A stretch of DNA of 64,000 nucleotides, from assembly GCA_041674765.1 (NCBI GenBank), contig JBAYVE010000005.1, positions 1,645 through 65,644 on the forward strand, read 5' to 3'. The notes under the pieces are model-generated. The model saw only the letters and a list, made by a program, of their open reading frames with translations, searched no databases and was not told where the DNA came from. The DNA comes from Patescibacteria group bacterium. Its GTDB lineage: Bacteria; Patescibacteriota; UBA1384; XYA2-FULL-43-10; 1-14-0-10-43-13. Below are positions 1-64,000 of the stretch, piece after piece. Each line of letters begins with the position of its first letter. Positions within the stretch are counted from its first letter, which is position 1. Made by a program: the position numbers and the translations under genes.

Positions 1-370
1 CTTGGAGATAGGATAGACAGTCGACTCACCCAATTCCAAAGCAGAGAGATAAACCTTGATCTCTTTGTTATTCAGTCCAATTTGTTCAAATATTTTGTAA
101 TTCATTATTTTACTTCTCTTCCGCTCCTTTTCAAGGAGGGGTTAGGGGTGGTTTATTAATCCAATTCCTTATTTTGTAACTCAACTTCCTGGATTCCAGA
201 CCCATTCGGCTTCGCTCAGGGCAGGTTCTCAAAATACAGCCTGGAATGACAAACTATTTTTAGTCATTATTTTACGACAGTAATATCATTATATGTACTA
301 GCATTAATTTTGTCAACGGTAAACAATCGCAAATAGAAATTAAAATAAATAATAAAATCGTCACTAACTA

Positions 371-419
371 TTGACAAAATGCTTAAACTATGATACAATG
401 GCTTGTCACGATGAGAGAG
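371..419 (+). promoter_or_regulatory. Consensus sigma70-like promoter (TTGACA 371-376, 17-bp spacer, TACAAT 394-399) followed by conserved leader motif GGCYTGTCACGATGAGARAG (400-419)
   Basis: Perfect -35/-10 hexamers with 17-bp spacing, read directly. The same promoter plus the same 20-nt downstream motif recurs at 38473-38521. Confidence 0.55.
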
Positions 420-483
420 TTAAAGCTCGATCAAAGTGAAGTTGAGGCGCAGCCGGTCACCGGCGGCCTGGAGAGGAAACAAG

Positions 484-717
484 ATGAAATACCTTAAGCT
501 CAGAATATGGTGTTTACTAATAATTAGATTTTGTTCGTGGACAACCTTAGTGGTCGCAATGGTTATGTTCATTGGATTTCCGATTATGTTTCTGCCAGGC
601 TATTACAAGTGGCTAATGGTAATAACCGTTGTAGTATCGCCGTACGTGTACTTTCATCTCTTCGTTTTCGTGGATGACTGTCTGTTGCCGAAAATTGAAA
701 AATTATTGCTCGGCTAG
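484..717 (+). CDS. Small hydrophobic (2-TM) membrane protein; start moved to internal ATG (MKYLKL...) after RBS GGAGAGG
   Basis: ORF track 436..717. An internal Met is preceded by GGAGAGG and the product is hydrophobic. No recognisable family. Confidence 0.35.
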   Translation: MKYLKLRIWCLLIIRFCSWTTLVVAMVMFIGFPIMFLPGYYKWLMVITVVVSPYVYFHLFVFVDDCLLPKIEKLLLG

Positions 718-903
718 AAGGGGGAAGATATGAGGTTAATACGAGCTGGTCCCTTGCCATGAATTTGGTGGGGGACTTTTTTGTGTCTCAATTAGTTTAC
801 ATTGGAGTTTACATTAAAAATGAAGTTGTTTACATAAAATTCCATTGTTTTAAATACTGTCATACTATTGACATAATTTATTACAATTTGATAAATTAGA
901 ATA

Positions 904-1677
904 ATGATTATTACAAAAGAAAAAATTGGCAAGCGGATTCGGTCTATTCGGGAGCAGGTTGGGAGATCTCAGCAGGACGTGTCTGATATTTTGGAAATCC
1001 CGCGCGTCTCAGTTTCGCAGCTTGAGGCAGGGAAACGGGAACTGACCAGTATTGAGCTGGCCAAGTTGGCTGAGTATTTTGGTGTCCAGACGGATTATAT
1101 TCTATCTGGCCAAGATGTCGAGCAGGAAGTCGAGAAACCCAAGGAAGTAGAAGAAACTGAACGGATTGCTGTTCCGAAATTGAAAAAAGAAAAATTCCGG
1201 GAAGTATTACTCTATATCTTGGAAAAAACTGCAGGCAAACTTAATGTTGGGCAAACCGTTCTTTATAAACTTCTTTACTTTTCTGACTTTAATTACTACG
1301 AAAAATTTGAGGAGCAGCTTACCGGAGCCAAGTATATGAAGAATCACTTCGGGCCGACACCGGTAGCATTTAAGGGAGTGCTTGGTGAGATGATCGAGAG
1401 TGGTGAAGTGGCGGTTGATTGTAACAAATTTCACGGCAAAGATCAGACCAGATATATTGCGCTTCGGCGGTCAAATCTGCGAGCGATCAATGGCGCAGAG
1501 AAAGAGGTGATTGACGACGTTTTGCAGAAGTTATCAGATATGAACGCCAGTCAAATCAGCGCGTATTCTCACGATGACACGCCGTGGCAGATTGCCAGAG
1601 ACGGAGAACCGATTGATTATGAAGCTGTTTTTTACCGTTCGCCGCAGTACTCTGTTAAAGATTACGAAGAGCTCTAA
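904..1677 (+). CDS. HTH (XRE-type) + C-terminal Panacea/DUF4065-like domain protein (PanA/SocA-like antitoxin-type)
   Basis: The N-terminus reads IGKRIRSIREQVGRSQQDVSDIL...LEAGKRELTSIELAKLAEYFGV, an XRE HTH. The C-terminus reads YILEKTAG.LNVGQTVLYKLLYFSDFNYYEKFEEQLTGAKYMKNHFGP, matching the Panacea/DUF4065 signature (KLLYF.D, GP). Upstream there are 3 direct GTTTACAT repeats and a TTGACA box; the transcript may be leaderless. Confidence 0.65.
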   Translation: MIITKEKIGKRIRSIREQVGRSQQDVSDILEIPRVSVSQLEAGKRELTSIELAKLAEYFGVQTDYILSGQDVEQEVEKPKEVEETERIAVPKLKKEKFREVLLYILEKTAGKLNVGQTVLYKLLYFSDFNYYEKFEEQLTGAKYMKNHFGPTPVAFKGVLGEMIESGEVAVDCNKFHGKDQTRYIALRRSNLRAINGAEKEVIDDVLQKLSDMNASQISAYSHDDTPWQIARDGEPIDYEAVFYRSPQYSVKDYEEL

Positions 1678-1694
1678 TCTTTATCGGAGGGAAT

Positions 1695-2024
1695 ATGAAA
1701 TTCACTGAACTCGAAGAGTTTTCGAAGGATTACAAGAAACTTTGCCGTAAATATCCGTCATTACCAACTGATTTGAATTTGAGACAAGAAGTTCTTGCAA
1801 TGTTTCCAACTGGCCGCGGAAATGATGCTGTGCAAATTCCCGGCCTAAAAATTAAAAGTAAGATATTTAAGACAAGGCTTATGTGTCGTTCGGTCAAGGG
1901 AAAATCTTTTCGGCTAATTTATCACTATGACGACGTCAGACAAGAAATAATTCTAATCGAGCTTTATTTTAAAGGTGATAAAGAATTGGAAGATAGAGAT
2001 AGATTATTTAACAATTTCTCCTAA
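1695..2024 (+). CDS. RelE/HigB(Gp49)-like toxin-family protein
   Basis: The C-terminal half reads KIFKTRLMCRSVKGKSFRLIYHYDDVRQEIILIELYFKGDKE, which fits the RelE/ParE-HigB fold signature (GKS.G.RLIY...D...I.L...Y.K.DKE). It lies 17 nt downstream of the Panacea protein. Confidence 0.55.
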   Translation: MKFTELEEFSKDYKKLCRKYPSLPTDLNLRQEVLAMFPTGRGNDAVQIPGLKIKSKIFKTRLMCRSVKGKSFRLIYHYDDVRQEIILIELYFKGDKELEDRDRLFNNFS

Positions 2025-2389
2025 TGTTTGATAAAAAGAAAAACAAGCTGACGGGTAACAAGGGAGAGGAAATTGCGGCCAAATACCTCGAGCAGAAGGG
2101 CTATAAAATCATTGATAGAAATGTGAATTTTGAATTCGGGGAGATTGATATCCTGGCTCAGTTAAGTAAGACAATCGTGATTGTAGAAGTGAAAACTGTG
2201 CGGGGCAGCGGTTTCGGCCTGGCCCAGGATTTGGTTCGATTTGCCAAGCAGAACAAACTCCGGCTGTTGGCTCGAGCGGTTGAGCAGCAATATCCGAAGA
2301 GCCCCATTCGAATCGATGTTATTGGCGTTGATATGTCGTTGGGTCAGCCGGAGATTGAGCATATAGAATCAGCAGTTGAGGGACGATAA
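2024..2389 (+). CDS. yraN: YraN-family (UPF0102) endonuclease-like protein
   Basis: GEEIAAKYLEQKGYKIIDRNVNF..GEIDILAQ....IVIVEVKT is typical of YraN. Its start overlaps the upstream stop (TAATG). Confidence 0.65.
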   Translation: MFDKKKNKLTGNKGEEIAAKYLEQKGYKIIDRNVNFEFGEIDILAQLSKTIVIVEVKTVRGSGFGLAQDLVRFAKQNKLRLLARAVEQQYPKSPIRIDVIGVDMSLGQPEIEHIESAVEGR

Positions 2390-2476
2390 CTTCTAATTAT
2401 TAATTTCTAATTTCTAATCAAATCCCAATGTCTAAATGTTTAAAAATTAGATTCTTTAAAAATGAATAAAAAATAG
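2390..2476. repeat. ~87-bp 3'-flank element (TTCTAATTATTAATTTCTAATTTCTAATCAAATCCCAATGTCTAAATG...), near-identical copy at 59121-59215; followed by 2470-2572 composite palindromic elements (GTCATCC..GGATCC; TTTGTCATCTCGAG..CGAGAGATC)
   Basis: Both copies start directly after a TAA stop codon, of yraN and of iscS, and are about 85% identical over roughly 90 nt by eye. Confidence 0.7.
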
Positions 2477-2813
2477 TGTCATCCTCGGCGCAGGCGAAGC
2501 CATGACCCGGGGATCCAGTTCCTTATTTTTTGTCATCTCGAGTGGTGTTATTGGAGTCGAGAGATCTTATAGCTGACTGAACATCATTGTGTCGCAAAGG
2601 ATTTCACCCCCACTTCGCTTGCCAGCTACCACCCTTCGCTAAAGCTACGGAATGGCACGGCGAGGGGCACGGCGGCCGCAAGAACACGGAGTCGAAATGA
2701 CAATTAAATGAATTGGATTCCAGTCCGCCAGCTGGCGGATCGAGCTTACAGTCTGGAATGACATAACACACCTTACCGTTTATTTTTTTAATTGATTTTG
2801 CTATGGTAAGAGC

Positions 2814-4223
2814 ATGAACAAGAACATCATCACACGTTTTGCGCCGAGTCCTACCGGCGAGTTGCATATCGGCAACGCCAGAAGTGCACTTTTCGAATAT
2901 CTTTTCGCCAAGCATGACAAAGGGACCTTTTTGTTGCGTGTCGAGGACACTGATCGAGAGAGATTTGTTGAGGGCGCAACTGATCGTATTATCGAATCTT
3001 TGAAATGGCTTGGCTTTGCGCCTGATAATCTGGCCAAATTTCCGATTCAGTCTGAGAGACTAGATTTATATAAGAAACACGCCTTTGAATTGGTGAAGAA
3101 GGGCCATGCATACCTCTGTACCTGCTCGAAAGAGAAGCTGGATGAGGAGAGATCGAAGCTCGAAAAAGCGGGTAAAGCGCCGAGATATACAGGGACATGC
3201 AGAGATGCAGGAATCAAGATCGAGGACGTTGAAGAGGGAAAATACGTCATCCGTATGAAGATGCCAAAGAGCGGTAAAATTGTCGTCAACGACCTAATTC
3301 GAGGTCAAGTTGAGTTTGATTTATCTCTCGTTGACGATCAGGTCTTATTGAAATCAGATGGCTACCCAACTTATCATTTGGCCGCAATAGTTGATGATCA
3401 CGATATGGACATTACTCATGTGATTCGTGGTGAGGAATGGCTTTCATCGACCCCCAAGCATCTGACTCTGTACAAAATGTTTGGTTGGGAAGCTCCAGAA
3501 TTTGCCCACTTGCCGATGATTTTGGCACCAGACCGCACAAAATTATCGAAGCGACATGGTGCAACCAGCGTCGTAGAGTACAAAAACTTGGGCTATCTTC
3601 CTGAATCGCTCATAAATTTTATGGCATTTCTCGGTTGGAATCCCAAGGACGACAGGGAATATTTTACCTTGAAAGAGCTTGAAGACGAGTTTAAAATCGA
3701 GAATGTTAATAAGGCGCCGGCAATTTTCAATATTGATAAGCTAAATAATATTAATGAGCACTACATTGTCGAGCTAGCAAAAAGCGAAAAGCAAAAAGCG
3801 AAAAGCCTGTTAGAGGAATTTGGCGTTGGAAATGCAACAGACGGGGAAGTTCAATTGATCGGACGAGGTGGCTATAAGACTTTGAAGGAAGCGGCTGATT
3901 ACATTTTGGAACTGCGAAAAGAGCCGGAATATAAGGCTGAAATATTAATTTTTAAACGATCAGATAAGAAAAATACTATGCTGGCGCTTGAAACTGTCAG
4001 TGAAAAGTTGAAGGCTGAAAGCGAATGGACCTCTGATAATGTTCAGAAAGCTCTCGAATATACCGTGATTGAAAATGGCCTCTCAAATGGGGATGTTTTC
4101 TGGCCTATCCGTGTCGCTCTTTCCGGAGAGGAAAAGTCTCCTTCGCCGGTAGAATTGGCGGCAGCACTCGGCAAAGAAGAAAGCCTCAAGCGAATTCAAA
4201 AAGCTATTAGAAAATTAAGCTAA
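2814..4223 (+). CDS. gltX: Glutamyl-tRNA synthetase
   Basis: Class I HIGH motif (PTGELHIGNARSAL) and KMSKS-like motif (KLSKRHG). There is an in-frame AAAGC-7-mer insertion (ELAKSEKQKAKSLLEEF, ~3778-3810). Confidence 0.9.
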   Translation: MNKNIITRFAPSPTGELHIGNARSALFEYLFAKHDKGTFLLRVEDTDRERFVEGATDRIIESLKWLGFAPDNLAKFPIQSERLDLYKKHAFELVKKGHAYLCTCSKEKLDEERSKLEKAGKAPRYTGTCRDAGIKIEDVEEGKYVIRMKMPKSGKIVVNDLIRGQVEFDLSLVDDQVLLKSDGYPTYHLAAIVDDHDMDITHVIRGEEWLSSTPKHLTLYKMFGWEAPEFAHLPMILAPDRTKLSKRHGATSVVEYKNLGYLPESLINFMAFLGWNPKDDREYFTLKELEDEFKIENVNKAPAIFNIDKLNNINEHYIVELAKSEKQKAKSLLEEFGVGNATDGEVQLIGRGGYKTLKEAADYILELRKEPEYKAEILIFKRSDKKNTMLALETVSEKLKAESEWTSDNVQKALEYTVIENGLSNGDVFWPIRVALSGEEKSPSPVELAAALGKEESLKRIQKAIRKLS

Positions 4224-4316
4224 GGCCAAAGACTAAAATCAACTAAAAAACTAAAGGCGAATTTTGTTATTTCGTTTCTTTTCGCATTTAGCATTAATTT
4301 TTGTTAAAATAAAACC

Positions 4317-5447
4317 ATGCCAAAGATAAAGATCGTTCACATCATTGCTGACTCAAAAATTGGCGGGGGACCGAATCATGTCTTAGGGCTTTTGGCGAAT
4401 CTTGATAAGGCCAAATTCGACTGTTATCTTATCTGCCCTTCGGGGTATCTTTCTAAAGAAGCGAAGAAAATAGTTGGTTTGACTATTTTAAATATTTCAA
4501 TGTCCTCGAAGTTTGATTTTCTCTCTATCTTGGCATTGAAGAGAATAATTTCCAAAATAAAGATAGAGGGAAATCCCTTTGGTCCGTTGGTTATCCATTC
4601 TCATGGTCCTAGGGCTGGTTTGTTTGCGAGTATGATAGCTTCAAAAAATAATATTCATAAGATCTATACTGAACATCGTTATGGAGAGGGATTTAGATTA
4701 ACAAACTTTCTCAATGATTTTGTGCAACGTCAGATGATTAGAAAAATTTGCCGCAAACAAGATCTGGTTATTGCCGTCTCTACTGATGTCAGGAATTTCA
4801 TTATCAAAAACAAGTGGGCCTCTACTGCCAAGATCTCTGTAATATCAAACGCCATTGCCGCTAGTTGCCAAAAGAAAAAAATAAATACGTCTACCCGCGC
4901 ACCTATTATCGGCAATATTGGTAGCCTAAACAAACAAAAAGGGCAAATTCATCTGATCCGTGCTTTTGCCGGCGTCAATACAAAATACCCTCTGGCCACC
5001 TTAGAGATAATAGGAGACGGACCGGAATTGGAAGTATTGAAGGAGGAAGTTCGGAGGCTGAGTCTGAAAAAACATGTCACTTTTCTTGGAGAGAAGAAGG
5101 ATATTACAAGATATATGAGACACTGGAGCGTATTTGCTTTGCCTTCGATTGCAGAGACCTTCGGCATTGTTCTCTTAGAGGCAATGAATGCCGGTGTCCC
5201 AATAGTTGCGAGCAAGATCGGTGGTGTGGTAGATATAATAGAGGATGGAAAAGAGGGATTGCTGGCTGAACCGGCTAGCGAGAAGGACTTGGCCTTAAAG
5301 TTATTAGAAATTCTTGATCATCCAGCGCTGGCAGCTAAGTTAAAGCGGAATGCGTATGAAAGGGTCAAGGAATTTGATTGGACAAAAGTTATAAAAAAGA
5401 TTGAAGCAGCTTATTTGGGAGTAGCTCGAGAAAATGAAGAGGATTAG
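4317..5447 (+). CDS. Glycosyltransferase family 4 (GT-B fold)
   Basis: C-terminal GT4 signature ...FALPSIAETFGIVLLEAMNAGVPIVASKIGGVVDIIEDGKEGLL. Confidence 0.75.
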   Translation: MPKIKIVHIIADSKIGGGPNHVLGLLANLDKAKFDCYLICPSGYLSKEAKKIVGLTILNISMSSKFDFLSILALKRIISKIKIEGNPFGPLVIHSHGPRAGLFASMIASKNNIHKIYTEHRYGEGFRLTNFLNDFVQRQMIRKICRKQDLVIAVSTDVRNFIIKNKWASTAKISVISNAIAASCQKKKINTSTRAPIIGNIGSLNKQKGQIHLIRAFAGVNTKYPLATLEIIGDGPELEVLKEEVRRLSLKKHVTFLGEKKDITRYMRHWSVFALPSIAETFGIVLLEAMNAGVPIVASKIGGVVDIIEDGKEGLLAEPASEKDLALKLLEILDHPALAAKLKRNAYERVKEFDWTKVIKKIEAAYLGVARENEED

Positions 5448-5745
5448 AGTACTCGTTGACTCTTCTGGTGCCGAGGTTTACCGGGTCGAAGGTCAAAACA
5501 ACATAAAAATTCTAGAAAAAGAGATAGATTTTGCCGGCAATTATACAAAAAGCCGCGGGCTTAATTTTAACGATGAAGAGGCACTTGTGCGTTTTTTAGA
5601 GCGATTGGTGGCAAATTATTTTGATTATTCGGTCGAAGCCTATGCTGGCGGAATTTTTTCAGAATTAGGCGATCACGAGATAGGTGACCTTTTGAAAGAG
5701 GTCAAGAAAAGAGCTAGGATAGAGCTTGTTGTCGTCAAGAATTGA
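5434..5745 (+). CDS. Hypothetical protein
   Basis: ORF overlapping the GT4 stop by 14 nt. No recognisable motifs. Confidence 0.35.
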   Translation: MKRIRVLVDSSGAEVYRVEGQNNIKILEKEIDFAGNYTKSRGLNFNDEEALVRFLERLVANYFDYSVEAYAGGIFSELGDHEIGDLLKEVKKRARIELVVVKN

Positions 5746-5790
5746 GATATGTACTTGAGAATTTACTTCAAAAATGCTAACATCTTTTAG

Positions 5791-5812
5791 TTATTCCGAG
5801 ATCGTCTAGTGG
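5791..5812 (+). repeat. 22-bp direct repeat TTATTCCGAGATCGTCTAGTGG (copy 1), identical to 6104-6125, which is the 5' acceptor/D-arm of tRNA-Gln
   Basis: Exact 22/22 match read in the sequence. The two copies bracket the GIY-YIG ORF. Confidence 0.85.
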
Positions 5813-5864
5813 TCCGACTTGCCTTCGGCAGTCGAGATCTCGCCCTTTGGGCGGACATGACACC

Positions 5865-6122
5865 ATGTATTATATTTATGTTTTATACAGTATTCATTAT
5901 CCTAAGAGATATGTTGGATGTACGGGAGATATCCAGAGAAGACTTACCGAACATAATTCTGGCAAAATGTCGTTTACAAAAAGATACATGCCTTGGAAGT
6001 TGATTCACAGCGAAGGATTTGAAACTTTAGCGGAAGCGAGATGCAGGGAGAAATATTTGAAAACTGGTGCCGGCCGACGCTTCCTAAAAACAATTTCTAA
6101 TAATTATTCCGAGATCGTCTAG
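5865..6122 (+). CDS. Small standalone GIY-YIG nuclease-domain protein
   Basis: MYYIYVLYS...YVGCTGDIQRRLTEHN...KLIHSEGFETLAEARCREKYLK, a GIY-YIG / YhbQ-like signature. The last 15 nt of the ORF are the first 15 nt of tRNA-Gln. The longer ORF-track version starts at 5847. Confidence 0.7.
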   Translation: MYYIYVLYSIHYPKRYVGCTGDIQRRLTEHNSGKMSFTKRYMPWKLIHSEGFETLAEARCREKYLKTGAGRRFLKTISNNYSEIV

Positions 6123-6181
6123 TGGCAGGACAGCAGATTCTGGATCTGCTTACCTAGGTTCGAATCCTAGTCTCGGAACCA
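6108..6181 (+). tRNA. tRNA-Gln (anticodon CUG)
   Basis: Manually folded cloverleaf. Acceptor TCCGAGA/TCTCGGA is a perfect 7 bp with U1:A72, typical of bacterial tRNA-Gln. D-stem GTCT/GGAC. Anticodon stem GCAGA/TCTGC with loop TTCTGGA. T-arm CTAGG-TTCGAAT-CCTAG. Discriminator A then CCA. Confidence 0.85.
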
Positions 6182-6297
6182 CGAGAAACAGATCAGTGCA
6201 AGCTGGTCTTTTTCTTTAGGCAAAATTGATTCTCTGCTATTATGAGTTCTGACTTTTGCGTTTTTAGTTTTAAGTTTGGCGACCGAAGGGAGCCACT

Positions 6298-7722
6298 GTG
6301 TGTTTAACTATCCCAGGGAAAATTTTATCGATAAAGGACGGCATTGCGACTGTCAAATCATCAACTGAGACGGCTCAGATCGACCTCTCTTTTGTTTTGG
6401 ACGCCAAGCCGGGGGATTGGATACTCTTTGCCACAAACAGGGCTGTGAAGGTTATTTCTGAGTCTGATGCCAAGGAGATTATATCGCTGCTTGAGGATCA
6501 TTATTCTAAAGTAGATGTCTCAAAGCTACCCCTTAAATTTAAGAAAATAATCTTCAAGGTCAGAAGCCAACACTCCAATAATTCCTCGAATAAAATGAGA
6601 AGTTCTCGACAAGCTCGAACAATAATAGATGACTCGGTCTTGACGAAGGATGAGATTATTTATCTTTTGAATTTAAAAGGGAAAGAAAACCTGGAAACTC
6701 TTTTTGCGGAGGCCAACTCTATACGGAAAGAGAGGATAGAGGACTTTGTTTGCATCCACGGAATTATCGAGTTTTCAAATTTTTGCAAAAATGATTGTTT
6801 ATATTGTGGGCTTCGGAAAAGCAAAAAAACGAGTAGATATAGAATGACCTGTCGGGAAATAGAAAATGTTGCAAAAAAATCTGTTGAAGATGACAGCTAT
6901 AAATTATTGGTCTTACAAAGCGGCGAGGACGATCATTATTTGGATGATGATTTGATAAAAATTATCTTAAATATTCGAGCGAAGATGAAAGTCTTTATTT
7001 TCCTATCTGTCGGGGAAAGGAGCAAGTCTTTTTACGACAGGGCGAAAAAGGCTGGGGCGAGCGGGGCATTAATTCGTTTTGAGAGTTCAGATAACGATTT
7101 TTATGCCAAGATAAGGCCGGGCCATAAGTTGCAGGATAGATTGGATATTATTAATCATTTAAGGGACACCGGCTATTATGTCGCGACGGGTAGTCTCTTC
7201 GGCTTGCCTGGCCAAACCTTGGAGCAAATCGCTGACGATTTGCTGACGATTAAGAAGCTGGGCATCCCGATGATCTCGTCAGGACCATGGCTTGCTGCAA
7301 GTGGAACGCCACTTGCAGGCAAGAATTTCCAATTTCCAATTTCCAACTTCCAATCAAATCCCAAATATCAAATATCAAAAAAAATTTCAAACTTCACATG
7401 GCAAAATACAATATACAATATTCAAAATACTACTGAGAGGCTTGAGCTTGCCTTGAAATACATTGCCGTTGCCAGGTTTATGATGCCGGAGATTAAGATT
7501 CCGGTGACGACAGCGTTGGAAACATTGGATCCAGACGGACGGCACAAGGCACTGCTAGCTGGGGCGAATGCGCTAATGTTCAATTTGACTCCTGAAAAAT
7601 ATTGCGAGAAATATTCGATCTACGACAACAAGTATCGTGAACGTGAGAAAGTTTGGCAAAAGTATGGCCTTTTCAGCGGTGAAGAAAGCTGGGAGATGCT
7701 GGAGGAAAGATTGATGTTGTAA
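6298..7722 (+). CDS. Fusion protein: N-terminal HypC/HybG/HupF-like domain + HydE/BioB/PylB-like radical SAM domain
   Basis: The N-terminus MCLTIPGKILSIKDGIATV....IDLSFV....GDWILFATNRA aligns with HypC (MCIGVPGQI..IDG..A.V.....DL.LV....GQWVLVHVGFA). The radical SAM domain has IEFSNFCKNDCLYCGLRK (CX3CX2C) and a ...LQSGED block as in HydE/BioB. GTG start with RBS AAGGGAG. An in-frame TTTCCAA-repeat insertion lies at ~7321-7425. Confidence 0.7.
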   Translation: MCLTIPGKILSIKDGIATVKSSTETAQIDLSFVLDAKPGDWILFATNRAVKVISESDAKEIISLLEDHYSKVDVSKLPLKFKKIIFKVRSQHSNNSSNKMRSSRQARTIIDDSVLTKDEIIYLLNLKGKENLETLFAEANSIRKERIEDFVCIHGIIEFSNFCKNDCLYCGLRKSKKTSRYRMTCREIENVAKKSVEDDSYKLLVLQSGEDDHYLDDDLIKIILNIRAKMKVFIFLSVGERSKSFYDRAKKAGASGALIRFESSDNDFYAKIRPGHKLQDRLDIINHLRDTGYYVATGSLFGLPGQTLEQIADDLLTIKKLGIPMISSGPWLAASGTPLAGKNFQFPISNFQSNPKYQISKKISNFTWQNTIYNIQNTTERLELALKYIAVARFMMPEIKIPVTTALETLDPDGRHKALLAGANALMFNLTPEKYCEKYSIYDNKYREREKVWQKYGLFSGEESWEMLEERLML

Positions 7723-7761
7723 GCTCCACAAAAAAATAATCAACTAAAGTTGATTATTTTT

Positions 7762-7836
7762 TGGTAGCGTCATGGGGAATCGAACCCCAATTACCGCCGT
7801 GAGAGGGCGGCGTACTAACCGTTATACGATGACGCC
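7762..7836 (-). tRNA. tRNA-Glu (anticodon CUC)
   Basis: The reverse complement folds as acceptor GGCGTCA/TGACGCT, anticodon stem CCGCC/GGCGG with loop CTCTCAC, T-arm TGGGG-TTCGATT-CCCCA, then ACCA. The ORF-track 7772.. N-terminus is an artefact of reading through this tRNA. Confidence 0.8.
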
Positions 7837-7939
7837 AAATCAAGAAGATTTTAGCATAAAATTCTGCTTTGGGCAACCTTATTTAGGCGATAATATTTAT
7901 CATTTTGCAAAATCGGCGCTTAAGTTCTATAATTTAATT

Positions 7940-8932
7940 ATGAAAAAAGAGAGGGGATCAGCAATAATCATTGCAGTTCTTTTAATTACGGCCATCGGGA
8001 CGATTGCTTTTTCGTTTGGCCGGGTTTTTCTATTACAGGCGGCCAAGGCCGCTTTATATGAAAATGGCATTAGCGCCTATTATGCTGCAGAGTCAGGGCT
8101 TGAAGAGGCTTTCCTGAGATATCGTTTTGACAGGGAGAGTCAGGTGCCATTTGGCGGTGATATTGCCGCCAATGTTTTTAGATCGAATATGACTCTTACA
8201 AACGAGGAGGTTATCACTTCCGGTATAAATGGTGGAATCTATGAAGGAATTGCCAAAAGTAAAAACCTTCCGACGAATTGGGATATCAATAATCAAATTT
8301 ATGACCTGAAAATGGATAGCAAGAGTACCCAATTTGGCTCGCTGGATGCTACGGCTCCACATACGATTGGCAGGGATAATTCGGAGAAGATTGACACATC
8401 GCTCGTTTTTGCCGAAGTAGGCGGGGATCTCGATTTGACTTTCCGTCCGACGAACGTTTTGAATAATACCGTAAACGGTGTTAACAATTTTCAAGGGGAT
8501 TCAAGGTGCGCGTTGGTAGAGATCAAGATAATCGGTAAGACAAATGCTTCCAGCAGCCCTGTAGAGTTTAAGGGATTGTTTATGAATGCGGCCTCAAATT
8601 CTACGGTTTGCCCTGTTGCTTTCGGATTGAGAACAGCCTTTACCACCTTTCCAAATTCTGCCGATGGAACTTATTCTATAACAGGGCTTAGAAGCAGGCT
8701 TGGTTATACCGGTGTTCTAGAGCAATCGAGCCTTTTCATTAAACCTCTCGGCGCTGACATTCAAATAGTTTTAACAGGAGCAGATAACAACAATCTTTTT
8801 GGTGCATCAACACTGGTTACCTCTACCGGTTACTACGGAGGAGTCGCCCGTACTTTGGAGGCAAATATTGACCGGCAATCCGGGACATTGTATGATTTAT
8901 TTGATTATGTAATTTATAAGGCAAAGCCTTAG
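7940..8932 (+). CDS. PilX-like type IV pilus minor pilin / pilus assembly protein
   Basis: The internal start MKKERGSAIIIAVLLITAIGTIAF resembles the PilX N-terminal motif (RG.ALI..L). The product is secreted and Gly/Thr/Asn-rich. It is adjacent to the pilB-like ATPase. Confidence 0.5.
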   Translation: MKKERGSAIIIAVLLITAIGTIAFSFGRVFLLQAAKAALYENGISAYYAAESGLEEAFLRYRFDRESQVPFGGDIAANVFRSNMTLTNEEVITSGINGGIYEGIAKSKNLPTNWDINNQIYDLKMDSKSTQFGSLDATAPHTIGRDNSEKIDTSLVFAEVGGDLDLTFRPTNVLNNTVNGVNNFQGDSRCALVEIKIIGKTNASSSPVEFKGLFMNAASNSTVCPVAFGLRTAFTTFPNSADGTYSITGLRSRLGYTGVLEQSSLFIKPLGADIQIVLTGADNNNLFGASTLVTSTGYYGGVARTLEANIDRQSGTLYDLFDYVIYKAKP

Positions 8933-8940
8933 GAGGGAAG

Positions 8941-9324
8941 ATGTCAGCAGCAAAAATTTTATTGGTAGATGACGATTTAACACTTCATGAGATGTATGCA
9001 GAGAGACTCAGAGCCGAGGGATACGTAATTGTCTCTGCCTATGATGGCGAGGAGGCACTCGATAAGGCTAACTCCGAGATGCCAGATCTGATACTTCTCG
9101 ATATTATGATGCCAAAGCTAAATGGTATCGACGTGATGAAGAAACTACGTGAGGATGAAAAAACTTCAGGTATCCCTATAATTCTTCTTACAGCGTTGAT
9201 ACAGGAAGTCAATAAAGTCAAAGCGATGATGCAGGAATATGATGGCTATCTGATCAAAAGCGAGATTATGCCGGCAGATGTAATAAAGGCAATCGAGTCG
9301 TCACTGTCAAAAGTAAAAAAATAG
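8941..9324 (+). CDS. Single-domain response regulator receiver (CheY/PilH-like)
   Basis: Has the receiver-domain acidic pocket (DDD), the phospho-acceptor Asp in ILLDIMMP, and the conserved T (LLTA) and K. Confidence 0.8.
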   Translation: MSAAKILLVDDDLTLHEMYAERLRAEGYVIVSAYDGEEALDKANSEMPDLILLDIMMPKLNGIDVMKKLREDEKTSGIPIILLTALIQEVNKVKAMMQEYDGYLIKSEIMPADVIKAIESSLSKVKK

Positions 9325-9372
9325 CAGTCAAAAAAAGAAAGCGAACCTTTAAACGCTTTCTTTTTTATGGAA

Positions 9373-11271
9373 TTATATTTTTAGGAGTTCTTCGATAGTG
9401 GTTTCGCCGGTTAAAACTTTGCTTAGGCAATGTTGCCGCAATGTAATGAAACCATCTCTTTTGGCGGAGTCGATGACAGAATTAATCCTTCCTTTAATCA
9501 TAAGGGATCTCCTTTCATCATTGAGAGATAAAACCTCAAATATCGGAGTCATTCCCTTATAGCCACTATAGCCACATTTGGCACAGCCTTTACCGATATA
9601 GAACTTTGTTCTGTTCTTAACGCAGGTTTTCAATAGCGGTGGTAGGGACTCAATCTCTTTTTCGAGTTGTCTCTCAAGATTGCCCGCTGAGGCTTCCTCT
9701 TTGCAATAAGGGCAGACTTTCTTGACTAGCCTCTGATTCATATAACCAACCAATTTGGATCCATAATTTTCAAGATTAATTTTAAACCCTACTAATAATT
9801 TATAAAGCATCTCGAAGTCTCTAATGTTTAGTGATGCCATTGTTAAGCATCCTCTTGGCGCCTCCTCAAACATTAATTTGGTTATTTCTGAGCCATCGAG
9901 CTTGTCGATCATAATCACATCGGGAGATTGCAGAATTGCCGAACTATAGCCCGCGATATAGGTATAGCCCAAACTCTCATCTACCTGACTTTGGTTGACA
10001 CCGTCTAGTCTTGATTTGATTGGGTCCTCTAAAGTGATGATATTCAAACTTTCTGCTTCCATATTGGAAATTAATGCATAAGCGGTCGTGGTCTTACCGG
10101 AATTGGCCGGTCCTAATATTAGAAAAACTCCCTGTTTTTCCGTTAGCTCTTTTAGTGTCTTTTTTTGTAGGGGTAACAGGCCCAAATCGTCAAAATCAAT
10201 CAGGGAATTTTTCTCAGAATGGTCTACCCGAATTAATATTTTTTCCCCAAAAGCGAGCGGCATAGTCGAGACTTCAAAATTGATGTTATGGCCGTCGATC
10301 TGAAGAGAAAATTTACCTGTTTGCGGAAGACGGTTTTCTTCGTTTAGGCTAGCCAGGTTTTTTATCTTCATATTTATTGTCTCTCTAGAATGTGCCGGCA
10401 ATACCCCACGCTTGTAGAGAATTCCTTCAATTCGGAAACGGATTTGGATTTCATTACTAATCATATCAACATGGATTTCACTTGCCTCTTCGCGAACCGC
10501 TCTTTTAAAAAGAAGCGATAGGATCCTGTTGGGCGACTCAGAGGGCATCTTCTCTTGAGCAAAAGTGTTTCCTTCGGGGTAGACAGGGAAGATTTTTTCC
10601 AGATCCGTCTCACTTGCCAGAAAAGGAAGGATTATTTTTCCGGTGGTCTTCTCGAGCAGATCGATGGTGTCCAAATCACCTGGATCAGCCATCGCTAAAG
10701 AAATAACACCGTTCTTCTCATCAAAAGGAACGAGCCGACGTTCGACAGCAGTTTTCAGAGGAATCAGCGAAAGAATATCTTCTTTGATAGTTTGTTCGCC
10801 TAAATCGATATAGGCGACAGAGCTCATTTTCCTTGGCTGGAACTCATCGATGGTAGTTTCATGTCTGAAGACTCTAATAGGAATTTCGGAGTTTGGATCG
10901 GGCTTCTGTTCGGCCGTACTGTTCGCCATTAGTTGTTCTTTGATAATTTTGCTGGCGCCATGTGTCACAATCTTATCTGGCATCTCTATTCCCTTATCAA
11001 CAAGCTCTTTTACGTTGCCAGAGGGCATCCACTTGACGGCGTTTGTCGGGAGCATAATCATCTGTTTCTTTTTGCCAAGCACCGGATGGTAAATGATTTT
11101 GGAAGGATAGTGAACGGTATAAAAAGAACCGAAATTAGAGTAAATTACTTTTTCGCCTTTGGAGAGAGCATCAGTCACAACGGAGCCGAAACTGTCGATC
11201 AGTTCCTCGGCTTTTTTGTATGAAATATTGCATTTTTTTGATAATGCCTTTGCTAGTTCTTTTTTTGTCAT
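9373..11271 (-). CDS. Type II/IV secretion ATPase (GspE/PilB family) with N-terminal HU/IHF-like DNA-binding domain
   Basis: The N-terminal ~90 aa MTKKELAKALSKKCNISYKKAEELIDSFGSVVTDALSKGEKVIYSNFGSFYTVHYPSK...PTNAVKWMPSGNVKELV aligns position by position with HU (MNKTELI.AVAE...SKKDA..AVD.....I..AL..GDK.QL.GFG.FEV..R..). This is followed by a GspE_N domain, Walker A LILGPANSGKTTTAYALI, and a C-terminal Cys4 zinc motif (CPYC...CAKC). Start adjusted to ATG with RBS AAGGAG. Confidence 0.8.
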   Translation of the reverse strand: MTKKELAKALSKKCNISYKKAEELIDSFGSVVTDALSKGEKVIYSNFGSFYTVHYPSKIIYHPVLGKKKQMIMLPTNAVKWMPSGNVKELVDKGIEMPDKIVTHGASKIIKEQLMANSTAEQKPDPNSEIPIRVFRHETTIDEFQPRKMSSVAYIDLGEQTIKEDILSLIPLKTAVERRLVPFDEKNGVISLAMADPGDLDTIDLLEKTTGKIILPFLASETDLEKIFPVYPEGNTFAQEKMPSESPNRILSLLFKRAVREEASEIHVDMISNEIQIRFRIEGILYKRGVLPAHSRETINMKIKNLASLNEENRLPQTGKFSLQIDGHNINFEVSTMPLAFGEKILIRVDHSEKNSLIDFDDLGLLPLQKKTLKELTEKQGVFLILGPANSGKTTTAYALISNMEAESLNIITLEDPIKSRLDGVNQSQVDESLGYTYIAGYSSAILQSPDVIMIDKLDGSEITKLMFEEAPRGCLTMASLNIRDFEMLYKLLVGFKINLENYGSKLVGYMNQRLVKKVCPYCKEEASAGNLERQLEKEIESLPPLLKTCVKNRTKFYIGKGCAKCGYSGYKGMTPIFEVLSLNDERRSLMIKGRINSVIDSAKRDGFITLRQHCLSKVLTGETTIEELLKI

Positions 11272-11729
11272 ATCCACTCCTTTAATATTGAGGCGCAAAG
11301 AGGAAAATCGAGACTTTACGGGTCTAAATGAAGCCTTACTCCTCTTTCATATTACAGGCTCAAAGAAATATTTGCAATCGTTTTGTCCCCGAAAAAAGCG
11401 GAAATTAGAGTAGTTGCAAAGTTTTTGTAAAGCATTTTTATGGGAACTATAGAAATTTATCAATATCTATTAATCAGCTACTGTGTACATTCCTGTGGAT
11501 GAGTTGGGGACAAGTTTCTTATTATAAATTATGATTTATGAATTATGAATTAGGGACTTGCTTTCATGACTATCGAAAGCAAGGCATTTCTTAAGGATTG
11601 GAGAAAGACATATAATAGGTTAGTTCGTAAGGCCAGAAAGTCCCAGGTAGGTTATAAAGCTAGGACAGCATTACTACTTTATGAACTTAGTGCCTTATGA
11701 ACTTTTTACTAGCAAACCGGAGGTTTGTT

Positions 11730-13376
11730 ATGGCTTTTTACCAAAGATACCGTGCAAAAAACTTTAACGAGATGGTCGGTCAGCAACATGTGGTTGCGAC
11801 TCTTTTGGCGAGTATCAAAAGCGGAAGGCTGGTTCATGCTTATCTCTTGACGGGACCGCGGGGGATCGGCAAGACCTCTACGGCGCGGTTGCTGGCAAAA
11901 GCAATTAACTGCAAGGAAACAGATAAACTGCGAAAAAACGGTAAGGAGGTCAGCGGCGAACCTTGTAATGTTTGTGACGCATGTTCCGATATCAATTTAG
12001 GCCGCTCGATCGATGTTATCGAGATTGACGCTGCTTCAAATACGGGCGTTGACAATATCAGAGATTTGATCGAGAAAGCCAGGTTGATGCCCACCAATTC
12101 TTTGAAAAAGGTTTATATCATCGATGAAGTTCACATGCTTTCGAAAGGTGCCTTCAATGCACTCCTAAAGACGCTAGAGGAACCGCCCGAGCATGTCATT
12201 TTTATCATGGCTACGACTGAAGTTCACAAGATACCGGCTACCATTTTATCCCGGGCCCAACGTTATGATTTTAAACGCGCCAGCAAAGATGACCTGATCG
12301 AAAATCTGGAAAGAGTTTCCGAGTCTGAGAAGATGACTATCGATCGGGAAGTTCTAGATCTGATTGCTGCAGCGTCTGCCGGCGGCCATAGAGATGCCCT
12401 TAGTCTTTTGGAACAGCTCAACTCAATTTCGGGCAAGATCACTCTTGAAAAAGCGAGAGAGGTGCTTGGTCTAGCCAAATCGGAGGAAATTTTAAAGTTA
12501 ATCGGGACGATTTTTAATAACCAACCGGAGGAGGGATTAAAAATCGTCCAGAGCTTATATACAAACGGTTCTGATCTTGCTGAGTTTAATAAAGCAATGA
12601 TTGAAACAATGAGGCGGATATTGTTGCTGAAAGCGGCAGGAGAAGTGCTATTTGAGGATACGGAGGAGAATATCAAGGAGATGCGGCGACTGTCGGAAAC
12701 TATTGCCCTAGGACGTCTCGTAGAGATAATCGAAAATTTTATAGAAGCCAATTCTCTTTTAAAAAATGTTCATTTTCCGGTTATGCCGATCGAGATTGCT
12801 ATCATCAAGTCAATTCCTACGCCAGCTATTTTGCCCACAAATGAGGCTATCAAGCCTGATCCTCTACAGGCTAAGCCACCGGCAAGTCAGGCAGTCAGTA
12901 GGTCCCAATCAGAGGTCAGCCAATCTTCAACTAAAATATTAGTAAGCCGTCCAGACAGTGAGAGGGCCGATAAACCGGATTCGCCGGCTATGAAGTCAAC
13001 CGGCCCTGAGATTAGTGAATTGTCCGATCAATCTACTGTTCCGGTTCAGGTTCTGGAAATGACGAAGGACATCTGGAAATCAATCTTGGATAAAGTGAAG
13101 GTTGATAATGCGACACTTTTTGCTCTGCTTAAGGATGCTAACCCCGAAGGTATGACCGATGATGCACTGACTCTAGCGGTTAAATTTAAATTTCATCGGG
13201 AGAAAATCTCTGAGGGGAAAAATATGAAGGTTCTGGAAGATGCGATTAGAGAAATAGCAGGAAGGAAGCTCTCAGTTATTTGCAAAGAGCAAGGCGGTCA
13301 AAACCTATCTCGGGCAAAGATTGAGAAAATTGACCTGGAAAAAACAGTTGGCGAGGTCTTTCAAGTGGAGGAGTAG
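11730..13376 (+). CDS. dnaX: DNA polymerase III subunit gamma/tau
   Basis: MVGQQHVV...AYLLTGPRGIGKTSTARLLAKAINC, Zn-finger CNVCDAC, and an SRA box. Confidence 0.85.
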   Translation: MAFYQRYRAKNFNEMVGQQHVVATLLASIKSGRLVHAYLLTGPRGIGKTSTARLLAKAINCKETDKLRKNGKEVSGEPCNVCDACSDINLGRSIDVIEIDAASNTGVDNIRDLIEKARLMPTNSLKKVYIIDEVHMLSKGAFNALLKTLEEPPEHVIFIMATTEVHKIPATILSRAQRYDFKRASKDDLIENLERVSESEKMTIDREVLDLIAAASAGGHRDALSLLEQLNSISGKITLEKAREVLGLAKSEEILKLIGTIFNNQPEEGLKIVQSLYTNGSDLAEFNKAMIETMRRILLLKAAGEVLFEDTEENIKEMRRLSETIALGRLVEIIENFIEANSLLKNVHFPVMPIEIAIIKSIPTPAILPTNEAIKPDPLQAKPPASQAVSRSQSEVSQSSTKILVSRPDSERADKPDSPAMKSTGPEISELSDQSTVPVQVLEMTKDIWKSILDKVKVDNATLFALLKDANPEGMTDDALTLAVKFKFHREKISEGKNMKVLEDAIREIAGRKLSVICKEQGGQNLSRAKIEKIDLEKTVGEVFQVEE

Positions 13377-13377
13377 T

Positions 13378-13500
13378 CCAAAGCTAAAAGCTAAAGGCTA
13401 AAAGCTTAAAGCTGAAAGACGAAAGCCGAAAGCAAAAAGCTTAAAGTCGAAGGCTAAAAGCTAAAGGCTTAAAGCTTAAAGCTGAAAGCAAAAAGCGGGA
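13378..13500. repeat. AAAGCNA 7-mer microsatellite array (aaagctaaaggctaaaagcttaaagctgaaag...), family also at 15545-15610, 17043-17080, 52990-53070, 4230-4300 and in-frame in gltX, mnmA, recG
   Basis: Directly visible degenerate tandem heptamers. Several copies pair with an inverted copy, giving terminator-like hairpins. Confidence 0.8.
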
Positions 13501-13528
13501 AAGTTTATCAAGTAAAGTGTAGGTAAAT

Positions 13529-14932
13529 ATGGCGCGGGAGAAGAATTACAATCAAAAACCGGAAAGCGGAATGTCGAAGCCGCTGACTCTTCGAATGCCG
13601 CCTCAAAACAGTGAAGCGGAAAGAAGTGTGTTGGGTGCGGTACTAATCGATCCGGATGCATTGATAAAAATTGCTGATATTGTGCATGATGATGATTTCT
13701 ATGATAGCCGTCACGGTTCGATCTTCATGGCGATGATCAATCTCTTTGAGAAGCGGATGCCAGTCGATATCGTCACTCTGTCGGAAATCCTGGAAACGGC
13801 AGGTCAAATCAAGGCGGTGGGCGGTTCCGCTTATTTGGCGGAGATTGTCAACTCCACACCTTCGGCAGCAAATATTGTCCACTATGCCCAAATAGTTCGG
13901 GACAAAGCAATTCTGAGGCGCCTGATCTCAGCCGGGGTCGAGATCACGGAGGCTGGCTATGACGAAGATGCCGATATCTCAGAAACCCTCGATGAAGCGG
14001 AAAAAAGATTGTTCGCTGTATCCCAGAATTCACTGAAGAACAAGTTCGCTGCGATTAAGGATGTCCTGACTGACGCTTTTGACAGAATCGATAAAATTCA
14101 CAAAGACAAAGACTCCGGCGCTTTACGGGGTGTTCCGAGCGGTTTCCGTGATTTGGATAGTGTGACCGCCGGTTTCCAAAAGTCTGATCTAATTATCCTA
14201 GCTGCCAGACCTTCGATGGGTAAAACTTCTTTTGCTCTAAACTTAGCCGAAAACGCCGCAATCGACGAAAAAATTCCCGTCGCTGTATTTTCACTTGAAA
14301 TGAGTCAGGATCAGCTTGTGGATCGTCTGCTCTCCTCCCAGGCGGGTGTTGATTCGTGGAAGCTCCGGACCGGCAACTTATCCGACGACGACTTTCCAAA
14401 GATTGGCTATGCGATGGGGGTCTTGTCGGAGTCTCCGATATTTATCGATGATTCGCCCGGCGGCAATATTATGGAGATCAGAGCCAAAGCCAGACGTCTT
14501 CAGATGGAGCATGGCCTTGGTTTGATTATTATTGACTATTTGCAGTTAATGTCAGGCCGTTCAAAAAGTAGCGATAACAGGGTACAGGAGATTTCTGAAA
14601 TATCGAGAGGACTGAAGGGACTTGCCCGTGAGTTGAATGTACCGATAATAGCGTTGTCGCAGCTTTCGCGTGCTGTAGAACACCGTGACGACAAACGGCC
14701 GCTTCTGTCGGACTTGAGAGAATCGGGCTCGATCGAGCAGGACGCCGACGTTGTCATGTTCCTCTATCGTGACGAATACTATAACCCGGAGAGCGATAGG
14801 AAGGGCATTACCGAGATTTTGATCCGCAAGCATAGAAATGGTCCGACTGGCAACACTGAGCTGTTCTTCAATCCGGCTCAGATGAGATTTAGCGATTTGG
14901 AAAAAAGGCGAGAATTCACTCCGGCCGAATAA
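13529..14932 (+). CDS. dnaB: Replicative DNA helicase
   Basis: DnaB N-terminal domain (ERSVLGAVLIDPDAL), Walker A ARPSMGKTSFALN, and RecA-like motifs (SLEMS; IIIDYLQLM). Confidence 0.9.
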   Translation: MAREKNYNQKPESGMSKPLTLRMPPQNSEAERSVLGAVLIDPDALIKIADIVHDDDFYDSRHGSIFMAMINLFEKRMPVDIVTLSEILETAGQIKAVGGSAYLAEIVNSTPSAANIVHYAQIVRDKAILRRLISAGVEITEAGYDEDADISETLDEAEKRLFAVSQNSLKNKFAAIKDVLTDAFDRIDKIHKDKDSGALRGVPSGFRDLDSVTAGFQKSDLIILAARPSMGKTSFALNLAENAAIDEKIPVAVFSLEMSQDQLVDRLLSSQAGVDSWKLRTGNLSDDDFPKIGYAMGVLSESPIFIDDSPGGNIMEIRAKARRLQMEHGLGLIIIDYLQLMSGRSKSSDNRVQEISEISRGLKGLARELNVPIIALSQLSRAVEHRDDKRPLLSDLRESGSIEQDADVVMFLYRDEYYNPESDRKGITEILIRKHRNGPTGNTELFFNPAQMRFSDLEKRREFTPAE

Positions 14933-15036
14933 ATTTTAGTTCGGAAAATTTAATACTTGAGCTCATCATCATACTAAATTTGCACCTTTTCGTTTTTACT
15001 TGCTATAATCGATTGTAAGATAAACAAGGAGTCGTT

Positions 15037-15546
15037 ATGTTTGGGCACAACAAAGCATCGCTTGAACAGATAATGAACCGTTTCAATCAAGATAGTGAGG
15101 GCCTGAAGGCACGTAAGGAGGAAGAGAAGAAGTCACAGGATGAATTTGCAGCAAAGTTTGAAGAGACGAAGAAAGAAATAATCTGGCCTGCTTTTGTGGA
15201 TATAGGAAATCAGCTAAATGGATATGGGCATGATTATCATATTTCCGAGGCACAAGAGTATGTCGATGCGACAGCTCACTTTACTCCCTCTTCGATCACC
15301 CTGAATATTTATCCGGCTGTTGTCGACAAAGCATTCTACAAACCTGACTGTACTCCCTATGTTTCTTTTATCGCCAACAGATATGCCAAGAAGGTGGGCA
15401 TTACTGTCTCGACGATGATGCCAGAGGATGGTGGTGCTATCGGTTCTCACGGGGAGTTTGAACTTGAACAGATTACCGGTGAATTCGTGGAGCAGGAAGT
15501 AGTCAAAGTATTGCAAAACACGTTGATATTCCATAAGGAAGGCTGA
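15037..15546 (+). CDS. Hypothetical protein
   Basis: ORF with plausible RBS (AAGGAG). No recognised motifs. Confidence 0.4.
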   Translation: MFGHNKASLEQIMNRFNQDSEGLKARKEEEKKSQDEFAAKFEETKKEIIWPAFVDIGNQLNGYGHDYHISEAQEYVDATAHFTPSSITLNIYPAVVDKAFYKPDCTPYVSFIANRYAKKVGITVSTMMPEDGGAIGSHGEFELEQITGEFVEQEVVKVLQNTLIFHKEG

Positions 15547-15628
15547 AAGCCCAAAGCTTAAGGCCAAAAGTAAAAATAATATATTTACGCTTTAAGCTTT
15601 TTGCTTTTAGCTAATAAATTGGAGGAAC

Positions 15629-16024
15629 ATGGACATTGCGACAATTCAGAAGAGGATTGAACAACTCGAAAAACTTGAACAGGAATTCAAGATTAATAAA
15701 GAGATGTTGAAGGGCGAGCTTGAAAACGAGGTAACTTATCTTGAAGTTGCCGAAGAGGTAAAAGCCGCTGTTCAAAAGAGAAAACAAATCAAAGACGAGA
15801 TTCTTTCCAAGGGACCAAATCAGGAAGTCGTTTCTAATATCAAATCCACTCAGGAGGAGATAGGAACTCTCAAAGAGATATTATCAGCCGAGCTGACAGA
15901 GATATATAGAGAGAATCAGACTGACGAGATAGCCGGTCGTAAGTTCAAAATCAATGCCAAGCTTTTGCCGAAGAAAGGTGAGTTTCGGAATGATTATGGA
16001 CAATTTACGCCACAGGGAGAGTAG
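15629..16024 (+). CDS. Hypothetical coiled-coil protein
   Basis: Charged, heptad-like composition. RBS GGAGGAA. It is followed by a TTTCTAA repeat. Confidence 0.4.
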   Translation: MDIATIQKRIEQLEKLEQEFKINKEMLKGELENEVTYLEVAEEVKAAVQKRKQIKDEILSKGPNQEVVSNIKSTQEEIGTLKEILSAELTEIYRENQTDEIAGRKFKINAKLLPKKGEFRNDYGQFTPQGE

Positions 16025-16212
16025 ACGCAAAATTTCTAATTTCTAACTTTCTAATTTCTAAACAAAAAACTTTCAGTTTTTAGTTATTGGTGCTTGTTTA
16101 AGTTAATTAGTCCGCCGGCTGGCGGATCAGGCCAATTAGGTTAATTTTAATTAATAAACTAGTCTCATCCTGTCAAATTCCATATTACACCACTTTTATA
16201 TCCCCAATCCCT

Positions 16213-16241
16213 TGACAAGTTATGGCTTGGTTTGGTACAAT
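16213..16241 (+). promoter_or_regulatory. Consensus sigma70-like promoter (TTGACA-17-TACAAT) heading an ~850-nt ORF-poor, A-rich region
   Basis: Perfect hexamers and spacing, read directly. Confidence 0.5.
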
Positions 16242-16249
16242 AATTTAAT

Positions 16250-17095
16250 TTCCAAAAAGAAAAACGAACATTAACAACTTAAGAGCGAAACGACTGGAGG
16301 GTTAAATAAACAATATTAAATATTGCGCCCTCTAAAGAGAGCGCTTTTTATTATCAAAAATAATTTTCCTTGAATTGAGAATTGTCAATTGATAATTAAA
16401 AATTGCGAGCATTTGCGAGAATGAGATGGGGAAGGACCGGTTCCCTCCGCCTGTCCTTATGAGGAGAGAAATAATCGTTAAAATTACTGGTTATTTTCAA
16501 AATTTCTATAAAGTCATAGTAATATGAATTGATAGATAAACTCCTCCCCAGCTCATTCTTGCAAACAATGGAAAGAGTCCCAACGTAAGTCGGGATTCCC
16601 ATTACATTGGAACAAGAATAAAAACAAAAACGTAGTAATCTTCGAAAAGTAACAGAAGTTATTTAAGAGGAGCTACTAAAAAATATCCTCCTTCGCTGGA
16701 AAAGCTACGGAGGACAAGAAAAAGCACTGGCCGAGTTTGATATAAATAATCAAAAGACTCGAAAAGCCAAAAAAGTGCAAAAAACAGGCTGAAAACCAAG
16801 CAAATTGAAAACAAACTACTGAAAAGAAGAAAAAAACGCCCCGATGATTTAAATAAATATCGGGATGCAAGCAGAAATCATAAGAGGCCAAGATCAGTCT
16901 CTCCTAAGGGATGCAAATCTTTTGGGGGAAACACAAAAATCGTAACCTCTTAAAAAGGGCATAAGTTGCCGGCCGAGACATATTATAAAAAAAAGTATTC
17001 TCGATTAGTCCTTCAGCTTACGCCCAACCTAAAAAATCCCATCAAAAGCAGAAAGCCAAAAGCTCAAAGCAAAAAGATTGGGATTTTTTATTTAT
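16250..17095 (+). ncRNA. Candidate long noncoding transcript (purine/A-rich, no ORF >70 aa on either strand) ending in hairpin + T-run terminator (17035-17095)
   Basis: Promoter at 16213. Only junk poly-F/K ORFs. Hairpin AATCCCATC...GATTGGGATT followed by TTTTTTATTT. Confidence 0.3.
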
Positions 17096-17206
17096 AAAAT
17101 TATACAACACCTTCATAACAATTGTCAGAATGACAAATAAATGTTAAATAAAGTAGGAAGCGGAGTATCAGGTGAACTCTGCTATCTCTTTTTGGAGGGC
17201 TTATAA

Positions 17207-17782
17207 ATGCCGACGTTTGATTCACAGGCATTTCCACTGGATCCGACAAGGTTGACAGATGCTACCAGGGTGGTTTTTGTCTTCGGGAGCGAAAACGACT
17301 ACCTCGCTACCGAAAAAGATCGGGCACGGGTCGCTCGGCTCTTTGAAGTAATGAATCTGTCCCCTGATTGCTATGATGTCACGGTGATTTCCGCCGACCG
17401 GAATGGCCAGGAAATCGATCAGTATGCTGAGGCGCTGAGTCAGCTCAAGAATCTCCGGGCAGTGATCGCCATCGCGGGAATGAGTGCAATTTTACCGCGG
17501 GTCTTGCCACGGAAGACGGGCTTCACTGTACCAATCCTGGCGGTCGGAATGCCCTCAAATGGCTACCCCGATGGCGATGACGCGCGCCTGACTATTACCA
17601 GAGTGCCGGGCGGCGTCTGCCCACCCGCCTATTTTGAGACACTTTATGCCGCCGCCATGTTTGCGGTTCAAATCATCTGTGTCTCACATGACATTCCGGA
17701 ATACTTGGGGCGATTCCAGAATTACATGGCAAATAGCCCCGACGTGGTGAGGGATGCGCTGGGCGGTTTGCCGCTCTACTAA
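17207..17782 (+). CDS. PurE-family (AIR carboxylase/mutase-like) protein, divergent (SADRN instead of SAHRT)
   Basis: VVFVFGSENDY...VTVISADRNGQ...AVIAIAGMSAILPRVLP..T..PILAVGMPSNG...ITRVPGGV aligns with the PurE core (GS.SD / SAHRTP / AGGAAHLPGM / PVIGVP / MP.GIP). GC is about 52-55%. Confidence 0.55.
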   Translation: MPTFDSQAFPLDPTRLTDATRVVFVFGSENDYLATEKDRARVARLFEVMNLSPDCYDVTVISADRNGQEIDQYAEALSQLKNLRAVIAIAGMSAILPRVLPRKTGFTVPILAVGMPSNGYPDGDDARLTITRVPGGVCPPAYFETLYAAAMFAVQIICVSHDIPEYLGRFQNYMANSPDVVRDALGGLPLY

Positions 17783-17839
17783 CGCCAAAAGAATCGTAGT
17801 TCTATGGGACTGCTCTCCTCGGAGGGCGGTCCTATTTTT

Positions 17840-18534
17840 TTAGAGACCAAGCAGCTTTTCCAAATAAGTCTTCATCTCCAGCTGGGAGGGGATATCATTT
17901 TCCATCTCTAAGGCGATATAATCGCCGAAGTAATTTTTCGGATAAGCTCTCAAATAATTGAGCTCAGAAGTGCTTTTTGGAAAATGGTTATCATAGCAAA
18001 TACGTTCATAGTTATGGGCGTCATTATGCTCTGGCTTAGCAGTCACACCGTTGATATGATTGGCACCGATCGAAAATTTTCCGAGAATATTTATAGTTTG
18101 TATATATTTGTCAGGGAAGAGGCGGCGGGCGTTTTCCAGGTGAGAGGTGTCAAGGCAAATACCAGCAAACTTTGCTACTTCCTCTTCTTGCAATGGTTCC
18201 GGGCCGGCATTTTCCATATACATAATGCTGTTATTTTTTTCCAGTTTGGATTCGTTTTTCTCTCGATGGAAGGGTGAATATTGCAGCGTTCCATGCCAAA
18301 GCGTTCGACTAGGTAGCCTATCTCTTCGTCTTCAAAATCAGAGCGGATATGAGCAAAGGGGATTTTGATATCCTTCAATTTTTCCAGAAAGCGGTAGAGC
18401 TTCTGCCTTTGTGCCATTTCGAAACAGGTCGGGAAAATTGCGAACTCTTTGATCTGAAGACGTTTAATATCTTCAAGCTGTTTCTCTGAAGGATCATTGA
18501 TTGTAGTCACACTGACTAATATTTTCTTTTTCAT
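17840..18534 (-). pseudogene. Frameshifted gene (two overlapping ORFs 18175..18534 and 17840..18223), probable xylose-isomerase-like TIM-barrel / sugar phosphate isomerase family
   Basis: Two same-strand ORFs overlap by ~50 nt. The motif ICLDTSHLE resembles the CLDT.H metal-site motif of the AP-endonuclease-2 / TIM-barrel family. Confidence 0.35.
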
Positions 18535-18622
18535 AAGGATAGAGTAACTTTTTTGGGATCAAAAATAAAGCAGCGCACCCAATGGAGGTAGGATGCGCTG
18601 TGCAGGTGCCGCTGAAATAGAG

Positions 18623-19585
18623 TTAGACGGCGAGGGTCGTGCCGGTAATCCGGTGGTAGGCTTCCAGGTACTTTGCCCTGGTATTCATCACCACTTCCTC
18701 GGGGAGGGTTGGTGCGGGTGGTTCCTTGTTCCAACCGAGCGTTTCCAGGTAATCGCGCAGATACTGCTTGTCGAAGCTGTCCTGTGGACGCCCCGGTTCG
18801 TATCTTTCCATGTCCCAGAAGCGGGAGGAGTCAGGCGTCAGTACTTCATCGGCGAGTACGATGTTGCCGTGTATCGGATCAATGCCGAACTCAAATTTCG
18901 TGTCGGCGATGATGATGCCTCGCGTGCCAGCGTATGCAGCAGCGGCTGAGTAGATCTCAATGCTGAGTTCGGCGAGATTCGCGATAACATTAGCTGGGCT
19001 CATATCGCATTTGATACGATTATCAGTCATCCACTTGTCAACCACACCAACCGCTGTCGCAGGGGAGATATTTTCGTCATGACCGATCTCTGCTTTGGTG
19101 GTTGGCGTGAAGATTGGTTGGGGTAGACGATCTGATTCACGTAGTCCCGGGAACAGAATGTTCCCACATACACCCCCGGTTCGCTGATATTCCTTCCAGC
19201 CGCCTCCTGCAAGGTACCGGCGGACGATGCACTCAATAGGGATGATGTTCAGCCGTTTGACGATCATGCTTCGTCCTTCGAGTTGGCCGCAATAGGGCTG
19301 AAGCGGTGTGGGGAATACATTGATATCGGCGTCGAGCATGTGGTGTCGGAAGCCGGTTACCCTGCCCGGCAAATGTCCGAACCAGAATTGAGATATTTGC
19401 GTCAGCACACGGCCTTTGTCAGGTATGCCATTTGGCATTACGACATCGAAGGCAGAGATGCGGTCGCTGGCGACGAAGAGTATTCGGTTCTCGTCGACTG
19501 CATATACATCGCGGACCTTTCCGCGGCCAAGCAGTTCCAATCCGGGAAGATCGGAACGCAGGAGGGCAGAACTCTGTTCAGGCAT
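18623..19585 (-). CDS. purC: Phosphoribosylaminoimidazole-succinocarboxamide synthase (SAICAR synthetase)
   Basis: LLGRGKVRDVY......VASDRISAFDVVM...IPDKGRVLTQISQFWF, a PurC signature. Start set at MPEQSS. A strong hairpin terminator lies at 19650-19690 downstream of the upstream minus-strand gene. Confidence 0.8.
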   Translation of the reverse strand: MPEQSSALLRSDLPGLELLGRGKVRDVYAVDENRILFVASDRISAFDVVMPNGIPDKGRVLTQISQFWFGHLPGRVTGFRHHMLDADINVFPTPLQPYCGQLEGRSMIVKRLNIIPIECIVRRYLAGGGWKEYQRTGGVCGNILFPGLRESDRLPQPIFTPTTKAEIGHDENISPATAVGVVDKWMTDNRIKCDMSPANVIANLAELSIEIYSAAAAYAGTRGIIIADTKFEFGIDPIHGNIVLADEVLTPDSSRFWDMERYEPGRPQDSFDKQYLRDYLETLGWNKEPPAPTLPEEVVMNTRAKYLEAYHRITGTTLAV

Positions 19586-19713
19586 TTTTTTTAGTTTCCT
19601 CTCAGTAGATTGTCCGAAGACTGCTATAATAAAACATTTTATCACTCGTATGTCAATTTAATAAAAAAATATGGCCGTCATCGCGGTGAAGCGATGCCGG
19701 CCATATGACAATA

Positions 19714-19974
19714 CTATCTCCCGGACTGGGAGATAGGGGCAAGGGTTGAAATTGGCAACCAATGGCTACCAGAGTGGTCACCAGGATGGATGATCACCTC
19801 GACATATCCCTTCCATTGAGGGAGATCATTGTTATCGGGCATCTTGCCTAGGACACCGGCGCAGCCGCCAAAGACGCCAGATGGAATCGAAACTGAATCA
19901 AACGGTAAGAACTCTCCGATTTTTTCATCGGTGTACGGAAGCCGTCCTTTAGGGGAATCGAATTTGTTCTGCAA
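19714..19974 (-). CDS. Hypothetical protein
   Basis: ORF with a rho-independent terminator downstream (minus-strand hairpin + T-run at ~19650-19700). Confidence 0.3.
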   Translation of the reverse strand: MQNKFDSPKGRLPYTDEKIGEFLPFDSVSIPSGVFGGCAGVLGKMPDNNDLPQWKGYVEVIIHPGDHSGSHWLPISTLAPISQSGR

Positions 19975-20221
19975 CTTAACCTCCTGTGCAATAGTAACTG
20001 TCCCTTATTCTTTGCCACAAAATCTGATGAAAGTCAATCTGATGTTTGGAATTTGTTCGTATTTTCGGGTATAATAGAGTTATAAAGTTCATCAAGTTTG
20101 TAAAGTTTATAAAGTAGAAAGTTAATACAGTTCGTCAGGTTTATAAAGTCGGAAGTTTGTAAAGTCCGAAGTCCAAGATGTCATTCTGAGGGTGTTGGCG
20201 AAGAATCTAGGGCGGATGCCG

Positions 20222-20358
20222 GCTCAGACGAGCTGAGAGATCCTTCGCTTTGCTCAGGATGACAAAAAGTAAGCTCAGATGACAAAAATAAGCTTATGAT
20301 GACAAAATAACTTCAGGGTGACGGAATAATCTCAGAATGACAAAGTAATCTTGGGATG
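20222..20358 (+). repeat. Six degenerate tandem ~19-20-nt repeats (CTCAGRATGACAAARTAAG) immediately upstream of and running into the uvrD start codon; preceded by GATCCTTCG...CTCAGGATGACA element
   Basis: Read directly: tgctcaggatgacaaaaagtaag / ctcagatgacaaaaataag / cttatgatgacaaaataa / cttcagggtgacggaataat / ctcagaatgacaaagtaat / cttgggatgaagacaaat. Confidence 0.75.
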
Positions 20359-23300
20359 AAGACAAATATGAATGATTTATTGCAAAATTTAAACGAGCCT
20401 CAACGTCAAGCAGTTTTGAATACCGAGGGACCCGTGCTGGTTCTTGCGGGGGCGGGGAGCGGTAAGACAAAAGCGTTGACGCATAGAATTGCTTATTTGA
20501 TTCGCGAAAAGCATATTTCGCCCTATAATATTTTGGCGGTGACTTTTACGAATAAAGCAGCAGCCGAGATAGCTGCTCGTGTACAACAGCTACTCGGAAA
20601 TTCCAATTTCCAAAATCCAATTTCCAATCAATTTCCAAAATCCAATGACCAAAAATATAAATTACCTTGGGCTGGGACTTTTCACTCTGTTTGTGTTAGA
20701 ATATTGCGCCGTGAGGCCGACTACGTGGGCTTTTCCCGCTCTTTTACTATCTATGACGAGAATGACAAGCTATCGGTAATAAAGCGTCTGCAGAAGGACC
20801 TGGGGGTTGATCCGAAGCATTACAATCCAAATTCGATCGGCTACTTCATCTCTGGCGCCAAAAATGAGCTGATCGACGCTAAGGAATATAAGAAGTACAC
20901 GAATTCGCCTTTTGAGCAGATAACCGCCAAGATCTATGAGCGTTATGAAAAATATATGCACGAAGTGAATGCGCTGGATTTTGACGACCTGATTATGCAG
21001 TGCGTGGTTTTGTTCCAAAATAACCCTCAAATTCTCGAAAAATATCAAAATTTATTTAAATACATTTTGATTGACGAGTACCAGGATACCAATCAGGCGC
21101 AATACATTTGGGCGAAGTTACTCGCTTCCAAGCACAATAATATTATGGTGGTGGGCGATGATTATCAGTGTCTAGTGCCGAATACTGATATCTATATTGA
21201 TCAAGAGACATTTCTGCCAATCAAAGCATTGGATAAGGGAAATTTGGTTATGGCGGCCTCAGGTTGGGGCAGTATTTGTCCTGATTTGGTACAGAAAATT
21301 CACAAAACCAAATACTCTGGTTACTTGATTAGGGTCAAGACCAAAGGCGGACGGATATTGGAATTGACGCCGAATCATAAATTGTTTGCAAATCTTCAGT
21401 CTAAGCCAAGTCTTTATTCTGTTTATTTGATGTTTCGCCAGGATAAGGGATATAGGATTGGGATTACACAAGGGGTCAGAAGCAAAAAAGATCAGATTGT
21501 AAGTGGCTTAATGGTGAGAATAAATCAGGAAAGAGGCGATAGAATTTGGTTGCTTCAGTCGTGCAAAACGCTTGGAGATGCTATGTATTTAGAGCAGTTT
21601 TATGCCTTTAAATATGGTATCCCCACAACAATTTTTGAAGATTCTGGCAAAAAGGCTGTTTATTCTCAGGAAAAAATTGATTCTTTATATCAAAATATCC
21701 CGACTGTTGAAAGAGCGCTCAAATTGGCACTAGATATCGATTTAGATCTTGCATTTCCTCATTATCAACCGCAGGCCGTGATTAAAAATGGTAAGGGGCG
21801 GAAGTTGGTCAACTTGGTAATGTTCGGAGAAAACCGAAAATTTGAGAATCGTCCTTGGCATGCTCACCGAATCTGCCTAAATACAACAGACATCAATCTC
21901 AAGGATAAATTGACTGGTTTATATCCTATAAGAAATGGTCAAAGAGGTACTTGGCGAGTAGAAACCTCCAGAAAAGACTATGATCAAGCCGTTGCATATG
22001 CTGAAGGATTATTCAGCTATGATGATGAACTATTGTTGAATCAACGGGCCAGGCTTTTAAGTGATAAGTCATTCAATGTTTTGCCGGCCAAAAATCTTCG
22101 AATTGGAATGGTCGTTCCTGTTTTGAAGGGTAGTAATCTCGACGAGGACGAGATAATTGCTATCGAAAAATTTGATTATGCCGGTGATCTTTATGATCTA
22201 GATATCGCAAATCTTCATAATTATATAGCCAATGGAATGGTTGTTCATAATAGTATTTACTCATGGCGGGGTGCCAATTTCCGCAATATTTTGAACTTTG
22301 AGAAGGATTACAAAAATGCGGTTGTAATCAAGCTTGAACAGAATTATCGCTCGACCAAGACTATTCTGGAGGCGGCCAACGACGTTATTAAATTCAATGA
22401 AAACAAGACTGACAAGAAGCTCTGGACGGAAAATGACACCGGCAGGGCCATTTCTGTTTATGAAGCAATGAACGAGAAGGATGAGGCTGAATTTGTCGCA
22501 ATGGAGGTCAAATCATCGGTCGAAAGTCGGAGGTCGAAAGTCGGAGGCAATTTTACCTCAAACCTCAAACCTCAAACCTCAAGCTATTTCGATTTTGCGG
22601 TTTTGTATCGGACCAATGCCCAGTCTCGAGCAGTTGAAGAAGCGTTTTTGCGGTTTAAGATCCCTTACAAGGTAGTCGGAGGAATGCGCTTTTATGAGCG
22701 CAAGGAGATCAAAGACATTATTTCATTTCTTAGATTGATAAATAACCAGATGGATTTAGAGGCATTAACCAGGGCCGTGTCATGTATGCCAAGGGGAATT
22801 GGCGATAAAACGATCGATAAAATTAGAGAATACATTTCCGCTAACTTTGTCATCTCGAGCGGTGTTCTTGGAGCCGAGAGATCTTTTGACTTGCCAAAGA
22901 TTTCTCCAACCTCGAGTACGAGGGGTCGAAATGATAATTTATTTTTGGTTTTATCTCGGAATGATGCTTTTCCCTCCAAGGTCACCGATTTCTTCAAATT
23001 ACTTTACGAGTTCTATAAACTTTATGAACTCTCAACTCCCTTAGATCAGTTAATTCTGAAAATTGCCGAAAAAACCGGCTATCGAAAGTATCTGCAAGAC
23101 GGTACGCCGGAAGGAGAGGGAAGATGGGAGAATGTATTAGAGCTTTCAACCGTAGCCGCACAGGTTGAAGCTCAAATTACCAATTACCAATTACCAATTA
23201 CCACTCAAATCCCAAGTTCCAATTCTCAAGATTTAGATATTGATCATTCATTGGAAATTGAAAATTATAAAATTGAAAATTCTGAAAGCGGTTTTGAGAA

Positions 23301-23658
23301 CGAAACAACACCATTAGAAAAATTTCTTGAACAGGTGTCGTTGGTGCAAGATACGGACTCGCTTTCAGGCGAGGCTGGTGTTGTGACATTGATGACGCTT
23401 CATTCAGCCAAGGGCCTGGAATTTAAGACAGTTTTCATCGTCGGTGTCGAGGAAGGACTATTCCCACATTCTCGGGCATTGATGGATAATTCAGAGATGG
23501 AGGAGGAGCGACGCCTGGCCTATGTCGGCATTACCCGTGCCAAAGAACTATTATATTTGCTCTATGCTACAGAGCGTAATCTCTACGGCCGGCTTCAATG
23601 GAACGAAAAATCAAGGTTTATTGAGAATATTCCAGAGCACTTGTTGGATGAAATTTAA
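20356..23658 (+). CDS. uvrD: UvrD/PcrA-family ATP-dependent DNA helicase carrying an intein and multiple in-frame repeat insertions
   Basis: Walker A AGAGSGKTKALTHRIAYL, motif ILIDEYQDTNQAQY, and VVGDDYQ...SIYSWRGA split by the intein. C-terminal motifs VTLMTLHSAKGLEF and YVGITRAKE. Confidence 0.85.
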   Translation: MKTNMNDLLQNLNEPQRQAVLNTEGPVLVLAGAGSGKTKALTHRIAYLIREKHISPYNILAVTFTNKAAAEIAARVQQLLGNSNFQNPISNQFPKSNDQKYKLPWAGTFHSVCVRILRREADYVGFSRSFTIYDENDKLSVIKRLQKDLGVDPKHYNPNSIGYFISGAKNELIDAKEYKKYTNSPFEQITAKIYERYEKYMHEVNALDFDDLIMQCVVLFQNNPQILEKYQNLFKYILIDEYQDTNQAQYIWAKLLASKHNNIMVVGDDYQCLVPNTDIYIDQETFLPIKALDKGNLVMAASGWGSICPDLVQKIHKTKYSGYLIRVKTKGGRILELTPNHKLFANLQSKPSLYSVYLMFRQDKGYRIGITQGVRSKKDQIVSGLMVRINQERGDRIWLLQSCKTLGDAMYLEQFYAFKYGIPTTIFEDSGKKAVYSQEKIDSLYQNIPTVERALKLALDIDLDLAFPHYQPQAVIKNGKGRKLVNLVMFGENRKFENRPWHAHRICLNTTDINLKDKLTGLYPIRNGQRGTWRVETSRKDYDQAVAYAEGLFSYDDELLLNQRARLLSDKSFNVLPAKNLRIGMVVPVLKGSNLDEDEIIAIEKFDYAGDLYDLDIANLHNYIANGMVVHNSIYSWRGANFRNILNFEKDYKNAVVIKLEQNYRSTKTILEAANDVIKFNENKTDKKLWTENDTGRAISVYEAMNEKDEAEFVAMEVKSSVESRRSKVGGNFTSNLKPQTSSYFDFAVLYRTNAQSRAVEEAFLRFKIPYKVVGGMRFYERKEIKDIISFLRLINNQMDLEALTRAVSCMPRGIGDKTIDKIREYISANFVISSGVLGAERSFDLPKISPTSSTRGRNDNLFLVLSRNDAFPSKVTDFFKLLYEFYKLYELSTPLDQLILKIAEKTGYRKYLQDGTPEGEGRWENVLELSTVAAQVEAQITNYQLPITTQIPSSNSQDLDIDHSLEIENYKIENSESGFENETTPLEKFLEQVSLVQDTDSLSGEAGVVTLMTLHSAKGLEFKTVFIVGVEEGLFPHSRALMDNSEMEEERRLAYVGITRAKELLYLLYATERNLYGRLQWNEKSRFIENIPEHLLDEI
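21169..22251 (+). mobile_element. Intein (361 aa) inserted in the UvrD motif between VVGDDYQ and SIYSWRG
   Basis: Begins with Cys (CLVPNTDIYID, block A). TPNHKLF is block B (T..H). Ends ...DLYDLDIANLHNYIANGMVVHN followed by Ser (blocks F/G, terminal HN + nucleophile). The central region is a possibly degenerate homing-endonuclease domain. The extein motif is restored upon excision. Confidence 0.8.
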
Positions 23659-23682
23659 TTCCCTCGGAATTCATACTTCTTT

Positions 23683-26214
23683 TCAAAGTAATCTTTTTCT
23701 TGACCTTAAAAAAAGGTATGATCCCATAACGATTGCCAGAGAGCCTAAGATATAAATGGGGTAGTTGTTTGACTCATTGCTTGACTGGTCTTTCTGGACT
23801 ATTTGATTAGAGATTTCTGGAATTTCAATTAAGTTTTCGATTGGGTCGCCAGCTAAATCGCTAATTGATTCAGCAGTTTGAGGGTCATCAGACTGAGCAT
23901 TTGCAGGCTGACTCGACGAAACGCTTCTTAAAATATTTGCAACCGGACTTGAGATAATATTTGTCGCATTGCTACTACTGTCAGATATTATGAGGGCATT
24001 TTGAACGACAAAGGATCCATTATAAACAATGCCCGTGTTATTTGTTCCTGTTGCTTCAGTTTCAAAATGAGTGGTAATATCTGTTTCAATATTGGTAGAA
24101 CTGGCTTCTGCAACATAGGTATGAGCTCCAACTGTTGCGTCAGAAGGCAAAGCGTAGCTTCCAGTCCAGACAGTGTCGCCGCTATCATTTGTTGAAGAGT
24201 AAGCAAGCGGGATCTTTATTGAATTATCTAAATAAATTTGAACACTGTTTTCTGTTTTCTCTAACGGATCGGTCTGGAGCATCGAAGTGGTGACTGAGAA
24301 ATTAACCGTTTCGCCGGCAGAATAAGTTGAATCATCGCTTGAACCAATAATTGTCCACGGCGCCATGGCCATGTATTTCACCCACTGTTCATCGGGATAA
24401 GAAACATAATCGAATAAATTGCCAGTAGAAACTGTTTTTCCAAGTGCAAGGTAAACCCAACCGTCTTCATCGATCATTTCTCTACTTTTACTTAAAACTA
24501 CATTGCGATTTAGTTCATCAGTGGTTGAATAAAAAGTATTAAATTTCCATCTCTCCTCAAAAGTATCCATATTCATATAGCCAAAGTAATTATTAAACAA
24601 ATTATTTCCACTATCAGTGACTTTAGAATAATAAATGTTATTTTTAGCATCTACAAATTTCGGAGATATATCACTAATAGAATCTACCGTCTTAATTAAA
24701 ACTCCGTTCTCACTACTGACTTCTAGCATTGAAGTTGTCACACTGAGAATTTCAAAACCATTTAGCTCGTAGCTATAAGATTTAAAATAAAGTTTATCAT
24801 TTATTTGTATCATATCTTGAAAACCATTTATTCCAGGACCACTCTCATATACCCACTTTGGAGTGCCAGTATCCCCATCTATTGCATATATTTTCTTTGG
24901 ATTCTCTTTATCGGCAATAGTGTAATCGGAAAAATAAAGTATATTGTCGTTTCCTATCGTTAAGGAGTTCAATGCAAAAGGTCCAGCCTCGTATACCCAT
25001 TTCGTGCTGCCATCTGTAGGATTTATTGCGAAGAGTTTTGAATTTGATAAAACATACAATGTGCCATCTATTCCCTGTACTATTGGGCCAGGACTCGAGA
25101 CTGTGTTATCTATCATCTGCCTGAATTTTTCGGTGCCGTCAGGATTTAAAGCAAAAAGGGTCATATCATATGGTGCGCTTGTTTTAACTAAAATATAATA
25201 AATCGTTCCGTCAGCCCCAAGCGCAATACCTGCTCCATGAGGAAAATTTTGCGATTGAAATGTCCACTTAAAGCTGCCGTCAGTTAAATCAATGGCCATT
25301 GCCATATCTGCGGTTATAGTATAGGCATACAAAGTCCCGTTTTCTCCAGTAACAAATTGTCCTATCGTATCACTAAAAGGAATTTCCCAAACAGTTTCTC
25401 CGGTTCTTCGATCGGCCGCGACAAGTTTCGGATTGCTTGACCAAGTATGATAAACCACTAAGTCATTATATATAATTCTTGTCGAGATCATTGAATTTCT
25501 CTCGTATAGATTGGTCCACCGTGGGGTGGAATAAACACTATTATTTGCATAATCTGAGGATAATAAACCGTTTGGCTTGGGAGATCCATAAAATCCCCAT
25601 GGGGAACCGGAAACGGTTGTCGCTGAAAGGTCACCTTGACGAGTTGTCCAAGTGAAGTTAATACTGTCGATTAAAGGCGTTACGGTTGTACTGTTTGTAG
25701 TTAGAATAAATTTGAGTCTTATTTTTCCGATCTTGCCGCCGCCGTTATGTTTTGTCATGGGAAGAGCCGAAATATCAACCGGCGAGGAAAGATCGAAACC
25801 AGTAGAGTTGCCGGCTAAAACCGTGTCAGGGAAAAGACCACTGGCGCTATCGAGGACTTGAACTTTAATACTGGTACCCTCTGGAATGGTGGTTTGGGCA
25901 CTAATCGTGCCCCATTCTACTGCGCTAAAACCTAAGTAATCACCGATTGTTTTAGTGGTAACCGCACCTGTTAACCGATATGGTGTTGTAAACAAGGTCG
26001 TGCTTCCCTCTTTAAGAAGTTGAACTTTACCGGTTACAGTGTTTACACGAGCGCCTGCATTAGTCACAATTCCCAAGGCATCGGCAAAATCGTCCGTGTA
26101 AGTACCGGTTTCTATATTAGTCGTAACTGTTGCCGAAGTCTTGGACGAATAAGATTGTAGTACCAAGAGAAAGAATAAACAAAAGACTATTAGTTTAATT
26201 AAATTGAACTTCAC
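23683..26214 (-). CDS. Large secreted beta-propeller (PQQ-like repeat) surface protein with C-terminal TM anchor
   Basis: N-terminal signal peptide MKFNLIKLIVFCLFFLLVLQSYS. Repeated DGT.Y/ DG..KW propeller-blade motifs. C-terminal hydrophobic segment + RSRKRLL. Confidence 0.55.
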   Translation of the reverse strand: MKFNLIKLIVFCLFFLLVLQSYSSKTSATVTTNIETGTYTDDFADALGIVTNAGARVNTVTGKVQLLKEGSTTLFTTPYRLTGAVTTKTIGDYLGFSAVEWGTISAQTTIPEGTSIKVQVLDSASGLFPDTVLAGNSTGFDLSSPVDISALPMTKHNGGGKIGKIRLKFILTTNSTTVTPLIDSINFTWTTRQGDLSATTVSGSPWGFYGSPKPNGLLSSDYANNSVYSTPRWTNLYERNSMISTRIIYNDLVVYHTWSSNPKLVAADRRTGETVWEIPFSDTIGQFVTGENGTLYAYTITADMAMAIDLTDGSFKWTFQSQNFPHGAGIALGADGTIYYILVKTSAPYDMTLFALNPDGTEKFRQMIDNTVSSPGPIVQGIDGTLYVLSNSKLFAINPTDGSTKWVYEAGPFALNSLTIGNDNILYFSDYTIADKENPKKIYAIDGDTGTPKWVYESGPGINGFQDMIQINDKLYFKSYSYELNGFEILSVTTSMLEVSSENGVLIKTVDSISDISPKFVDAKNNIYYSKVTDSGNNLFNNYFGYMNMDTFEERWKFNTFYSTTDELNRNVVLSKSREMIDEDGWVYLALGKTVSTGNLFDYVSYPDEQWVKYMAMAPWTIIGSSDDSTYSAGETVNFSVTTSMLQTDPLEKTENSVQIYLDNSIKIPLAYSSTNDSGDTVWTGSYALPSDATVGAHTYVAEASSTNIETDITTHFETEATGTNNTGIVYNGSFVVQNALIISDSSSNATNIISSPVANILRSVSSSQPANAQSDDPQTAESISDLAGDPIENLIEIPEISNQIVQKDQSSNESNNYPIYILGSLAIVMGSYLFLRSRKRLL

Positions 26215-26367
26215 TATTTTAAACCCTCCATCTTTTTATAGGATACCAAAACTATTACAAAAAACAAAACAAGCGCAAGCGAAATCACTTTGTTGGATTA
26301 CCCTAATAGAATCTGCCCTCACTTTTCACCAATTCCCTACCACATTAAAAATAAAAAGGAGGGAAAG

Positions 26368-27366
26368 GTGAAAAAAGAGCAGAAGAGAGGCGAGATTATA
26401 ATTTATAACTCTGATGGCGATAACGGGAAAGTTGAAGTTAGGGTAGAGGGCGAAACGTTATGGTTGAGCCAAAATCAAATGGCGGATCTTTTTGGAGTAA
26501 ATCAGCCGGCAATTGCAAAGCATTTATCCAATGTCTTTAAATCAGGAGAATTAGAAGAGAAATCAGTTCATTCCATTTTGGAATATACTGCTAAGGATGG
26601 TAAAAAATATAAAACAAAATTTTATAATCTAGACGGAATTATTTCTGTGGGGTATCGGGTCAATTCTAGAGAAGCGACGCAATTCCGGATCTGGGCCACG
26701 AGGACACTAAAAGACCATTTGACCAAAGGATATACACTTAACAAAAGGATTCTAGCCAGGTATCGAGAGAAGTTTTTGGAAGCGCGAAAGACTTTGGCGA
26801 TGATAGCTTCTAAATCAGATTTTGAGCTTTTGCAAGGACACGAGAAAGAGCTCATAGAATTAATCTCTGAATATTCCAAATCTTTCAAAGTCTTGGAGGA
26901 ATTTGATGAGCGAAAAATTGAAATTAAAAAGTTGAACAAGGAAGTTAAGTTTGAAATTTCGTATGACGGTGTATTGGAGATAATCGGTCAGATGAAAAAC
27001 CGACTGGCGAAATTGCGGGTCAATGTCTATATGTTCGGGACTGAGGTCGGACACAAATTGTCTTCGACAATCGGTTCAATAAATCAAACCTTTGACGGCC
27101 AAGATCTCTATCCAAGCGTCGAAGAGAAGGCAGCAAATTTACTATATTTGGTGATCAAGGATCATCCCCTGACGGATGGCAACAAGAGAGTAGCCTCGAT
27201 GCTTTTTGTTTATTTTCTGGAGAACAACAGTTATCTATATCGTACCAGCGGTGAAAGAAAAATCTCAGACAATACTCTGATTGCCTTAGCCCTTCTTGTC
27301 GCTACCAGTGATCCAAAAGAGAAAGATAATATAGTTCGGCTAATAATGAATTTGATCCAGAATTAG
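26368..27366 (+). CDS. RhuM-family N-terminal domain + Fic/Doc-family protein
   Basis: ETLWLSQNQMADLFGV.....KHL.NVF..GEL......F......GK.Y.T.FYNLD.IISVGYRVNS..ATQFRIWAT is a RhuM signature. The C-terminal HPLTDGNKRVASML is a Fic/Doc motif (HP..DGNKR). GTG start after AGGAGG. Confidence 0.7.
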   Translation: MKKEQKRGEIIIYNSDGDNGKVEVRVEGETLWLSQNQMADLFGVNQPAIAKHLSNVFKSGELEEKSVHSILEYTAKDGKKYKTKFYNLDGIISVGYRVNSREATQFRIWATRTLKDHLTKGYTLNKRILARYREKFLEARKTLAMIASKSDFELLQGHEKELIELISEYSKSFKVLEEFDERKIEIKKLNKEVKFEISYDGVLEIIGQMKNRLAKLRVNVYMFGTEVGHKLSSTIGSINQTFDGQDLYPSVEEKAANLLYLVIKDHPLTDGNKRVASMLFVYFLENNSYLYRTSGERKISDNTLIALALLVATSDPKEKDNIVRLIMNLIQN

Positions 27367-27409
27367 AAAACCAGCCCTGCACGATGCGAGGGCTGGCGGG
27401 TGTGATGTC

Positions 27410-28807
27410 TCACGGGAGGCAATTTTCGGTTTCGATGAGGCTATTCGCGGCGAGGAAGCCTTTTTCCATCCGTCGGTATCCTACCTCAAACTCGGGGAAA
27501 TGTTGAAGCATCCTCCTTCTGTTTTTGAGATAGGCATTCTCGAAGAACGCCCTCATCAAATATTTTCGAGCCCATAATTGGTCGAAACCGACATCGAGTA
27601 CGGGGTGAGCCGTATCCCAGTGCCTCAGATCGTGATCGATGACCATTGCTTGAATCGTAGGGTCTGATCCGCTCTTTGACGCCAAGAATGGGGTAAAAGA
27701 GGAGCACCGAAATCCTGTTGCGGAGCAGGTCTTTACCCATTCTGCGGTTGCCTCAATGTCTTTTACTGTTTGCCCTGGAATGCCGATGACATTGAGACAT
27801 CTGGTGGCGATCCCATTATCGGTGCACAGCTCGAAAATCGCATTGGGATCGCTTTCTCCTCGATATGCTTGCTTGTTCATACGCCGCCGCTCGCTCACAG
27901 AGGGACTTTCGACACCAATCGAGAGCATGCACCAGCCGGCAGCACGCATGGCGGGGATGATTTCGTCCGCATGAGAGAGAGCCGGATTATATAGTCCTCC
28001 CATCACAACATGTTTATTTAGTCCACGCTTGATGATCTCATCGCAGACCGACATAAGCCATCGGAAATTGAGATTTATATTGAGGTCATCCCAATCAATG
28101 GAACGATATCCTTGTGTAACCAAGTATTCGATCTCATTGACAACATGTGCGGGTTCGCGGGAGACCACGTTTTTTCCCCATGCCTCACGTGACTCACAGA
28201 AACTGCAGTCGAAGGGACAGCCTCTCCGGCCGATTATTGAAGTTGGCATCTGTTCCTCTATCTCAAGCGGCCAGATATCTCTCATATGGAGGAAAGGTAC
28301 TATACTTGGATCTCGAAAGGGATAGATCGCTCCTGTCCAATTGAGATCGCGCCCACTCCGAACAATGCCTTTCGCCTGTCTCCTTTCGACTATTGCTTTG
28401 ACGGCCAGTTCGCCCTCGCCCACCACGACCCAGTCGAAGGTATCGATGAGATATTGTGGTATAGAGGTTGCGCCAGGTCCGCCTACAATTAGCTTAACTT
28501 CAGGGCACTCTGTCCGGATTGTTTTGGCGATTTCGTTGGCTTCATCTAGGGTCCAGGTCATGCAGCTTATACCCACATAAGCACAGTTCTTGGCCTTTTC
28601 AACGATCTCCCGGGTAGTGAAAGATCGAATGGCAAGGTCGATCACCTCGACGTCGAAGCCCATGTGCATCAACATAGAAGCGATATATAGAAGTCCTAAG
28701 TTTGGCAGATTTGCATTGCCAAAGAGATTCTTCCGGCCTGAGCCGGCGCTGATAAGCAGTACTTTTTTCAAAGGAGCCTCCTTTCGGTTGTAAGTGTGCC
28801 AATTCAT
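27410..28807 (-). CDS. B12-binding-domain radical SAM (class B) enzyme
   Basis: N-terminal Rossmann-like B12-binding region (KKVLLISAGS...VEVIDLA). Radical SAM cysteine triad RRGCPFDCSFC. Confidence 0.7.
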   Translation of the reverse strand: MNWHTYNRKEAPLKKVLLISAGSGRKNLFGNANLPNLGLLYIASMLMHMGFDVEVIDLAIRSFTTREIVEKAKNCAYVGISCMTWTLDEANEIAKTIRTECPEVKLIVGGPGATSIPQYLIDTFDWVVVGEGELAVKAIVERRQAKGIVRSGRDLNWTGAIYPFRDPSIVPFLHMRDIWPLEIEEQMPTSIIGRRGCPFDCSFCESREAWGKNVVSREPAHVVNEIEYLVTQGYRSIDWDDLNINLNFRWLMSVCDEIIKRGLNKHVVMGGLYNPALSHADEIIPAMRAAGWCMLSIGVESPSVSERRRMNKQAYRGESDPNAIFELCTDNGIATRCLNVIGIPGQTVKDIEATAEWVKTCSATGFRCSSFTPFLASKSGSDPTIQAMVIDHDLRHWDTAHPVLDVGFDQLWARKYLMRAFFENAYLKNRRRMLQHFPEFEVGYRRMEKGFLAANSLIETENCLP

Positions 28808-29073
28808 GGCAAAATTGACCGATCCATGGAATTGGCCATCATAACATCGAACCGATTATCGGACATTGATTTAAGACAAATTGACAAAATAATGCTTAAT
28901 TGTTATCTTGAGAAGAGGAATGTTGACCAAAAAATGGACAAACTGTGGTAGCTCATAAAGTTTGTAAAGCAGAAAGTTCATCAAGTAAAAAGAGGGGTCA
29001 TCCTGAATTTGATTCAGGATCCAGTTATTATTAGATAGATTCCGGATCGAGTCCGGAATGACAGGACGAACAT

Positions 29074-29787
29074 ATGAAAAATTTGGAAATTGAGGGATTA
29101 AATCAAAAAGAGCTCGAAGTTTATGAGAATTTGCTGACCCTAAAGCGGGCGACAGTTTTGCAATTGACACAAGTTTCAAACGAAAAAAGAACAACTTTGT
29201 ATAGAATCTTGGAGTCCTTACTGTTCAAGGGGCTGGTCAGCGAGATCTATGAAAGGAAGAAGCACTTTTATATTGCCGAATCCCCAAAGAAATTATTGGA
29301 ATTTATCAATAATGAAAAAGAAAAGATAAAGAATATTCTTCCTGACCTAGAAGCATTGGAGCAGCAAGCACTGGAGCGGCCAAAAATTAAATTCTGTGAA
29401 GGCAAGGAGGCCTTAAAAAGTTTTTATAATGAAATTTATGCTGGCCGGAAAGAGGTTCGTGCAGTTGGCGCCCCCGAAAGACTCGTTAAAGACATTAATT
29501 TCCATAATGAGCAGGTGGCCAAAAGGGTGCGATTGAAAATACCGGCTCGAGTGATTTATTCCGATACTCCTTTCTCCAGAAAAAGGGCGGAGACGGAAGC
29601 TCTTCGTGAAGTTAGAATATCTAAACACTTAAGACCGCTGGATGCGACCTTTATGTTCTCTAGTAATAAAGTAATGGCTTTTTCCCATAAAAATTGGGTC
29701 ACCGGTGTTCTAATTGAAAACAAAGAGATTGCGTCTGGACTCGAAGCAATATTTGATGCATTGTGGGAAGAGCTGGAAAATAAATAA
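29074..29787 (+). CDS. TrmB-like winged-helix transcriptional regulator
   Basis: N-terminal LNQKELEVYENLLTLKRATVLQLTQVSNEKRTTLYRILESLLFKGLV is a TrmB-type HTH. A hairpin GACCCTAGG-GGTGAA-CCTAGGGTC lies at 29798-29821. Confidence 0.55.
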   Translation: MKNLEIEGLNQKELEVYENLLTLKRATVLQLTQVSNEKRTTLYRILESLLFKGLVSEIYERKKHFYIAESPKKLLEFINNEKEKIKNILPDLEALEQQALERPKIKFCEGKEALKSFYNEIYAGRKEVRAVGAPERLVKDINFHNEQVAKRVRLKIPARVIYSDTPFSRKRAETEALREVRISKHLRPLDATFMFSSNKVMAFSHKNWVTGVLIENKEIASGLEAIFDALWEELENK

Positions 29788-30299
29788 TTAAAAAAAAGAC
29801 CCTAGGGGTGAACCTAGGGTCCGGCAACTTGCAATTGGCTCCCGTGTATATGGCATGTACCCGCACAAAGGCTAAGGTATCACTCGTATAGGGGGTGAGC
29901 TCTCTGCAAGTCGGCTTTCTATCTATTTAGCATTTAAATATCAGATTTTCAACAATTACCTCGACCCCCTTGATACTTAATACCTATCCCTTTATACTAA
30001 TAATATAGAGCTCATGGAGGGATTTTCTACTATTGGTAGGCCCTTGTTGCTAGCGAGCAGTTTCTGATTAAGCCGGAAACCCTTAGTTATCAACAATCTT
30101 GTTTTGGCTTATCAAAAAAGTTGCAAAAATCGTGTTTAATGAATTTAATTTTGCATCAGTGGAAATGCTAATTTTTGAATACTTGAGAAATGCCAATCAT
30201 CGGCATAAACAAGGGAAATTATTAGATGATTATTCGCGAACTAAGCTAAAATAAGATCTAGCTATTGATTATTTATCCTGCTAGGTATATAAATTCTCT

Positions 30300-30527
30300 A
30301 ATCCTACCCCCGAAAGGAGTACCCGCGAATGGCACCGACTACCAAGCCAATTTGGAGGGTATTCTACGCAATGGTCCGAGCCCCCTTGGGTTTGCTTTGG
30401 GCCATTTGGATCGGTCTTCGCTGGCTGTTCTACGACAGCTTCTGGCAACCGGCCGATCACGACTCCAAGGAGGGCCACGGCCCTTCGTGATATTCGCCTC
30501 CGCTGCCCTCGGGCAGCGGAGTTCTTT
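30300..30527 (+). promoter_or_regulatory. Structured GC-rich 5' leader / candidate riboswitch with intrinsic terminator (CCGCTGCCC-TCG-GGCAGCGG + T-run, ~30495-30527) upstream of cell-wall gene; possibly cyclic-di-AMP (ydaO-like) class
   Basis: Candidate promoter TTGATT..TATATAAAT at ~30267-30300. A ~58% GC stretch in an AT-rich intergenic region. The terminator sits 35 nt before the ATG of the G5/3D-domain gene. Contains CCGAAAGG and CCCGC..ACCGAC..GGAGG segments reminiscent of ydaO RNAs, a weak match from memory only. Confidence 0.35.
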
Positions 30528-30562
30528 TTTATTAGGCATGTCTTTGGTACAATACCTTTAGT

Positions 30563-31528
30563 ATGAAATTTAATTTCAAATGGCTTCTTGCCGGGATGGT
30601 GTTGCCGGTGGGGGCACTTACAATATTTTCTGATAAACCAATAGCAGATAATTTTGAGACCAAGGCATTGCCCAGGCCTTACATTGTTGAGGCAATTTCT
30701 CCGGAGGGCAATATAGCTGAATTTAAGGGCTTGAGTTTGTCCGGAGCGCCTTTTGAAATCGCGGGTGATCTAGGCGCCTTGCCAAACAAAGCAGACAAAT
30801 TTACTGCTTTTCCTGAAATTAAAATGGGTATTGGTAGCAAAATTACGCTCTATCGTGCACCGCATTCTATTGTCGTTGATGGCAAAAAAGCGACTACTTA
30901 CTATAGTTGGGCAAATACTGTCGGCGAATTATTCTCGCAGAATATGATTGAATTAGGCAAAGACGATAAGATAAATTTCTCGCTCGACACTGCACTGGAA
31001 AACAATATGGAGATCAAAATCGTAAGAGTGGCGAAGACCACGGTCGTAGAGACGGAGAATATAGATTTCAAAACCGTCAAAAGAAGCAACTCCAATATTG
31101 AAAAAGGGAATAAGAAAACATTGCAGGCGGGACAGAAGGGGAAAAGAGCAAAAACTTACGCTGTGACGAGAGAGGACGGAGTCCAAATTTCAAAAGTCCT
31201 TATTAAGTCGGAAATTGCCGAGGCACCAATTGAAGAAATTATTGAAGTCGGGACCAAAGTGGCTGTCTATGGCAGCGGCAAGGCGACTTGGTACGGTTGG
31301 CCAAAGATGGAGAAGAAAAACGCGTATTATGCTGCCCACAAGAACTTGCCGAAGGGTACTGAAGTCTGGGTGGTCAATACTGCCAATGGAAAAGGTGTGA
31401 AAGTGACAATTCTCGACCGAGTGTCGGCGAATGTTGAAATTGACCTTTCAACTGTTGCTTTCAAGGAGATTGGCAGTCTCGGCTCCGGAGTCATCAATGT
31501 GAGAGTTGAGAAATATTATCCAGAATAG
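30563..31528 (+). CDS. Secreted cell-wall protein with G5 domain and C-terminal 3D/RlpA-like (DPBB) domain (YabE/Rpf-like architecture)
   Basis: Signal peptide. G5-like block (TVVETENIDFKTVKRSNSNIEKG...LQAGQKGKR..TYAV). C-terminal ATWYG...NGKGVKVTILDRV...IDLS matches RlpA/3D domains. Confidence 0.6.
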   Translation: MKFNFKWLLAGMVLPVGALTIFSDKPIADNFETKALPRPYIVEAISPEGNIAEFKGLSLSGAPFEIAGDLGALPNKADKFTAFPEIKMGIGSKITLYRAPHSIVVDGKKATTYYSWANTVGELFSQNMIELGKDDKINFSLDTALENNMEIKIVRVAKTTVVETENIDFKTVKRSNSNIEKGNKKTLQAGQKGKRAKTYAVTREDGVQISKVLIKSEIAEAPIEEIIEVGTKVAVYGSGKATWYGWPKMEKKNAYYAAHKNLPKGTEVWVVNTANGKGVKVTILDRVSANVEIDLSTVAFKEIGSLGSGVINVRVEKYYPE

Positions 31529-31661
31529 GTAATCTTTCAGAAAATGATTGATGTTTACTCCCTTAATACCTAATACATAATACTCAAATAAAAAATAAAT
31601 TTGACTGAGATCCTTCGCAAGGATGCTCAGGATGACAAAGAAGGGGCTCGGATTATAAAAA

Positions 31662-32600
31662 ATGATTGACTTATCAAACAAAACTGAACTGACTTCATAT
31701 CTTAAAGAAAAGGGTCTCTGGGCAAAGCATGGCCTCGGGCAAAATTTTTTGGTTGATAGAGATGCGCTTGATAAAATTATCGATACAGCTTTTGATACAC
31801 CCCACCCAACCTCCCCTCACGAAGGGGAGGAGTCGTTGATTATTGAAGTTGGGCCGGGGGTAGGGACGATGACGGAGGAGCTTGTCAAACATGCGAAGAA
31901 GGTGATTGCGGTTGAATTGGATGAGAAATTAAAGCAATTGTTAAATGGCTATATTGCTGAATTGCTTAAGAACAACAATATAACAATAGAACAATATAAC
32001 AATTTTGAATTAATCAATGCCGATGTACTCAAGGTCAATATTCCCGAATTAGTCGGTGATCAGAAGTACAAGGTTGTGGCCAATATTCCGTATTATATTA
32101 CCTCCAAAATTTTGCAATTATTCTTGACGCTTGAAAATAAGCCGGAGAGTATTACTTTGCTCGTGCAAAAAGAGGTAGCAGAGCGGATTTGTGCTAAACC
32201 TGGTGAGATGTCGGTGCTGGCAGTTTCCGTGCAAGTTTACGGCGAGCCAAGAATTGCCGGCATTGTGAAGAAGGAATCATTTTTCCCCTCGCCAAAAGTG
32301 GACTCGGCAATATTGCATATCGCAATTTCCAATTTTCAATTTCCAATTTTCAATCAATTTCTAAATTACAATTTCCAAACGAAAGAAGCGTTTGAGAAGG
32401 CTTTTTTCCGCCTTGTTCATATCGGTTTTGCGGCAAGAAGAAAAACGCTCGCTAATAACCTCTCAAACGGCTACCATATAGACAAGAAGACAGCAGAGGA
32501 TATAATTAGATCAATGGGATTTTCTGTAAGCATTCGTGCGCAAGAATTATCAGTAGACGACTGGAAGAAGCTGGCAAAAGTCGTATTAGGTATTACGTAG
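31662..32600 (+). CDS. rsmA: 16S rRNA (adenine1518/1519-N6)-dimethyltransferase
   Basis: GQNFLVD....KI.......EVGPG.G.MT..L; NIPYYITS. Two in-frame element insertions: hairpin element at ~31797-31840 (DTPHPTSPHEGEESL) and TTTCCAA repeats at ~32325-32385. Confidence 0.85.
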   Translation: MIDLSNKTELTSYLKEKGLWAKHGLGQNFLVDRDALDKIIDTAFDTPHPTSPHEGEESLIIEVGPGVGTMTEELVKHAKKVIAVELDEKLKQLLNGYIAELLKNNNITIEQYNNFELINADVLKVNIPELVGDQKYKVVANIPYYITSKILQLFLTLENKPESITLLVQKEVAERICAKPGEMSVLAVSVQVYGEPRIAGIVKKESFFPSPKVDSAILHIAISNFQFPIFNQFLNYNFQTKEAFEKAFFRLVHIGFAARRKTLANNLSNGYHIDKKTAEDIIRSMGFSVSIRAQELSVDDWKKLAKVVLGIT

Positions 32601-32776
32601 TACGTATTAAGTATTAAGTATTAAGTGGTAGGTGTTATGTGGAGGAAGGCGCTGGGGAATGTACTAAGGGGTAAATATTAAGTATTATGCAAGAGAACAA
32701 AAAAATCGAATCTGAATATTTATTTGTCATTCCAGACTGTGGCTCGATCCGCCAACTGGCGGACTGGAATCCAGCC

Positions 32777-33160
32777 ATGCCCTTCGTAGCTGTCAAGCGA
32801 AGTGGGAGAGTGAAGTCATACTATATTTACATTATGGCTAGTCGAAGGAAAGGCACATTGTATATCGGTGTGACGAATGATTTGATCAGAAGAATCTGGC
32901 AGCACAAGAATAAAGTTATTGATGGATTTACGAAAGATTATAATGTCTCCTTATTGGTTTATTATGAAGAAACAGCAGATATTAAATCAGCAATCAAAAG
33001 AGAAAAGCAATTGAAGTCTTGGAATCGACAATGGAAGATAGAATTGATTGAGAAAACAAACCCTGATTGGCATGATTTGTACAGAGAGATAGCTGGATCC
33101 TCGGGTATTACTCTCGAGAGCACCGCCGATCCCGAGGATGACAGGGGAGTGATTCCATAA
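32777..33160 (+). CDS. Small GIY-YIG nuclease-domain protein (YhbQ-like)
   Basis: SYYIYIMASRRKGTLYIGVTNDLIRRIWQHK...LVYYEE......AIKREKQLKSWNR.WK. The 5' region 32700-32776 is a palindromic repeat element (the same element, inverted, is at 2707-2760). Confidence 0.65.
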   Translation: MPFVAVKRSGRVKSYYIYIMASRRKGTLYIGVTNDLIRRIWQHKNKVIDGFTKDYNVSLLVYYEETADIKSAIKREKQLKSWNRQWKIELIEKTNPDWHDLYREIAGSSGITLESTADPEDDRGVIP

Positions 33161-33248
33161 CATGTAATATATACCCTTTTATACACTGGTTTCGTGCCTA
33201 ATACATACTACCTAATACATAATACATAATACTAACAAGTGAGGGAAT

Positions 33249-34775
33249 ATGCCTGAAGTTTTAAATCCGAAGGAGCCTTTAGCCGACAAAATCGTCGGAG
33301 TTATTCAGCGAGCTGATGCTGATTTTACGATGCCAGAGCCTTTGAAACTTTTTACGATCTCTGAGTTTCGACATGAGCTTGGTATTCCGCTAGTTCTGGC
33401 TCGTAAATTGATCGTTTGGGGCTTGGTCAAGGTAGTTCGGACGACCGATGGCACAATTCAGATTACTGAGGGTGAACTTTTGGAAACGAAGGAGTTCTTG
33501 AAGAGCCCCTGGCAGAGAACTAAATTGTTTGTCCGCGCCCTGGGCCCCGGCTTAATTACTGGCGCTTCAGACGATGATCCCGGGGGAATTGCCACTTATT
33601 CTGCTGTTGGTGCGGCTTTTGGCTACAAGATGCTCTGGATGGCACTCTGGCTTTTGCCATTGATGACCGCCGTGCAGGAGGCCTGTGCCCGTATCGGCAT
33701 TGTGACCAACAAGGGGCTTTCCGGAGTACTAAAGAAGCACTATGCCAAATGGGTCGTCTTTCTGGTTGTTTTGTTCCTAATTGTTGCCAATGTCGTTAAT
33801 ATCGGTGCCGATCTAGGGGCAATGGCTGCGTCCCTAAAACTGGTTTGGGATGTCAATTTTACCGCTGCCGCCTTTGGCTTTGCGCTTCTTATTTTGTTGA
33901 TTGAGGTGGCAATCCCATATCGATATTATGCCTCGGTTCTGAAATGGCTGACAATCTCAATTTTTGCTTATGTAGTGACAGGGTTCATTATCAGGCCTGA
34001 GTGGCTATCTGTTTTTAAGGAAGCGCTGGTGCCGGACTTCATCCTTTCCAAGGACTATATTTTTGCAATAGTCGCTGTTTTCGGCACAACGATCACGCCT
34101 TACCTTTTCTTCTGGCAGGCTTCAGAGGAGGTCGAGGAGGGCAAAATGACGCCAAAGAGCGATGAGGCGGGCAAGCCGATTGCTTACAGATTGACTGACC
34201 GGATCGCTCATATGAGGACGGATGTACGCACGGGCATGGCTTTAGCAAACTTAGTTTTCTTCTTCATCATTCTAACTACGGCCAAGGTGTTGCATCAAAA
34301 CGGTATTACCTCGATCGAAACCGCCGAGCAGGCAGCAGAGGCGCTCCGTCCCTTTGCCGGCGATCAAGCCTTTCTTTTATTTGCCCTGGGAATAATTGGC
34401 ACAGGTCTTCTGGCAGTACCAATCCTAGCCGGTTCCGGAGCTTACGCCCTTGCAGAATTGATGGGATGGCGAGAAGGTCTTGGCAAGAAATTCTCAGAGG
34501 CCAAAGCGTTTTATATGGTGATTGCGATTTCGATTTTGGTAGGCTTGGGCTTAAATTTCGTCGGCATCAGTCCGATCACGGCGCTTTATTACTCCGCCTT
34601 CCTAAACGGAGTTATTGCAGTACCGCTCCTCTTTGTTATTATGATAGTAGGCGGTGATAAGAAGATTATGGGGCGGGAGACACACCCCAATTGGGTCAAA
34701 TTCTTCGGCTGGGCGGCCTTTATCTTCTCAGCAATCGCCGTGCTTTCGATAATTATTATGCAGTTTATAAAATAA
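33249..34775 (+). CDS. mntH: NRAMP/MntH-family divalent metal transporter with ~85-aa N-terminal extra domain
   Basis: LGPGLITGASDDDPGGIATYSAVGAAFGYKMLWMALWLLPLMTAVQEACARIGIVTNKGL is an NRAMP consensus. There are 11-12 TM segments. The N-terminal soluble extension has an unclear fold. Confidence 0.7.
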   Translation: MPEVLNPKEPLADKIVGVIQRADADFTMPEPLKLFTISEFRHELGIPLVLARKLIVWGLVKVVRTTDGTIQITEGELLETKEFLKSPWQRTKLFVRALGPGLITGASDDDPGGIATYSAVGAAFGYKMLWMALWLLPLMTAVQEACARIGIVTNKGLSGVLKKHYAKWVVFLVVLFLIVANVVNIGADLGAMAASLKLVWDVNFTAAAFGFALLILLIEVAIPYRYYASVLKWLTISIFAYVVTGFIIRPEWLSVFKEALVPDFILSKDYIFAIVAVFGTTITPYLFFWQASEEVEEGKMTPKSDEAGKPIAYRLTDRIAHMRTDVRTGMALANLVFFFIILTTAKVLHQNGITSIETAEQAAEALRPFAGDQAFLLFALGIIGTGLLAVPILAGSGAYALAELMGWREGLGKKFSEAKAFYMVIAISILVGLGLNFVGISPITALYYSAFLNGVIAVPLLFVIMIVGGDKKIMGRETHPNWVKFFGWAAFIFSAIAVLSIIIMQFIK

Positions 34776-34779
34776 AATT

Positions 34780-37506
34780 ATGCCAAGACAGCCGGAACAA
34801 TCTATGCCTGGTGACACACATCCGCCTTTTGCTGATCCTAGTACTGGTTTTTGGAAAGACAATGAAGCTTTTGATCGTAGATTTTCAACATACGGTCCAG
34901 CGATAAAATCAGCTGTTGAACAGATGATTTATATGGGCCACAGCACGGACTGGGTTATCAATGGTCAGATTGGCGATAATCCCGAATTTGATGCTGACAG
35001 TAGCGCCGATATGGAAAATATTTATCAAACAAATTCTTATTCGCTCCTACCGAACGAACAAAAGGCTGCTTTGATGAAAGAGATAATTCGAGAAATGTTT
35101 CGACAAATTAAAGATTTTCAAAGCAGGCTTTCTGAAGAGGGGAGCAAAAAGGTAGAAAGATTAAAATCTAGTAATTTCTTTGAATCGGATTATTCTAGAT
35201 ATAACGAGATTGATGATCCTTGGGCGGGAGTGGATCTGTCAGATGTCTATCCAGATTGGAGAGATGAAGGAGATTTGCAAGCACCCAAGAATCCTGAGGA
35301 TAATAGCGGTGAGTTTCCGGAGAACGGAACTTACGATTTTGTTATCAAGCAGGCGATTAATGAACTGAAAAATTTAGGGCAAGGTCCCGCTACTATAGAT
35401 TTTTTAATGGATTTCTGGAATGCAAGCCGCGATCCTTATTTTGGTCCGGCAATTGCCAATACGATCTCAGAGATCAATCCTGAATATGGGGTAAAAAAGA
35501 TCTTAGAGGGCATTGGGACTGCAGAAGAGGAAGACCAAACAAGATTATTGTCCTTGCTTTATCGTATGGAGCTCGGGAAAGTGGGTATCTCTGAGCAGGG
35601 AGTAAATTATCTCGGCCGCATTTTCGAGGTTGGCGTTAATGAAGGAAGCGTATCGCGTCTTACTGCCGATGGAAAAGTAGGAGTCTTTAACGATTTAAAG
35701 CAACTAATTGGTTTTTTTAAATTAGAAGGCGCCGACTTTACTGTAGAACAGCAAGGAGCCATAAAAAAACAGCTCGAAGCGATTACTATTGATATGCTTT
35801 TCATTCCCAGAACAGATGAGACCAGGGAAGACATTGCGGAAAAAGAGAAATTACTGGCTGAGTTTAAGCAAAAATATTTTCAAATATATCTTGAAGCGTT
35901 TTCAAAACACGATGATAAAGCCGATTTTAGATTCAATAATCTCTCACTTCCCGAGCAGGGCTTTGTTCTTAAATTCTTAAGCCAACACGATGAGGGCGAC
36001 CCCAGAAGAGAAGAATTTTTTAATTTTATCGTGAAATTTGGGGAAAATGGCCTTAGAGCATTTCGTTCAATCGAATTTGATCCTGATGCAGGAGAAAAAA
36101 TATTGGATCTCCAGGCAAACTTAAGCGATCAAGAAGCTGAAATTTTGTTTACTGAATATGGTAAAATTTATCAAATTGCCGAGGAAGTGGCTATCTGGGT
36201 TAAAAAAGTTCTATTTACTGATGCTGATAATCTCACTGCCAAAGACTTATTGGAAGTGAATATTCTAAGAGAGCAGATACTGAGGAAAGCTCAGGACGCC
36301 TTGTTGCACCCCATTGAAGAGAATAGTGGGACAAGATTCTTGCCTGGACGCGACCGACTATTTTTCATGCGCAATGAGTTGGAAAAAGTTGTCTCAAACG
36401 AGCCAACCATCGATAATTTTGAGATGGCTCAATTTATTTTAAATCGCTATTTTGCAGATAATGTGCCATCCGGAGAAAGATTATCTTTGTCTGAACAGGT
36501 TATTTCTGATGGCTTAGCCAAACTCTATAACAATCAGGAATTTTCTTTGCGAGATTACGAAGGGAAAACCAGTGACACCAGTAGGAGTTTGAGCGCTTTG
36601 TTGCATGAGATGAACGAAATGCCAGCGCAAGAAATGACAGGAGACCCGGAGGAGCGTTTGATTTATGATATTGGGGCGGGTGATGGCAGAATTGCTATTC
36701 CTTTGGCGTTATCGGGGGCAAATGTTGTCGGCATTGATTACTCTGAGAGAATGGTCGCTGATTCCAGAACTCGGCCGATTGAATTTGCTCGTACTTTAAG
36801 AAATGGAGAAGATGATCATCTTGCCGACTCGGCGAGGAGCGCTTTTGATCAAAACGGATTGAAGATTACTGAAGAGGCAATCGCAAAATTGCCAAAGAAA
36901 ATCGACATCAGACACGGTAATTTCTTTGATTTTGATAAGGAGAAATTTAAGACAAATTTTGGCGAAAGGCAGCCAGACGCCATTGTAATTATGTGGCACA
37001 CGCTCGGTTTTGCCGGCGATTTAGATGGAATCAGACGAGTTTTGAAAAATGCCTATGGGATATTACGACCCGGAGGCAGGATATTTATAGAGATGCCTGA
37101 TAGGAATTTTGGCGGCTACGCCAGGGCAATTCGAGAATTCCATGAAACCCATCCGGATAAACCTTTCGGCAGCATTCAGGATGCTCCGTCAAAAAGCAGT
37201 AACAGCCCAACAGAACAAAATGATGAATTAGCGACTTGGCGTTATTTTCCTAAAAACAGCGAGATTGAGGGCGCCCTGGAAGAAACTGGATTTGATCCTC
37301 ATGTTTCTCATCTTGGGTCTTATTTTGTTGCTGCGGAAGCCGGAGAAAACGCAAAATTGCTTATCAAAGAAAATATGTTTATTGCAGAAAAACCTCTTGA
37401 TCCTATTCGTCAGAAAAAGATGTTGGAATGGGCTCAAAATGTTGACAAAGATCAAGGACAACAGGAACAGCTGGATAGAATAAGGAAAGAGATAAGGGCC
37501 GCTTAG
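34780..37506 (+). CDS. Large (908 aa) cytoplasmic protein with C-terminal class I SAM-dependent methyltransferase domain; N-terminal ~600 aa unknown
   Basis: MTase motif I LIYDIGAGDGRIAIPLALSGANVVGIDYSERMV and motif post-I/II (AIVIMWHTLGF). The start overlaps the mntH stop by 4 nt, so the two are co-transcribed. Confidence 0.55.
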   Translation: MPRQPEQSMPGDTHPPFADPSTGFWKDNEAFDRRFSTYGPAIKSAVEQMIYMGHSTDWVINGQIGDNPEFDADSSADMENIYQTNSYSLLPNEQKAALMKEIIREMFRQIKDFQSRLSEEGSKKVERLKSSNFFESDYSRYNEIDDPWAGVDLSDVYPDWRDEGDLQAPKNPEDNSGEFPENGTYDFVIKQAINELKNLGQGPATIDFLMDFWNASRDPYFGPAIANTISEINPEYGVKKILEGIGTAEEEDQTRLLSLLYRMELGKVGISEQGVNYLGRIFEVGVNEGSVSRLTADGKVGVFNDLKQLIGFFKLEGADFTVEQQGAIKKQLEAITIDMLFIPRTDETREDIAEKEKLLAEFKQKYFQIYLEAFSKHDDKADFRFNNLSLPEQGFVLKFLSQHDEGDPRREEFFNFIVKFGENGLRAFRSIEFDPDAGEKILDLQANLSDQEAEILFTEYGKIYQIAEEVAIWVKKVLFTDADNLTAKDLLEVNILREQILRKAQDALLHPIEENSGTRFLPGRDRLFFMRNELEKVVSNEPTIDNFEMAQFILNRYFADNVPSGERLSLSEQVISDGLAKLYNNQEFSLRDYEGKTSDTSRSLSALLHEMNEMPAQEMTGDPEERLIYDIGAGDGRIAIPLALSGANVVGIDYSERMVADSRTRPIEFARTLRNGEDDHLADSARSAFDQNGLKITEEAIAKLPKKIDIRHGNFFDFDKEKFKTNFGERQPDAIVIMWHTLGFAGDLDGIRRVLKNAYGILRPGGRIFIEMPDRNFGGYARAIREFHETHPDKPFGSIQDAPSKSSNSPTEQNDELATWRYFPKNSEIEGALEETGFDPHVSHLGSYFVAAEAGENAKLLIKENMFIAEKPLDPIRQKKMLEWAQNVDKDQGQQEQLDRIRKEIRAA

Positions 37507-38306
37507 CCCCCGGCTCCTCTCCAGGCAAGTTCAAAAAGCCCTCTCATGCTCTCGGCTATGTTCTTGTTGTCTATAATAACGGCGACTAGGACATCATCCT
37601 TGTTGTAATTGCAGAATGAGACCTTGTTGCCATATATTTGAATCTCAAGTTTACATGTAAACAAACTTTTCTTAACTACCCTTGTTTCTCTCAATTCGGT
37701 CTTGTCGTGAGCCAGATAGTCGGCCGTGTTTTTATCCTCGCCCGACGAGACAATAACTCGTGCCGGAATATTTGCTTTCACTCTTCTCTCTACATAGTGG
37801 TCTCGAAGCCATCGCCAAACTTTAGGATCAGACTCGGCTGCTTCCAAAAAGGCGTCGATTGGTTTGCCGACTTTGAGTGTGTCTTCGTATAATTCTTTGA
37901 TACCTTCATATCCTTCCATTACCCTGACCACCGGACGTTCGGTCGTCATCTTAAACATCTCTGACAAGCCGGGGAGTACAGAGTCGATGAGGGAATCTGC
38001 TTCTCGGAATTTTTGTTCTTGGTCAACGATATATTCCTTTAATCGATATGGATCTCTAGGGCGAAATTGAATTTTCTTATTCTTGATTGTTTGTTCTATC
38101 ACGCTCTTGTCGCGGAGGGAATAGAGGATATTGTAAAGATCGCCCCTTTTGTAAGGGGTTTTTGGTGTTAGGTCGCGTACTCCAAGCTGGCCACTAGAAA
38201 GTAATACCTCGTAAACTATAGCCTCTTTTTCCGATAGTCCTGCGCGGGATAAGACATCCTGATACTTGGAAATAGATTCCTTTTTTGGAGTTTTGTCATC
38301 TTGCAT
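37503..38306 (-). CDS. TrmB-like winged-helix transcriptional regulator (paralog of 29074..29787)
   Basis: N-terminal ...LSEKEAIVYEVLLSSGQLGVRDLTPKTPYKRGDLYNILYSLRDKSVI. Similar overall architecture to the 29074 protein. Confidence 0.5.
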   Translation of the reverse strand: MQDDKTPKKESISKYQDVLSRAGLSEKEAIVYEVLLSSGQLGVRDLTPKTPYKRGDLYNILYSLRDKSVIEQTIKNKKIQFRPRDPYRLKEYIVDQEQKFREADSLIDSVLPGLSEMFKMTTERPVVRVMEGYEGIKELYEDTLKVGKPIDAFLEAAESDPKVWRWLRDHYVERRVKANIPARVIVSSGEDKNTADYLAHDKTELRETRVVKKSLFTCKLEIQIYGNKVSFCNYNKDDVLVAVIIDNKNIAESMRGLFELAWRGAGG

Positions 38307-38472
38307 TGCCTAATTGTATTATTAATCACAATAATTTGTCAAGAATATTTGACACATTGTTAATACAAAAACAGTGTTAATTATTGGTTTATTAAGTACA
38401 GTATTTATAAATTTAAACAAAAATAGGTAGTCAATTTTGTAATTAATCTTGATTAAAACTGTTATAACCCCT

Positions 38473-38521
38473 TGACAAATAAAGCAAGCTGTTGTATAAT
38501 GGCCTGTCACGATGAGAAAGG
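38473..38521 (+). promoter_or_regulatory. Second copy of consensus promoter (TTGACA 38473-38478, 17 bp, TATAAT 38496-38501) + conserved leader motif GGCCTGTCACGATGAGAAAG, heading ~1 kb repeat-rich region with no ORF
   Basis: Direct sequence comparison with 371-419. Confidence 0.55.
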
Positions 38522-38555
38522 CGAACAGTGCCAGGAGCACTAGGCCGCGACTCAA

Positions 38556-39520
38556 AAGGACAGAACATTAAAAATTCAACAGTATAAAGGTCGAAGTATA
38601 GAGTATATAGGTAGAGATCAAAATCCCTAAATACTAAATACTAACCCCTTAATACTAATAAAAGAGGGCAAGAAAAAGACAAGCCCAAACCCAGTATTAA
38701 GTATTCTGTATATAGTTATAGGCATATCGGAAATCCGGCATTGCCACTTAGGTAATCGCATCTTTTAGCCGATATATTCCCCTAAATACTAAATACTAAT
38801 CACTTAATACTAATATCATCCCACTTCGCTCCTATCGGAGCTTCGCGGGATCTTCGAGTAATAGATTTATCCTTGACACAGGAGTTTAGAGATAAGTCTG
38901 AAACCAAGCGTTGAGCAATAAGCTAATAAGAATTAGTCATTTTGCTGAATGTGAAAGTGGACGAATATAAACTCAATTACTCGTAAATATTTTATTGTTC
39001 GAACGGAGCGAGAACTTCTCGTTTACGCTCGAAGAATAAACGGTGCTTATTCCGGCGCGCGCTCTTAGGAGGGGCAAACGCCAGAATTCCGGCCTTTGTG
39101 CTCATTTTGAGCATGGGTCAAACACAAATGGCGTGAATTAACGCCGTCCTTCGCATAAAGCTACGGACGGCATCGCCACAATTCCTCTGTCATCCTCGGG
39201 CTCGACCCGGGGATCCCAGACATCTTTTCGGATTTCGATATTCGAATTTCGAAATTTCCAGCATCACTTGCATAGCAAGTTGGTGCCGGATGGCTTGTCT
39301 CCTTCTTGCCCTCATATGCCGAGTGATCGGCATAGTATAAAGGGAAAAGTAGAAAGTATCATGGTTACCGTTCGAGCAGCCGTAAGGCATGCGAGAACTC
39401 CCAAAGTACTTAATACTAACCTCTTAATACTAAACATATATATCTGGCTCTCGCTTGAATCTGCCGAGACTACCATGTCATCCCCGGGCTTGACCCGGGG
39501 ATGACATGAGGCTTTTTAAT
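38556..39520. repeat. ~1 kb ORF-free region packed with TAATACT/AGTATTA microsatellites and palindromic elements (GTCATCCTCGGGCTCGACCCGGGGATCC at 39187-39215; CATGTCATCCCCGGGCTTGACCCGGGGATGACATG at 39477-39510; AAAGCTACGGA; CGAACGGAGCGAGAACTTCTCG)
   Basis: Visible repeats. This region forms the left border of the GC-rich island. Confidence 0.7.
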
Positions 39521-39846
39521 TTGCGCCTAAATTTATGAAAGGTAAGCAATAATCAGTCTTCGTCTTGGACTTTGAGCGAGAGTTGGAAAATTTCCCCTTA
39601 TATGTTGTCATTTCGACCCATTGAGAGCCCGCCGCTGGCGGTATGAATCAAGGCGAGAAATCCCATCGTATATTGGAAAAACAATTTAAAGAATAATAAA
39701 AGTAATTTTTGGTGCTGCATAGTTGGTTGGTCCTGCGAATGCGGGAGGAGCTGACTACGCTTCACAAAACATTATTCCTTTGTGGGACGTCTAGCTGGTA
39801 TTCCAGCTTGATTTGTGAGCCCCGTAGGAGAAGAAAGGAGTGAAGA

Positions 39847-40044
39847 ATGAAACACATAGGGTGTTTTATTATGATTGCAGTGTTTTTTACAGCTTTCATA
39901 TGGCGAGCGGTGGAAATGCTGATGGTGAAGAAAGTCTGGCCAGGGATGCCAGGCTTTTGGAGTATGATCATCGCTACCACGATCACAAGTGTGGTCATGG
40001 GTAGCGTCTGCTGGGCAGCAATGAAGCTGTCTAGCCGCAAATAA
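39847..40044 (+). CDS. Small membrane protein (2 TM)
   Basis: Hydrophobic ORF with RBS AAGGAG 8 nt upstream. Confidence 0.35.
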   Translation: MKHIGCFIMIAVFFTAFIWRAVEMLMVKKVWPGMPGFWSMIIATTITSVVMGSVCWAAMKLSSRK

Positions 40045-40314
40045 TATCTGCCAGAGCGCCTTTGCCTGCGAGAGCAGGACTTGTATAAGGATGTACATGA
40101 GGTGCTCTGGACCAATCTTTTGAGAAATGAAGGATTTATTCTTCGAACGTAGTGAGGAGTTCTCGACTTCTAGAACATCGCTCGAGCAATAAGTTATTTT
40201 TCCTCAAAATTTTTTTAGAGGAGTCTATGTGTCTCGCCTCAGGCGAGCCGAAAGCCTTCAAGGACATAGACTAGCCGGTCTTCGATAAATGAAGTGAAGA
40301 TCGGTGGAGGGAAT

Positions 40315-41361
40315 GCGATGACACGCATTTTCTTGAGTTCCAACCCCGAAAATCTGGCGGCTGAGTTGGCCGCTTTCCGCCTGACCGCAACGGTTGAGGC
40401 AGAATTCGGCGACACGGTCGTCGAAGGGTCAATTCTGACTCTCGCGCATCACGGCGCCCGGTCGGCGAACTCGGCTCCCTGCCTCGCCAGCAATGGTGTG
40501 GCCGGTGACCCGGTGCAGGTCGAGGCGATTGGCGTGAGCCACATCGACCTCGATTCCCTGGGCGGCGTAATGGCCGTCCTCGGGTCCAAGCCGGAATCGG
40601 TCGGCTTCTGGGCCTTGTCGGCCTTCGTCGATACGAATGGCCCCCACAAGTTGGCCCAGGCCGGCGCCGAGGCAGCGGATGTCGCCCGGCTCTACGCCTT
40701 TTGGGCGTATAGCCAGGCGCACCGGCTCATGCCGGATCGTTCCGGCGCCGTCACGGATGTGACCGAGCAGGTCACCGAGGCCATGGAGGCAATCGCGGCC
40801 ATCCTGGCCGACGACCCCGCCATGCTGGCCGCCGGCAATGATTTCCGCTCGGCGGAGGATTCGCTGAACAAGCGATCCTTTGTCGAGATGGTGGGAGGCG
40901 TTGGCGTCCGCGTTGCGGACGTTTTCGTCAGCCACCTCTATGGCTCGCCGGAAGGCGAGCTGGCGAAGGCCGTCGTGGCCTTTAACACCGTCACGGGTAC
41001 CGTGACGGTTTCCCTTGCTGATCCCATCCCCGGGGTCAGCGCCTGCACGATTGTGCAGGGAATCTGGGGGACGGAAGCCGGCGGGCATGCCGGCATCGCG
41101 GGTAGTCCCCGCGGTCGCCGCATGACTTTGGCTGATCTTGCCCGGGCGGCGGAAGCCGTCCGGGAGGTCATCGCCTCCACTTCGGTGGAGTGCGAGGACT
41201 GCGGGCAGGTGGTCTCCGACCTCCTGCCCGGCCAAATCCCCGACGGTTGGGGCACCGTCGGGTGCTACGAGGATTGCCCCAAGCACGAGGAGGCGTATTG
41301 CCCCTCGTGCTTGCCCGCCGCTCAGGCGGCGGGGCGTCATCGCTGTGGGCATGACCACTAG
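40315..41361 (+). CDS. Hypothetical protein (62% GC island) with C-terminal Cys/His-rich metal-binding tail; weak DHH-phosphoesterase-like motifs
   Basis: RBS GGAGGGA. Contains GVSHIDLDSLGG (similar to DHH motif I H..D.D..G) and GGHAGIAGS (similar to DHH-family GGGH motif), but no DHH triad. C-terminal CEDCGQ...CYEDCPKHEEAYCPSC...HRCGHDH. The antisense 333-aa ORF is judged a GC-shadow. Confidence 0.45.
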   Translation, partial: AMTRIFLSSNPENLAAELAAFRLTATVEAEFGDTVVEGSILTLAHHGARSANSAPCLASNGVAGDPVQVEAIGVSHIDLDSLGGVMAVLGSKPESVGFWALSAFVDTNGPHKLAQAGAEAADVARLYAFWAYSQAHRLMPDRSGAVTDVTEQVTEAMEAIAAILADDPAMLAAGNDFRSAEDSLNKRSFVEMVGGVGVRVADVFVSHLYGSPEGELAKAVVAFNTVTGTVTVSLADPIPGVSACTIVQGIWGTEAGGHAGIAGSPRGRRMTLADLARAAEAVREVIASTSVECEDCGQVVSDLLPGQIPDGWGTVGCYEDCPKHEEAYCPSCLPAAQAAGRHRCGHDH

Positions 41362-41560
41362 CGATGACGGAAGGCTTTGCTTGTTGAGCCAATCCAACAA
41401 GCTGCTTCGCTTGAGGCAGGAAGAAATCAAGCAACAACCCGCTCCGACCTTTTAGTCGGAGCACCAGAGCCTGCCCTAGGACAAGAAGTTCTAGGGCACT
41501 CCTTATTCAATTTAATTTCGATTGAATTGAATAAAAGAGAATGGCTTCAAAGAAGTTTTG

Positions 41561-41647
41561 CAAAAATTACTGTCTTATAAATTGATCTATCAGATTAGTT
41601 ATAAGGCAATAATGCCTTGATTGTGAGTCGAAAGGAGAAAGACCATG
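41561..41647 (+). promoter_or_regulatory. AT-rich regulatory element inside GC-rich island: AAATTACTGTCTTATAAATTGATCTA...TTATAAGGCAATAATGCCTT...GAAAGGAGAAA-ATG; second copy at 42719-42805
   Basis: The two ~85-nt copies are about 85% identical. Each contains the palindrome AAGGCAATAATGCCTT and an RBS, and ends at the ATG of a small ORF. Confidence 0.7.
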
Positions 41648-41830
41648 GCTTACAATTGCAAAAAGACGGACCATGATGGTCCGAAGCGTGGCGCTGGCGC
41701 CTTTCGGGGTCGCCGCGCCGACGCAAAAGTGGCGGCTTCGCGCCGCCGCCGCCAGGATGGCCGCAATGAAGCGGCCAAAGGACTGGCAGAACAGGGGAAC
41801 GCTCAGGAGGGCGTTCCCAAACCATTTTGA
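41645..41830 (+). CDS. Small basic protein (61 aa, Arg/Ala-rich)
   Basis: ORF immediately following the repeated regulatory element + RBS AAAGGAG. Confidence 0.35.
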   Translation: MAYNCKKTDHDGPKRGAGAFRGRRADAKVAASRRRRQDGRNEAAKGLAEQGNAQEGVPKPF

Positions 41831-41916
41831 TTAAGATTTAGAGTTTTTTGATTTAAAATTCCAATCTTCATCAAATCCCATTATGGCCATTGAGTCTGAG
41901 GGAATGGAGGTGAAGT

Positions 41917-42204
41917 ATGTTGAAACATTTTTTACGGTTTTTAAACCGTATAGCTAAAGCCGAGGTCGTAAAGGCCGAAGCGGAAGCTATGGCGGCCAAA
42001 GTGGCCGCCGACGAAGCCGCAAGGAAGGCGGCACGAGAAAATCACGAAGCGCAGGAAGCGCTTTTGGTCGTAACTGCCCTGAAGGATTCGGGGCGGTTGA
42101 TCTCATCCATCACAGAATTCACTGGTGGGTGTGATCGGGGTGCGTGGCACCCCACGAAGATTTGGAGTCTTGATGGGCAACAGATTGCCCACTGGACTCT
42201 TTGA
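41917..42204 (+). CDS. Hypothetical protein; 5' leader (41860-41916) shares a conserved motif with leader of 46971 gene
   Basis: Leader ...CTTCATCAAA.C.CATTGAG.CTGAG.G.A.GGAGGTGAAGTATG is shared with 46913-46970. Confidence 0.4.
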   Translation: MLKHFLRFLNRIAKAEVVKAEAEAMAAKVAADEAARKAARENHEAQEALLVVTALKDSGRLISSITEFTGGCDRGAWHPTKIWSLDGQQIAHWTL

Positions 42205-42331
42205 AAAGGATTGGCCGGACGACGCGGCCATAAGCTACTCAAATGATTGAGTAGCACAGTCGAGCCATGCAGCCTCGCGGTATCGGGAATAAGCTCATAG
42301 AGCCCCAACCGCAAAAAGGAGGTGTAGTGCA

Positions 42332-42529
42332 GTGGCAAAAGACGCTCAGGCGGCCATGAGGCCGTCTGTCATCCCCATTCTCATCGAGAAGGGGATGAGC
42401 CGCGAGGAGTTGATGCTTCTCGTAGATCGTCTCGTTGGCGAGGTGGAAACCTACGCTAATGGGCCGTTCTCGGCAGAAGCACTCCGTGGCGAAATCACGG
42501 CAGTGCAGAATACCGTTGTAAAACGGTAG
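42332..42529 (+). CDS. Hypothetical small protein
   Basis: ORF with RBS AAGGAGG (42317-42323). Confidence 0.35.
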   Translation: MAKDAQAAMRPSVIPILIEKGMSREELMLLVDRLVGEVETYANGPFSAEALRGEITAVQNTVVKR

Positions 42530-42802
42530 ACTGCTGGGTACAAAACTTTGCTCCGACGGGTTAGATCGGGGCGGCGCCAGTCAAGGTGTCTGGGCGGGGA
42601 CTTTCCTATAAGTTGTCTTCATGGCAGCGATGAAATGGAAAGCGAAACCACAAAAATCCGCAACTATGCGACAAATAGTGAAATATTCCCGAGGAGCCCC
42701 AGCTGGGGCTCCTCAAATCCAAAATTACTGTCTTATAAATTGATCTAATTTGATCAGTAATAAGGCAATAATGCCTTCTGGCGCATATGAAAGGAGAAAA
42801 TT

Positions 42803-42937
42803 ATGATCGTATGCGTATATTGTAAAACGCCCCCGGATGGGGCAGCCGTGTGCCCGTGTTGCGGCCACACGATGGACTCCTCCACCATGGAATGGGTGGA
42901 GGAGCAGGATAACTCTCCCAAGGATGGGGAGAAATAA
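42803..42937 (+). CDS. 44-aa zinc-ribbon protein (CVYC...CPCC), not in ORF track (<60 aa)
   Basis: Translation MIVCVYCKTPPDGAAVCPCCGHTMDSSTMEWVEEQDNSPKDGEK, read manually. Preceded by the second copy of the regulatory element + RBS AAAGGAG. Confidence 0.4.
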   Translation: MIVCVYCKTPPDGAAVCPCCGHTMDSSTMEWVEEQDNSPKDGEK

Positions 42938-43197
42938 ACAAACCGATTTATCCGTGAGAGGCATCGGGCATGACGTCCTTTGCCTCTCAAATTTTTCTCT
43001 TTATCAAACTGCTCTCGAACTTCGAGAGCAGTTTCAGTATAGAGTTTTCTTGGGCCACCCTGCCCATTTGCCCTGACGCGCCGTCCGTAGATTTACGCAG
43101 AGGATGGACTTGTTTGGCTTGAAACACTAGCCGGACTGGAGGGAAGTCGATTAAATTCGGCCAGGCAGGGGTGGGTGATAATCCCCGGTCTGAGGAG

Positions 43198-45150
43198 ATG
43201 AAGATGAATAAAAGTCTTCCGATCGCCGACTATCGCGAGCAGATTCTGCAAGCGATAGAGGTAAACTCGGCGGTGGTGATCACTGCCGAAACGGGAGCTG
43301 GGAAATCGACCCAGGTACCCCAATTCCTTATGGAAGCGGGATATCGAGTGGTCGTGACCCAGCCACGGCGTCTTGCCGCAAGGACAGTGGCCGAGCGTGT
43401 AGCCGAAGAAGTCGGTTGCCAGCTTGGTGAAGAAGTCGGCTTTCGAACTGGCTTCGAGCGTAAGGACTCGGCTCAAACCAAAGTGCTTTTTTGCACGGAT
43501 GGTTTGCAGCTCGTCCGCGAGTTGACCGGCAACGGTGCCACCGACGTTCTTGTTATTGATGAAGTCCATGAGTGGAACATCAACATCGAGACGTTGGTCG
43601 CCTGGACGCGCAAGCGTTTGGGTGAAGGTGTCGACTTCAAGGTTGTGCTGATGAGTGCGACCTTGGATGCCGAGAGGCTTGCCGCGTTCTTTGGCGAGAC
43701 AGTGCCGGTGATCTCGGTGCCAGGTCGACTTTTTCCGGTCGAAACAAAAAGTGGCAGGACGAGCGAACTGGTGCCGACCGTGCGTGGACTGGTAGCTGAG
43801 GGCAGAAATGTCCTTATTTTCCAGCCTGGCAAGCGGGAGATCGAGGCGACGGTTCGGGAATTAACCGGGCTGAACGTTGAAGTCCTCCCCCTGCATGGGG
43901 ATATGGAATCGGCCGATCAGCGCCGAGCGTTTCGTCACTATGACCGTCCCAAAGTGGTCGTGGCGACGAATGTGGCCCAGACCTCCATTACCATCGATGA
44001 TATCGATGCGGTGGTGGATAGTGGGGTCGAGCGGCGGGTTGAGTTGGTTGACGGGATTGAAGGTCTTTACCTCAAGCCCATTAGCCAAGCAGATTGCAAG
44101 CAGCGCGCCGGTCGAGCCGGACGTTGCAAAGAGGGCATTTATGTTCTCTGCTCTGATTCGTCACTGGAAAGCCGTCCGGCATATCCCAAGGCGGAGATCG
44201 AGCGAAGTCGTCTCGACCAGTTGGTACTGCGTTTGGCGGTGACTGGCTTTGATGCTACAGCATTAGAGTTTTTTCATCAGCCGGAGCGGGCTGTGCTGGA
44301 AGATGCGAAGCGTGCCTTGCATGCATTGGGGGCGATGTCGGAGGACGGCCAGGTCACGAAGATCGGGCGTCAGATGGCAAAACTGCCGATCAGCGTGCAG
44401 TATGCGCGCATGGTGATCGAAGCGGCTCGTCTCGGCGAAGAAGAGGACGTAACGACGATTGTCGCACTCCTCGAAGCCGGCGGATTGCGTGCCAGCAAGG
44501 ATGATCGCTGGCGGAAATTGACGGCGGAGATACAGAGTGATCTGCTTGCCGAGCTGGACCTCTTTGAGGCCTGTCAAGGCTTCTCTGGCGAGGATTTCCG
44601 TGAAAACGGCGTCTTTGCCAAGGCCTATTTTCGGGCAAAGGAGATTCGGGCGAAGCTCCGTCAGGCGCTTGTCAGTGCGGGGATCAGTTTTGACCGGTCG
44701 GAGAAACACGACCGGCAAGCGATCATGAAGGCCTGCGTTGCTGGGATGGTGGACCACCTTTATCACACAGACGGGTGGAGTGATTACCATAACGGTAGTG
44801 GGGGCACGCGCCAAAAAGCGCGCGAAAGTGTTGTCTCCGGTTCGCCGGAGTGGGTCGTGGGCTTGCCCAAAGATATTGGGTTTAAGGATCGCCGCGGTTA
44901 TGACCGCGTCCTGAACCTGGTGGCGATGGTGACGGCCGTCGACCCAATGTGGCTTGCCGAGGTGGCGCCGCAGCTAGTGCGGCTGGATACGGGACTTTCC
45001 CCTCACTTCGACTCCGAGAAGGACCTGGTTGTTTCGACGACACAGACATTCTTCAAAGAGTCGAAGATCGGGGAGGAAATTATCCCTGATCCGGCGCACG
45101 CAGAGGCGGCGTCGGTGTTTGCAAACTGGCTCGCCAGCCAGTGCCTTTAA
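43198..45150 (+). CDS. DEAH-box (HrpA/HrpB/DHX-like) ATP-dependent RNA/DNA helicase
   Basis: Motif I ETGAGKSTQVPQFL, Ia VVVTQPRRLAARTVAERVA, DEVH (VLVIDEVHE), SAT (LMSATL), motif V VVVATNVAQTSITIDDIDAVVDSG, motif VI QRAGRAGRCKEG. Start set at MKMNKS after RBS GAGGAG. Confidence 0.8.
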   Translation: MKMNKSLPIADYREQILQAIEVNSAVVITAETGAGKSTQVPQFLMEAGYRVVVTQPRRLAARTVAERVAEEVGCQLGEEVGFRTGFERKDSAQTKVLFCTDGLQLVRELTGNGATDVLVIDEVHEWNINIETLVAWTRKRLGEGVDFKVVLMSATLDAERLAAFFGETVPVISVPGRLFPVETKSGRTSELVPTVRGLVAEGRNVLIFQPGKREIEATVRELTGLNVEVLPLHGDMESADQRRAFRHYDRPKVVVATNVAQTSITIDDIDAVVDSGVERRVELVDGIEGLYLKPISQADCKQRAGRAGRCKEGIYVLCSDSSLESRPAYPKAEIERSRLDQLVLRLAVTGFDATALEFFHQPERAVLEDAKRALHALGAMSEDGQVTKIGRQMAKLPISVQYARMVIEAARLGEEEDVTTIVALLEAGGLRASKDDRWRKLTAEIQSDLLAELDLFEACQGFSGEDFRENGVFAKAYFRAKEIRAKLRQALVSAGISFDRSEKHDRQAIMKACVAGMVDHLYHTDGWSDYHNGSGGTRQKARESVVSGSPEWVVGLPKDIGFKDRRGYDRVLNLVAMVTAVDPMWLAEVAPQLVRLDTGLSPHFDSEKDLVVSTTQTFFKESKIGEEIIPDPAHAEAASVFANWLASQCL

Positions 45151-45161
45151 AGGAGGGCAAA

Positions 45162-46676
45162 ATGAGCGAAAAACTCCTAGAGGTGCTGGCGGCAAACAAA
45201 GCGCGACAAGATCGCGCCCGCCAGCTTAATATTCGGGCCGGGGCAGAAATGTTTCCCGTGCTCGACCAGGCGCAAATGAGAGCCTGGATGACCGATAAGG
45301 CAGCGGGAGCGCGCCGGATGGCAGAGATTGCCGATCCTGAAGCTCTACGCTTGCCTGCCCTCGACGAGGTTTTGGTTCAAACGGTGATTCGCGAGAACCC
45401 CGACGAGATCGAGCTTCTCGGGGCGATGCGAACAGTGGATTACAAGGATAGTTACGGCCGTTCCAGGCCGAATCCGCGGGTCCGCATTGACTTCAGGGGA
45501 GAGAATGCCAACGACTGGCAAAGGCTCCCCGACGAGATCCGGTTGCCGGGTGGCCGTGAGGTTTGCCTGTATTCCGCCATTGACGGATATGGGTATTACA
45601 TCGAGGCTGTGCCCTCTGAGTTTAAGGCAAAAGTGCGTGATTGCCTAAACCAGGCTCAATGGGACAACTGGCCTCAGGCCGATCGACCGGAGATCCCAGT
45701 TCTCGACCCGGCCGACGACGAGGCGGCTATCCCTGAAATCACCACTGTCCAGTACGGGCAGTGCGTGGTGACGGGCGAGCCGCTCATCGCCTTTGGTACT
45801 TTGGCTCCGAAGAGCCGATACTACACGACGGACCCATATTTCGTGGTCCAGTGGTACCGGTCGATTGAGGAGGCCGAAGTGTCTCGGGTAAAGGCCGTCG
45901 AAACGCTCGAGAAAGAGCTAGCGGCTGTCCGGGAGTGCCGGGAACTGGAGATCGCCAAGCAGGAAGCTGAAGCGGTCAAATTAATATTCGAGTCACTCTA
46001 CCGCGAAGTAGATAATACCCGCGAGTGGCTTGAGTTGCCGGATGAATTGAGGAATCGTCTTCGTAGCCGGCATTGTAGCTATGTACCATCCTCATTGCTG
46101 GAAATCCGCCAATGGCAAGCAGAGACAGAGGCGTTAATCGCTGAGGTAGGGCCAGCTTTGGTGGAAATCAAGCGTCAGCAGGCGGAAGCCGAGCGTCAGG
46201 CACGCGAAGAGCAGGAAGCTGCTGTTCGTGCCGAAGAAGCTCGGCGGGTTCGTGAGGAGGAAGCCCATCGTGGGCAGATGGAAGAGATTCTGACTGCCAT
46301 GCGGGGTGTCCTCGGGTATGTGCCTGTAATCCGTTGCGACTTTGAAGAAGTCGCCGGCAAGAATGGTACATACTTGGAAAATTGGGGCCGCCTCACAGGT
46401 ATTAACTGTGATGGCGAGTCCGACTCGTACTGTGACGGCCGTAATGCCGTGGTGGTGCAGTCTGTTGAAACCACCGGCGGTGTGCTGGAGTTCCTGGCCT
46501 ACTGGAAGTATGGCAATTGGAACTTGGCCGCTCGCTGGCGAGAACTTTCCGAAGCCGCGGCACACGCCGTTGAGATTGGGGAGGTTCGGGCGGAGGATCT
46601 GGAAGATCCGAAGCCAGTAGAAGATCTGGGGGCGTCGCTTGCGGCGCTCCAGGCGAAGTTCAAAGGATTGAACTAA
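45162..46676 (+). CDS. Hypothetical protein with central coiled-coil (ERQAREEQEAAVRAEEARRVREEEAHR)
   Basis: RBS AGGAGGG. The start is 12 nt after the helicase stop. No recognised domain. Confidence 0.45.
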   Translation: MSEKLLEVLAANKARQDRARQLNIRAGAEMFPVLDQAQMRAWMTDKAAGARRMAEIADPEALRLPALDEVLVQTVIRENPDEIELLGAMRTVDYKDSYGRSRPNPRVRIDFRGENANDWQRLPDEIRLPGGREVCLYSAIDGYGYYIEAVPSEFKAKVRDCLNQAQWDNWPQADRPEIPVLDPADDEAAIPEITTVQYGQCVVTGEPLIAFGTLAPKSRYYTTDPYFVVQWYRSIEEAEVSRVKAVETLEKELAAVRECRELEIAKQEAEAVKLIFESLYREVDNTREWLELPDELRNRLRSRHCSYVPSSLLEIRQWQAETEALIAEVGPALVEIKRQQAEAERQAREEQEAAVRAEEARRVREEEAHRGQMEEILTAMRGVLGYVPVIRCDFEEVAGKNGTYLENWGRLTGINCDGESDSYCDGRNAVVVQSVETTGGVLEFLAYWKYGNWNLAARWRELSEAAAHAVEIGEVRAEDLEDPKPVEDLGASLAALQAKFKGLN

Positions 46677-46970
46677 TCGCCAATTTCCGTCCATCACCCT
46701 TCCTTCGGGAGCGGTGATGGACACTTCAACCTGCCCGTGATGGCTATTCTACATGTTTGTCTATTAGATGATCATGCAGGATACTCCTGAGCCATTGCCG
46801 GCAGATTAGAAGAATTTGGAAACAGTGCGTCTTAAACCTTTCTATCTTTTGATGCAGATTTAGAGTGATTAACTTTATAACTTTCAGCTTTATGAACTTT
46901 ATAAACTAATTTTCCAACCTTCATCAAAGCGCATTGAGCCCAATTGAGGCTGAGCGGGAGGAGGTGAAGT

Positions 46971-47762
46971 ATGGCGAAAGATGGGGATGTGAGATATTCC
47001 GTTTCCCCAAGTTGTTATACCGGCTGTTATTGTATTCGCCGGTGTTTGTACAACGCCAAGGTCAGGAGACCAAGGTGGGAGAGAAGTTGTGACGAAGATG
47101 TCTACGGCATTGAAAGTGCCATAGAGGTTTTTATAAGTAAACTTCTTTCAGAAACTCCTGGAACTTTCCAAGTTGAAGTTTCCAAGGAGATCCTGGAACA
47201 TGTTCCGGGCTTGATCTCAGCAGAGGGGGAGATTGACTTGGATGTCTGCCGCTCCTTTCTCCAAAAATTGGATGAAGAAAAAAAGCGAGCTGAGCAGGAG
47301 GAAGCAAGGCTTGCTGAAATCGAGCGCCGAGAAATTGCGGAGATGATTGCTGCGAGCAACGATCAGTTCCGCAACCGGTTCTCGGAGTTGGTGGGAAAAA
47401 CCGTCTCCGGGCTGGAACTTTCCGGTGACCAAACAGGCTTATGCCTTCGATTCACGGATGGATCGGAAGTCTGTTGGGAGGCTGCTCCGGGCTGCTGGTC
47501 CTGCGCTGAGGCTTGGTGGAACGACGGCATCGGCGTGGAAAATTTGTTCGGTACTCCCGTCACGGAGGTCTTACAGTTGGAGCTGCCGAATACTTCACAG
47601 CAGCGAGTCAGTGCTGTGGCTTATGGGGTTCAATTCCGAACCAGCAAAGGGGTGACGACCTTTGCTTTTCGGGGCAATCACGAGCATTACGGAGCTTCCA
47701 TTGAGATCATTGAGAAGAGCGAACTCGATGGATGGTCTCCAGTACAGGATGATTGGGGCTAG
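46971..47762 (+). CDS. Hypothetical Cys-rich N-terminus protein
   Basis: Shares its 5' leader with 41917. Followed by a rho-independent terminator at 47881-47915 (AATCCCC...GGGGATTTTTTGTT). Confidence 0.4.
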   Translation: MAKDGDVRYSVSPSCYTGCYCIRRCLYNAKVRRPRWERSCDEDVYGIESAIEVFISKLLSETPGTFQVEVSKEILEHVPGLISAEGEIDLDVCRSFLQKLDEEKKRAEQEEARLAEIERREIAEMIAASNDQFRNRFSELVGKTVSGLELSGDQTGLCLRFTDGSEVCWEAAPGCWSCAEAWWNDGIGVENLFGTPVTEVLQLELPNTSQQRVSAVAYGVQFRTSKGVTTFAFRGNHEHYGASIEIIEKSELDGWSPVQDDWG

Positions 47763-47880
47763 GCTCTCCAACCCACCGTTTCGGCGGTGGGTTGGAAATT
47801 TAAACCTGCTTTCAATGGCGGTTCTGCATAGTTTACTGCGCGGGACACTCCTGCGCCATTGTTGGCAGATTTAAAGCAAA

Positions 47881-47915
47881 AAATCCCCAACCGGAACGGA
47901 AGGGGATTTTTTGTT
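47881..47915 (+). terminator. Intrinsic terminator closing the GC-rich island
   Basis: AAAAAATCCCCAACCGGAACGGAAGGGGATTTTTTGTT: hairpin + T-run. Confidence 0.7.
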
Positions 47916-48130
47916 GCACGAGGATAGAACTTACTTATGTAATCTTTCACGCTAAAGCGCGGGCTACAAATTTTCTTCTGAGTGAAGGATTTGTCCTGCT
48001 TACAAGCTAAAGCTTGGGCTACAACCGTTTTTTAGGCCTTGAATCTGATTTTTTGTTGTCCACTTTTTTAAATTTTGGAACCGGTTTATAATTAACCCGA
48101 TGATAGATTGCCACGGCTCTTGGCCTCGCA

Positions 48131-48589
48131 ATGACTAATAAAAACAATGAATTCCAAAATGTTATGGCTTTGACAAAGGATGATTTACAAGCGATTGGCA
48201 ACATAATCGACAATAAGATCGATGATTTTGCTGTGACTGTGGCGGCTGGTTTTGGCGATATGAAAGAATATATGGACAAACGGTTCGATCAAGTCGACAA
48301 GCGTTTTGAACAAGTAGACCAACGATTTAAGCAAGTCGATAAACGCTTTGAACAAGTTGACCAGCGCTTTGATCAAGTCGACAAACGCTTCGACTCTATG
48401 GATTTTAAGATTGGTTTGATGCAAACAGATATCAAGGAGATCAGGGCGGAAATTGTCAAATTAAATTTGAGATTAGATATAATAGAGAAGAGAACCTTTG
48501 AAGATACTGATCTGACTCTTAGGGAAATCGAGAAGGTTAAAAAAAGAGTTTTATTGCTAGAAAAGATAGTGAAAATAAAGACCGCCTGA
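48131..48589 (+). CDS. Heptad-repeat protein (tandem DKRFEQV/DQRFKQV x5 = 21-nt DNA repeats) with C-terminal coiled-coil
   Basis: KRFDQVDKRFEQVDQRFKQVDKRFEQVDQRFDQVDKRFDSMD, read directly. The underlying DNA has period 21. Confidence 0.55.
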   Translation: MTNKNNEFQNVMALTKDDLQAIGNIIDNKIDDFAVTVAAGFGDMKEYMDKRFDQVDKRFEQVDQRFKQVDKRFEQVDQRFDQVDKRFDSMDFKIGLMQTDIKEIRAEIVKLNLRLDIIEKRTFEDTDLTLREIEKVKKRVLLLEKIVKIKTA

Positions 48590-48886
48590 ATTTTTATTCC
48601 CGACAAGGAGTATTTCAGTGCGGTTTTTTGTTATAGAAAATAAGGGGGGATTATGATAGGATTGACGGAAGTATTAAGGGCTTAGTATTAAGTATTAAGT
48701 ATAGAGTATAGAGTATTAAGTTAGCAGGTGGATCATACCCCACCTAGCCTCCCCTTTCTAAGGGGAGGAATAACTGGACGACATCAAATATTAGGTATTA
48801 GGTTGGGCAGAGCAATGTTTCGGGCAGGAGATTTCTCCGCCTACGCCTTCGGCGGAGAGTCAAAATGACAACAGGATAATAACCAA

Positions 48887-49735
48887 GTGCCAAGAAACAA
48901 TAATCAAAAAAATAACAATACAACAATGAAACAATCGAACAATAAAAATTTGAACAGGGAGATCCTTCGGCAAGCTCAGGATGACAACGAAAGGGTCGGG
49001 ATCCTATATATCGTTGCTACTCCCATTGGAAATTTGCAGGACGTAACGCTTAGGGCATTGGAGACGCTCAAGTCTGTGGATTTGATAGCCGCCGAAGATA
49101 CCAGAAATACCGGTCAGCTTTTGAAACATTTTGGTATTGAAAAGCCGATGATTTCTTATTTTCAGCACTCGAAATTGTCTAAGATCGACTATATCATTGA
49201 GCAATTATTAAGCGGTAAAAACATTGCATTGGTGACCGATGCCGGAACACCGGGGATCTCTGATCCAGGACAGGAGCTGGTAGCGCGTATTAGGTATTAC
49301 GTATTAGGTATTGGGAATGAAAATTTGGGTCATGATGAAGAAATACAGAATACAAAATACATAATACATAATACGAACATAAAGATTGTGCCCATTCCTG
49401 GTCCTTCGGCGCTGACGGCGGCGGCCTCGGTTTCGGGAATGATCGAGAAGGAATTTTACTTCGCAGGGTTTTTGCCGAAGAAGAAAGGCCGCCAAACGCA
49501 ATTTAAGCGTTTGTCGACATTGGACGTGCCAATAGTCATCTATGAGTCGGCAATGCGACTAGAGCGCACCTTGGGGGATATTAGGACTTATTTTGGAGAT
49601 AATACCGAGGTGTTTATCGCTCGGGAAATTACAAAGATGTTTGAGGAATATTGGGGCGGCAGTATTATAGAAGTAATTGATAGCTTGGGAAAACATCAAT
49701 TGAAAGGTGAAATAGTTTTGATAGTTAGAAGATAG
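48887..49735 (+). CDS. rsmI: 16S rRNA (cytidine1402-2'-O)-methyltransferase
   Basis: GILYIVATPIGNLQDVTLRALETLKSVDLIAAEDTRNTGQLLKHFGI is an RsmI signature. N-terminal low-complexity extension. In-frame insertions at 48962-49005 (GATCCTTCG..CTCAGGATGACA element giving REILRQAQDDNERVG) and 49290-49385 (GTATTA/ATAATAC microsatellites). Confidence 0.8.
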   Translation: MPRNNNQKNNNTTMKQSNNKNLNREILRQAQDDNERVGILYIVATPIGNLQDVTLRALETLKSVDLIAAEDTRNTGQLLKHFGIEKPMISYFQHSKLSKIDYIIEQLLSGKNIALVTDAGTPGISDPGQELVARIRYYVLGIGNENLGHDEEIQNTKYIIHNTNIKIVPIPGPSALTAAASVSGMIEKEFYFAGFLPKKKGRQTQFKRLSTLDVPIVIYESAMRLERTLGDIRTYFGDNTEVFIAREITKMFEEYWGGSIIEVIDSLGKHQLKGEIVLIVRR

Positions 49736-49834
49736 TAGATAGTAGCTGGTAGTTAGTAGCTAGAAGTTAGAAGTTAGTAGATAGGGATTAGTAGCGGTAG
49801 CGGGGAATTACAAATAATTGGAAGGAGGGAAAAT

Positions 49835-50197
49835 ATGAAAATTTTGAACTTTACTGATCTATTGGTTTGGAAAGAGGGACATTCCCTAGTCCTGGCAATC
49901 TACGAAGCTACTAAGAGTTTTCCTCGTGAAGAAATGTTTGGGCTAACAAGTCAAATCCGTCGAGCTGTCATTTCTATCACCTCTAATATTGCTGAGGGTT
50001 TTGGGCGAAAATCAAAGAAAGAAAAAGTTAATTTTTACAATATATCTTCAGGATCTCTCACTGAAGTTCAAAATCAATTAATGATTGCAAAAGATCTGGG
50101 ATATATCTCATGTTCTCAATTTGACCTTATGCTTAATAAGAGTGTTGGCGTTTACAAGATGTTAAATGGACTGATAAGATCCATTTCGGTCGACTAG
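49835..50197 (+). CDS. Four-helix-bundle protein (TIGR02436 / so-called 23S rRNA-intervening-sequence protein, Avd-like)
   Basis: ...LVWKEGHSLVLAIYEATKSFPREEMFGLTSQIRRAVISITSNIAEGFGR......F..IS.GSL.EV.NQL..A matches this family. Flanked by TAGTAGCTA-word repeats (49736-49815) and an inverted copy (50200-50232). Confidence 0.7.
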   Translation: MKILNFTDLLVWKEGHSLVLAIYEATKSFPREEMFGLTSQIRRAVISITSNIAEGFGRKSKKEKVNFYNISSGSLTEVQNQLMIAKDLGYISCSQFDLMLNKSVGVYKMLNGLIRSISVD

Positions 50198-50250
50198 CGG
50201 CTAGCTACAAACTACTAGCTACTAATGATGTTTTCTGCTAGGATTTTACT

Positions 50251-51804
50251 ATGAGCAAATACTATATCACTACACCGATCTACTATATTAATGACGTGCC
50301 GCATATCGGGCATGCTTATACTACAATTGCCGCTGATGTCTTGGCCCGGTATTACCGCAAGAAGGGCGACAATGTTTTTTTTCTGACTGGCACTGATGAG
50401 CATGGCGCCAAAATTGCGGAAGCGGCAGAGAAAGCCGGCAAAGAGCCGAAAGCTTTTGTCGATGCATTGGTGCCCAAATTTGAGGAAGCCTGGAAGAATT
50501 TGAACATTTCATATGATCAATTTTTTCGTACCACTAACCCAAAGCATGAGAAATTGGTGCAGGAATTTGTCCAGAAATTGAAGGACAGAGGCTTTGTCGA
50601 GAAAAGATCGTATGAAGGGCTTTACTGCGTTGGCTGCGAGAAATTCTTGAAGGAATCAGAGCTTGTAGAAGGGCTTTGTCCTGATCACAAAAAAGCACCG
50701 GTGAAGCAGAAAGAGGAGAACTTTTTTTTCAAACTATCAGAATTTGCCGAACCGTTATTAAACAAAATCAAATCAAAAGAATTTGAAATAGGCCCGGAAG
50801 CTCGACAAAATGAAGTTCTTGGCAAGATCGAGGTCGGCCTTGAAGACGTTAGTATTTCACGTGCGGCCGTCGAATGGGGAGTTCCTTTTCCAGGCGATGA
50901 GTCACAGACGATTTACGTTTGGATTGATGCGCTTCTAAATTATTACACGGCGACTGAAATATACAGTAAAAAGGAATTGGATCCCCGGGTCATGGCTGCC
51001 GCCTGCTCCGAGGATGACAATAAAGAGGCTCGTGCCTGCTCCGAGGATGACAATAATTCCAATACACCCCCTCTAGCTCCCCCTCGAAAAGGGGGAGAAG
51101 TTCCTGAATGGCCGGCGGATTTGCATCTGATGGCCAAGGATATTCTCTGGTTCCATGCTGTTATTTGGCCGGCAATGCTTTTGGCACTTGATTTGCCATT
51201 GCCGAAGAAGGTTTTTGCTCACGGCTTTTTTACCATCGGCGGTCAGAAGATGAGTAAGACGATCGGTAATGTGCTCGATCCAAACCAGATGGTAGAAAAA
51301 TTCGGCGCCGATGCCGTCCGTTATGCACTTCTTCGGGAATTTCCATTTGGCGAGGATGGAGATATTTCAGAGGAAAAGATAGCTAGCCAGTACAATTCTT
51401 TGGCCAACAATATCGGCAATTTGTTCCAGAGGGTTTTGAGCATGATAGATAGGTATAACGTATTAGGTAGTACGTATTACGCAGAGAACAGGGAAAGCCT
51501 AATACATAATACAAAATACCAAATACCGGTTGATAAGGAACTTATCAATCTTGATTTTATGGGTGCGCTAAAAAAGATTGACGATTATGCGATGGAATTA
51601 AATAAATATATCGCCGAGAAGGCTCCCTGGACGCTGGCAAAAGAAGGCAAGCAGGAAGAATTGAGTGAGGTTTTAGTTACGGCATACGAAAGATTATTCC
51701 CAATCGCCGAAGGATTAGAGTCGTTTATGCCGGATACCGCCAAGAAAATGAAGGATCAATTAAAGTCGCTAAATCCAGAGCCATTATTTCCAAAACAATA
51801 CTAA
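50251..51804 (+). CDS. metG: Methionyl-tRNA synthetase
   Basis: YYITTPIYYINDVPHIGHAYTT (HIGH); Zn knuckle CVGCEKF...CPDH; KMSKTIGN. ~130-nt in-frame composite insertion at ~50970-51100 (KKELDPRVMAAACSEDDNKEARACSEDDNNSNTPPLAPPRKGGEVPEW) and microsatellite insertion at ~51450-51510. Confidence 0.9.
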   Translation: MSKYYITTPIYYINDVPHIGHAYTTIAADVLARYYRKKGDNVFFLTGTDEHGAKIAEAAEKAGKEPKAFVDALVPKFEEAWKNLNISYDQFFRTTNPKHEKLVQEFVQKLKDRGFVEKRSYEGLYCVGCEKFLKESELVEGLCPDHKKAPVKQKEENFFFKLSEFAEPLLNKIKSKEFEIGPEARQNEVLGKIEVGLEDVSISRAAVEWGVPFPGDESQTIYVWIDALLNYYTATEIYSKKELDPRVMAAACSEDDNKEARACSEDDNNSNTPPLAPPRKGGEVPEWPADLHLMAKDILWFHAVIWPAMLLALDLPLPKKVFAHGFFTIGGQKMSKTIGNVLDPNQMVEKFGADAVRYALLREFPFGEDGDISEEKIASQYNSLANNIGNLFQRVLSMIDRYNVLGSTYYAENRESLIHNTKYQIPVDKELINLDFMGALKKIDDYAMELNKYIAEKAPWTLAKEGKQEELSEVLVTAYERLFPIAEGLESFMPDTAKKMKDQLKSLNPEPLFPKQY

Positions 51805-51822
51805 TTTTTTTAAAGGAGGGAT

Positions 51823-52152
51823 ATGGGTTATAGTAAGAACAAATTTTTTAATTTTCTTATTGTGGTAACAAAGTATGTGGCACCAGCAATATTTGTGTTG
51901 GAAATTATTAGAATGGTTAATGGATTTAATCAATTTGCAGAGTCTTTTTACAAACCCCTGGCTATCGTCACCGCAATTCCAGCATTAGCGGCATTTGGAT
52001 TATCAACAATCTTTTTGTGGAAAATAAAAAAACCAACTAATTTTAAAAATTTTTTATTAGCTGTCATATTTTTGCTTGTCTATGGTTATATACTTTTTGC
52101 TCTTTTAGATCTCAGTAATTTCATCAAGTATTATTTAGGTATCGGAAACTAA
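51823..52152 (+). CDS. Small integral membrane protein (3 TM)
   Basis: Hydrophobic ORF with RBS AAAGGAGG. Confidence 0.4.
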   Translation: MGYSKNKFFNFLIVVTKYVAPAIFVLEIIRMVNGFNQFAESFYKPLAIVTAIPALAAFGLSTIFLWKIKKPTNFKNFLLAVIFLLVYGYILFALLDLSNFIKYYLGIGN

Positions 52153-52153
52153 C

Positions 52154-52993
52154 ATGTTTGCGGCTTTTATATCAGCAATTAGTAGCGCCAGCAACGATGT
52201 AATGTTAAAGACATTGCTCGGCAAATGGAAAGTACCGCTAAAGCAGTATTTACCTGGCATTTTTATATTACTGGCAATCTGTATGCTCGCGATCTCTCCT
52301 TTCGGGTTTCAATTTGACGGGGAGAAAGCGTTTACGCTCAAATTTATCCTATTCTTTGCCGGAATGATCGGAACTGCTGTCATCTGGAATACATTGATTG
52401 CCAAAAGTCTGCAAAAGGAAGCACTTCATGAATACGAACTGATTATCCTGATGGCCCCTCTAATCACGATGCTGATGGCGGGAATTCTTTTCCCCGAGGA
52501 GCGGGAATCGAAGGCTTTTATTGCCGGTGTTGTGGCCTCCGTCGCCTTGGCAGTATCGAGAATCAGAAAACATCATCTGGTTTTTTCTACGAGTGCCAAA
52601 GGTACTTTATTAGCTGTCTTTTTTATGGGAGTCGAGTCAATCTTTGTGAAGGAACTTCTCGTCGTTTTCTCGCCAGTCTTGCTAAACTGCGCTAGAGTCA
52701 TAGTCATTGCCATAGTTTTTTTGTACATTTATAAGCCATCTTTCAAAAATATCGCGCCGAAAAATGTTGGGTTGATGGCGGTTTCAGCTGTGTTCGGGGC
52801 GATGATTATGGTTGCCAAATTTACTGCTTTTAAGCAGATCGGCGTAGTTCAAACGACTTTGATTTTATTGCTCGGACCGGTTTTAACTTATGCTGCCTCT
52901 TATTTTTATTTTAAAGAAAAAAAGAATTTTATGAGGGATGCTTTGGCGGCAGCGGTAGTGATCATCGCCATCGCTTATGTTAATATAATATAG
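52154..52993 (+). CDS. Integral membrane protein (DMT/EamA-like, ~8-10 TM)
   Basis: Two similar halves of hydrophobic helices. No firm family assignment. Confidence 0.45.
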   Translation: MFAAFISAISSASNDVMLKTLLGKWKVPLKQYLPGIFILLAICMLAISPFGFQFDGEKAFTLKFILFFAGMIGTAVIWNTLIAKSLQKEALHEYELIILMAPLITMLMAGILFPEERESKAFIAGVVASVALAVSRIRKHHLVFSTSAKGTLLAVFFMGVESIFVKELLVVFSPVLLNCARVIVIAIVFLYIYKPSFKNIAPKNVGLMAVSAVFGAMIMVAKFTAFKQIGVVQTTLILLLGPVLTYAASYFYFKEKKNFMRDALAAAVVIIAIAYVNII

Positions 52994-53077
52994 CTCAAAG
53001 CAAAAAGCTAAAAGCGCAAAGTAAATGCAATTTTCTTTCGGCTTTTGACTTTAAGCTTTAAACTTTTGGCTAATGTA

Positions 53078-53866
53078 ATGTTTATCGACACTCACGCACA
53101 TTTAGATTTTCCTGAATTCAAGACCGAAGTTCCGGCTGTGCTTGGACGTGCCAAAGAAGCAGGGGTCGAGCGGATTATCAATGTCGGAGTCGATACAGAG
53201 AGTTCAAAACATTCTGTTGATCTAGCCAGGAAATACCCGGAGGTCTATGCCACTGTCGGCATTCACCCTCACTGCGCCAAGGAACTTGATATAGAGACTA
53301 GGGGAAAACTGTTCACCTTCGCCAATCATGAGAAGGTGATTGCGGTCGGTGAGATAGGATTGGATTACTATTATCTAAAAAGATCATCAAAATATGCCCA
53401 CTACCCTACGAGAGAGGAGCAGATTTTCTGTTTCGAGCAAATGCTTGATTTTGCTCTCGAAACGAACCTGCCAGCCATAATTCACGCCAGAGAGGCTTCG
53501 GCTGATATGCTGGGGATTTTGAAATCATATCATGGTCAACTTAGGGCAGTTCTGCACTGTTTCGCCGGAAATTGGGATTACGCTGAAAAACTGCTTGATT
53601 TGGGCTTTTCTCTCTCATTCACTGGCAACATCACCTTCAAAAACAACCCTGATATTGAGGAAGTGATCCGTAAAATGCCATTAGCTTCGATCATGATTGA
53701 AACTGATTGCCCCTATCTTTCACCTGAGCCATATCGCGGTAAGCGTAACGAGCCTGCTTACGTGGTCGAGGTAGCCAGGAAGATCGCTCAGATCAAAAAA
53801 ATCAGCCTCTCGGAAGTCGAGGCTGAAACCACTAAAAAAGCGATGAAATTTTTCGGGCTCAAATAA
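53078..53866 (+). CDS. tatD: TatD-family metal-dependent DNase/hydrolase
   Basis: MFIDTHAHLDF; GEIGLDYYY; IIHAREA; LHCFAG are TatD motifs. Confidence 0.85.
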   Translation: MFIDTHAHLDFPEFKTEVPAVLGRAKEAGVERIINVGVDTESSKHSVDLARKYPEVYATVGIHPHCAKELDIETRGKLFTFANHEKVIAVGEIGLDYYYLKRSSKYAHYPTREEQIFCFEQMLDFALETNLPAIIHAREASADMLGILKSYHGQLRAVLHCFAGNWDYAEKLLDLGFSLSFTGNITFKNNPDIEEVIRKMPLASIMIETDCPYLSPEPYRGKRNEPAYVVEVARKIAQIKKISLSEVEAETTKKAMKFFGLK

Positions 53867-53984
53867 TTTTGGGATCTTAAGTTTCTAATTCAATAAAATG
53901 ATTATTCTTGGGACCCCTCGATGCTTCGAGGTCGGAGAAGTTCTCCACCCGCAAGAACACGGAGTCGAACAATAATTTTTTCTG

Positions 53985-54542
53985 TTACCGGACGATTACA
54001 GCATAATTATTGCCTGCAGCAGGAGCGTCGTTACATTGAGTTTTAGCTTCAGTGTAAGTAGCGATGTCGGAAGCAGATGGCTTTTCAAGTTGAGCGTAAA
54101 TGACACCTCCATCAACGAAATTTATGTTACCAGAGAAATGACATTGATAAACCATATACTGTGGGCGTTCGCTCAATGCAATACCGTTCTCAACTTTTAA
54201 TTTTGGATCCTTCGGCTCCGTGCTCAAATACCCCTTTTCAACCAAAAACTTGGCGATGGATTTTGGATATGAGACGGCGTCTTTTGCGTTGAAATATCCC
54301 TCGCCGGTACCAAGATACCCAGACCCTGTAAGAATCCAACTCTTTTCGTTTTGATGATACATAGTCAGGGCGATAGAGATGCTCTCCAAATCGGCCTTTC
54401 TCCTGCTATCTCTGGCGGCTGTGCTCACTCTATCATAGCCCACGATCGAAATTGAAGCCAAGATGCCGATGACGGTGATAACGATTAATATCTCAATCAG
54501 TGTAAAACCCTTCGATACCCTCAGGGCAAATCCTTTTTTCAT
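53985..54542 (-). CDS. Type IV pilin / pseudopilin (prepilin-type N-terminal cleavage/methylation domain)
   Basis: KGFTLIEILIVITVIGILA: the canonical G/FTLIE motif with a hydrophobic helix. Confidence 0.8.
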   Translation of the reverse strand: MKKGFALRVSKGFTLIEILIVITVIGILASISIVGYDRVSTAARDSRRKADLESISIALTMYHQNEKSWILTGSGYLGTGEGYFNAKDAVSYPKSIAKFLVEKGYLSTEPKDPKLKVENGIALSERPQYMVYQCHFSGNINFVDGGVIYAQLEKPSASDIATYTEAKTQCNDAPAAGNNYAVIVR

Positions 54543-54632
54543 ATTCCTCCTAGAGCAATTATTTGCTTTTCTATTATAACACCTTCTAGTCCCAAAAAAG
54601 CAATAAGGCTCCTTTTTGTATTGACAAAACTA

Positions 54633-55358
54633 ATGCAAAAACTAGTCTATGGTCGAGCCTTCCTGGCGTTGTCGGTTATTCTTTGCTTTGTCTTCATCTG
54701 TCTTATCGGCAGTGGATGCAACAAGAATACCCGCAGCAATCAGGCGGCGACGACCGAGGCCAGGGACATTACTCTCCTGGTCTACGTCGACAGAAGCGAA
54801 TCGATCATGAGCTACCCCGGTGGCTTGGATGCGATCCGCAATGATTACAAGAGCATAGCTCAGGGATTTTTGAAGCCGATCTTGCAACGGCGTGACGGAG
54901 TCATCGTTGAAGCAAGAGCCTTCGTATGCGAAGATGTGATACTCTTCGACAAGAAGGTTGACAAGTGGGAGCAGATCCGGAAATCGATAAATGATGAGAT
55001 CGATAAGGATCCGTATCCTGCCGGAGAGGTGTCGAAGACGCTTTTCTCCAACTTGTTGGTAAGACTTCAGAAGGAATGCAAGCAGCGTTCTAGCCAGGAC
55101 GTCTATGTGTTAGTTCTTACAGACGGCCATCCGGATGAGCCCTTCAAGGCTATCAGTGATGCAGCCAAGGAACTCGCTAAAGACGACACTGGTAATCTGA
55201 AAGCGCTGGTTGTAGCGCCAGTCGCGGCGGATATGAAACGCCGGTGGCGGGAAAACTTGATTGAGGCTCTATCACCCATTAGTTGTTCCACGGTAGCGAA
55301 CGCGGAAGATTTCCGAACTGCAGTGGACAACGCGACAAAGACCCTGGAAGGAGAGTAG
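54633..55358 (+). CDS. Lipoprotein with von Willebrand factor A (vWA) domain
   Basis: Signal + lipobox (FICLIGSGC). MIDAS motifs LLVYVDRSESI (D.S.S) and VLVLTDGHPDE (TDG). GC about 52%, above its neighbours. The ORF track starts at TTG 54621, which coincides with a TTGACA box; ATG 54633 is preferred. Confidence 0.55.
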   Translation: MQKLVYGRAFLALSVILCFVFICLIGSGCNKNTRSNQAATTEARDITLLVYVDRSESIMSYPGGLDAIRNDYKSIAQGFLKPILQRRDGVIVEARAFVCEDVILFDKKVDKWEQIRKSINDEIDKDPYPAGEVSKTLFSNLLVRLQKECKQRSSQDVYVLVLTDGHPDEPFKAISDAAKELAKDDTGNLKALVVAPVAADMKRRWRENLIEALSPISCSTVANAEDFRTAVDNATKTLEGE

Positions 55359-55359
55359 C

Positions 55360-56901
55360 ATGTTGAATATTCTGACTACACTGGTGCCGGGCGTTAAGAG
55401 AACCTGGACCATCATAAATCAGTCTGACGTTGAAAATCGGATTGCCGAGCTTAGACGTTCGATTGAAGAGGGTCATGAGGCTGAATTGAATGCATATCGT
55501 CAGCGGGAGCCCGAAAAAACCGCTGATGTCGCCTCAATCCTCGGGTGGGAAAACGAAGGCCGATTAATGGCCACCACCCATCGCGATGAATTGATCGCAT
55601 TCGAGAGTCAATGGCAGGATCTGCTAGGCAAAGTCGGACGGCTAAATGGCCTGTTCGGCGATTATGGCACTGCCTATGCAAGGCTCGTTACCGCGATTGA
55701 CGATGCACGGACAAGCGCAGACACCGAGCTCCAGCCACTCATACAGGAACAAAATGAGCTGGATACACTCAAAGCTTGCGTGATCGAGGGCTGGGAGAAA
55801 ATAAACCAGCAACTCAACGGACTTGGGGTCTGTGGCCTAAGCGATCGATTTGACGGTTGGGAGTCACTGGCTCGGAAAGCCTTCCTGCGGGAAGCCTGTC
55901 AGGCCAGGAGAATTGACCCTGACAATCGTCCGCAAGTGCCGGAACAGCCGGCAACGCCGGTACCGCCCACGCCGACAACATCAAGAACGATCGTCGAAAA
56001 ATCGTTCGGTATCCACGATCTGGCGATGCTGGTTGGCGGACTGGCCTTTGGTTCGTCGATCGGTGCTGCAATCGGCGGGATCAGTTTTGACAGTGATGGG
56101 TGGCATTTTTCCCTCATCTTCTGGATAATGCTGGCCGTTGCCACGCTGGCCGTGTATACGGTGGGAAGAATGGTTTTCCCGCGCTTGTCGATAGTTCGTC
56201 AGCTTGATAGTATCGATTGCTATCCATATCTGCCAGTAACAAATGAAACCATGCTGGCAAAGGAGACGAGGGAAAAGAATGCCAGACTCGCGCTCTATGG
56301 AATTATCGCGATCTTCGCTATTCTTTGCCTGGCTGACTTTTATGGCTGGTGGCGGGCTGTTACAGAGCAAAACGCCGCTTATAGTGGTGATAACGGAGCG
56401 GTGTTTCTGAACCCTATCTGGGCCGGGCTCGCGGTGATGTTCATCACCTCTCTAATGGCATTCGTGAAGCTGGCTGGGGTTACCGCTCTTGTCAATGCAC
56501 AACGTTATCTTCTCATGGATGAGATAACGAAGAATGCGATCGAATACAGCGACGAAGCGCGAAAGTTCAAGGCTCTCGATGAGGCATTCATACAAGCACA
56601 GGTAACAGCGAAGGAATACGATGATAAATTCGTCGAAGCTGAGGCCAATGCTGATCTTCGCTTCCGTCGGGAGATGGCTGATCTATCTCAGCAGATCGAT
56701 CGTTATCGCAAGCTAGCCGAGGGGTATGAAACCCAGGCAGACAATGGATTGCGGGAGCGGATTCAGCAGATCATCAACGCAGCGCTTTTGAGCGTTCAAC
56801 CGGAGCGGACTACACTGGCGGCGATCGAGTTTAAGATCGATGACATTTATCAAAAGACCGGCAGCCTGATGGTCGCCGAGTCTGACGCGCAGATTGTCTA
56901 A
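55360..56901 (+). CDS. Membrane protein with N-terminal cytoplasmic coiled-coil region, Pro/Thr linker, 4-5 TM segments and C-terminal coiled-coil; forms operon with vWA lipoprotein
   Basis: The start is 1 nt after the vWA stop. Hydrophobic segments at ~aa 215-245, 250-275, 315-340, 350-380. Terminator hairpin + T-run at ~56928-56962. Confidence 0.45.
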   Translation: MLNILTTLVPGVKRTWTIINQSDVENRIAELRRSIEEGHEAELNAYRQREPEKTADVASILGWENEGRLMATTHRDELIAFESQWQDLLGKVGRLNGLFGDYGTAYARLVTAIDDARTSADTELQPLIQEQNELDTLKACVIEGWEKINQQLNGLGVCGLSDRFDGWESLARKAFLREACQARRIDPDNRPQVPEQPATPVPPTPTTSRTIVEKSFGIHDLAMLVGGLAFGSSIGAAIGGISFDSDGWHFSLIFWIMLAVATLAVYTVGRMVFPRLSIVRQLDSIDCYPYLPVTNETMLAKETREKNARLALYGIIAIFAILCLADFYGWWRAVTEQNAAYSGDNGAVFLNPIWAGLAVMFITSLMAFVKLAGVTALVNAQRYLLMDEITKNAIEYSDEARKFKALDEAFIQAQVTAKEYDDKFVEAEANADLRFRREMADLSQQIDRYRKLAEGYETQADNGLRERIQQIINAALLSVQPERTTLAAIEFKIDDIYQKTGSLMVAESDAQIV

Positions 56902-57039
56902 CGCGTCTGGACCAACCGAGGCCCTACTCCAGGAGTCATTCTGGAGCGGGGCTTTTTTTATTATCTTACAGTACTTGTAATGTAAGACTTTTTTTGTTAA
57001 TATCAGTACTAACGATGGCGAATGGGTTTGCAGATTAAT

Positions 57040-57085
57040 AAACCACCCCTAGCCCCTCCTTGAAAAGGAGGGGAAGTAAAGGAAA
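57040..57085 (+). repeat. Hairpin element AAACCACCCCTAGCCCCTCCTTGAAAAGGAGGGGAAG (family CCCCTC-GAAAAG-GGGGAG) supplying SD-like sequence to downstream gene
   Basis: Same family as 51063-51100, 58340-58385, 58663-58712, 31797-31840, 48738-48775 and 120-160 (inverted). Confidence 0.75.
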
Positions 57086-57297
57086 TGATGAAAAAGATTA
57101 CTACCAACAAATTGCAAGATGGACTTTCAAAGGTTATCAAGGAAGTTGAGACAGGAGAAGTTTATGAAGTCAGCCGCTATTCCAAGGCGGTGGCTTATCT
57201 TGTTTCCAAAGAGCAATTTGAAAAACTGATTTCCGGTAGCGAGTGCAAAGAGTGTATGAATGATTTGCGGAAAATTGCAGAAAAACTCAAAAGGTAA
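57085..57297 (+). CDS. Phd/YefM-like antitoxin-fold protein
   Basis: ITTNKLQDGLSKVIKEVETGEVYEVSRYSKAVAYLVSKEQFEKL aligns with YefM/Phd (IS.SEAR.NLS......E.....I.TR.G...VL.S.EEY..L). Confidence 0.5.
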   Translation: MMKKITTNKLQDGLSKVIKEVETGEVYEVSRYSKAVAYLVSKEQFEKLISGSECKECMNDLRKIAEKLKR

Positions 57298-57318
57298 AAC
57301 GAAAAAGGAAAAACTACA

Positions 57319-57669
57319 ATGGAAAACGAAAAAGTTTACGATTTGAGAAAACGCTCATTTAATTTTTCTTTAGATATTATTGAATTCTTGAAATCTCTTC
57401 CAAATAATTATATTGATCAAGTCCTTTGTAAACAGCTTTTGCGTTGTGCAACAAGTATTGGGGCGAACATAATCGAAGCACAGGCAGCTCCAAGTAAAAA
57501 AGATTTCGCTAACTTTTATAACATTTCACTCAAATCAGCGAACGAGACAAAATATTGGCTGATGCTTATTGAAGAAAGTTCCATTGCTGATACGAGTCTA
57601 TTTTTAGTAGAAGCAGAGGAATTAGCCAAGATTTTAGCAAAAAGCTTATTAACAATGAGGGGAAAATAG
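57319..57669 (+). CDS. Four-helix-bundle protein (TIGR02436 family, paralog of 49835..50197)
   Basis: ...QLLRCATSIGANIIEAQAAPSKKDFANFYNISLKSANETKYWLMLI matches the same family. Starts 21 nt after the Phd-like gene. Confidence 0.7.
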   Translation: MENEKVYDLRKRSFNFSLDIIEFLKSLPNNYIDQVLCKQLLRCATSIGANIIEAQAAPSKKDFANFYNISLKSANETKYWLMLIEESSIADTSLFLVEAEELAKILAKSLLTMRGK

Positions 57670-57719
57670 TTTTTAATTATTACTTGTGGTTCTTCGTTAT
57701 TATTTTTTAGTTTTGACTT

Positions 57720-59120
57720 ATGAATAGGATTTATTTAGACAATGCAGCGACAACTAAGCCGGCGCCGGAAGTAATTGAGTTTATGGCGAAGGCCCAAGAA
57801 AAATATTGGGGCAATCCCTCCTCAATCCACACTTTTGGCCAGGAGGCTCGGAGAGTGGTTGACGATGCGAGAAGGCTCGTTAGCTTTTTCATTGGCTGCG
57901 AGCAGGAAGAGGTTATTTTTACATCAGGCGGAAGTGAGAGCGACAACCTGGCGATACGAGGCATCATTAGTTCTGTCATTCCAGCCCCCGATCAGGTCGA
58001 GGGTAAAACTCCGGCTGGAATCCAGACAAATAAGGAATTGGATTCCGGATCTCAAGCTACAGTCCGGAATGACACTATTTTAAAGCCGCATGTAATCACT
58101 TCCGCAGTCGAACATCATGCGGTGCTACATACAGTGCAGGAACTTGAAAAAGAGGGGAAGATCGAGGCTACTTATATCAAACCAGATGGCGAAGGATTGA
58201 TTACCCCAGAAATGGTGAAAGCTGCGATTCGAGACAACACAATATTGGTTTCCATCATTTATGTTAATAACGAAACTGGTGTTGTAACCCCTATTCGCGA
58301 GATTGGATTGATGCTGGAAGTTGAGAACAACAAGAGGTTAACAATAAACCCCACCCAACCTCCCCTTGAAAAGGGGCGGAGTAAAAGGATCTATTTCCAT
58401 ACCGATGCGGTGCAGGCGGCGGAATTCTTCGAGATTTCACCTGAATATTTGAAGGTAGATTTACTTTCTCTGACTGCTCATAAATTTCATGGACCTAGAG
58501 GAATCGGTGTTCTATATGTCAAGAAAGGGACTCCAGTCAAAGCGCAAATTACCGGTGGCGATCATGAATTTCGACTGCGAGCCGGGACGGAAAATACGCC
58601 GGCCATTGCAGGCCTCGCTAAAGCAGTTGATCTGATTTTGAAAGAACGAGATAATTCTATTAATACACCCCCTCTAAATCCCCCTCGAAAAGGGGGAGAA
58701 TATAAGGAGAACGGGGCGTTGCCAGAATTGATTATTTCAAATGAATGTTTGCGGCTATCAAATTTGCGGGACAAACTGATTCAAGGCATTGTTGAGCAAA
58801 TTCCTGATGCTTATTTAAATGGCAGTGAAATCAGACGAAGCCCTAATATTGTAAATATTAGTTTCTTCAATGCTGAAGGCGAGGCAATCGTCTTGAACCT
58901 AGATTTCATGGGTATTGCAGTTAGCTCTGGCTCGGCTTGCACCTCGAGATCTCTGGACCCCAGTCACGTTTTGTCAGCGATGGGCATTCCGCCGGAAAAG
59001 GCCCACGGCTCGATCCGTTTTTCGCTCAGCCGTGAGACAACAGAGGAAGAAATTGACAAAGTGCTGGAAGTGTTACCGGGAATCATCGATAAACTGCGAT
59101 TGATGTCGCCGTTTAACTAA
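57720..59120 (+). CDS. iscS: Cysteine desulfurase (IscS/NifS family)
   Basis: IYLDNAATT; SGGSESDNLA; LSLTAHKFHGPRGIG; active-site SSGSACTS. Three in-frame element insertions (~57985-58078, 58340-58385, 58663-58740). Confidence 0.85.
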   Translation: MNRIYLDNAATTKPAPEVIEFMAKAQEKYWGNPSSIHTFGQEARRVVDDARRLVSFFIGCEQEEVIFTSGGSESDNLAIRGIISSVIPAPDQVEGKTPAGIQTNKELDSGSQATVRNDTILKPHVITSAVEHHAVLHTVQELEKEGKIEATYIKPDGEGLITPEMVKAAIRDNTILVSIIYVNNETGVVTPIREIGLMLEVENNKRLTINPTQPPLEKGRSKRIYFHTDAVQAAEFFEISPEYLKVDLLSLTAHKFHGPRGIGVLYVKKGTPVKAQITGGDHEFRLRAGTENTPAIAGLAKAVDLILKERDNSINTPPLNPPRKGGEYKENGALPELIISNECLRLSNLRDKLIQGIVEQIPDAYLNGSEIRRSPNIVNISFFNAEGEAIVLNLDFMGIAVSSGSACTSRSLDPSHVLSAMGIPPEKAHGSIRFSLSRETTEEEIDKVLEVLPGIIDKLRLMSPFN

Positions 59121-59228
59121 ATTTCTAATTATTAATTTCTAATTTCTAATCAAATCCTAATGTCAATTCTCAAATGTTAAAAATTAGAGTTTTAAAATTG
59201 AATAAAAATTAAATAACAAATAAAAATT

Positions 59229-59708
59229 ATGAATGGATATACAAAAGAAGTGATGGATCATTTTATGAATCCTCGCAATATCGGGGAGATTGAAAATGCC
59301 GACGGGATCGGCGAAGTCGGTAATATGAAATGCGGCGATGTGATGTACGTTTATATTAAAATTGGTCGTCGGCCAATTTTAAGTCAAAAGTCAAAAGTCA
59401 AAAGTCAAAATGGCGGTAGCCTCTCCGAGGCTGGTCAAAAAGAGATAGGAAACTTACAAGAAGAATTTATTGAGGATATTAAATTCAAGACGCTCGGTTG
59501 CGCGGCGGCGATCGCTTCTTCCTCGATGATGACAGAGCTGGCCAAGGGTAAAAGTCTAGAGGAGGCGAAATTAATTTCCAGAGATGATATAAATGAAGCA
59601 TTGGGAATTTTGCCTCAGCAAAAATATCATTGTTCGATCCTGTCGGCAGAGGGAATACAGAAGGCAATAACTAACTTTGAGAATAACAAAAAAACAAAAA
59701 TCAAATAA
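59229..59708 (+). CDS. iscU: Fe-S cluster scaffold protein (IscU/NifU N-terminal domain)
   Basis: HFMNPRNIGEIENADGIGEVGNMKCGDVMYVYIKI ... KFKTLGCAAAIASSSMMTELAKGKSLEEA. In-frame AGTCAAA x4 repeat (SQKSKVKSQ) at ~59385-59412. Confidence 0.8.
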   Translation: MNGYTKEVMDHFMNPRNIGEIENADGIGEVGNMKCGDVMYVYIKIGRRPILSQKSKVKSQNGGSLSEAGQKEIGNLQEEFIEDIKFKTLGCAAAIASSSMMTELAKGKSLEEAKLISRDDINEALGILPQQKYHCSILSAEGIQKAITNFENNKKTKIK

Positions 59709-59797
59709 CAAATAATTTACAAAATTCAAATTCCAGTTGTTTGGTATTTAGAATTTGAGATTTATTTGAAGTTTGGTGCTTGATATTTGGAGTTTAA

Positions 59798-60673
59798 ATG
59801 GAAAATTTATTTGACGGTAGAAAAATCAGAGATGAGATTTTGGGCGAATTATCTAAAGAGATCAAACTAAGAGACAGAGCTCCTCACTTGGCTGTTTTTT
59901 TGATTGGCGAAAATCCGGTTTGCGAAAGCTATGTAGAGCTGAAGAAGAAACAGGCCGAGAAAATTGGCGTTACATTCAGTTTGTACCGATTTGATGACGA
60001 TGACAGTGAAGAAGGAATATTTGAGTGTATTGATTTCTTAAATAAGGATGAAGAAGTCGATGGCATTATGATTCAAATCCCCATATCAGAGAAATTTGAC
60101 CGCAACAAATTGATTGGAAAAATATCTCCAGCAAAGGATATCGATGGCCTTAGATATTGTCTTGGACTCGATTCCAATTTCAAGCCGCCGGTCGTTTTGG
60201 CAATTATGAAAGCACTCGAATTAAGTTCCACATTCCAAGAAACAGCAACAACCAATCAAACTCCAAACTTCAAAATAGAAAAATTGCAAAATAAAAAAAT
60301 TGTCCTCGTTGGTCATGGTTTTCTGGTAGGAGCGCCGTTAGCTAGGGCGCTGGAAGAGATTGGTGTTGAGCCAATTGTCGTTCTGAACGAAGTGAACAAT
60401 CTCAAAGAGAATGAGAGATCCTTCGCTGATGCTCAGGATGACATTGGAGGTGCTGATATAATTGTCTCTGCCACCGGCCAGCCCAATATTATCAAGGAAG
60501 AGATGGTCAAAGAGGGAGTTGTGTTAGTGGACGCCGGAACAGCGGAATTTAACGGCCAGCTTGTTGGTGATATCGAACCCGAAGCTTACAAGAAATCATC
60601 ATATTATACGCCAGTTCCAGGCGGTATTGGTCCGGTCACGGTGGCAATGTTGTTTAAAAATTTAATAAAGTAG
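59798..60673 (+). CDS. folD: Bifunctional methylenetetrahydrofolate dehydrogenase/cyclohydrolase
   Basis: LAVFLIGENPVCESYVELKKKQAEKIGV...; PAKDIDG; IVLVGHGFLVGAPLA; TPVPGGIGPVTVAMLFKN. In-frame insertions at ~60195-60300 and 60415-60455 (GATCCTTCG..CTCAGGATGACA giving RSFADAQDDIGG). Confidence 0.85.
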   Translation: MENLFDGRKIRDEILGELSKEIKLRDRAPHLAVFLIGENPVCESYVELKKKQAEKIGVTFSLYRFDDDDSEEGIFECIDFLNKDEEVDGIMIQIPISEKFDRNKLIGKISPAKDIDGLRYCLGLDSNFKPPVVLAIMKALELSSTFQETATTNQTPNFKIEKLQNKKIVLVGHGFLVGAPLARALEEIGVEPIVVLNEVNNLKENERSFADAQDDIGGADIIVSATGQPNIIKEEMVKEGVVLVDAGTAEFNGQLVGDIEPEAYKKSSYYTPVPGGIGPVTVAMLFKNLIK

Positions 60674-60831
60674 GACTTGTCTTCTCGACTCCAAGAACAC
60701 CGCTCGAAGAATAAAGTGGTTATACACCGCTTGAAGAACAGAGAGCGCAAACAAAAAAAGGCTTATGGGATAAGACAAGCAATCCTCATGGAATATATTG
60801 AATGATTATTGTTCGACCTTGTGGAGAACAA

Positions 60832-61101
60832 ATGGCCAATTGGCATTGGTATGTATATATTATCGAATGTCTTGATAAGACCTATTATACTGGGATGACT
60901 TGGAATGTAGCTAATCGGCTGGATCAGCATGTTTCTGGATTAGGTTCGAAATATACAGGGAAACACGGAGTTTCTAAGCTTGCTTATTATGAGGAATTTA
61001 ATGATTTGGAAATGGCTCGTAATAGGGAGAAGCAGTTAAAAGGCTGGAGTCAGGAAAAGAAAAGGAAGCTGATCTCCGGTGAATGGGGAAAAGAATGGTG
61101 A
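60832..61101 (+). CDS. Small GIY-YIG nuclease-domain protein (YhbQ-like), third paralog
   Basis: WYVYIIECLDKTYYTGMTWNVANRLDQH......LAYYEEF....ARNREKQLKGWSQEKK. Confidence 0.65.
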   Translation: MANWHWYVYIIECLDKTYYTGMTWNVANRLDQHVSGLGSKYTGKHGVSKLAYYEEFNDLEMARNREKQLKGWSQEKKRKLISGEWGKEW

Positions 61102-61121
61102 TTGTGTAAAGGATAAGGTCA

Positions 61122-61208
61122 TATTTATTCTTCGACTCCTCGGTCTTCGAGGTTGGAGAAGTACAAATACTGTTAGTTCTCCACCCGCAAGCACACGGAG
61201 TCGAACAA
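61122..61208 (+). repeat. ~85-nt structured element TTCTTCGACTCCTCGGTCTTCGAGGTTGGAGAAGTACAAATACTGTTAGTTCTCCACCCGCAAGCACACGGAGTCGAACAATAA; near-identical direct copy at 62446-62530; partial copies at 53925-53995, 2655-2695, 60680-60700
   Basis: The two copies differ at ~3 positions and flank mnmA. Internal hairpins are CCTCGGTCTTCGAGG and GGAGAAG...TTCTCC, with an outer pairing TTCGACTCC/GGAGTCGAA. Confidence 0.8.
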
Positions 61209-61262
61209 TAAAGACGAGACAAGAACACGAGTCGAAGAATAAAGAAACAACGCATCTTAATT

Positions 61263-62438
61263 ATGAAATCCAAAAATTCTACAATTAAAGTCGCGGTTGG
61301 TATGTCGGGTGGAGTGGACTCGTCTGTGTCGGCGATGCTTTTGAAAGAGGCTGGTTATGATGTAATCGGCGTATTTTTGAAATTCTGGTTTGACTCGACT
61401 TGCAATGGATCTCGGGAAAATGCCTGCTGCAATGATCAGGCGCTGATAGACGCACGGGCAGTCGCTGATAAAATCGGTATACCGCTCTATACTGTCGACG
61501 CCCGAGAGCCGTTCAAGAAAGAAGTGACCGACTATTTTGTTGATGAATACAAAAATTTGAGGACGCCAAATCCGTGTGTCGTTTGCAATAAGAAAATTAA
61601 ATTTGGCTGGTTTCTCGATTTTGCGGAGAAATTGGGCTGTGATTTTGTAGCCACGGGACACTACGCTCGAATTGCAAGGGGCAATTCGAGCAGTATTAAG
61701 GGATCAGTATTAAGTATTAAGCATAATACAGAATACAAAATACATAATACGGATACGCCCTTGTGGCTTTTGAAAGGCGTAGCTCCCGCCAAGGATCAAT
61801 CCTATTTTCTCTACCAGCTTGATCAACGTCAGCTTTCAAAAATACTTTTTCCTGTCGGCGAAATGACAAAGGTGGAGGTGCGAGCGCTAGCAAAGAAATA
61901 CGATTTACCGGTATTTGAAAAAGTAGAAAGCCAGGAAGTTTGTTTTATCCAAGATGAAGATTACCGCGGTTTTCTGCACCGTCATCTCGGCGAGAAGGCA
62001 TTTAAACCTGGAAACATCGTCGGCAAAGAGGGCAATATTATCGGTAAGCACGAAGGATTGATTAATTATACGATCGGACAGAGGCGAGGAATTGACCAGA
62101 GCCGAAAGCAAAAAGCCGAAAGCAAAAAGCCACTTTATGTCACCGGCTTTGACGTTGAGAAGAATGAACTTATCGTTGGGAATAATAAAGAGCTATTTAG
62201 AGATGAATTTACGATTGAAAAGGCATGTTTTAGTACTAAGTTCGAAGTTCTAAGTACTGAGAAAATGACAGTTAAAATCCGCTATCAGGCTGAGGCTGTC
62301 TCGTGTATTATTGAACCCATAATACATAATACAAAATACCTAATACGACTAAGCTCGCCCCAGCGTGCCATTACTCCCGGCCAGAGTGCGGTCTTTTATG
62401 ACAGTGATCGTGTTGTTGGCGGAGGAATCATTAGTTAG
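61263..62438 (+). CDS. mnmA: tRNA 2-thiouridine(34) synthase
   Basis: VAVGMSGGVDSSVSA (PP-loop SGGxDS); CNDQ; CVVCNKKIKF. In-frame microsatellite insertions at ~61690-61760 (SSIKGSVLSIKHNTEYKIHNTDTP), 62100-62132 (SRKQKAESKK) and 62315-62345 (IIHNTKYLIR). Confidence 0.85.
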   Translation: MKSKNSTIKVAVGMSGGVDSSVSAMLLKEAGYDVIGVFLKFWFDSTCNGSRENACCNDQALIDARAVADKIGIPLYTVDAREPFKKEVTDYFVDEYKNLRTPNPCVVCNKKIKFGWFLDFAEKLGCDFVATGHYARIARGNSSSIKGSVLSIKHNTEYKIHNTDTPLWLLKGVAPAKDQSYFLYQLDQRQLSKILFPVGEMTKVEVRALAKKYDLPVFEKVESQEVCFIQDEDYRGFLHRHLGEKAFKPGNIVGKEGNIIGKHEGLINYTIGQRRGIDQSRKQKAESKKPLYVTGFDVEKNELIVGNNKELFRDEFTIEKACFSTKFEVLSTEKMTVKIRYQAEAVSCIIEPIIHNTKYLIRLSSPQRAITPGQSAVFYDSDRVVGGGIIS

Positions 62439-62581
62439 AAGCCTATTCTTCGACTCCTCGGTCTCCGAGGTTGGAGAAGTGCAAATACTGTTAGTCCTCC
62501 ACCCGCAAGCACACGGAGTCGAACAATAATTGGCAAAAACTCATGATTTATCATTTTGGTCTTAAACATTATACTAGAGCT

Positions 62582-64000
62582 AATGAATCGAAATTTACTC
62601 GACAAATCTATTGCTGATTTTAGCGGCGTGGGTGAAAAAACGGCGGCGAAATTAGCGAAGCTTGGCCTTTTGACGGTTCGTGACCTTATTTTTTATTTCC
62701 CACGCAGATACGAGGACTACATGCACATCACGCCAATAGGAAAATTGGCGGATGTAATTTCTAATTCCAAATTTCTAAATTCCAATCAATTTTCAAATTC
62801 TAATTCTCAATTGACAAAAGGAGACGCTTTTACCATAAAAGGGGATTTGCTAGGCATAGCTAACAAAAAGACACGCAGACGCGGTTTTACGGTCACTGAG
62901 GGGGTAGTTACCGATGAGTCTGGCTCGATAAAGATAGTCTGGTTCAATCAGCCGTTTTTAGCGAAAATGCTGCAGCCTGGTAGCGAGCTAATTCTTTCCG
63001 GCAAGGTCAGTTTTGACTCATTTCAGCAAACTTATGTGATGGAATCGCCGACAAGATCAAACAGGCCCAGGATTATTCCTGTTTATGGCGAGACAGCCGG
63101 ACTGTCCAGTTTTTTTATCTCCAAATTATTTGCAAAGGCCAAAACAGCTGTTGCGGAGGTGGAAGAATGGTTGCCAGGAGAATTTACGTGTCATCCTGAA
63201 CTCGTTTCAGGATCCCAAAAAAAGGAATTGGATCCCCGGGTCACCGTTCGACCCCGAGCGGCTCAAGGTCGAGGGGAGCCCGAGGATGACACTATTTTAC
63301 TCAAAAGTTGTGTTGACAATAAGACTGATGGACCATCCGACTATCCGACCATCGGACTGAGTCTAATGCCTCTTCGGGAAGCCATTCTTGCGCTTCACGA
63401 GCCGAAAAGCACAGAGCAATTGGAGACGGCACGCCGACGTCTGGCCTTTGATGAACTATTTATGATCTCGCTTCGGGCCAATGTGGCGAAAGTTGAAAGC
63501 TCAAAGCTGAAAGCGAAAAGCATAAAGATTGATATTGAAGAAGTTAAAGATCTTATATCTAAATTACCGTTTGAGTTGACAGTTGATCAGAAGAAGGCAC
63601 TCTGGCAGATACTGAAAGATTTAGAGAAGGATGCGCCGATGAGCCGCCTTCTGAATGGTGATGTCGGGAGCGGAAAGACAGTTGTTGCGGCTATTGCGGC
63701 GTTCATCGCCAAGGCGGCCGGGCAAAAAACACTGCTGATGGTGCCGACTTCGATCTTGGCTAGTCAGCACTATGAGACATTCTGCAAACTATTTGAGAAT
63801 CATGAAGATATTACGATTGGTTTGAAAACGTCTGATCGAGCCTGTCATTCCGGACTTGATCCGGAATCCAGTAATAAGGAATTGGATCCTGAATGGACGA
63901 CTGCGTCGGTTCAGGATGACATTATAAGAATCAAAAATCCAAAAAAGCATAATACCAAATACCAAATACCTAATACGGACATAATCATCGGCACTCAAGC
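62582..64000 (+). CDS. recG: ATP-dependent DNA helicase RecG (5' partial; runs off window end)
   Basis: FYFPRRYEDY (RecG wedge region), Walker A GDVGSGKTVVA, ...IIIGTQ (motif II region). Frame verified by hand across 1.4 kb. At least 5 in-frame repeat insertions (62755-62815, 63225-63300, 63490-63525, 63850-63930, 63940-63975). Not in the ORF track, probably because no stop codon lies in the window. Confidence 0.75.

Follow-up and report, generated by a model that had tools for sequence, protein, structure and literature searches.

How did a gene for a small nuclease come to lie against the 5′ end of an intact tRNA gene, between two copies of part of that same tRNA? The question is raised by a tRNA-Gln locus in the window, the whole 64-kb stretch of DNA that was analyzed. 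There, TTATTCCGAGATCGTCTAGTGG (22 nt) occurs in exactly two copies, at 5791–5812 and 6104–6125, with 291 bp (5813–6103) separating them. The earlier note had proposed that a GIY-YIG nuclease gene was inserted here and that the repeat was a target-site duplication left by homing or integration.

The tRNA-Gln Locus

None of 100 shuffled controls gave a 22-nt repeat match, even with three mismatches tolerated, so the exact duplication of the tRNA 5′ arm is confirmed as a feature for which the chance expectation is none. The repeat grows to 30 nt at 90% identity (5783–5812 and 6096–6125). The sole open reading frame (ORF) lying between the copies encodes, as claimed, a GIY-YIG protein, and it terminates within the tRNA: tRNA nt 1–15 supply its final four sense codons and its stop, which are the five terminal codons that the note had assigned to the tRNA 5′ end. 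ARAGORN and Rfam make a single intact call (62.3 bits), the tRNA-Gln(CTG) listed in Table 1. Neither called a tRNA starting at 5795, even at E ≤ 10, which rules out two adjacent tRNA genes with one at that position and leaves the duplication reading standing.

The repeat consists of a leader plus tRNA nt 1–18, or nt 1–27 if a split part is counted; it is derived from the 5′ part of the tRNA and not the 3′ part. The first upstream segment covers the 5′ acceptor strand, the 5′ strand of the D-stem, and the D-loop as far as the conserved GG. After a 43-nt insert (5813–5855), the upstream copy resumes with CATGACACC, which matches CAGGACAGC of the tRNA (6126–6134) at 7/9 positions. The duplicated tRNA segment therefore extends from about −12 to +27 and is split by a hairpin module. 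Of the proposed target-site duplication, what holds is that the 5′ part of the tRNA is duplicated and an intact tRNA is left; it is not a plain 22-bp duplication. The stub, ORF, and tRNA share a single promoter-like site at the front and a single terminator at the end. The neighboring genes encode a GT4 glycosyltransferase, a 103-aa protein without a Pfam match, and a HypC-radical-SAM protein.

Table 1. Features of the tRNA-Gln Locus and Distant GIY-YIG Paralogues in the Window
Feature	Position	Strand	Remarks
Sigma-70-like promoter	5755–5783	+	TTGAGA, 17-nt spacer, TGcTAACAT; from promoter scan; native tRNA-Gln promoter
Native leader	5783–5794	+	TCTTTTAGTTAT; leader portion of the repeat (12 nt), first of its two copies
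Partial tRNA-Gln copy, segment A	5795–5812	+	tRNA nt 1–18; 18/18 identical to 6108–6125
Two-hairpin module	5813–5855	+	TCCGACTTGCCTTCGGCAGTCGAGATCTCGCCCTTTGGGCGGA; 43 nt, GC-rich, palindrome CGAGATCTCG; placed after D-loop GG
Partial tRNA-Gln copy, segment B′	5856–5864	+	CATGACACC against tRNA nt 19–27, 7/9
GIY-YIG nuclease ORF	5865–6122	+	ATG to TAG, 85 aa; Pfam PF01541; stop in tRNA D-loop
Second leader copy	6096–6107	+	TCTAATAATTAT; 9/12 identical to 5783–5794; inside 3′ end of ORF
Intact tRNA-Gln(CTG)	6108–6181	+	Functional gene, 313 bp away from its promoter
Intrinsic terminator-like hairpin and T-run	6190–6218	+	Closes the unit
Distant paralogue 2, GIY-YIG	32725–33160	+	ORF from GTG 32810; inverted hairpin modules on both flanks
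Distant paralogue 3, GIY-YIG	60832–61101	+	33% identical to the tRNA-Gln-linked gene; among other repeat elements

Empty Sites in Relatives

The note had suggested comparing tRNA-Gln loci for an empty site. We located related metagenomic loci through the downstream HypC-radical-SAM gene (61–66% amino acid identity). Five of them (L059–L062 and L064) retain a nearly identical tRNA-Gln(CTG) beside this gene without a GIY-YIG gene; in L062, the tRNA has the same orientation and lies 137 nt upstream. A tblastn search found a GIY-YIG gene at 0/23 of the relatives' HypC-radical-SAM loci. The window tRNA differs by only 0–1 nt from those of L061 and L062. Loci L060, L061, and L064 have −35 and extended −10 boxes identical to those of the window, likewise placed 40 nt from tRNA +1, and L062 is similar. 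Since both promoter and tRNA-Gln are kept beside the HypC-radical-SAM gene without a GIY-YIG gene, these loci are empty sites, and the possibility that the tRNA arrived at the window locus as cargo of an element is ruled out. In the window, the native promoter stands upstream of the partial copy, and the intact tRNA has therefore been shifted 313 bp downstream. The closest empty site belongs to a distant relative, as the identity of the flanking proteins indicates, and no within-species polymorphism between occupied and empty sites was seen.

The Encoded Nuclease

The 85-aa protein matches the GIY-YIG profile PF01541 with E = 7e-16 and 58.7 bits (cut-off 22.6). A sequence search of the PDB returned the UPF0213 structures 1ywl (2e-6) and 1zg2 (9e-4). 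The AlphaFold model (pLDDT 91.6; E2–9, E15–20, H23–32, E44–52, H55–65) has a predicted beta-beta-alpha-beta-alpha fold and, together with the intact conserved Tyr/Tyr/Arg/His/Glu set, meets the criteria for the GIY-YIG superfamily. Alignment of 28 homologues shows Y16, G18, R26, H30, and E62 to be invariant and Y5 nearly so. No conserved Asn occurs beyond E62 among these columns, which fits published criteria for Slx1-like proteins (PMC1564403). The top Foldseek matches are 1zg2 and Slx1 (TM 0.64–0.68, probability 1.0), and I-TevI is far weaker (E about 0.3). The protein is a single domain of 80–85 aa without an auxiliary domain; it stops 20 residues past the catalytic Glu and lacks the C-terminal DNA-binding region of the I-TevI or Seg type. 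The NCBIfam model grpIintron_endo gives just 16 bits, short of its cut-off of 56. Judged by these profile matches and the predicted structure, the protein is a minimal Slx1/UPF0213-like (COG2827) GIY-YIG nuclease and not of the UvrC or I-TevI type. The proposal of homing or integration is thus revised with respect to its enzyme, which is not an I-TevI-type homing endonuclease, while the inserted selfish gene is kept.

The ORF is under purifying selection (dN/dS about 0.07–0.17), and synonymous sites among its homologues are saturated (pS 0.6–0.9). An exact-protein look-up of the window ORF gave no match; the window protein is 100% identical to an NCBI protein of a Patescibacteria metagenome-assembled genome (MAG).

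The Hairpin Module

The module RNA has a fold of −19.7 kcal/mol (z = −2.7). Its core, TCCG..CGAGATCTCG..GGA, is identical in 8/8 subclade members, and in the hairpin stems the sequence varies while the pairing is kept. Only 9/75 third-codon positions of the ORF are invariant in the same eight members; the core is thus invariant despite the saturated synonymous sites of the ORF. This strict conservation suggests a specific function that a homing model does not require. Rfam searches of the stub, the module, and the flanks of paralogue 2 returned no credible known structured RNA. In relatives, the equivalent of segment B′ is TAGGACAGC, which provides an AGGA Shine–Dalgarno sequence.

The exact 43-nt module is present once in the window, which covers only 64 kb of the genome. 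Related TCCGCC..GGCGGA hairpins lie at 2724 (2724–2739), 16111 (16111–16126), and 32748. Across loci, hairpin units are nested in each other or sit at hairpin tips (L007 compared with L084, and L004 compared with the window), and in three genera, tRNA-Asn copies carry one and the same unit, TCCGTTAGCTAACGGA, in the T-loop. A strict rule that modules insert only in loops fails, as some follow nt 7–11 at the junction of acceptor stem and D-stem.

The two further GIY-YIG paralogues that had been proposed for the window are real (Pfam GIY-YIG, 1e-14 and 1e-16), though the three genes are only 33–40% identical pairwise. Paralogue 2 is preceded by TGTCAT..TCCGCCAACTGGCGGA..ATCCAGC, with an inverted counterpart at about 33090–33150, and an ORF-less, MITE-like copy of its flanks lies at about 2470–2770. 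No tRNA was called beside paralogue 2.

A Family Linked to tRNA Genes

The nearest homologues all lie directly upstream of tRNA-Gln, in unrelated gene neighborhoods. Those at L004–L008 and L082–L085 have a stub matching their own tRNA together with the module; at L001–L003 the upstream stub is mostly deleted or the contig is short. Synteny of the GIY-YIG gene with tRNA-Gln in the absence of repeats, which would have refuted the duplication, was not seen. A locus scan of 50 genomes, run with a nine-sequence alignment, found a tRNA or tmRNA on the same strand within 120 nt at 36/50 loci, where about 1.5 would be expected, and on the opposite strand at 0/50. Four further loci lie in tandem arrays ending at a tRNA. 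On the far side of tRNA-abutting family members, there is usually an incomplete copy of the abutting tRNA, interrupted by a hairpin. The ORF is separated from its tRNA by a 0–16 nt gap in many genomes or overlaps it by 15 nt, and many gene calls extend into translated module or tRNA sequence.

At 50% identity and E ≤ 1e-10, the family resolves into 3,059 clusters, with members in Patescibacteria, Bacteroidota, Ignavibacteriota, Omnitrophota, and others. Its architecture is repeated at tRNA genes of several isotypes over many phyla, sometimes in tandem arrays, and this shared layout supports the suggestion that the tRNA-Gln-linked gene belongs to a wider selfish GIY-YIG family. Clades track tRNA isotype and orientation, and the linked isotype differs among clades. 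The stub is nearly identical to the host tRNA genome by genome, the saturated synonymous sites of the ORF notwithstanding, which implies either recent insertions or active maintenance. The duplication ranges from nt 1–27 to nt 1–55, and its left edge lies 1–23 nt before the tRNA starts. At L010, the stub was not copied from the adjacent tRNA, and at L084, segment B′ is not host-derived. Truncated ORF copies (L047, L055, L056) and tandem arrays (L019, L020, L025, L033, L036) are typical of selfish elements. At L086, a group I intron (Rfam Intron_gpI, 103 bits) occupies the tRNA-Asn beside the GIY-YIG gene.

Searches for a carrier gave little. IMG/VR contained no relatives. Phage and plasmid collections lacked a close relative and yielded just a few weak partial hits, in phage records and on one Azospirillum replicon. 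Carriage by phages or plasmids is therefore unsupported. We also dropped the comparison of L084 with L007, in which the ORF had appeared to diverge more than its flank, as evidence of replacement, because that flank is a conserved RNase P RNA gene.

A Probable Selfish Element in tRNA-Gln

We consider it somewhat probable (roughly 0.6) that 5813–6107 is a minimal selfish element that invaded tRNA-Gln(CTG), restores the gene that it targets, and borrows the tRNA promoter; whether it moves by homing or transposition is not settled. Such an element would consist of the hairpin module, a short tRNA-derived spacer, the 85-aa nuclease gene, and a second tRNA leader with nt 1–18. The original promoter persists upstream together with tRNA nt 1–18, a dead stub interrupted by the module, and a complete tRNA-Gln is reconstituted downstream. 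We infer that the tRNA promoter drives expression of the ORF and that the tRNA is freed from the shared transcript by normal 5′ and 3′ processing; if both inferences hold, the insertion would cost the host little. The nuclease is presumed to break tRNA genes that are intact, probably close to the GG|YAG position of the D-loop, where the module sits, a step for which there are no cleavage data. Repair against an occupied copy, with tRNA sequence as homology arms, would then copy the element in, as in homing. The regenerated tRNA would stay a target, which would explain the tandem arrays. The module may protect the stub from cleavage, make it unlike a tRNA, and lower its capacity to recombine; it may also serve as the cis site of the nuclease. 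On sequence evidence alone, L010, L084, and the imperfect leader repeat lean toward a duplication carried by the element rather than made at insertion.

Several observations weigh against a selfish-homing reading. There are no data on what the nuclease cuts, and it is a bare catalytic domain without a DNA-binding domain, unlike known homing endonucleases. The Slx1-like family is usually regarded as comprising vertically inherited, putatively structure-specific repair enzymes (PMC1564403). A regenerated tRNA would remain a target, so self-cleavage must be tolerated. The closest empty site is found only in a distant relative, the stub at L010 is mismatched, and no vehicle for spread has been identified.

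Alternative Explanations

Unlikely, though not to be neglected, is a transposon-like process, in which the GIY-YIG protein would be a structure-specific transposase or nickase and the hairpin modules its cis-acting ends. Staggered nicks in a tRNA gene folded as a cloverleaf or cruciform would give the long target-derived duplication, and small hairpin units would also insert alone in loops. Slx1 proteins, the closest structural relatives, cleave branched and stem-loop DNA. Both module flanks follow the host's own tRNA at most loci (at L006, 10/10 positions after the module match), and the inverted flanks of paralogue 2, its MITE-like copy, the nested or tip-inserted units, and the T-loop insertions in tRNA-Asn would all be accommodated. 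The tRNA-Gln type of element, however, bears its module on just one side, the length and left edge of the duplication vary, and the L010 stub and L084 segment B′ are not host-derived. To our knowledge, no GIY-YIG transposase exists in bacteria.

A domesticated gene that benefits the host through tRNA or DNA maintenance, with the tRNA-like hairpin leader regulating the nuclease or serving as its substrate, seems rather improbable. It would agree with the strong purifying selection on the protein, the invariant module core, the constant same-strand linkage to a tRNA, and a reported fusion of an Slx1-like domain to TrmH, the methyltransferase of D-loop G18 (PMC1564403). Against it, the gene is missing from close genomic relatives in which the tRNA persists, and the linked isotype changes between clades; tandem arrays, truncations, and multiple divergent paralogues within one genome do not fit a housekeeping gene.

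Similarly doubtful is targeting by nucleic acid or DNA structure instead of by protein. In one version, a bare Slx1-like nuclease would recognize tRNA genes in cloverleaf or cruciform form and hairpin tips, and insert hairpin units in loops. In the other, its own 5′ UTR, a conserved hairpin that would bind the protein and lies between tRNA-derived arms, would guide it to the matching tRNA gene. Either version would explain how an 80-aa enzyme tracks different isotypes, as well as the host-identical arms, the invariant module core, and the nested hairpins.

The remaining two explanations can be dismissed briefly. Direct repeats of part of a tRNA around foreign DNA are a classical att signature, yet the scar of an integrase-mediated prophage or island at a tRNA-Gln att site, deleted down to 313 bp, is very improbable given that there is no integrase in or near the insert, that the 5′ and not the 3′ part is repeated, that viral contigs, phages, and plasmids offer no close relative beyond the few weak matches above, and that the same compact ORF-tRNA layout in many genomes contradicts it. 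A pair of tRNA genes, adjacent or duplicated in tandem, with one decayed and the ORF between them by coincidence, is hardly credible: such duplications are common, and L001 does hold a second full-length tRNA-Gln copy bearing the module, but no upstream tRNA is predicted, the stub matches the tRNA at 18/18 positions while leader and B′ differ, and the linkage at 36/50 loci contradicts coincidence.

Significance

If the selfish-element reading is true, a huge uncharacterized group annotated as "GIY-YIG nuclease family proteins" (~3,000 clusters at 50% identity) would not be repair enzymes; the group would instead drive an autonomous selfish element that, at about 0.3 kb, ranks among the smallest known. 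Beyond splicing and intergenic parking, there would be a third way to occupy an essential gene, namely to rebuild it by duplication and borrow its promoter. The reading would also account for annotation artifacts such as ORFs running into tRNAs, N-terminal "PPRLD..EAG" extensions, and partial tRNA fragments. It would flag rearrangement hot spots at the tRNA loci of streamlined genomes and provide a tractable system for how a minimal nuclease acquires target specificity. Targeting by structure or guide, if true, would amount to a previously unknown type of mobile DNA and perhaps to a very small programmable nuclease.

Comparison with Known Systems

We found no published description of this design in the full-text literature. 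That literature, which leaves most subscription journals outside its coverage, also gave no tRNA linkage, tRNA stubs, or hairpin modules for Slx1-like GIY-YIG genes.

SegB, a free-standing homing endonuclease of the GIY-YIG type, is encoded within the tRNA gene cluster of phage T4; its 27-bp recognition site includes the conserved T-psi-C motif of tRNA genes, and it drives its own inheritance into genomes without SegB (PMC2330249). The window gene is likewise a GIY-YIG nuclease gene among tRNA genes. SegB, however, is a phage-borne enzyme of the I-TevI type with a DNA-binding region, whereas the window protein is an 85-aa Slx1-like catalytic domain on a bacterial chromosome. SegB also sits between tRNA genes and splits none, and it lacks a tRNA stub, a hairpin module, and a regenerated tRNA.

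The Slx1-like/UPF0213 proteins (COG2827; 1ywl and 1zg2; eukaryotic Slx1) share the minimal domain, the Tyr/Tyr/Arg/His/Glu set, and the lack of a conserved C-terminal Asn; the difference is that they are treated as vertically inherited putative repair enzymes (PMC1564403). Like the IS200/IS605-TnpB and REP/RAYT systems (REPtrons), the window combines a small nuclease gene tied to conserved imperfect palindromes with ORF-less hairpin derivatives in the same genome, which lie at 2470–2770, 2724–2739, and 16111–16126. Unlike them, its nuclease is GIY-YIG rather than HUH or RuvC, there is no TnpA partner, and the hairpins lie within tRNA-derived sequence.

Integrase islands and prophages use tyrosine or serine recombinases, usually target the tRNA 3′ half, and are kilobases long. 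The likeness to them lies in foreign DNA within a tRNA gene and a partial-tRNA direct repeat that keeps one functional copy, but the window insert is 313 bp long, the duplicated part is the 5′ part, and the remnant is hairpin-split. With no tyrosine or serine recombinase and a repeat that does not come from the tRNA 3′ part, an integrase island is rejected.

Group I introns with homing endonuclease genes occur in the anticodon loops of bacterial tRNAs. One is ruled out here by the absence of an Intron_gpI match at E ≤ 10 in 5700–6250 and by 291 bp that are almost all ORF. Both are selfish insertions in a tRNA gene that preserve tRNA function; the putative window element would do so in the D-loop region, without a ribozyme and by duplication instead of splicing.

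Organization of the tRNA-Gln Locus

The earlier note described a GIY-YIG nuclease gene at an intact tRNA-Gln, bracketed by an exact 22-bp duplication of the tRNA 5′ arm. Both exact copies are present, the only two in the window, and shuffled sequences gave zero matches to the 22-mer with up to three mismatches permitted. ARAGORN and Rfam identify a single intact tRNA-Gln(CTG) and, with hits up to E ≤ 10 admitted, no tRNA at the upstream copy, which leaves the duplication reading standing. In an ungapped comparison, the repeat grows to 30 nt with 90% identity (5783-5812 and 6096-6125). The exact repeat does run to 5812, but the upstream copy does not stop there. It goes on, as an interrupted stub of the tRNA, with a GC-rich insert (the hairpin module), after which CATGACACC is identical at 7/9 positions to the next tRNA bases, CAGGACAGC, with the ATG directly 3′. 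The locus thus reads native leader, tRNA nt 1-18, hairpin module, degenerate tRNA nt 19-27 (segment B′), ORF, second leader, complete tRNA.

The 85-residue ORF product has a Pfam GIY-YIG match (7e-16) and is identical to a Patescibacteria MAG protein on record. The proposed overlap with the tRNA is real and comprises the final four codons plus the stop (tRNA nt 1-15). No further promoter-like sites were predicted in the interval from stub to tRNA.

Features of the tRNA-Gln locus and related repeats in the window
Feature	Position	Strand	Basis or remark
MITE-like copy, lacking an ORF, of both hairpin flanks that bracket paralogue 2	2470-2770	minus	
21-nt repeat CCGCAAGnACACGGAGTCGAA, four copies (0.01 expected)	2676, 53949, 61185, 62503	plus	part of a longer repeat flanking GIY-YIG paralogue 3 and mnmA
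Flank copy	2715-2765		reverse complement almost identical to 32725-32772
Perfect palindrome TCCGCCAGCTGGCGGA	2724-2739		within the flank copy; 16-mer also in the D-loop of a tRNA-Asn stub (locus L013)
Sigma-70-like promoter, extended -10 box	5755-5783		promoter prediction
22-mer TTATTCCGAGATCGTCTAGTGG, exact copies	5791-5812, 6104-6125		
Hairpin module, 43 nt, TCCGACTTGCCTTCGGCAGTCGAGATCTCGCCCTTTGGGCGGA	5813-5855		
GIY-YIG ORF, ATG to TAG	5865-6122		
tRNA-Gln(CTG)	6108-6181		ARAGORN and Rfam, 62.3 bits
Terminator	6190-6218		
Downstream neighbor, single ORF	6298-7722		HypC/HupF domain fused to radical-SAM and BATS (BioB/HydE-like) domain
Isolated intergenic TCCGCC..GGCGGA hairpins	16111-16126, 48836-48856		unit type as in tRNA stubs elsewhere
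GIY-YIG paralogue 2	32725-33160		
Hairpin with perfect 15-bp stem, CATGTCATCCCCGGG-CTTGA-CCCGGGGATGACATG	39474-39508		arms GTCATCC..GGATGAC similar to paralogue 2 flanks
GC-rich stretches with many short perfect hairpins	~40200-42300, ~44600-45200		composition differs from the rest of the ~40% GC window
GIY-YIG paralogue 3	60832-61101		

Related Loci without the Nuclease Gene

Querying metagenomes with the downstream neighbor, a HypC–radical-SAM fusion protein, recovered 23 related loci, none of which contains a GIY-YIG gene by tblastn. Five of them (L059-L062 and L064) carry a tRNA-Gln(CTG) near-identical to that of the window. The tRNA is identical in L061 and differs by 1 nt in L062, where it lies 137 nt upstream of the HypC–radical-SAM gene in the same orientation as in the window. 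These loci provide the empty sites expected of an insertion at tRNA-Gln, as the earlier note had proposed. In L060, L061, and L064, the tRNA-Gln promoter (CTTGAGAAATT..AAAATGTTATTAT) has 40 nt between the -35 box and tRNA +1, and the same boxes and spacing are found upstream of the window stub. Because GIY-YIG-free relatives share both promoter and tRNA, the stub marks the original position of the tRNA gene. On this comparative sequence evidence, the insertion has shifted the working tRNA-Gln 313 bp from its original place.

The HypC/HupF–radical-SAM–BATS fusion is kept in relatives. In GIY-YIG-free L061, the 3′ end of tRNA-Gln is duplicated over 22 nt, with the second copy ~150 nt downstream of the gene (~1330-1510, minus strand), suggesting a different small insertion on the 3′ side.

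Linkage to tRNA Genes across the Family

The first four closest homologues examined (60-75% amino acid identity) all lie immediately upstream of tRNA-Gln (CTG or TTG), in unrelated gene neighborhoods. The stub in homologue loci L004, L006, and L007 consists of the first 18-19 nt of their own tRNA, then TCCG..CGAGATCTCG..CGGA, TAGGACA.., and the ATG; four additional homologues agree with the tRNA-Gln-linked layout.

Scanning one genome per species for the family yielded 50 loci, which belong to Patescibacteria (several classes), Bacteroidota, Ignavibacteriota/Chlorobiota, Omnitrophota, Margulisiibacteriota, and others. In 36 of the 50, the ORF has a tRNA or tmRNA gene on its own strand no more than 120 nt away, against ~1.5 such loci expected from the tRNA density of the outer flanks; no locus has one on the opposite strand. 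Four loci beyond these 36 are tandem arrays ending at a tRNA. The linked gene (Gln, Asn, Arg, Leu, Tyr, Ser, or Glu, and tmRNA in one case) sits just 3′ or just 5′ of the ORF, and the other side usually holds a partial copy of it broken by at least one GC-rich hairpin. In a neighbor-joining tree, the proteins group by tRNA isotype and orientation. The wider family comprises 3,059 clusters (50% identity, E ≤ 1e-10), and many of its gene calls have N- or C-terminal "extensions" that are translated module (..PPRLD..EAG..) or tRNA arms (..GSNPSPS.., ..VRIPLSP..). These extensions independently support the same layout.

L001 (2750-2970, also catalogued as L009) is a rearranged version of the element. 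Its upstream stub is shrunk to TTCGGGGA, the intact tRNA-Gln has its own leader on either side as a 16-nt inverted repeat, and after it comes a second full-length tRNA-Gln copy with the module in its D-loop; directly upstream is the RNase P RNA gene (1919-2248, 154.6 bits). At L086 (393-630), the GIY-YIG-adjacent tRNA-Asn has a group I intron in its anticodon loop (Rfam, 103 bits), so this tRNA gene carries two different selfish insertions. In a Saccharibacteria MAG, a tmRNA gene is followed 113 nt downstream by a family member (L052, 741-1452).

Conservation of the Hairpin Module and the Nuclease

We compared the module in eight members of the window subclade. The stems vary in sequence while pairing is kept (CGACTTGCC/GGCAGTCG in the window, CGCCC/GGGCG in L004, CCCAGC/GCTGG in L085), and the core TCCG..CGAGATCTCG..GGA is invariant in all eight. 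Since only 9/75 third-codon positions are invariant across the same ORFs, the module must be strongly constrained and is no decaying scar. Folds are predicted as two neighboring hairpins that the tRNA D-stem closes (z = -1.6 to -2.7). TCCG..CG(A)GA units occur nested within each other or at hairpin tips (L007 versus L084; L004 versus window). Gln-, Asn-, and Leu-linked genes share a second type of module, CCCGCCTCGAC..GTCGAGGCGGG, and three genera have a third, TCCGTTAGCTAACGGA, in the T-loop of tRNA-Asn copies. At 5′-type loci, the module often follows GG and precedes YAG; sites after nt 7-11 also occur, so restriction to loops is not a strict rule.

Sequence comparison places the nuclease nearest to the UPF0213 proteins 1ywl and 1zg2. 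Its AlphaFold model is confident (pLDDT 91.6); in fold, 1zg2 and the Slx1 nuclease domain come nearest (TM 0.64-0.68, 30-37% identity), and I-TevI is far off. The catalytic Tyr, Tyr, Arg, His, and Glu are conserved. Within the window subclade, synonymous sites are saturated (pS 0.6-0.9), with pN of 0.10-0.25 and dN/dS of ~0.07-0.17 where computable, indicating that the gene is functional and old.

Proposed Mode of Movement

These facts fit a selfish element with tRNA genes as targets, maintaining target function by duplication and using the tRNA promoter. The empty sites, tRNA linkage, and displaced tRNA support and extend the earlier note's reading of a nuclease gene inserted at the tRNA, with a duplication that regenerates it. 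We favor homing-like copying, in which the element would be copied into a tRNA gene with tRNA sequence serving as homology arms; a regenerated tRNA could then be hit again, for which tandem arrays are the expected outcome. The repeat starts anywhere between 1 and 23 nt upstream of the tRNA, and its left edge usually fades where leader conservation ends. In the window, the imperfect matches of the second leader to the native leader (only 9/12) and of B′ to the tRNA (7/9) are expected of element-borne sequence from a related donor. Moreover, B′ of L084 is closer to the tRNA of L004, its nearest ORF relative, than to the host tRNA, and the L010 stub is not a copy of the adjoining tRNA. Each of these observations favors homing-like copying.

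Transposon-like, structure-directed movement remains a serious rival, as the module is flanked on both sides by host-matching sequence in most loci, and paralogue 2 has inverted hairpin flanks with an ORF-less derivative. A host function for the nuclease gene is less likely given the empty sites, the switches in linked isotype, and the arrays and truncated copies.

Comparison with Known Systems

A 2006 superfamily survey regarded the Slx1-like proteins of prokaryotes as putative repair enzymes, minimal in form and inherited vertically, and the only tRNA connection it mentioned was a TrmH fusion (PMC1564403). The full-text literature, as far as our incomplete coverage extends, contained nothing on tRNA-gene linkage, tRNA stubs, or hairpin modules for such genes; the layout is thus probably, although not certainly, new. 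T4 SegB comes closest as a precedent: this GIY-YIG homing endonuclease is encoded in a tRNA cluster and recognizes the T-psi-C motif (PMC2330249). Both nuclease genes lie among tRNA genes, but the enzymes differ in type and architecture, and the bare catalytic domain found here does not meet the architectural definition of an I-TevI/Seg homing endonuclease. The system is best filed with homing-type nuclease genes that stand alone and with elements that target tRNA genes and restore them, although its conserved, unexplained hairpin component could point to something more novel than these known kinds.

Follow-up and report, generated by a model that had tools for sequence, protein, structure and literature searches.

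Heptanucleotide simple sequence repeats (SSRs, STRRs) are known from cyanobacteria, Xanthomonas and Beggiatoaceae, and the arrays reported here are the same general phenomenon. In their effect on coding genes they are like the Rickettsia palindromic elements. The intervening sequence (IVS) of 23S rRNA has the same architecture as the cassettes described below, in which inverted arrays surround a small ORF. The Coxiella 23S IVS carries heptameric repeats 5′ of the S23p ORF, and cleavage by RNase III takes place at the first of them (PMC4990558). In Bacillus, one CspB protein is bound per heptamer (discussed in PMC4679880).

We analysed a 64,000-nt stretch of DNA, here called the window. Its contig belongs to a Berkelbacteria-like Patescibacteria MAG, and the host is an uncultured, tiny-genome member of the Patescibacteria. 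The heptamer arrays of the window belong to a known type of bacterial repeat, in an unusual form, and are not a genetic switch. Probably they represent a lineage-wide heptanucleotide-repeat load that combines an origin in 7-nt steps, spread with small elements and persistence in genes as translated passengers.

A period of seven in the window

Performing an X-drop search, we find 41 period-7 arrays in the window, compared to 0-2 (about one) in shuffled sequences. A stricter threshold leaves 27 period-7 arrays and 0-1 at each of the periods 5, 6 and 8-12. Exact 7-mers recur 32 times at offset 7, 38 times at offset 14 and 29 times at offset 21, against about 3.7 in shuffles, and the remaining offsets stay at background. 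Neither the detector nor the recurrence count shows enrichment at any period other than 7 in the window. The preliminary description of this DNA had proposed a tandem-repeat-finder check; TRF returned about 60 rows with period 7 or 14 at the places it had listed.

An array comprises 3-17 units, each with a core of 4-5 nt and 2-3 variable positions. The unit families are few (GTATTAN/NTAATAC, AAAGCNN and AATTTCY, plus single-locus units), and the members of a family have variable-position patterns and non-repeat tails in common. The pattern GTATTANGTATTA matches 34 times where 0.19 matches are expected, and (AAAGCNN)x3 matches 43 times against an expected 0.45. About half of the arrays lie within intact ORFs of conserved genes; the density is sevenfold higher in non-coding DNA (2.55/kb) than in coding DNA (0.37/kb). 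The GC-rich island at 39.6-48.1 kb holds no array.

Table 1. Heptamer arrays and associated features, in window coordinates.
Position	Strand	Locus	Feature
2387..2476	+		~90-nt dispersed element: AATTTCT units and AATCAAATCCCAA tail; begins 5 nt past a stop codon
3776..3806	+	gltX	AAAGCRA array; peptide LAKSEKQKAKS; no net insertion
7324..7430	+	HypC-HydE-like radical SAM gene	AATTTCC x4, AATCAAATCCCAA tail, more 7-mers; 40-aa insert; RNA unstructured
13380..13496	+	dnaX-dnaB spacer	AAAGCNN x17, the longest array; begins 4 nt past the dnaX stop
15542..15611	+	intergenic	hairpin, AAAGCNN paired with NNGCTTT; -29.4 kcal/mol, z -5.3; no T-run
16031..16061	+		AATTTCT x4.3; begins 7 nt past a stop codon
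17030..17090	+		AAAGCNN array as loop of an A6TCCCA/TGGGAT6 stem
20598..20654	+	uvrD	TTTCCAA family; 17-aa insert vs PcrA
22518..22582	+	uvrD	GGTCGAA/AGTCGGA x2, then ACCTCAA x4; inside 23-aa insert vs PcrA
23175..23281	+	uvrD, variable 2B region	AATTACC x4, CTCAAATCCCAA tail, ATTGAAA x4
31564..31583	+	5′ of ksgA	TAATACN x3
32323..32378	+	ksgA/rsmA	CAATTTC family; insert of ~12 aa
32583..32626	+	ksgA, last 5 codons and stop	(GTATTAN)x6; 5′ arm of GIY-YIG cassette
32687..33160	+		GIY-YIG ORF between inverted heptamer arrays
33199..33232	+		(TAATACN)x5; 3′ arm, complement of 32583-32626
48669..48803	+	5′ of rsmI	AAGTATT x7.6 and TATTAGG x2 arrays
49286..49374	+	rsmI	hairpin insert: (GTATTAN)x4, 29-nt loop, (AATACNN)x5; +23-26 aa
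49722..49784	+	over rsmI stop	TAGTAGN/TAGAAGT x9; 5′ arm of IVP cassette
49835..50197	+		four-helix-bundle / 23S rRNA IVS protein (IVP) ORF; PF05635, TIGR02436
50193..50225	+		CTACTAN array; IVP cassette 3′ arm; complementarity of 78% with 49753-49784 over 32 nt
51450..51527	+	metG	hairpin: (GTATTAN)x4, 18 nt, (TAATACN)x4; +8 aa; left arm on top of native sequence
52992..53066	+	EamA-TatD spacer	weaker AAAGCNN/NNGCTTT hairpin; stem 52988-53072, z -1.6
57265..57334	+		second IVP cassette, 5′ arm: A-rich heptamers AAAAGGN/AAAACGA; ORF 57319-57669; complement 57669-57715
59120..59215	+	directly 3′ of nifS stop	~90-nt dispersed element, copy 2
59381..59410	+	iscU	AAGTCAA x4.3; inside insert of 27-31 aa
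60257..60274	+	folD	CAAACTC array, weak; inside 16-aa insert
61706..61750	+	mnmA	hairpin: (AGTATTA)x2.3, then (AATACNN)x3.7; low-pLDDT insert of 22-23 aa
62100..62132	+	mnmA	AAAGCNN array; coil segment; +1 aa
62318..62346	+	mnmA	(NTAATAC)x4; confidently predicted beta-hairpin; orthologous arrays of relatives have other units
62756..62812	+	recG	AATTTCT/AATTCCA array; 14-aa insert
63488..63521	+	recG	AAAGCNN array; net length unchanged
63951..63976	+	recG	AATACCN array; peptide HNTKYQIPNT

Arrays inside conserved genes

The array-bearing genes are gltX, a HydE-like radical SAM gene, uvrD, ksgA, rsmI, metG, iscU, folD, mnmA and recG, and their calls are consistent with the Pfam hits. The preliminary description had reported in-frame 7-mer arrays in at least ten housekeeping genes. 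An array is present at every position it gave and is read in frame, in uninterrupted ORFs of rsmI, metG, mnmA (three sites), recG (three), the radical SAM gene, uvrD (three), ksgA, gltX and iscU, although the middle uvrD array had wrongly been read as AAAGCNA. Most coding arrays are insertions of 8-40 aa relative to solved homologues and to the array-free relative L006. This does not hold for gltX, two mnmA sites, the recG AAAGC site and the left arm of metG, where the length changes by only 0-2 aa. There the array replaces native sequence at a nearly constant length, and one mnmA array encodes a confidently predicted beta-hairpin; simple insertion or slippage is inadequate for such sites.

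The consensus unit contains a stop codon in 7 of 21 coding arrays, compared to 14 of 15 intergenic ones. The use of stop-free units in the coding arrays shows selection for readability; selection had earlier been deduced from frame preservation, and it is visible as this avoidance of stops. In the genic TAATAC arrays, AAAATAC or CAAATAC stands in place of the one unit that would otherwise put a TAA in frame, a substitution that leads to the recurring HNTKY peptide. Since 7 and 3 have no common factor, any entry frame of a given array yields one and the same cyclic 7-aa peptide (NFQFPIS, HNTKYxI or KSEKQKA). We take the coding arrays to be translated passengers, of which selection retains only those that are free of stops, have a total length divisible by three and are located in tolerant segments, mostly loops.

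The preliminary description had also raised phase variation. In such a model, microsatellites expanded in place would be contingency loci, and a changed repeat number would switch the genes. A change in the number of 7-nt units would indeed shift the frame, and three coding arrays (at 22555, 23175 and 59381) consist of four units repeated perfectly. However, the genes are essential, single-copy housekeeping genes, every one in frame. The arrays in them run to just 3-5 units, are imperfect in most cases and lie in mid-gene loops, not at 5′ ends or in promoters of surface genes, and the same families are far denser outside genes. We found no support for phase variation and regard it as very improbable.

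It is scarcely credible that the arrays are assembly errors or that the genes are pseudogenes. The contig comes from a short-read metagenome assembly; support for such a reading was not found. Most arrays are shorter than 120 nt, which makes a collapse in assembly unlikely. The AlphaFold model of MnmA is of high confidence (pLDDT 87 overall, 58-64 over insert 1). End-to-end alignment of the uninterrupted ORFs with solved homologues, together with arrays at orthologous sites in independent MAGs of other studies, excludes this reading.

Intergenic arrays, hairpins and cassettes

Outside genes, the same unit families build arrays and hairpins, as had been described. Half of the non-coding arrays (10 of 20) begin between -19 and +7 nt from a stop codon. 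Stop-bearing units are found in 93% of the intergenic arrays and in 40% of random 7-mers; the intergenic arrays could be positively selected, for example as suppliers of stops or binding sites, and not neutral. Many arrays form hairpins with an inverted copy, the good folds having z values of -3.4 to -5.3. Two of these hairpins had been called terminator-like. The stem at 15542-15611 is strong but lacks a T-run and is thus not a canonical intrinsic terminator, and the one in the EamA-TatD spacer is weak.

Inverted heptamer arrays also flank small ORFs of selfish type, including 8 of 8 IVP genes of the lineage. Of 67 metagenome IVP loci, 49 are preceded and 36 followed by period-7 arrays, while periods 5, 6 and 9 occur 0-1 times; the flanks are complementary (z>4) in 56 of the 67. 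The best match of an arm is its own partner in 28 of 65 cassettes. Array density reaches 24.6 per 10 kb adjoining the IVP ORF, compared to 2.4 per 10 kb farther out. On folding, whole cassettes close via their arms. The mismatches between arms show no G.U bias (71 vs 61, p=0.43), so a role as an RNA-level stem is not favoured over a DNA-level inverted repeat. By analogy, the cassettes may be processed by RNase III or be mobile. We found no report of a link between heptamer arrays and IVS-like cassettes in the literature searched.

One could take the arrays for functional cis-elements, selected as binding platforms or as structural signals in RNA or DNA, with the coding copies as tolerated spill-over. 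An OB-fold or cold-shock-type protein might occupy each heptamer, as CspB does; C-rich, G-poor arrays might be unstructured termination tracts, and the stems RNase III sites. The strong placement at stop codons and the co-variation of cassette arms agree with this, as does the period kept at one mnmA site across genomes though the unit changed. As RNA, arrays of the AATTTCC family have less structure than shuffled sequence (z +1.6); those of the GTATTA and AAAGC families, by contrast, fold into stems. Nevertheless, the units are so diverse within and between genomes that they offer no common motif to recognise, the G.U signature of RNA pairing is absent, and no T-run of the kind found in intrinsic terminators follows the hairpins. 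Selection alone can explain the placement, because stop-bearing arrays survive only at gene 3′ ends. We consider a cis-element function quite unlikely.

Dispersal, relatives and origin

Arrays in different genes have more in common than their period. A 26-nt identity links rsmI (49342-49367) and mnmA (61725-61750), a 17-nt stretch is common with an arm of the GIY-YIG cassette, and non-periodic AATCAAATCCCAA tails recur. Such common stretches and tails, together with the many hairpins and the over-represented family patterns, point to dispersal of small elements besides slippage. The original picture of pure microsatellites expanded in place is too simple for arrays with a core, variable positions, cross-gene identities, tails and hairpins.

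On a mobile-element account, the arrays might essentially be fragments of miniature inverted-repeat elements that derive from the IVP and GIY-YIG cassettes but lack the ORF, and a nuclease of the element or of the host would move them. In that case the period of 7 nt would be built into the element arms, for instance as a protein-binding register, and not come from genome-wide slippage. Consistent with this, the GTATTA/TAATAC hairpins of rsmI, mnmA and metG and the GIY-YIG arms have stretches of 13-26 nt in common, variable positions included, and both ~90-nt copies and several in-gene copies carry the same tail. Arrays are tenfold denser at IVP cassettes than elsewhere. These cassettes occupy different spacers of one conserved operon across genomes: rsmI-metG (window and L004), phd-nifS (window and L008) and nifS-iscU (L009), with none in the operon of L006. 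On the other hand, many arrays are single-locus and have no inverted partner (ACCTCAA, AATTACC, AAGTCAA), and several overlay native coding sequence with its length unchanged. The units vary between genomes and cassettes and thus provide no conserved end for a transposase; neither a transposase nor a target-site duplication was identified for the putative small elements. We judge this account unlikely.

Under the repeat-load reading, arrays would arise and be homogenised by slippage or template switching in 7-nt steps, a step that may reflect the polymerase footprint (Mrazek et al. 2007). They would also be carried within small dispersed, often palindromic elements. Outside genes, they lie at stop codons, and paired with inverted copies they give local hairpins or long-range stems enclosing the selfish-type ORFs.

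The relatives L002-L005, L008 and L009 keep period 7 with different units; the period is constant and the sequence is not. L006, which has the gene order in common, has no heptamer arrays. At the orthologous mnmA site, the window and L004 have xxATAC units and L003 has xxATTC; in the array-free L006 and L007 the site is occupied by ordinary sequence, nearly equal in length. This pattern indicates concerted evolution. In L002, the orthologous mnmA array is broken by a 30-nt palindrome.

Period-7 arrays in the window and in related genomes

Running Tandem Repeats Finder, we obtained about 60 rows of period 7 or 14 across the window. Exact 7-mers recurred at offsets 7, 14 and 21 (32, 38 and 29 times, respectively, versus about 3.7 in shuffles), and all remaining offsets from 1 to 29 stayed near the background. 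An X-drop detector found 27 strong arrays of tandem 7-nt units, and 41 at a looser threshold; shuffles gave 0-2. With the stricter cut-off, each of the periods 5, 6 and 8-12 yielded 0-1 arrays, as compared to 27 for period 7. The arrays were spread over the whole window, except for a GC-rich island.

The units consist of a 4-5 nt core and 2-3 variable positions, as in the families AAAGC+NN, (N)TAATAC with its complement GTATTA(N), and AATTTC+Y. Perfect units (ACCTCAA, AATTACC, AAGTCAA) were confined to one locus each, and more than 15 different units occurred within 64 kb. The pattern GTATTANGTATTA matched the window 34 times (0.19 expected) and (AAAGCNN)x3 matched it 43 times (0.45 expected). 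The preliminary description, which spoke of 7-mer microsatellites, is thus right about the period-7 tandem arrays and wrong about pure microsatellite units.

We checked how far the arrays extend among relatives. The nearest named relatives are Candidatus Berkelbacteria, and using MnmA we recovered related metagenome-assembled (MAG) loci. Six of the 11 related loci exhibited a period-7 excess, with different units (AGTACCG, AGAAGTA, CAACTGC, ATGTTAC, AAATTCN and others). The excess was absent from L006, a relative with the same gene order, and from three short loci.

Array copies at distant loci were then compared. An identical 26-nt stretch occurs in rsmI and mnmA, and GTATTAGGTATTACGTA is common to the rsmI insert and the array at the ksgA end. 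The AATCAAATCCCAA tail had 15 matches versus 4.4 expected. It follows the AATTTCY arrays in two intergenic copies of an approximately 90-nt element, and with 0-2 mismatches it also lies inside the radical SAM gene and uvrD. Array copies across genes share more than the core, and slippage would not be the sole process. By inspection, no target-site duplication was evident at the insert borders.

The GTATTA/TAATAC and AAAGC families with an inverted copy fold into hairpins (z from -1.6 to -5.3; rsmI -3.4, mnmA -3.6); the hairpin at 15538-15615 reaches -29.4 kcal/mol with z -5.3. The AATTTCC family was less structured than its shuffles (z +1.6), and neither the AATTTCY family nor the single-locus arrays are paired with an inverted copy. 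Such hairpins had been described as terminator-like. Scanning positions 1-20000, we found no heptamer hairpin listed as a terminator, and the 15542-15611 hairpin lacks a T-run; canonical intrinsic terminators were therefore rejected as the identity of the intergenic heptamer hairpins.

Arrays inside conserved genes

Gene calls and Pfam matches bore out the gene names proposed earlier, supporting gltX, a HypC-HydE-like radical SAM gene, dnaX, dnaB, uvrD with an intein, ksgA, rsmI, metG, nifS, iscU, folD, mnmA and recG. Coding arrays numbered 21 of 41. They do lie in frame within about 10 housekeeping genes, and every array-bearing ORF is uninterrupted.

Comparing the proteins with their PDB homologues and with the array-free L006, we find inserts of 8-40 aa in unrelated housekeeping enzymes. 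Against solved homologues, the inserts measure 22 aa in MnmA, about 12 aa in KsgA, 26 aa in RsmI, 31 aa in IscU and 40 aa in the HydE-like protein, with 17 aa and 23 aa in UvrD when aligned to PcrA. Against L006, the values are 23 aa for rsmI, 23 aa for mnmA and 27 aa for iscU, followed by folD (16 aa), recG (14 aa) and metG (8 aa). Examples of encoded insert-spanning peptides are IQNTKYIIHNTNIK, NFQFPISNFQSNPK and LSQKSKVKSQN. Other arrays overlay native segments and change the length by only 0-2 aa; these are the gltX array, mnmA sites 2 and 3, the AAAGC site of recG and the left hairpin arm in metG. The AlphaFold model of MnmA has a mean pLDDT of 87; insert 1 scores 58-64 and the AAAGC site 62, and the third array (aa 352-362, IIHNTKYLIR) forms a confidently predicted beta-hairpin.

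The MnmA homologues range from 353 to 533 aa because of the heptamer inserts, which occupy the same four segments. Peptides of a heptamer read in three phases recur among them (ISNQFQNSN, FLISNQIPNPK, IQDTRYKIQ). The C-terminal mnmA site carries ATAATAC-ATAATAC-AAAATAC-CTAATAC in the window, xxATAC units in the relative L004, and xxATTC units in L003, with the change identical in each unit. In a further relative, L002, the TAATAC array is interrupted by a 30-nt palindrome, and the array-free genomes show ordinary sequence of nearly equal length. The aligned sequences point to concerted evolution of the array under protein constraint at this site. The splitting palindrome of L002 (CTGAAACCTCTCGACGTAACTCGAGGCAGGC) is translated in frame. 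It recalls the small dispersed repeats of Nostoc that, as Elhai and colleagues are said to have described in 2008, insert within tandem heptameric repeats, reportedly in mostly intergenic, cyanobacterial DNA; in both, heptamer arrays are the context for very small palindromic insertions.

Two kinds of doubt were weighed here. Assembly artefacts and pseudogenes were rejected in view of the full-length ORFs, the good MnmA model and the presence of arrays in independent MAGs. Phase variation, raised as a possibility in the preliminary description, would call for a contingency locus, with a long pure tract in the 5′ coding part or promoter of a dispensable gene, usually one for a surface or restriction function. 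Here the tracts are short (3-5 units) and mostly imperfect, and they sit mid-gene in essential genes, in loops of gltX, metG, mnmA, recG, uvrD, rsmI, ksgA and iscU. None of the three readings (phase variation, artefact, pseudogene) has support.

What does selection act on? The array density is 2.55/kb in non-coding and 0.37/kb in coding DNA, i.e. 7 times higher outside genes. Since the unit is also not a multiple of three, protein-level selection for the peptides was rejected. With 7 and 3 having no common factor, any three successive units are read in all three phases, and a stop in any phase is then lethal inside a gene. Consistently, the consensus unit contains a stop in 7 of 21 coding arrays versus 14 of 15 intergenic ones (random 7-mers, 40%). 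Where the stop-bearing TAATAC unit is found inside a gene, the copy with TAA in frame is replaced by AAAATAC or CAAATAC, and this replacement produces the recurrent HNTKY peptide of rsmI, metG, mnmA and recG. Half of the non-coding arrays (10 of 20) start -19 to +7 nt from a stop codon, and in ksgA and rsmI the array itself provides the stop and last codons. Such positions would be expected were 3′ gene ends the only places where stop-bearing arrays survive. From the stop avoidance, the HNTKY replacement and the stop-adjacent placement, it follows that the preliminary inference of selection was right, with readability rather than peptide function as the target.

A second, unrelated class of in-frame inserts was also noticed. 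They consist of palindromic elements in metG, recG, folD and rsmI that are richer in GC (about 52-56%) than the genome (42%); their peptides include ELDPRV, CHPELVSGS, SFADAQDD and LRQAQDD, and their size is 43-52 aa versus L006. Relatives bear VIPAKAGIQ...LDSRLRGND-type peptides at the same MnmA loops. The uvrD gene contains an intein of about 360 aa (Pfam Intein_splicing; CLVPNTDIY...VVHNS), alongside which the extein has three heptamer inserts.

Cassettes around small ORFs and known repeat systems

Inverted heptamer arrays tightly bracket three ORFs of the window (see table), one coding for a GIY-YIG protein and two for the four-helix-bundle 23S rRNA IVS protein (IVP; PF05635, TIGR02436). 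A third IVP ORF lies outside the window on the same metagenome contig, which measures 77.4 kb (ENA ERZ27247358). The IVP family is abundant and related to Avd, a retroelement protein. Folds of the whole cassettes close via the array arms in both MFE and centroid structures. Of the further IVP genes, L004 and L008 have one each and L009 has two; all of them show the same architecture, each with its own unit, and complementary flanks were present at 8/8 local IVP loci. Among genomes, the cassettes occupy different spacers of one conserved operon and L006 has none, a distribution that indicates cassette gain and loss. The cassettes are sited between protein-coding genes and not in 23S rRNA, where IVSs occupy helix 25 or 45; Rfam detects no rRNA in the window.

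Scanning metagenome contigs with a three-sequence IVP alignment, we obtained 80 loci, 67 with usable flanks. Complementary flanks (z>4) were found at 56 of the 67. Period-7 arrays occurred upstream at 49, downstream at 36 and on both sides at 30 loci; the control periods 5, 6 and 9 gave 0-1, and period 8 gave 9 and 7. Up to 300 nt from the IVP ORF, arrays reached a density of 24.6 per 10 kb; farther off it was 2.4 per 10 kb. A median of 20 nt separates the upstream array end from the start codon, and 4 nt the stop from the downstream array. A cassette's own partner arm was the best of 65 possible partners in 28 cassettes and among the top five in 46, with a median arm match of 30 nt at 85% complementarity. 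The arm mismatches, counted to tell RNA stems from DNA inverted repeats, comprised 71 G.U and 61 A.C pairs, so there was no G.U excess and no RNA-strand signal.

The arrays resemble several known systems in part. Heptanucleotide simple sequence repeats (SSRs) have been described as GGGNATC in Xanthomonas and Nostoc (PMC4692102) and as TAACTGA in Beggiatoaceae (PMC4679880). They are under-represented in coding DNA, and polymerase slippage is their proposed cause (PMC4692102, PMC4679880), an idea that those two papers attribute to the 2007 survey of Mrazek et al. Like such repeats of the cyanobacterial short tandemly repeated repeat (STRR) type, the arrays here are tandem 7-nt units at many dispersed, lineage-specific loci, over-represented in non-coding DNA, often 0-50 nt from a stop codon or overlapping it, and typically of 3-6 copies. 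Unlike them, they comprise many unit families per genome with variable positions instead of one favoured heptamer, about half are translated inside essential genes, and inverted pairs form hairpins and cassette arms. TAACTGA and GGGNATC are absent from the unit catalogue. The units that we take to be the STRR1-3 consensus are absent too. In the literature, we found no report of heptamer repeats in Patescibacteria.

The Rickettsia palindromic elements (RPEs) are the closest functional parallel to the in-gene arrays (reviewed in PMC10969869). Both are small repeats, palindromic in the RPEs and in part of the families here, that lie in frame in many unrelated housekeeping genes of a small reduced genome and are translated as an extra peptide that the protein fold can accommodate. 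RPEs measure about 100-150 bp, with a family-wide conserved sequence and no internal 7-nt periodicity, whereas the inserts here are 24-120 nt, heptamer-built and variable in sequence, and some overlay native sequence without a length change. The tandem repeats of Borgs (PMC9879509) likewise create new, probably disordered, ORF peptide segments from perfect or near-perfect repeats. Their coding units are multiples of three, unlike the 7-nt unit read in all three phases.

For the cassettes, the likeness is to the 23S rRNA intervening sequences (IVSs) of Coxiella and Leptospira, in which a PF05635/TIGR02436 ORF lies in the loop of a long complementary-end stem; in Coxiella, tandem GACAGAT heptamers stand directly upstream of the S23p ORF and RNase III cuts at the first (PMC4990558). 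The cassettes differ from those IVSs in their location between protein-coding genes and in having heptamer arrays as both arms. In the literature, we found no link of heptamer repeats to IVP genes other than the Coxiella IVS.

The best-supported reading has three parts. The lineage is loaded with heptanucleotide repeats, as has long been noted for other bacteria (PMC4692102, PMC4679880). The arrays would be generated and homogenised by a process moving in 7-nt steps, for which the slippage idea attributed to Mrazek et al. is a candidate. They are probably also dispersed as small elements; these are often palindromic and akin to the arms of the IVS-like cassettes. Within genes, the arrays are translated passengers filtered by selection. 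A reduced genome tolerates translated heptamers in about 10 essential enzymes within 64 kb, which offers a natural experiment on how much low-complexity insertion core proteins accept and is a practical caution to anyone who annotates or aligns Patescibacteria proteins or builds phylogenies from them.

Heptamer repeats have been recognised since 2007 as the commonest long simple repeat in bacteria. A possible, rather doubtful further step is to posit a widespread class of IVS-like cassettes outside rRNA, so far undescribed, whose defining arms would be inverted heptamer arrays. These cassettes would enclose an S23p/Avd-like TIGR02436 ORF (here a GIY-YIG ORF also), with arms co-varying per cassette, and would move between the spacers of conserved operons. 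The in-gene translated hairpins might then be ORF-less derivatives, and IVP or a partner nuclease might bind or propagate the 7-nt register. If true, the long-unexplained heptamer repeats would gain a source. The pairing of arrays around IVP genes ties together rRNA intervening sequences, the Avd-related family and heptamer repeats, giving a testable handle on all three.

Other features of the window and relatives

Coordinates of the features (window positions unless a relative's contig or L001, the window's own contig, is named)
Feature	Position	Detail
GIY-YIG ORF	32687-33160	between (GTATTAN)x6 and (TAATACN)x5
IVP ORF	49835-50197	PF05635, TIGR02436; between TAGTAGN and CTACTAN arrays
Second IVP ORF	57319-57669	between A-rich heptamers and their complement
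Third IVP ORF	L001 14537-14884	outside the window; AGTACTA and TAGTACT arms
Identical 26-nt stretch	49342-49367; 61725-61750	rsmI; mnmA
AATTTCY arrays with AATCAAATCCCAA tail	2387; 59120	intergenic
Splitting palindrome in mnmA	L002 about 1415-1470	30 nt
GC-rich in-frame insert, metG	50974-51108	aa 242-286
GC-rich in-frame inserts, recG	63189-63371; 63840-63920	
GC-rich in-frame insert, folD	60410-60442	
GC-rich in-frame insert, rsmI	48962-49000	N-terminus
uvrD	20356-23658	
Intein in uvrD	about 21169-22254	
Repeats upstream of uvrD	20083-20359	
GC-rich block	39600-48100	
GTATTA-family arrays	32583; 48669	same orientation
tRNA-Gln	6108-6181	
tRNA-Gln 5′-end repeats	5790-5815; 6104-6129	
Third GIY-YIG-like ORF	5757-6065	tblastn match
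Phd/YefM-type antitoxin gene	57085-57297	
Small ORF at antitoxin position	L008 about 5087-5283	
IVP gene of L008	L008 5334-5687	
TCGAACAATAA / TTATTCTTCGA palindromes	60670-60830; 61100-61260	
TCGAACAATAA / TTATTCTTCGA palindromes	L002 1-60; 305-350	
TCGAACAATAA / TTATTCTTCGA palindromes	L008 16780-17250	
Region almost free of ORFs	38300-39800	
GC-rich inverted repeats in that region	39188-39214 with 39480-39506; 38664-38685 with 39292-39313	
21-nt and 42-nt tandem repeat	48275-48390	

The GC-rich block (51-58% GC versus about 42% elsewhere) encodes a DEAD/HA2 helicase and several proteins without a Pfam match, and period-7 arrays are absent from it. The block is probably acquired DNA, and an array-free acquired block is consistent with arrays accumulating in resident DNA. 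Between ksgA/Nramp and rsmI, an insertion of about 14-16 kb sets the window apart from L006 and L009. The two GTATTA-family arrays lie near both ends of this interval and may mark the borders of the insertion.

A Phd/YefM-type antitoxin gene stands directly upstream of the second IVP gene. In the distant relative L008, a small ORF takes this position before the IVP gene, with a heptamer array upstream of the ORF; in L004-L007, the antitoxin gene is present and IVP is absent beside it. Upstream of mnmA, a second type of GIY-YIG gene is flanked by conserved non-heptamer palindromes with the TCGAACAATAA / TTATTCTTCGA motif in three genomes. A 22-nt copy of the tRNA-Gln 5′ end (TTATTCCGAGATCGTCTAGTGG) occurs approximately 310 nt upstream of the real tRNA-Gln, and a third GIY-YIG-like ORF lies between the copy and the gene. 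This site looks like an insertion in or beside a tRNA gene, or an intron remnant.

Upstream of uvrD, AAAGTT-type repeats of 16 nt and 34 nt precede a GC-rich palindrome, GTCATTCTGAGG...GCTCAGGATGAC, after which come about 5 copies of a 19-20-nt repeat from the palindrome end. An almost ORF-free region of about 1.3 kb holds several CTAAATA and AGTATTA arrays and two pairs of GC-rich inverted repeats; it had no Rfam match at gathering thresholds. In a coiled-coil ORF (weak DUF1664 match), an in-frame tandem repeat of 21 nt and 42 nt is of the ordinary coding kind and has no relation to the heptamers.

Follow-up and report, generated by a model that had tools for sequence, protein, structure and literature searches.

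The 64,000-nt stretch of DNA analyzed here (the window) carries on its forward strand a single uninterrupted open reading frame (ORF) whose product begins with M-C-L-T-I-P-G and joins a HypC/HupF domain to a HydE-type radical-SAM domain (Table 1). The position of the GTG start could be fixed because the M-C-L-T-I-P N terminus is invariant among homologs, and P0001 is the same protein as the one encoded here. The gene stands by itself, with one tRNA gene on either side, and an Rfam scan of the window returned these two tRNAs and nothing else.

Table 1. Features of the fusion gene and its immediate flanks (coordinates are positions in the window)
Feature	Position	Strand	Remarks and basis
tRNA-Gln(CTG), upstream flank	6108..6181	+	ARAGORN, Rfam
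Terminator-like hairpin	6190-6209		After tRNA-Gln(CTG); terminator scan
Shine-Dalgarno-like sequence	6285..6292	+	GAAGGGAG; 5 nt ahead of GTG; read from sequence
HypC-HydE fusion gene	6298..7722	+	474 aa, GTG start, TAA stop; ORF intact, domains by Pfam and NCBIfam
HypC/HupF domain, aa 1-65, N-terminal Cys2	6298..6492	+	PF01455, TIGR00074, PDB 2z1c
Linker, aa 66-110	6493..6627	+	AlphaFold secondary structure and pLDDT; alignment A1
HydE-type radical-SAM (beta-alpha)8 barrel, aa 111-474	6628..7719	+	TIGR03956, TmHydE alignment, Foldseek
CX3CX2C radical-SAM [4Fe-4S] motif, C163/C167/C170	6784..6807	+	Aligns to TmHydE C63/C67/C70
Met325, equivalent of TmHydE Met224 (Fe(I)-binding site S3)	7270..7272	+	TmHydE alignment
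In-frame 120-nt insert, aa 343-382	7324..7443	+	Copy of dispersed repeat family D2: (AATTTCC)4-AATCAAATCCCAAAT...
Met427, equivalent of TmHydE Met291	7576..7578	+	TmHydE alignment
Lys445, equivalent of TmHydE Lys309 (radical relay)	7630..7632	+	TmHydE alignment
Conserved C-terminal tail, aa 451-474, VWQKYGLFxGEESWEMLEERL	7648..7719	+	Outside the TmHydE-aligned region, which stops at aa 450
tRNA-Glu(CTC), downstream flank	7762..7836	-	ARAGORN, Rfam

Domain architecture of the fusion protein

The initial annotation had read the N-terminal region as HypC-like, and this homology is supported by curated profile thresholds. Pfam HupF_HypC (PF01455) matched residues 1 to 65 at 55.4 bits (cut-off, 28.5), and NCBIfam hypC_hupF (TIGR00074) scored 51.8 bits, above its cut-off of 48. 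The PDB entry for HypC, 2z1c, matched the window protein with an E value of 6e-8, and Escherichia coli HypC is 28% identical to the HypC domain of the fusion. The M-C-x-x-x-P signature is present as M-C-L-T-I-P, with the cysteine directly after the initiator Met, and C2, L3, T4, and P6 are invariant across 89 homologs (alignment A3). The fusion N terminus shares with HypC, HybG, and HupF this signature and the invariant Cys2, an OB-fold of ∼65 aa, and an association with [NiFe] large subunits. Unlike those proteins, it is joined to a radical-SAM enzyme, no HypD gene was found nearby, and the position of E. coli His51 is occupied by Ala45, in a column that is not His in alignment A1. In HypC, His51 (E. 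coli numbering) is a conserved residue implicated in the iron chemistry between HypC and HypD. The linker that follows was predicted by AlphaFold to form a long helix (residues 79 to 101) and then a disordered stretch (residues 102 to 110); in alignment A1, it varies in length and is a hot spot for insertions in the family.

Based on profile scores, alignment to TmHydE, and Foldseek, the radical-SAM domain, first described as resembling HydE or biotin synthase, is specifically HydE-like and not of the BioB, PylB, or ThiH type. Pfam Radical_SAM matched residues 157 to 315 at 74.8 bits. The NCBIfam HydE profile (TIGR03956) scored 243.9 bits, just below the cut-off of 254.6, because the insert in the window protein splits the match in two; insert-free relatives (n = 10) scored 257 to 296 bits and passed the cut-off, only just. 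TmHydE matched the window protein with an E value of 1e-59. The AlphaFold model, used solely for confidence and fold matching, had HydE as its best Foldseek match (TM-score, 0.84 to 0.88).

The residues expected of such an enzyme are also retained. The CX3CX2C motif, Met325, and Met427 are invariant in alignments A1 and A3, and Lys445 does not vary in A1, with conservation of at least 90% in A3; mechanistic roles have been described for the corresponding TmHydE residues Met224, Met291, and Lys309 (PMC11826987, PMC10114646). The C-terminal tail is family specific and near-invariant at W453, K455, Y456, G457, L458, F459, E462, E463, S464, and M467. Like HydE (TIGR03956; TmHydE 3cix, 7o1o, and 7o1t), the fusion combines the (beta-alpha)8 radical-SAM fold with the CX3CX2C motif, equivalents of the three catalytic residues, and a frequent HydG partner. 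Unlike HydE, it has an N-terminal HypC domain and its own tail, lacks auxiliary-cluster cysteines, and falls in a subclade of its own.

Automatic annotation has already reached the fusion in databases; JGI names it “biotin synthase,” and NCBI names its relatives “[FeFe] hydrogenase maturase HydE.” The JGI name and a weak match to the BATS profile (20.5 bits, below the cut-off of 22.2) would fit a biotin synthase, or else an artifact joining two genes. We regard both as refuted and give them almost no credence: the biotin synthase profile BioB (TIGR00433) scored 86.5 bits (cut-off, 225), HydE is the better fit by sequence as well as by fold, and the same continuous ORF is found in hundreds of independent assemblies, which rules out two adjacent genes joined by sequencing error. 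PylB (TIGR03910) scored 137.6 bits, far under its cut-off of 348.

The domain is interrupted by a repeat, as the initial annotation had noted in describing a TTTCCAA insertion. The insertion is present and in frame, but it is not specific to this protein, being one of eight aligned copies of the D2 family that are scattered through the genome. We set its bounds against TmHydE and insert-free homologs, both of which are without it. Tandem Repeats Finder reported 4.4 units of AATTTCC at positions 7324 to 7354, followed by degenerate 7-mers, and a D2 16-mer had 31 matches versus 2.7 expected. The loop is predicted to be disordered, with pLDDT below 50 at residues 347 to 351 and 359 to 373 and 10-residue block means of 42 to 65 over residues 341 to 380. 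The insert is a copy of this genomic repeat that a surface loop tolerates. Other short repeats, among them the Rickettsia palindromic elements, are inserted in frame in coding genes. The D2 insert resembles the Rickettsia elements as a short dispersed repeat tolerated in frame, in surface loops and in housekeeping proteins, and differs from them in its 7-nt period, its lack of a palindrome, and its occurrence on one strand only within the window.

Distribution and gene neighborhoods of the family

The fusion is a conserved family and not an orphan. Full-length relatives occur in 304 GTDB species representatives, and the architecture recurs in more than 100 clusters at 90% identity, confirming the earlier reading that the two domains are truly fused and not the product of a frameshift or artifact. 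The hosts include CPR/Patescibacteria, anammox Planctomycetota, Desulfobacterota-like bacteria, and one archaeon (a MAG labelled DPANN-type). A rough tree placed the HypC-bearing HydEs in one HydE subclade, of whose 30 tips they make up 28. Three members, L074 (881 aa), P0361, and P0367, are HypC-HydE-HydG triple fusions in a single ORF.

We surveyed the context of 83 related loci, taking ±10 kb around each (1.40 Mb of flanks). HydG was present in 50 loci and lay directly downstream of the fusion in 47; a [NiFe] large subunit (LSU) was present in 48, and one or the other in 63. The HydG neighbor is bona fide (TIGR03955, 569 bits versus a cut-off of 312), and its CX3CX2C and C-terminal CX2CX22C motifs were found in 50/50 sequences. 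Among the large subunits, the metal-binding motifs RxCGxC and DPCxxCxxH were retained in 46/48 and 44/48, respectively. HypA, HypB, and a HycI-like protease were recurrent, and in L036, L046, L047, L049, and L054 they accompany the fusion and HydG, which occupy the usual hypCDEF slot. HypD, HypE, and HypF had zero matches in the 1.40 Mb of flanks when searched with E. coli seeds, a seed set that did recover HypA, HypB, and HycI. The flanks held no recurrent unexplained neighbor family.

Most relatives therefore lie within [NiFe] operons with HydG, HypA/HypB, and the protease, so the initial impression of a protein detached from hydrogenases does not extend to the family. A free HypC accompanies the fusion in 16 loci (CF pattern), and some related CPR 3b hydrogenase loci have free HypC only, with no fusion nearby. 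Beside HypC in other CPR hydrogenase loci is a 205-aa orphan protein with no Pfam or PDB match; neither the window nor the fusion loci contain it. A published neighborhood study (PMC12727194) was rejected as a baseline for hyp-gene linkage, given that its counts pool matches to 13 query genes.

The fusion could instead be a canonical [FeFe]-hydrogenase HydE with an accessory OB-fold, whose HydG, HydF, and HydA are encoded elsewhere. The insert-free relatives do pass the HydE equivalog, HydG adjoins the fusion in many loci, and NCBI names the relatives HydE. Nevertheless, we consider this very improbable. Signature motifs of HydA and HydF were found neither in the flanks of any of the 83 loci nor in the window, and neither protein is among the recurrent neighbors; in our local survey, the genomic partners are [NiFe] subunits, HypA/HypB, and the HycI-like protease, versus HydF and HydA for HydE. 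Moreover, the fused domain is a [NiFe]-specific chaperone with a functional Cys2.

The window gene departs from this pattern. As initially noted, there are no hydrogenase genes nearby, and this holds over the ∼77 kb of source contig covered: Pfam scans of ∼50 window ORFs detected no hydrogenase or maturation genes, tblastn of the window with LSU, SSU, HydG, HypA-F, and HycI seeds returned the fusion itself only, and the ∼13 kb of contig beyond the window contained no hydrogenase or Hyp/Hyd gene. The same is true of its clade (L001, L005 to L015, and L082), in which the gene is solitary in all ∼13 loci and both HydG and hydrogenase are absent within 10 kb. On the 867-kb and 798-kb contigs from this clade, no LSU at least 49% identical to the 3b-type LSU of L002 was found among the best 120 clusters, a search that recovered the L002 contig itself (842,305 bp) as a positive control and that a divergent LSU could escape. 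The lack of hydrogenase genes near the window gene is a trait of its clade, in which the partner genes are scattered or perhaps lost. Given that neither HydG nor hydrogenase lies near the gene and that no close LSU is on the clade contigs, the client of this particular protein may be missing or different.

In this clade, the fusion might accordingly serve a target other than [NiFe] hydrogenase, or might have outlived a hydrogenase that was lost, an explanation close to the initial suggestion of a new metallocofactor. Its solitary position and the LSU searches would fit, as would the strong conservation of the protein regardless, with all catalytic residues intact. We think it improbable, however. 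Sister clades at 53 to 55% identity have the fusion adjoining a 3b hydrogenase, one member of the window clade keeps HydG elsewhere on the same contig (798,787 bp), and the LSU search could have missed a divergent homolog. The clade's conserved neighbors (GltX, a GT4 glycosyltransferase, pilus genes, and DnaX) hint at no other client.

A full-text literature search identified no paper on the function of the fusion. The sole mention was one sentence in a 2026 preprint on a fusion protein of HydE and HypC, termed unusual, within the [NiFe] operon of “Candidatus Centrionella anaeramoebae,” a Legionellales symbiont whose operon is thought to have been laterally acquired from Deltaproteobacteria (bioRxiv 10.64898/2026.04.11.717937). 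The maturation set listed for this 1.52-Mb genome, which encodes a group-3 [NiFe] hydrogenase, comprises the HydE-HypC fusion, HybD, HypA, and HypB (bioRxiv 10.64898/2026.04.11.717937). The domain pair is the same as the one studied here; the preprint gives no mechanism, HydG link, or survey.

Proposed role in [NiFe] hydrogenase maturation

The [NiFe] and [FeFe] hydrogenases are a textbook case of convergent evolution, and their maturation machineries, HypA-F and HydE/F/G, are regarded as unrelated. By established chemistry, the [Fe(Cys)(CO)2(CN)] synthon is a product of HydG. To our knowledge, it has long been an open question where the CO ligand comes from in anaerobic [NiFe] maturation. In this setting, we conclude that the gene probably encodes a bifunctional hydrogenase maturase and that the family probably works with HydG on the Fe-carbonyl/cyanide unit of [NiFe] hydrogenase. 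The initial annotation had proposed a new metallocofactor assembly activity. The idea of an unusual activity bridging [NiFe] and [FeFe] maturation agrees with the gene context of the family; since most relatives sit inside [NiFe] operons, the likely product is the [NiFe] site itself and not an unknown cofactor. The family context points to an undescribed way of making that site.

In the mechanism that we propose, HydG (seen in one clade member in the window lineage) would yield [Fe(Cys)(CO)2(CN)]. The HydE domain would then bind this synthon, and a 5′-deoxyadenosyl radical would remove its cysteine backbone, a step suggested by the conservation of the radical-SAM motif and of the Met224, Met291, and Lys309 equivalents. 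There would be no dimerization and no hand-over to HydF; in a conjectural HydE-to-HypC transfer, a mononuclear Fe-CO/CN unit would be caught by Cys2 of the tethered HypC domain. Finally, the apo large subunit would receive the unit from the HypC domain prior to Ni insertion by HypA/HypB, a delivery that we infer from the operon context. In this way, the HydG and HypC-HydE pair would take the place of the HypD/E/F branch or at least feed into it. Adjacency of HydG and HydE, sometimes as a fusion, is common to this family and the HydG-HydE-HydF pathway to [2Fe]H, and it implies direct synthon transfer from HydG to HydE. The fusion family differs from that pathway in that no HydF or HydA was seen, the proposed acceptor is a tethered HypC, and the proposed product is mononuclear and not a [2Fe] dimer. 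The proposal gains further support from the HypC-HydE-HydG triple fusions, from the grouping of the HypC-bearing HydEs in one subclade, from the HydG gene on a contig of the window clade, and from the maturation set that the preprint lists independently. Weighing against it are Ala45 at the position of E. coli His51, the lack of a visible client in the window clade, and the related CPR 3b hydrogenase loci that have a free HypC but no fusion nearby.

Alternatively, HydG and HypC-HydE could supply no more than a single diatomic ligand (e.g., CO) or a preformed Fe-CO unit to a standard HypC/D/E/F pathway encoded elsewhere in the genome. The zero matches to HypD/E/F cover ±10 kb around each fusion, and these genes may be encoded farther away; the free HypC that often lies beside the fusion would also suit a feeder role. 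So would the ligand count, which argues against our main reading: HydG yields a synthon with Fe(CO)2(CN), versus Fe(CN)2(CO) at the [NiFe] site. We nonetheless judge a feeder role unlikely. The fusion and HydG colocalize with HypA, HypB, and the protease and fill the hypCDEF slot, no match to HypD/E/F occurred in 1.40 Mb of flanks from genomes that are very small, and no HypD/E/F is listed for the 1.52-Mb genome of the preprint. We give the stronger form of our proposal somewhat less than even odds: the [NiFe] site would be made by a HypD/E/F-independent route in CPR bacteria and anammox Planctomycetota, as well as in some Desulfobacterota-like bacteria and at least one MAG labelled DPANN-type, and in this route both CO and CN would derive from tyrosine via HydG, followed by HydE processing and HypC delivery. 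The [NiFe] site in such organisms might have a noncanonical CO/CN complement.

A conserved operon with HydG, HypC-HydE, HypA/HypB, and [NiFe] subunits but no HypD/E/F nearby makes a concrete candidate, and one open to testing, for a radical-SAM route from tyrosine to the [NiFe] iron site. If true, this would merge into one hybrid two maturation systems hitherto viewed as distinct, and it would amount to a compact kit for maturing [NiFe] hydrogenases that are expressed heterologously. The window gene belongs to this family and is no isolated oddity; its lineage has the partner genes scattered or has perhaps lost them. For genome-reduced CPR bacteria, the route would, if true, account for the maturation of their group-3b enzymes.

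Domain architecture and breadth of the family

The HypC-HydE fusion protein is encoded by one 474-codon open reading frame whose GTG start is preceded by the Shine-Dalgarno sequence GAAGGGAG and whose product begins M-C-L-T-I-P-G-K-I. The initial annotation read this N-terminus as HypC-like, and profiles bore this out: Pfam HupF_HypC (PF01455) matched residues 1-65 (55.4 bits; cut-off, 28.5), the NCBIfam hypC_hupF subfamily model was passed (51.8 versus 48), and HypC structures in the PDB matched residues 1-63. The remainder, previously likened to HydE, matched Pfam Radical_SAM over residues 157-315 (74.8 bits), with a sub-threshold BATS match at residues 384-429. HydE was the top-ranked NCBIfam model (243.9 bits versus a cut-off of 254.6, matched in two stretches); PylB (137.6), BioB (86.5), and ThiH (69.6) scored far under their cut-offs. 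The best PDB match was Thermotoga maritima HydE (TmHydE; E 1e-59), aligned with residues 110-342 and 383-450. An AlphaFold model (mean pLDDT, 84.5; pTM, 0.87) had HydE structures as its closest folds (TM-score, 0.84-0.88), with PylB and BioB next.

The union of both domains in one gene, also proposed initially, is not confined to this genome: more than 100 clusters (90% identity) combine PF01455 with PF04055, under pipeline names as varied as “biotin synthase,” “HydE,” and “HypC.” All 10 insert-free relatives scored above the HydE equivalog cut-off, narrowly (257-296 bits). Scanning one genome per GTDB species, we found a full-length relative in 304 species, spanning many CPR/Patescibacteria lineages, Kuenenia/Brocadiaceae and other Planctomycetota, “Deltaproteobacteria,” Thermodesulfobacteriota, Syntrophales, and one MAG labelled Nanoarchaeota. 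When 1.84 billion representatives were searched, the HypC domain was present in about 23 of the top 150 matches, and the rest were ordinary HydEs of ~350 aa with similar scores. A rough neighbour-joining tree of 146 HydE domains, built without bootstrap support, placed all 28 HypC-bearing sequences within one 30-tip clade. Some single ORFs fuse HypC, HydE, and HydG, tying all three activities together (see the table).

Across 89 aligned homologues, the HypC residues C2, L3, T4, and P6, the radical-SAM cysteines C163/C167/C170, and M325 and M427 are invariant; K445 is invariant in a 20-sequence alignment and at least 90% conserved among the 89. Based on an alignment calibrated on the known TmHydE C63/C67/C70, M325, M427, and K445 are equivalent to TmHydE Met224, Met291, and Lys309, which have roles in Fe(I) binding, hand-over and dimerisation, and radical relay (PMC11826987, PMC10114646). 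His51 of E. coli HypC aligns to Ala45 and is not conserved. Conservation is also strong in the C-terminal tail (W453, K455, Y456, G457, L458, F459, E462, E463, S464, and M467), which extends past the TmHydE-aligned region with only moderate AlphaFold confidence and may be a docking element.

Features of the window and of related sequences
Feature	Position	Strand	Remarks
GIY-YIG nuclease ORFs	5847-6122, 32687-33160, 60802-61101		small
tRNA-Gln	6108-6181	+	upstream of fusion gene
HypC-HydE fusion ORF	6298..7722	+	474 aa
Fusion C-terminal tail	7648-7719		aa 451-474
tRNA-Glu	7762-7836	-	other side of fusion gene
PilB/T2SSE ATPase	9373-11298	-	N-terminal HU/IHF-like Bac_DNA_binding domain, besides MshEN
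UvrD/PcrA-like helicase gene	20356-23658	+	1100 aa; two in-frame D2 copies
B12-binding-domain radical-SAM protein	27410-28807	-	465 aa; second radical-SAM enzyme
23S rRNA intervening sequence protein (23S-IVP) ORFs	49835-50197, 57319-57669		two
D2 repeat copies	2388-2448, 7324-7384, 20598-20658, 23175-23235, 32324-32384, 59120-59180, 62756-62816	+	every copy in the window is on this strand
HypC-HydE-HydG triple fusion	10001-12646 (locus L074)		one ORF, 881 aa, Falkowbacteria MAG; also clusters P0361 (881 aa) and P0367 (906 aa)

The insert and the dispersed repeats

Relative to TmHydE and insert-free homologues, the fusion has extra residues 343-382 (nt 7324-7443), which begin with (AATTTCC)x4.4 at 7324-7354 (Tandem Repeats Finder) and continue as degenerate heptamers. 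The TTTCCAA insertion noted initially is present, in frame and 120 nt long, but it is not restricted to the fusion gene. With up to 3 mismatches allowed, the window contains 31 occurrences of the 16-mer AATTTCCAATTTCCAA (2.7 expected), and eight copies of a ~61-nt element, family D2, align in register: two in the UvrD-like gene, one each in the RsmA and fusion genes, and four intergenic. The insert is predicted to be a floppy surface loop because of its low pLDDT in the AlphaFold model (<50 at residues 347-351 and 359-373; 10-residue block means of 42-65 over 341-380). Across the family, length varies at two places, this loop and the linker between HypC and HydE.

Several dispersed families with a 7-nt period (AATTTCC, AGCnAAA, AGTATTA, and AATACAT; D2 plus D1 and D4-D7) and a hairpin-like element, CCCCTCGAAAAGGGGGAG, occur in this genome. 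Copies lie in frame within housekeeping genes (UvrD twice, RsmA, MetRS, and IscS), encoding peptides that include ISNFQFPI and NTPPLAPPRKGGE. The UvrD/PcrA-like helicase also has an intein, with Intein_splicing (Pfam) between its halves.

Gene context in the window and in related loci

The fusion gene lies between two tRNA genes, with a terminator-like hairpin after the upstream one, and is therefore a solitary unit. As initially stated, no hydrogenase genes are nearby: Pfam scans identified only housekeeping genes among about 50 window ORFs (including GltX, a GT4 glycosyltransferase, PilB, DnaX, DnaB, PurE/C, UvrD, RsmA, Nramp, MetRS, IscS/NifU, FolD, and MnmA); tblastn with large-subunit (LSU), small-subunit (SSU), HydG, HypA-F, and HycI seeds matched only the fusion itself; and the remaining ~13 kb of the 77,446-bp source contig (ENA) held nothing relevant. 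The second radical-SAM enzyme has no evident tie to the fusion. The PilB architecture is unusual and is kept in a relative (L001, 14750-16903). GIY-YIG and 23S-IVP ORFs are scattered between the housekeeping genes, and members of both are repeatedly found close to the fusion in related loci. A GC-rich island (~40000-48000; 0.51-0.58 versus a background of 0.40-0.44) has genes for Arg/Ala-rich proteins, among them a DEAH/HA2 helicase (43171-45150) and a DUF7448 protein, and contains a 40-nt direct repeat (41889 and 46943; D19); it may consist of foreign or mobile DNA or reflect a chimeric assembly.

The closest relatives (55-64% identity; L001, L005-L015, and L082) all have the fusion alone, often in the same synteny (GltX, GT4, fusion, response regulator, PilB, DnaX, DnaB). 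One 798,787-bp contig of this clade, with fusion P0069 (locus L007), also carries a HydG (P0279), again as a lone gene; thus, the lineage keeps the fusion, at least one member keeps HydG, and the genes are scattered. Among the best 120 LSU clusters (at least 49% identity), none lay on the 867-kb or 798-kb clade contigs; as a positive control, the LSU of L002-type genomes was recovered. The P0069 entry lacks PF01455. The start codon of the fusion at L007 appears to be ATC (10001-10003), with AGGAGG before and a Cys codon after, so gene callers cut it short and missed the HypC domain.

The decisive evidence is gene context. For 83 distinct related loci, together 1.40 Mb, we predicted ORFs and used E. 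coli HypA-F, HycI, and HycE as queries, along with HydG, LSU, SSU, beta, gamma, and HypC from two of the loci. HydG occurs in 50 loci, directly downstream of the fusion (<300 bp) in 47; a [NiFe] large subunit occurs in 48, and one or the other in 63. Typical orders are beta-gamma-fusion-HydG-SSU-LSU and HypC-fusion-HydG followed by convergent LSU-SSU-gamma-beta; Planctomycetota and “Deltaproteobacteria” have fusion-HydG-HypA-HypB, with or without a HycI-like protease, then a different [NiFe] hydrogenase. Free HypC accompanies the fusion in 16 loci. Both partners are genuine by sequence: against a cut-off of 312, the HydG encoded next to the fusion reaches 569 bits, CX3CX2C and C-terminal CX2CX22C motifs are present in 50/50 HydGs, and RxCGxC and DPCxxCxxH are present in 46/48 and 44/48 large subunits. 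Most large subunits terminate at His; eight have a C-terminal extension, two of them near a HycI-like protease (L036 and L060).

Across these loci, HypD, HypE, and HypF gave no phmmer match even at E up to 10 and only two chance tblastn matches (E 0.07-0.14). The same seed set detected the small, divergent HypA, HypB, and HycI, a positive control for sensitivity. HydA and HydF signature motifs occurred in no ORF. Unbiased clustering of all neighbours revealed no other recurrent maturation-like family; recurrent families were a short HypA-like protein, glycolytic enzymes, RmuC, GIY-YIG, and 23S-IVP. Other CPR group-3b hydrogenase loci, without the fusion (L091, 5792-6640; L092, 5822-6646; L094, 12197-13028), carry a free 64- to 72-aa HypC, then a conserved orphan protein (about 205 aa) that matched nothing in Pfam or the PDB; there too, HypD/E/F were not found within 10 kb.

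A possible route to the [NiFe] site

HydG makes [Fe(Cys)(CO)2(CN)], the substrate of HydE, which uses radical chemistry to strip off the cysteine backbone and keeps Fe(I)(CO)2(CN)S species bound at Met291 and Met224, close to an exit on the surface that usually points towards HydF (PMC11826987, PMC10114646). For the fusion family, the analysis shows the identity of both domains, the conservation of the catalytic residues, the partners in the operons, and a local absence of HypDEF, HydF, and HydA. In the proposed mechanism, the tethered HypC domain would replace HydF as acceptor, its Cys2 would bind a mononuclear Fe-CO/CN unit and carry it to the [NiFe] large subunit, and HypA/HypB would add nickel afterwards. 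The HydG/HydE species is (CO)2(CN), whereas the [NiFe] site has (CN)2(CO).

The component parts are known families. In the literature searched, the domain combination and its [NiFe] context are described only in one sentence of a 2026 preprint (bioRxiv 10.64898/2026.04.11.717937), whose text on the fusion mentions none of HydG, HypD, HypE, or HypF. The hypothesis is drawn from comparative genomics and is of high interest to specialists.
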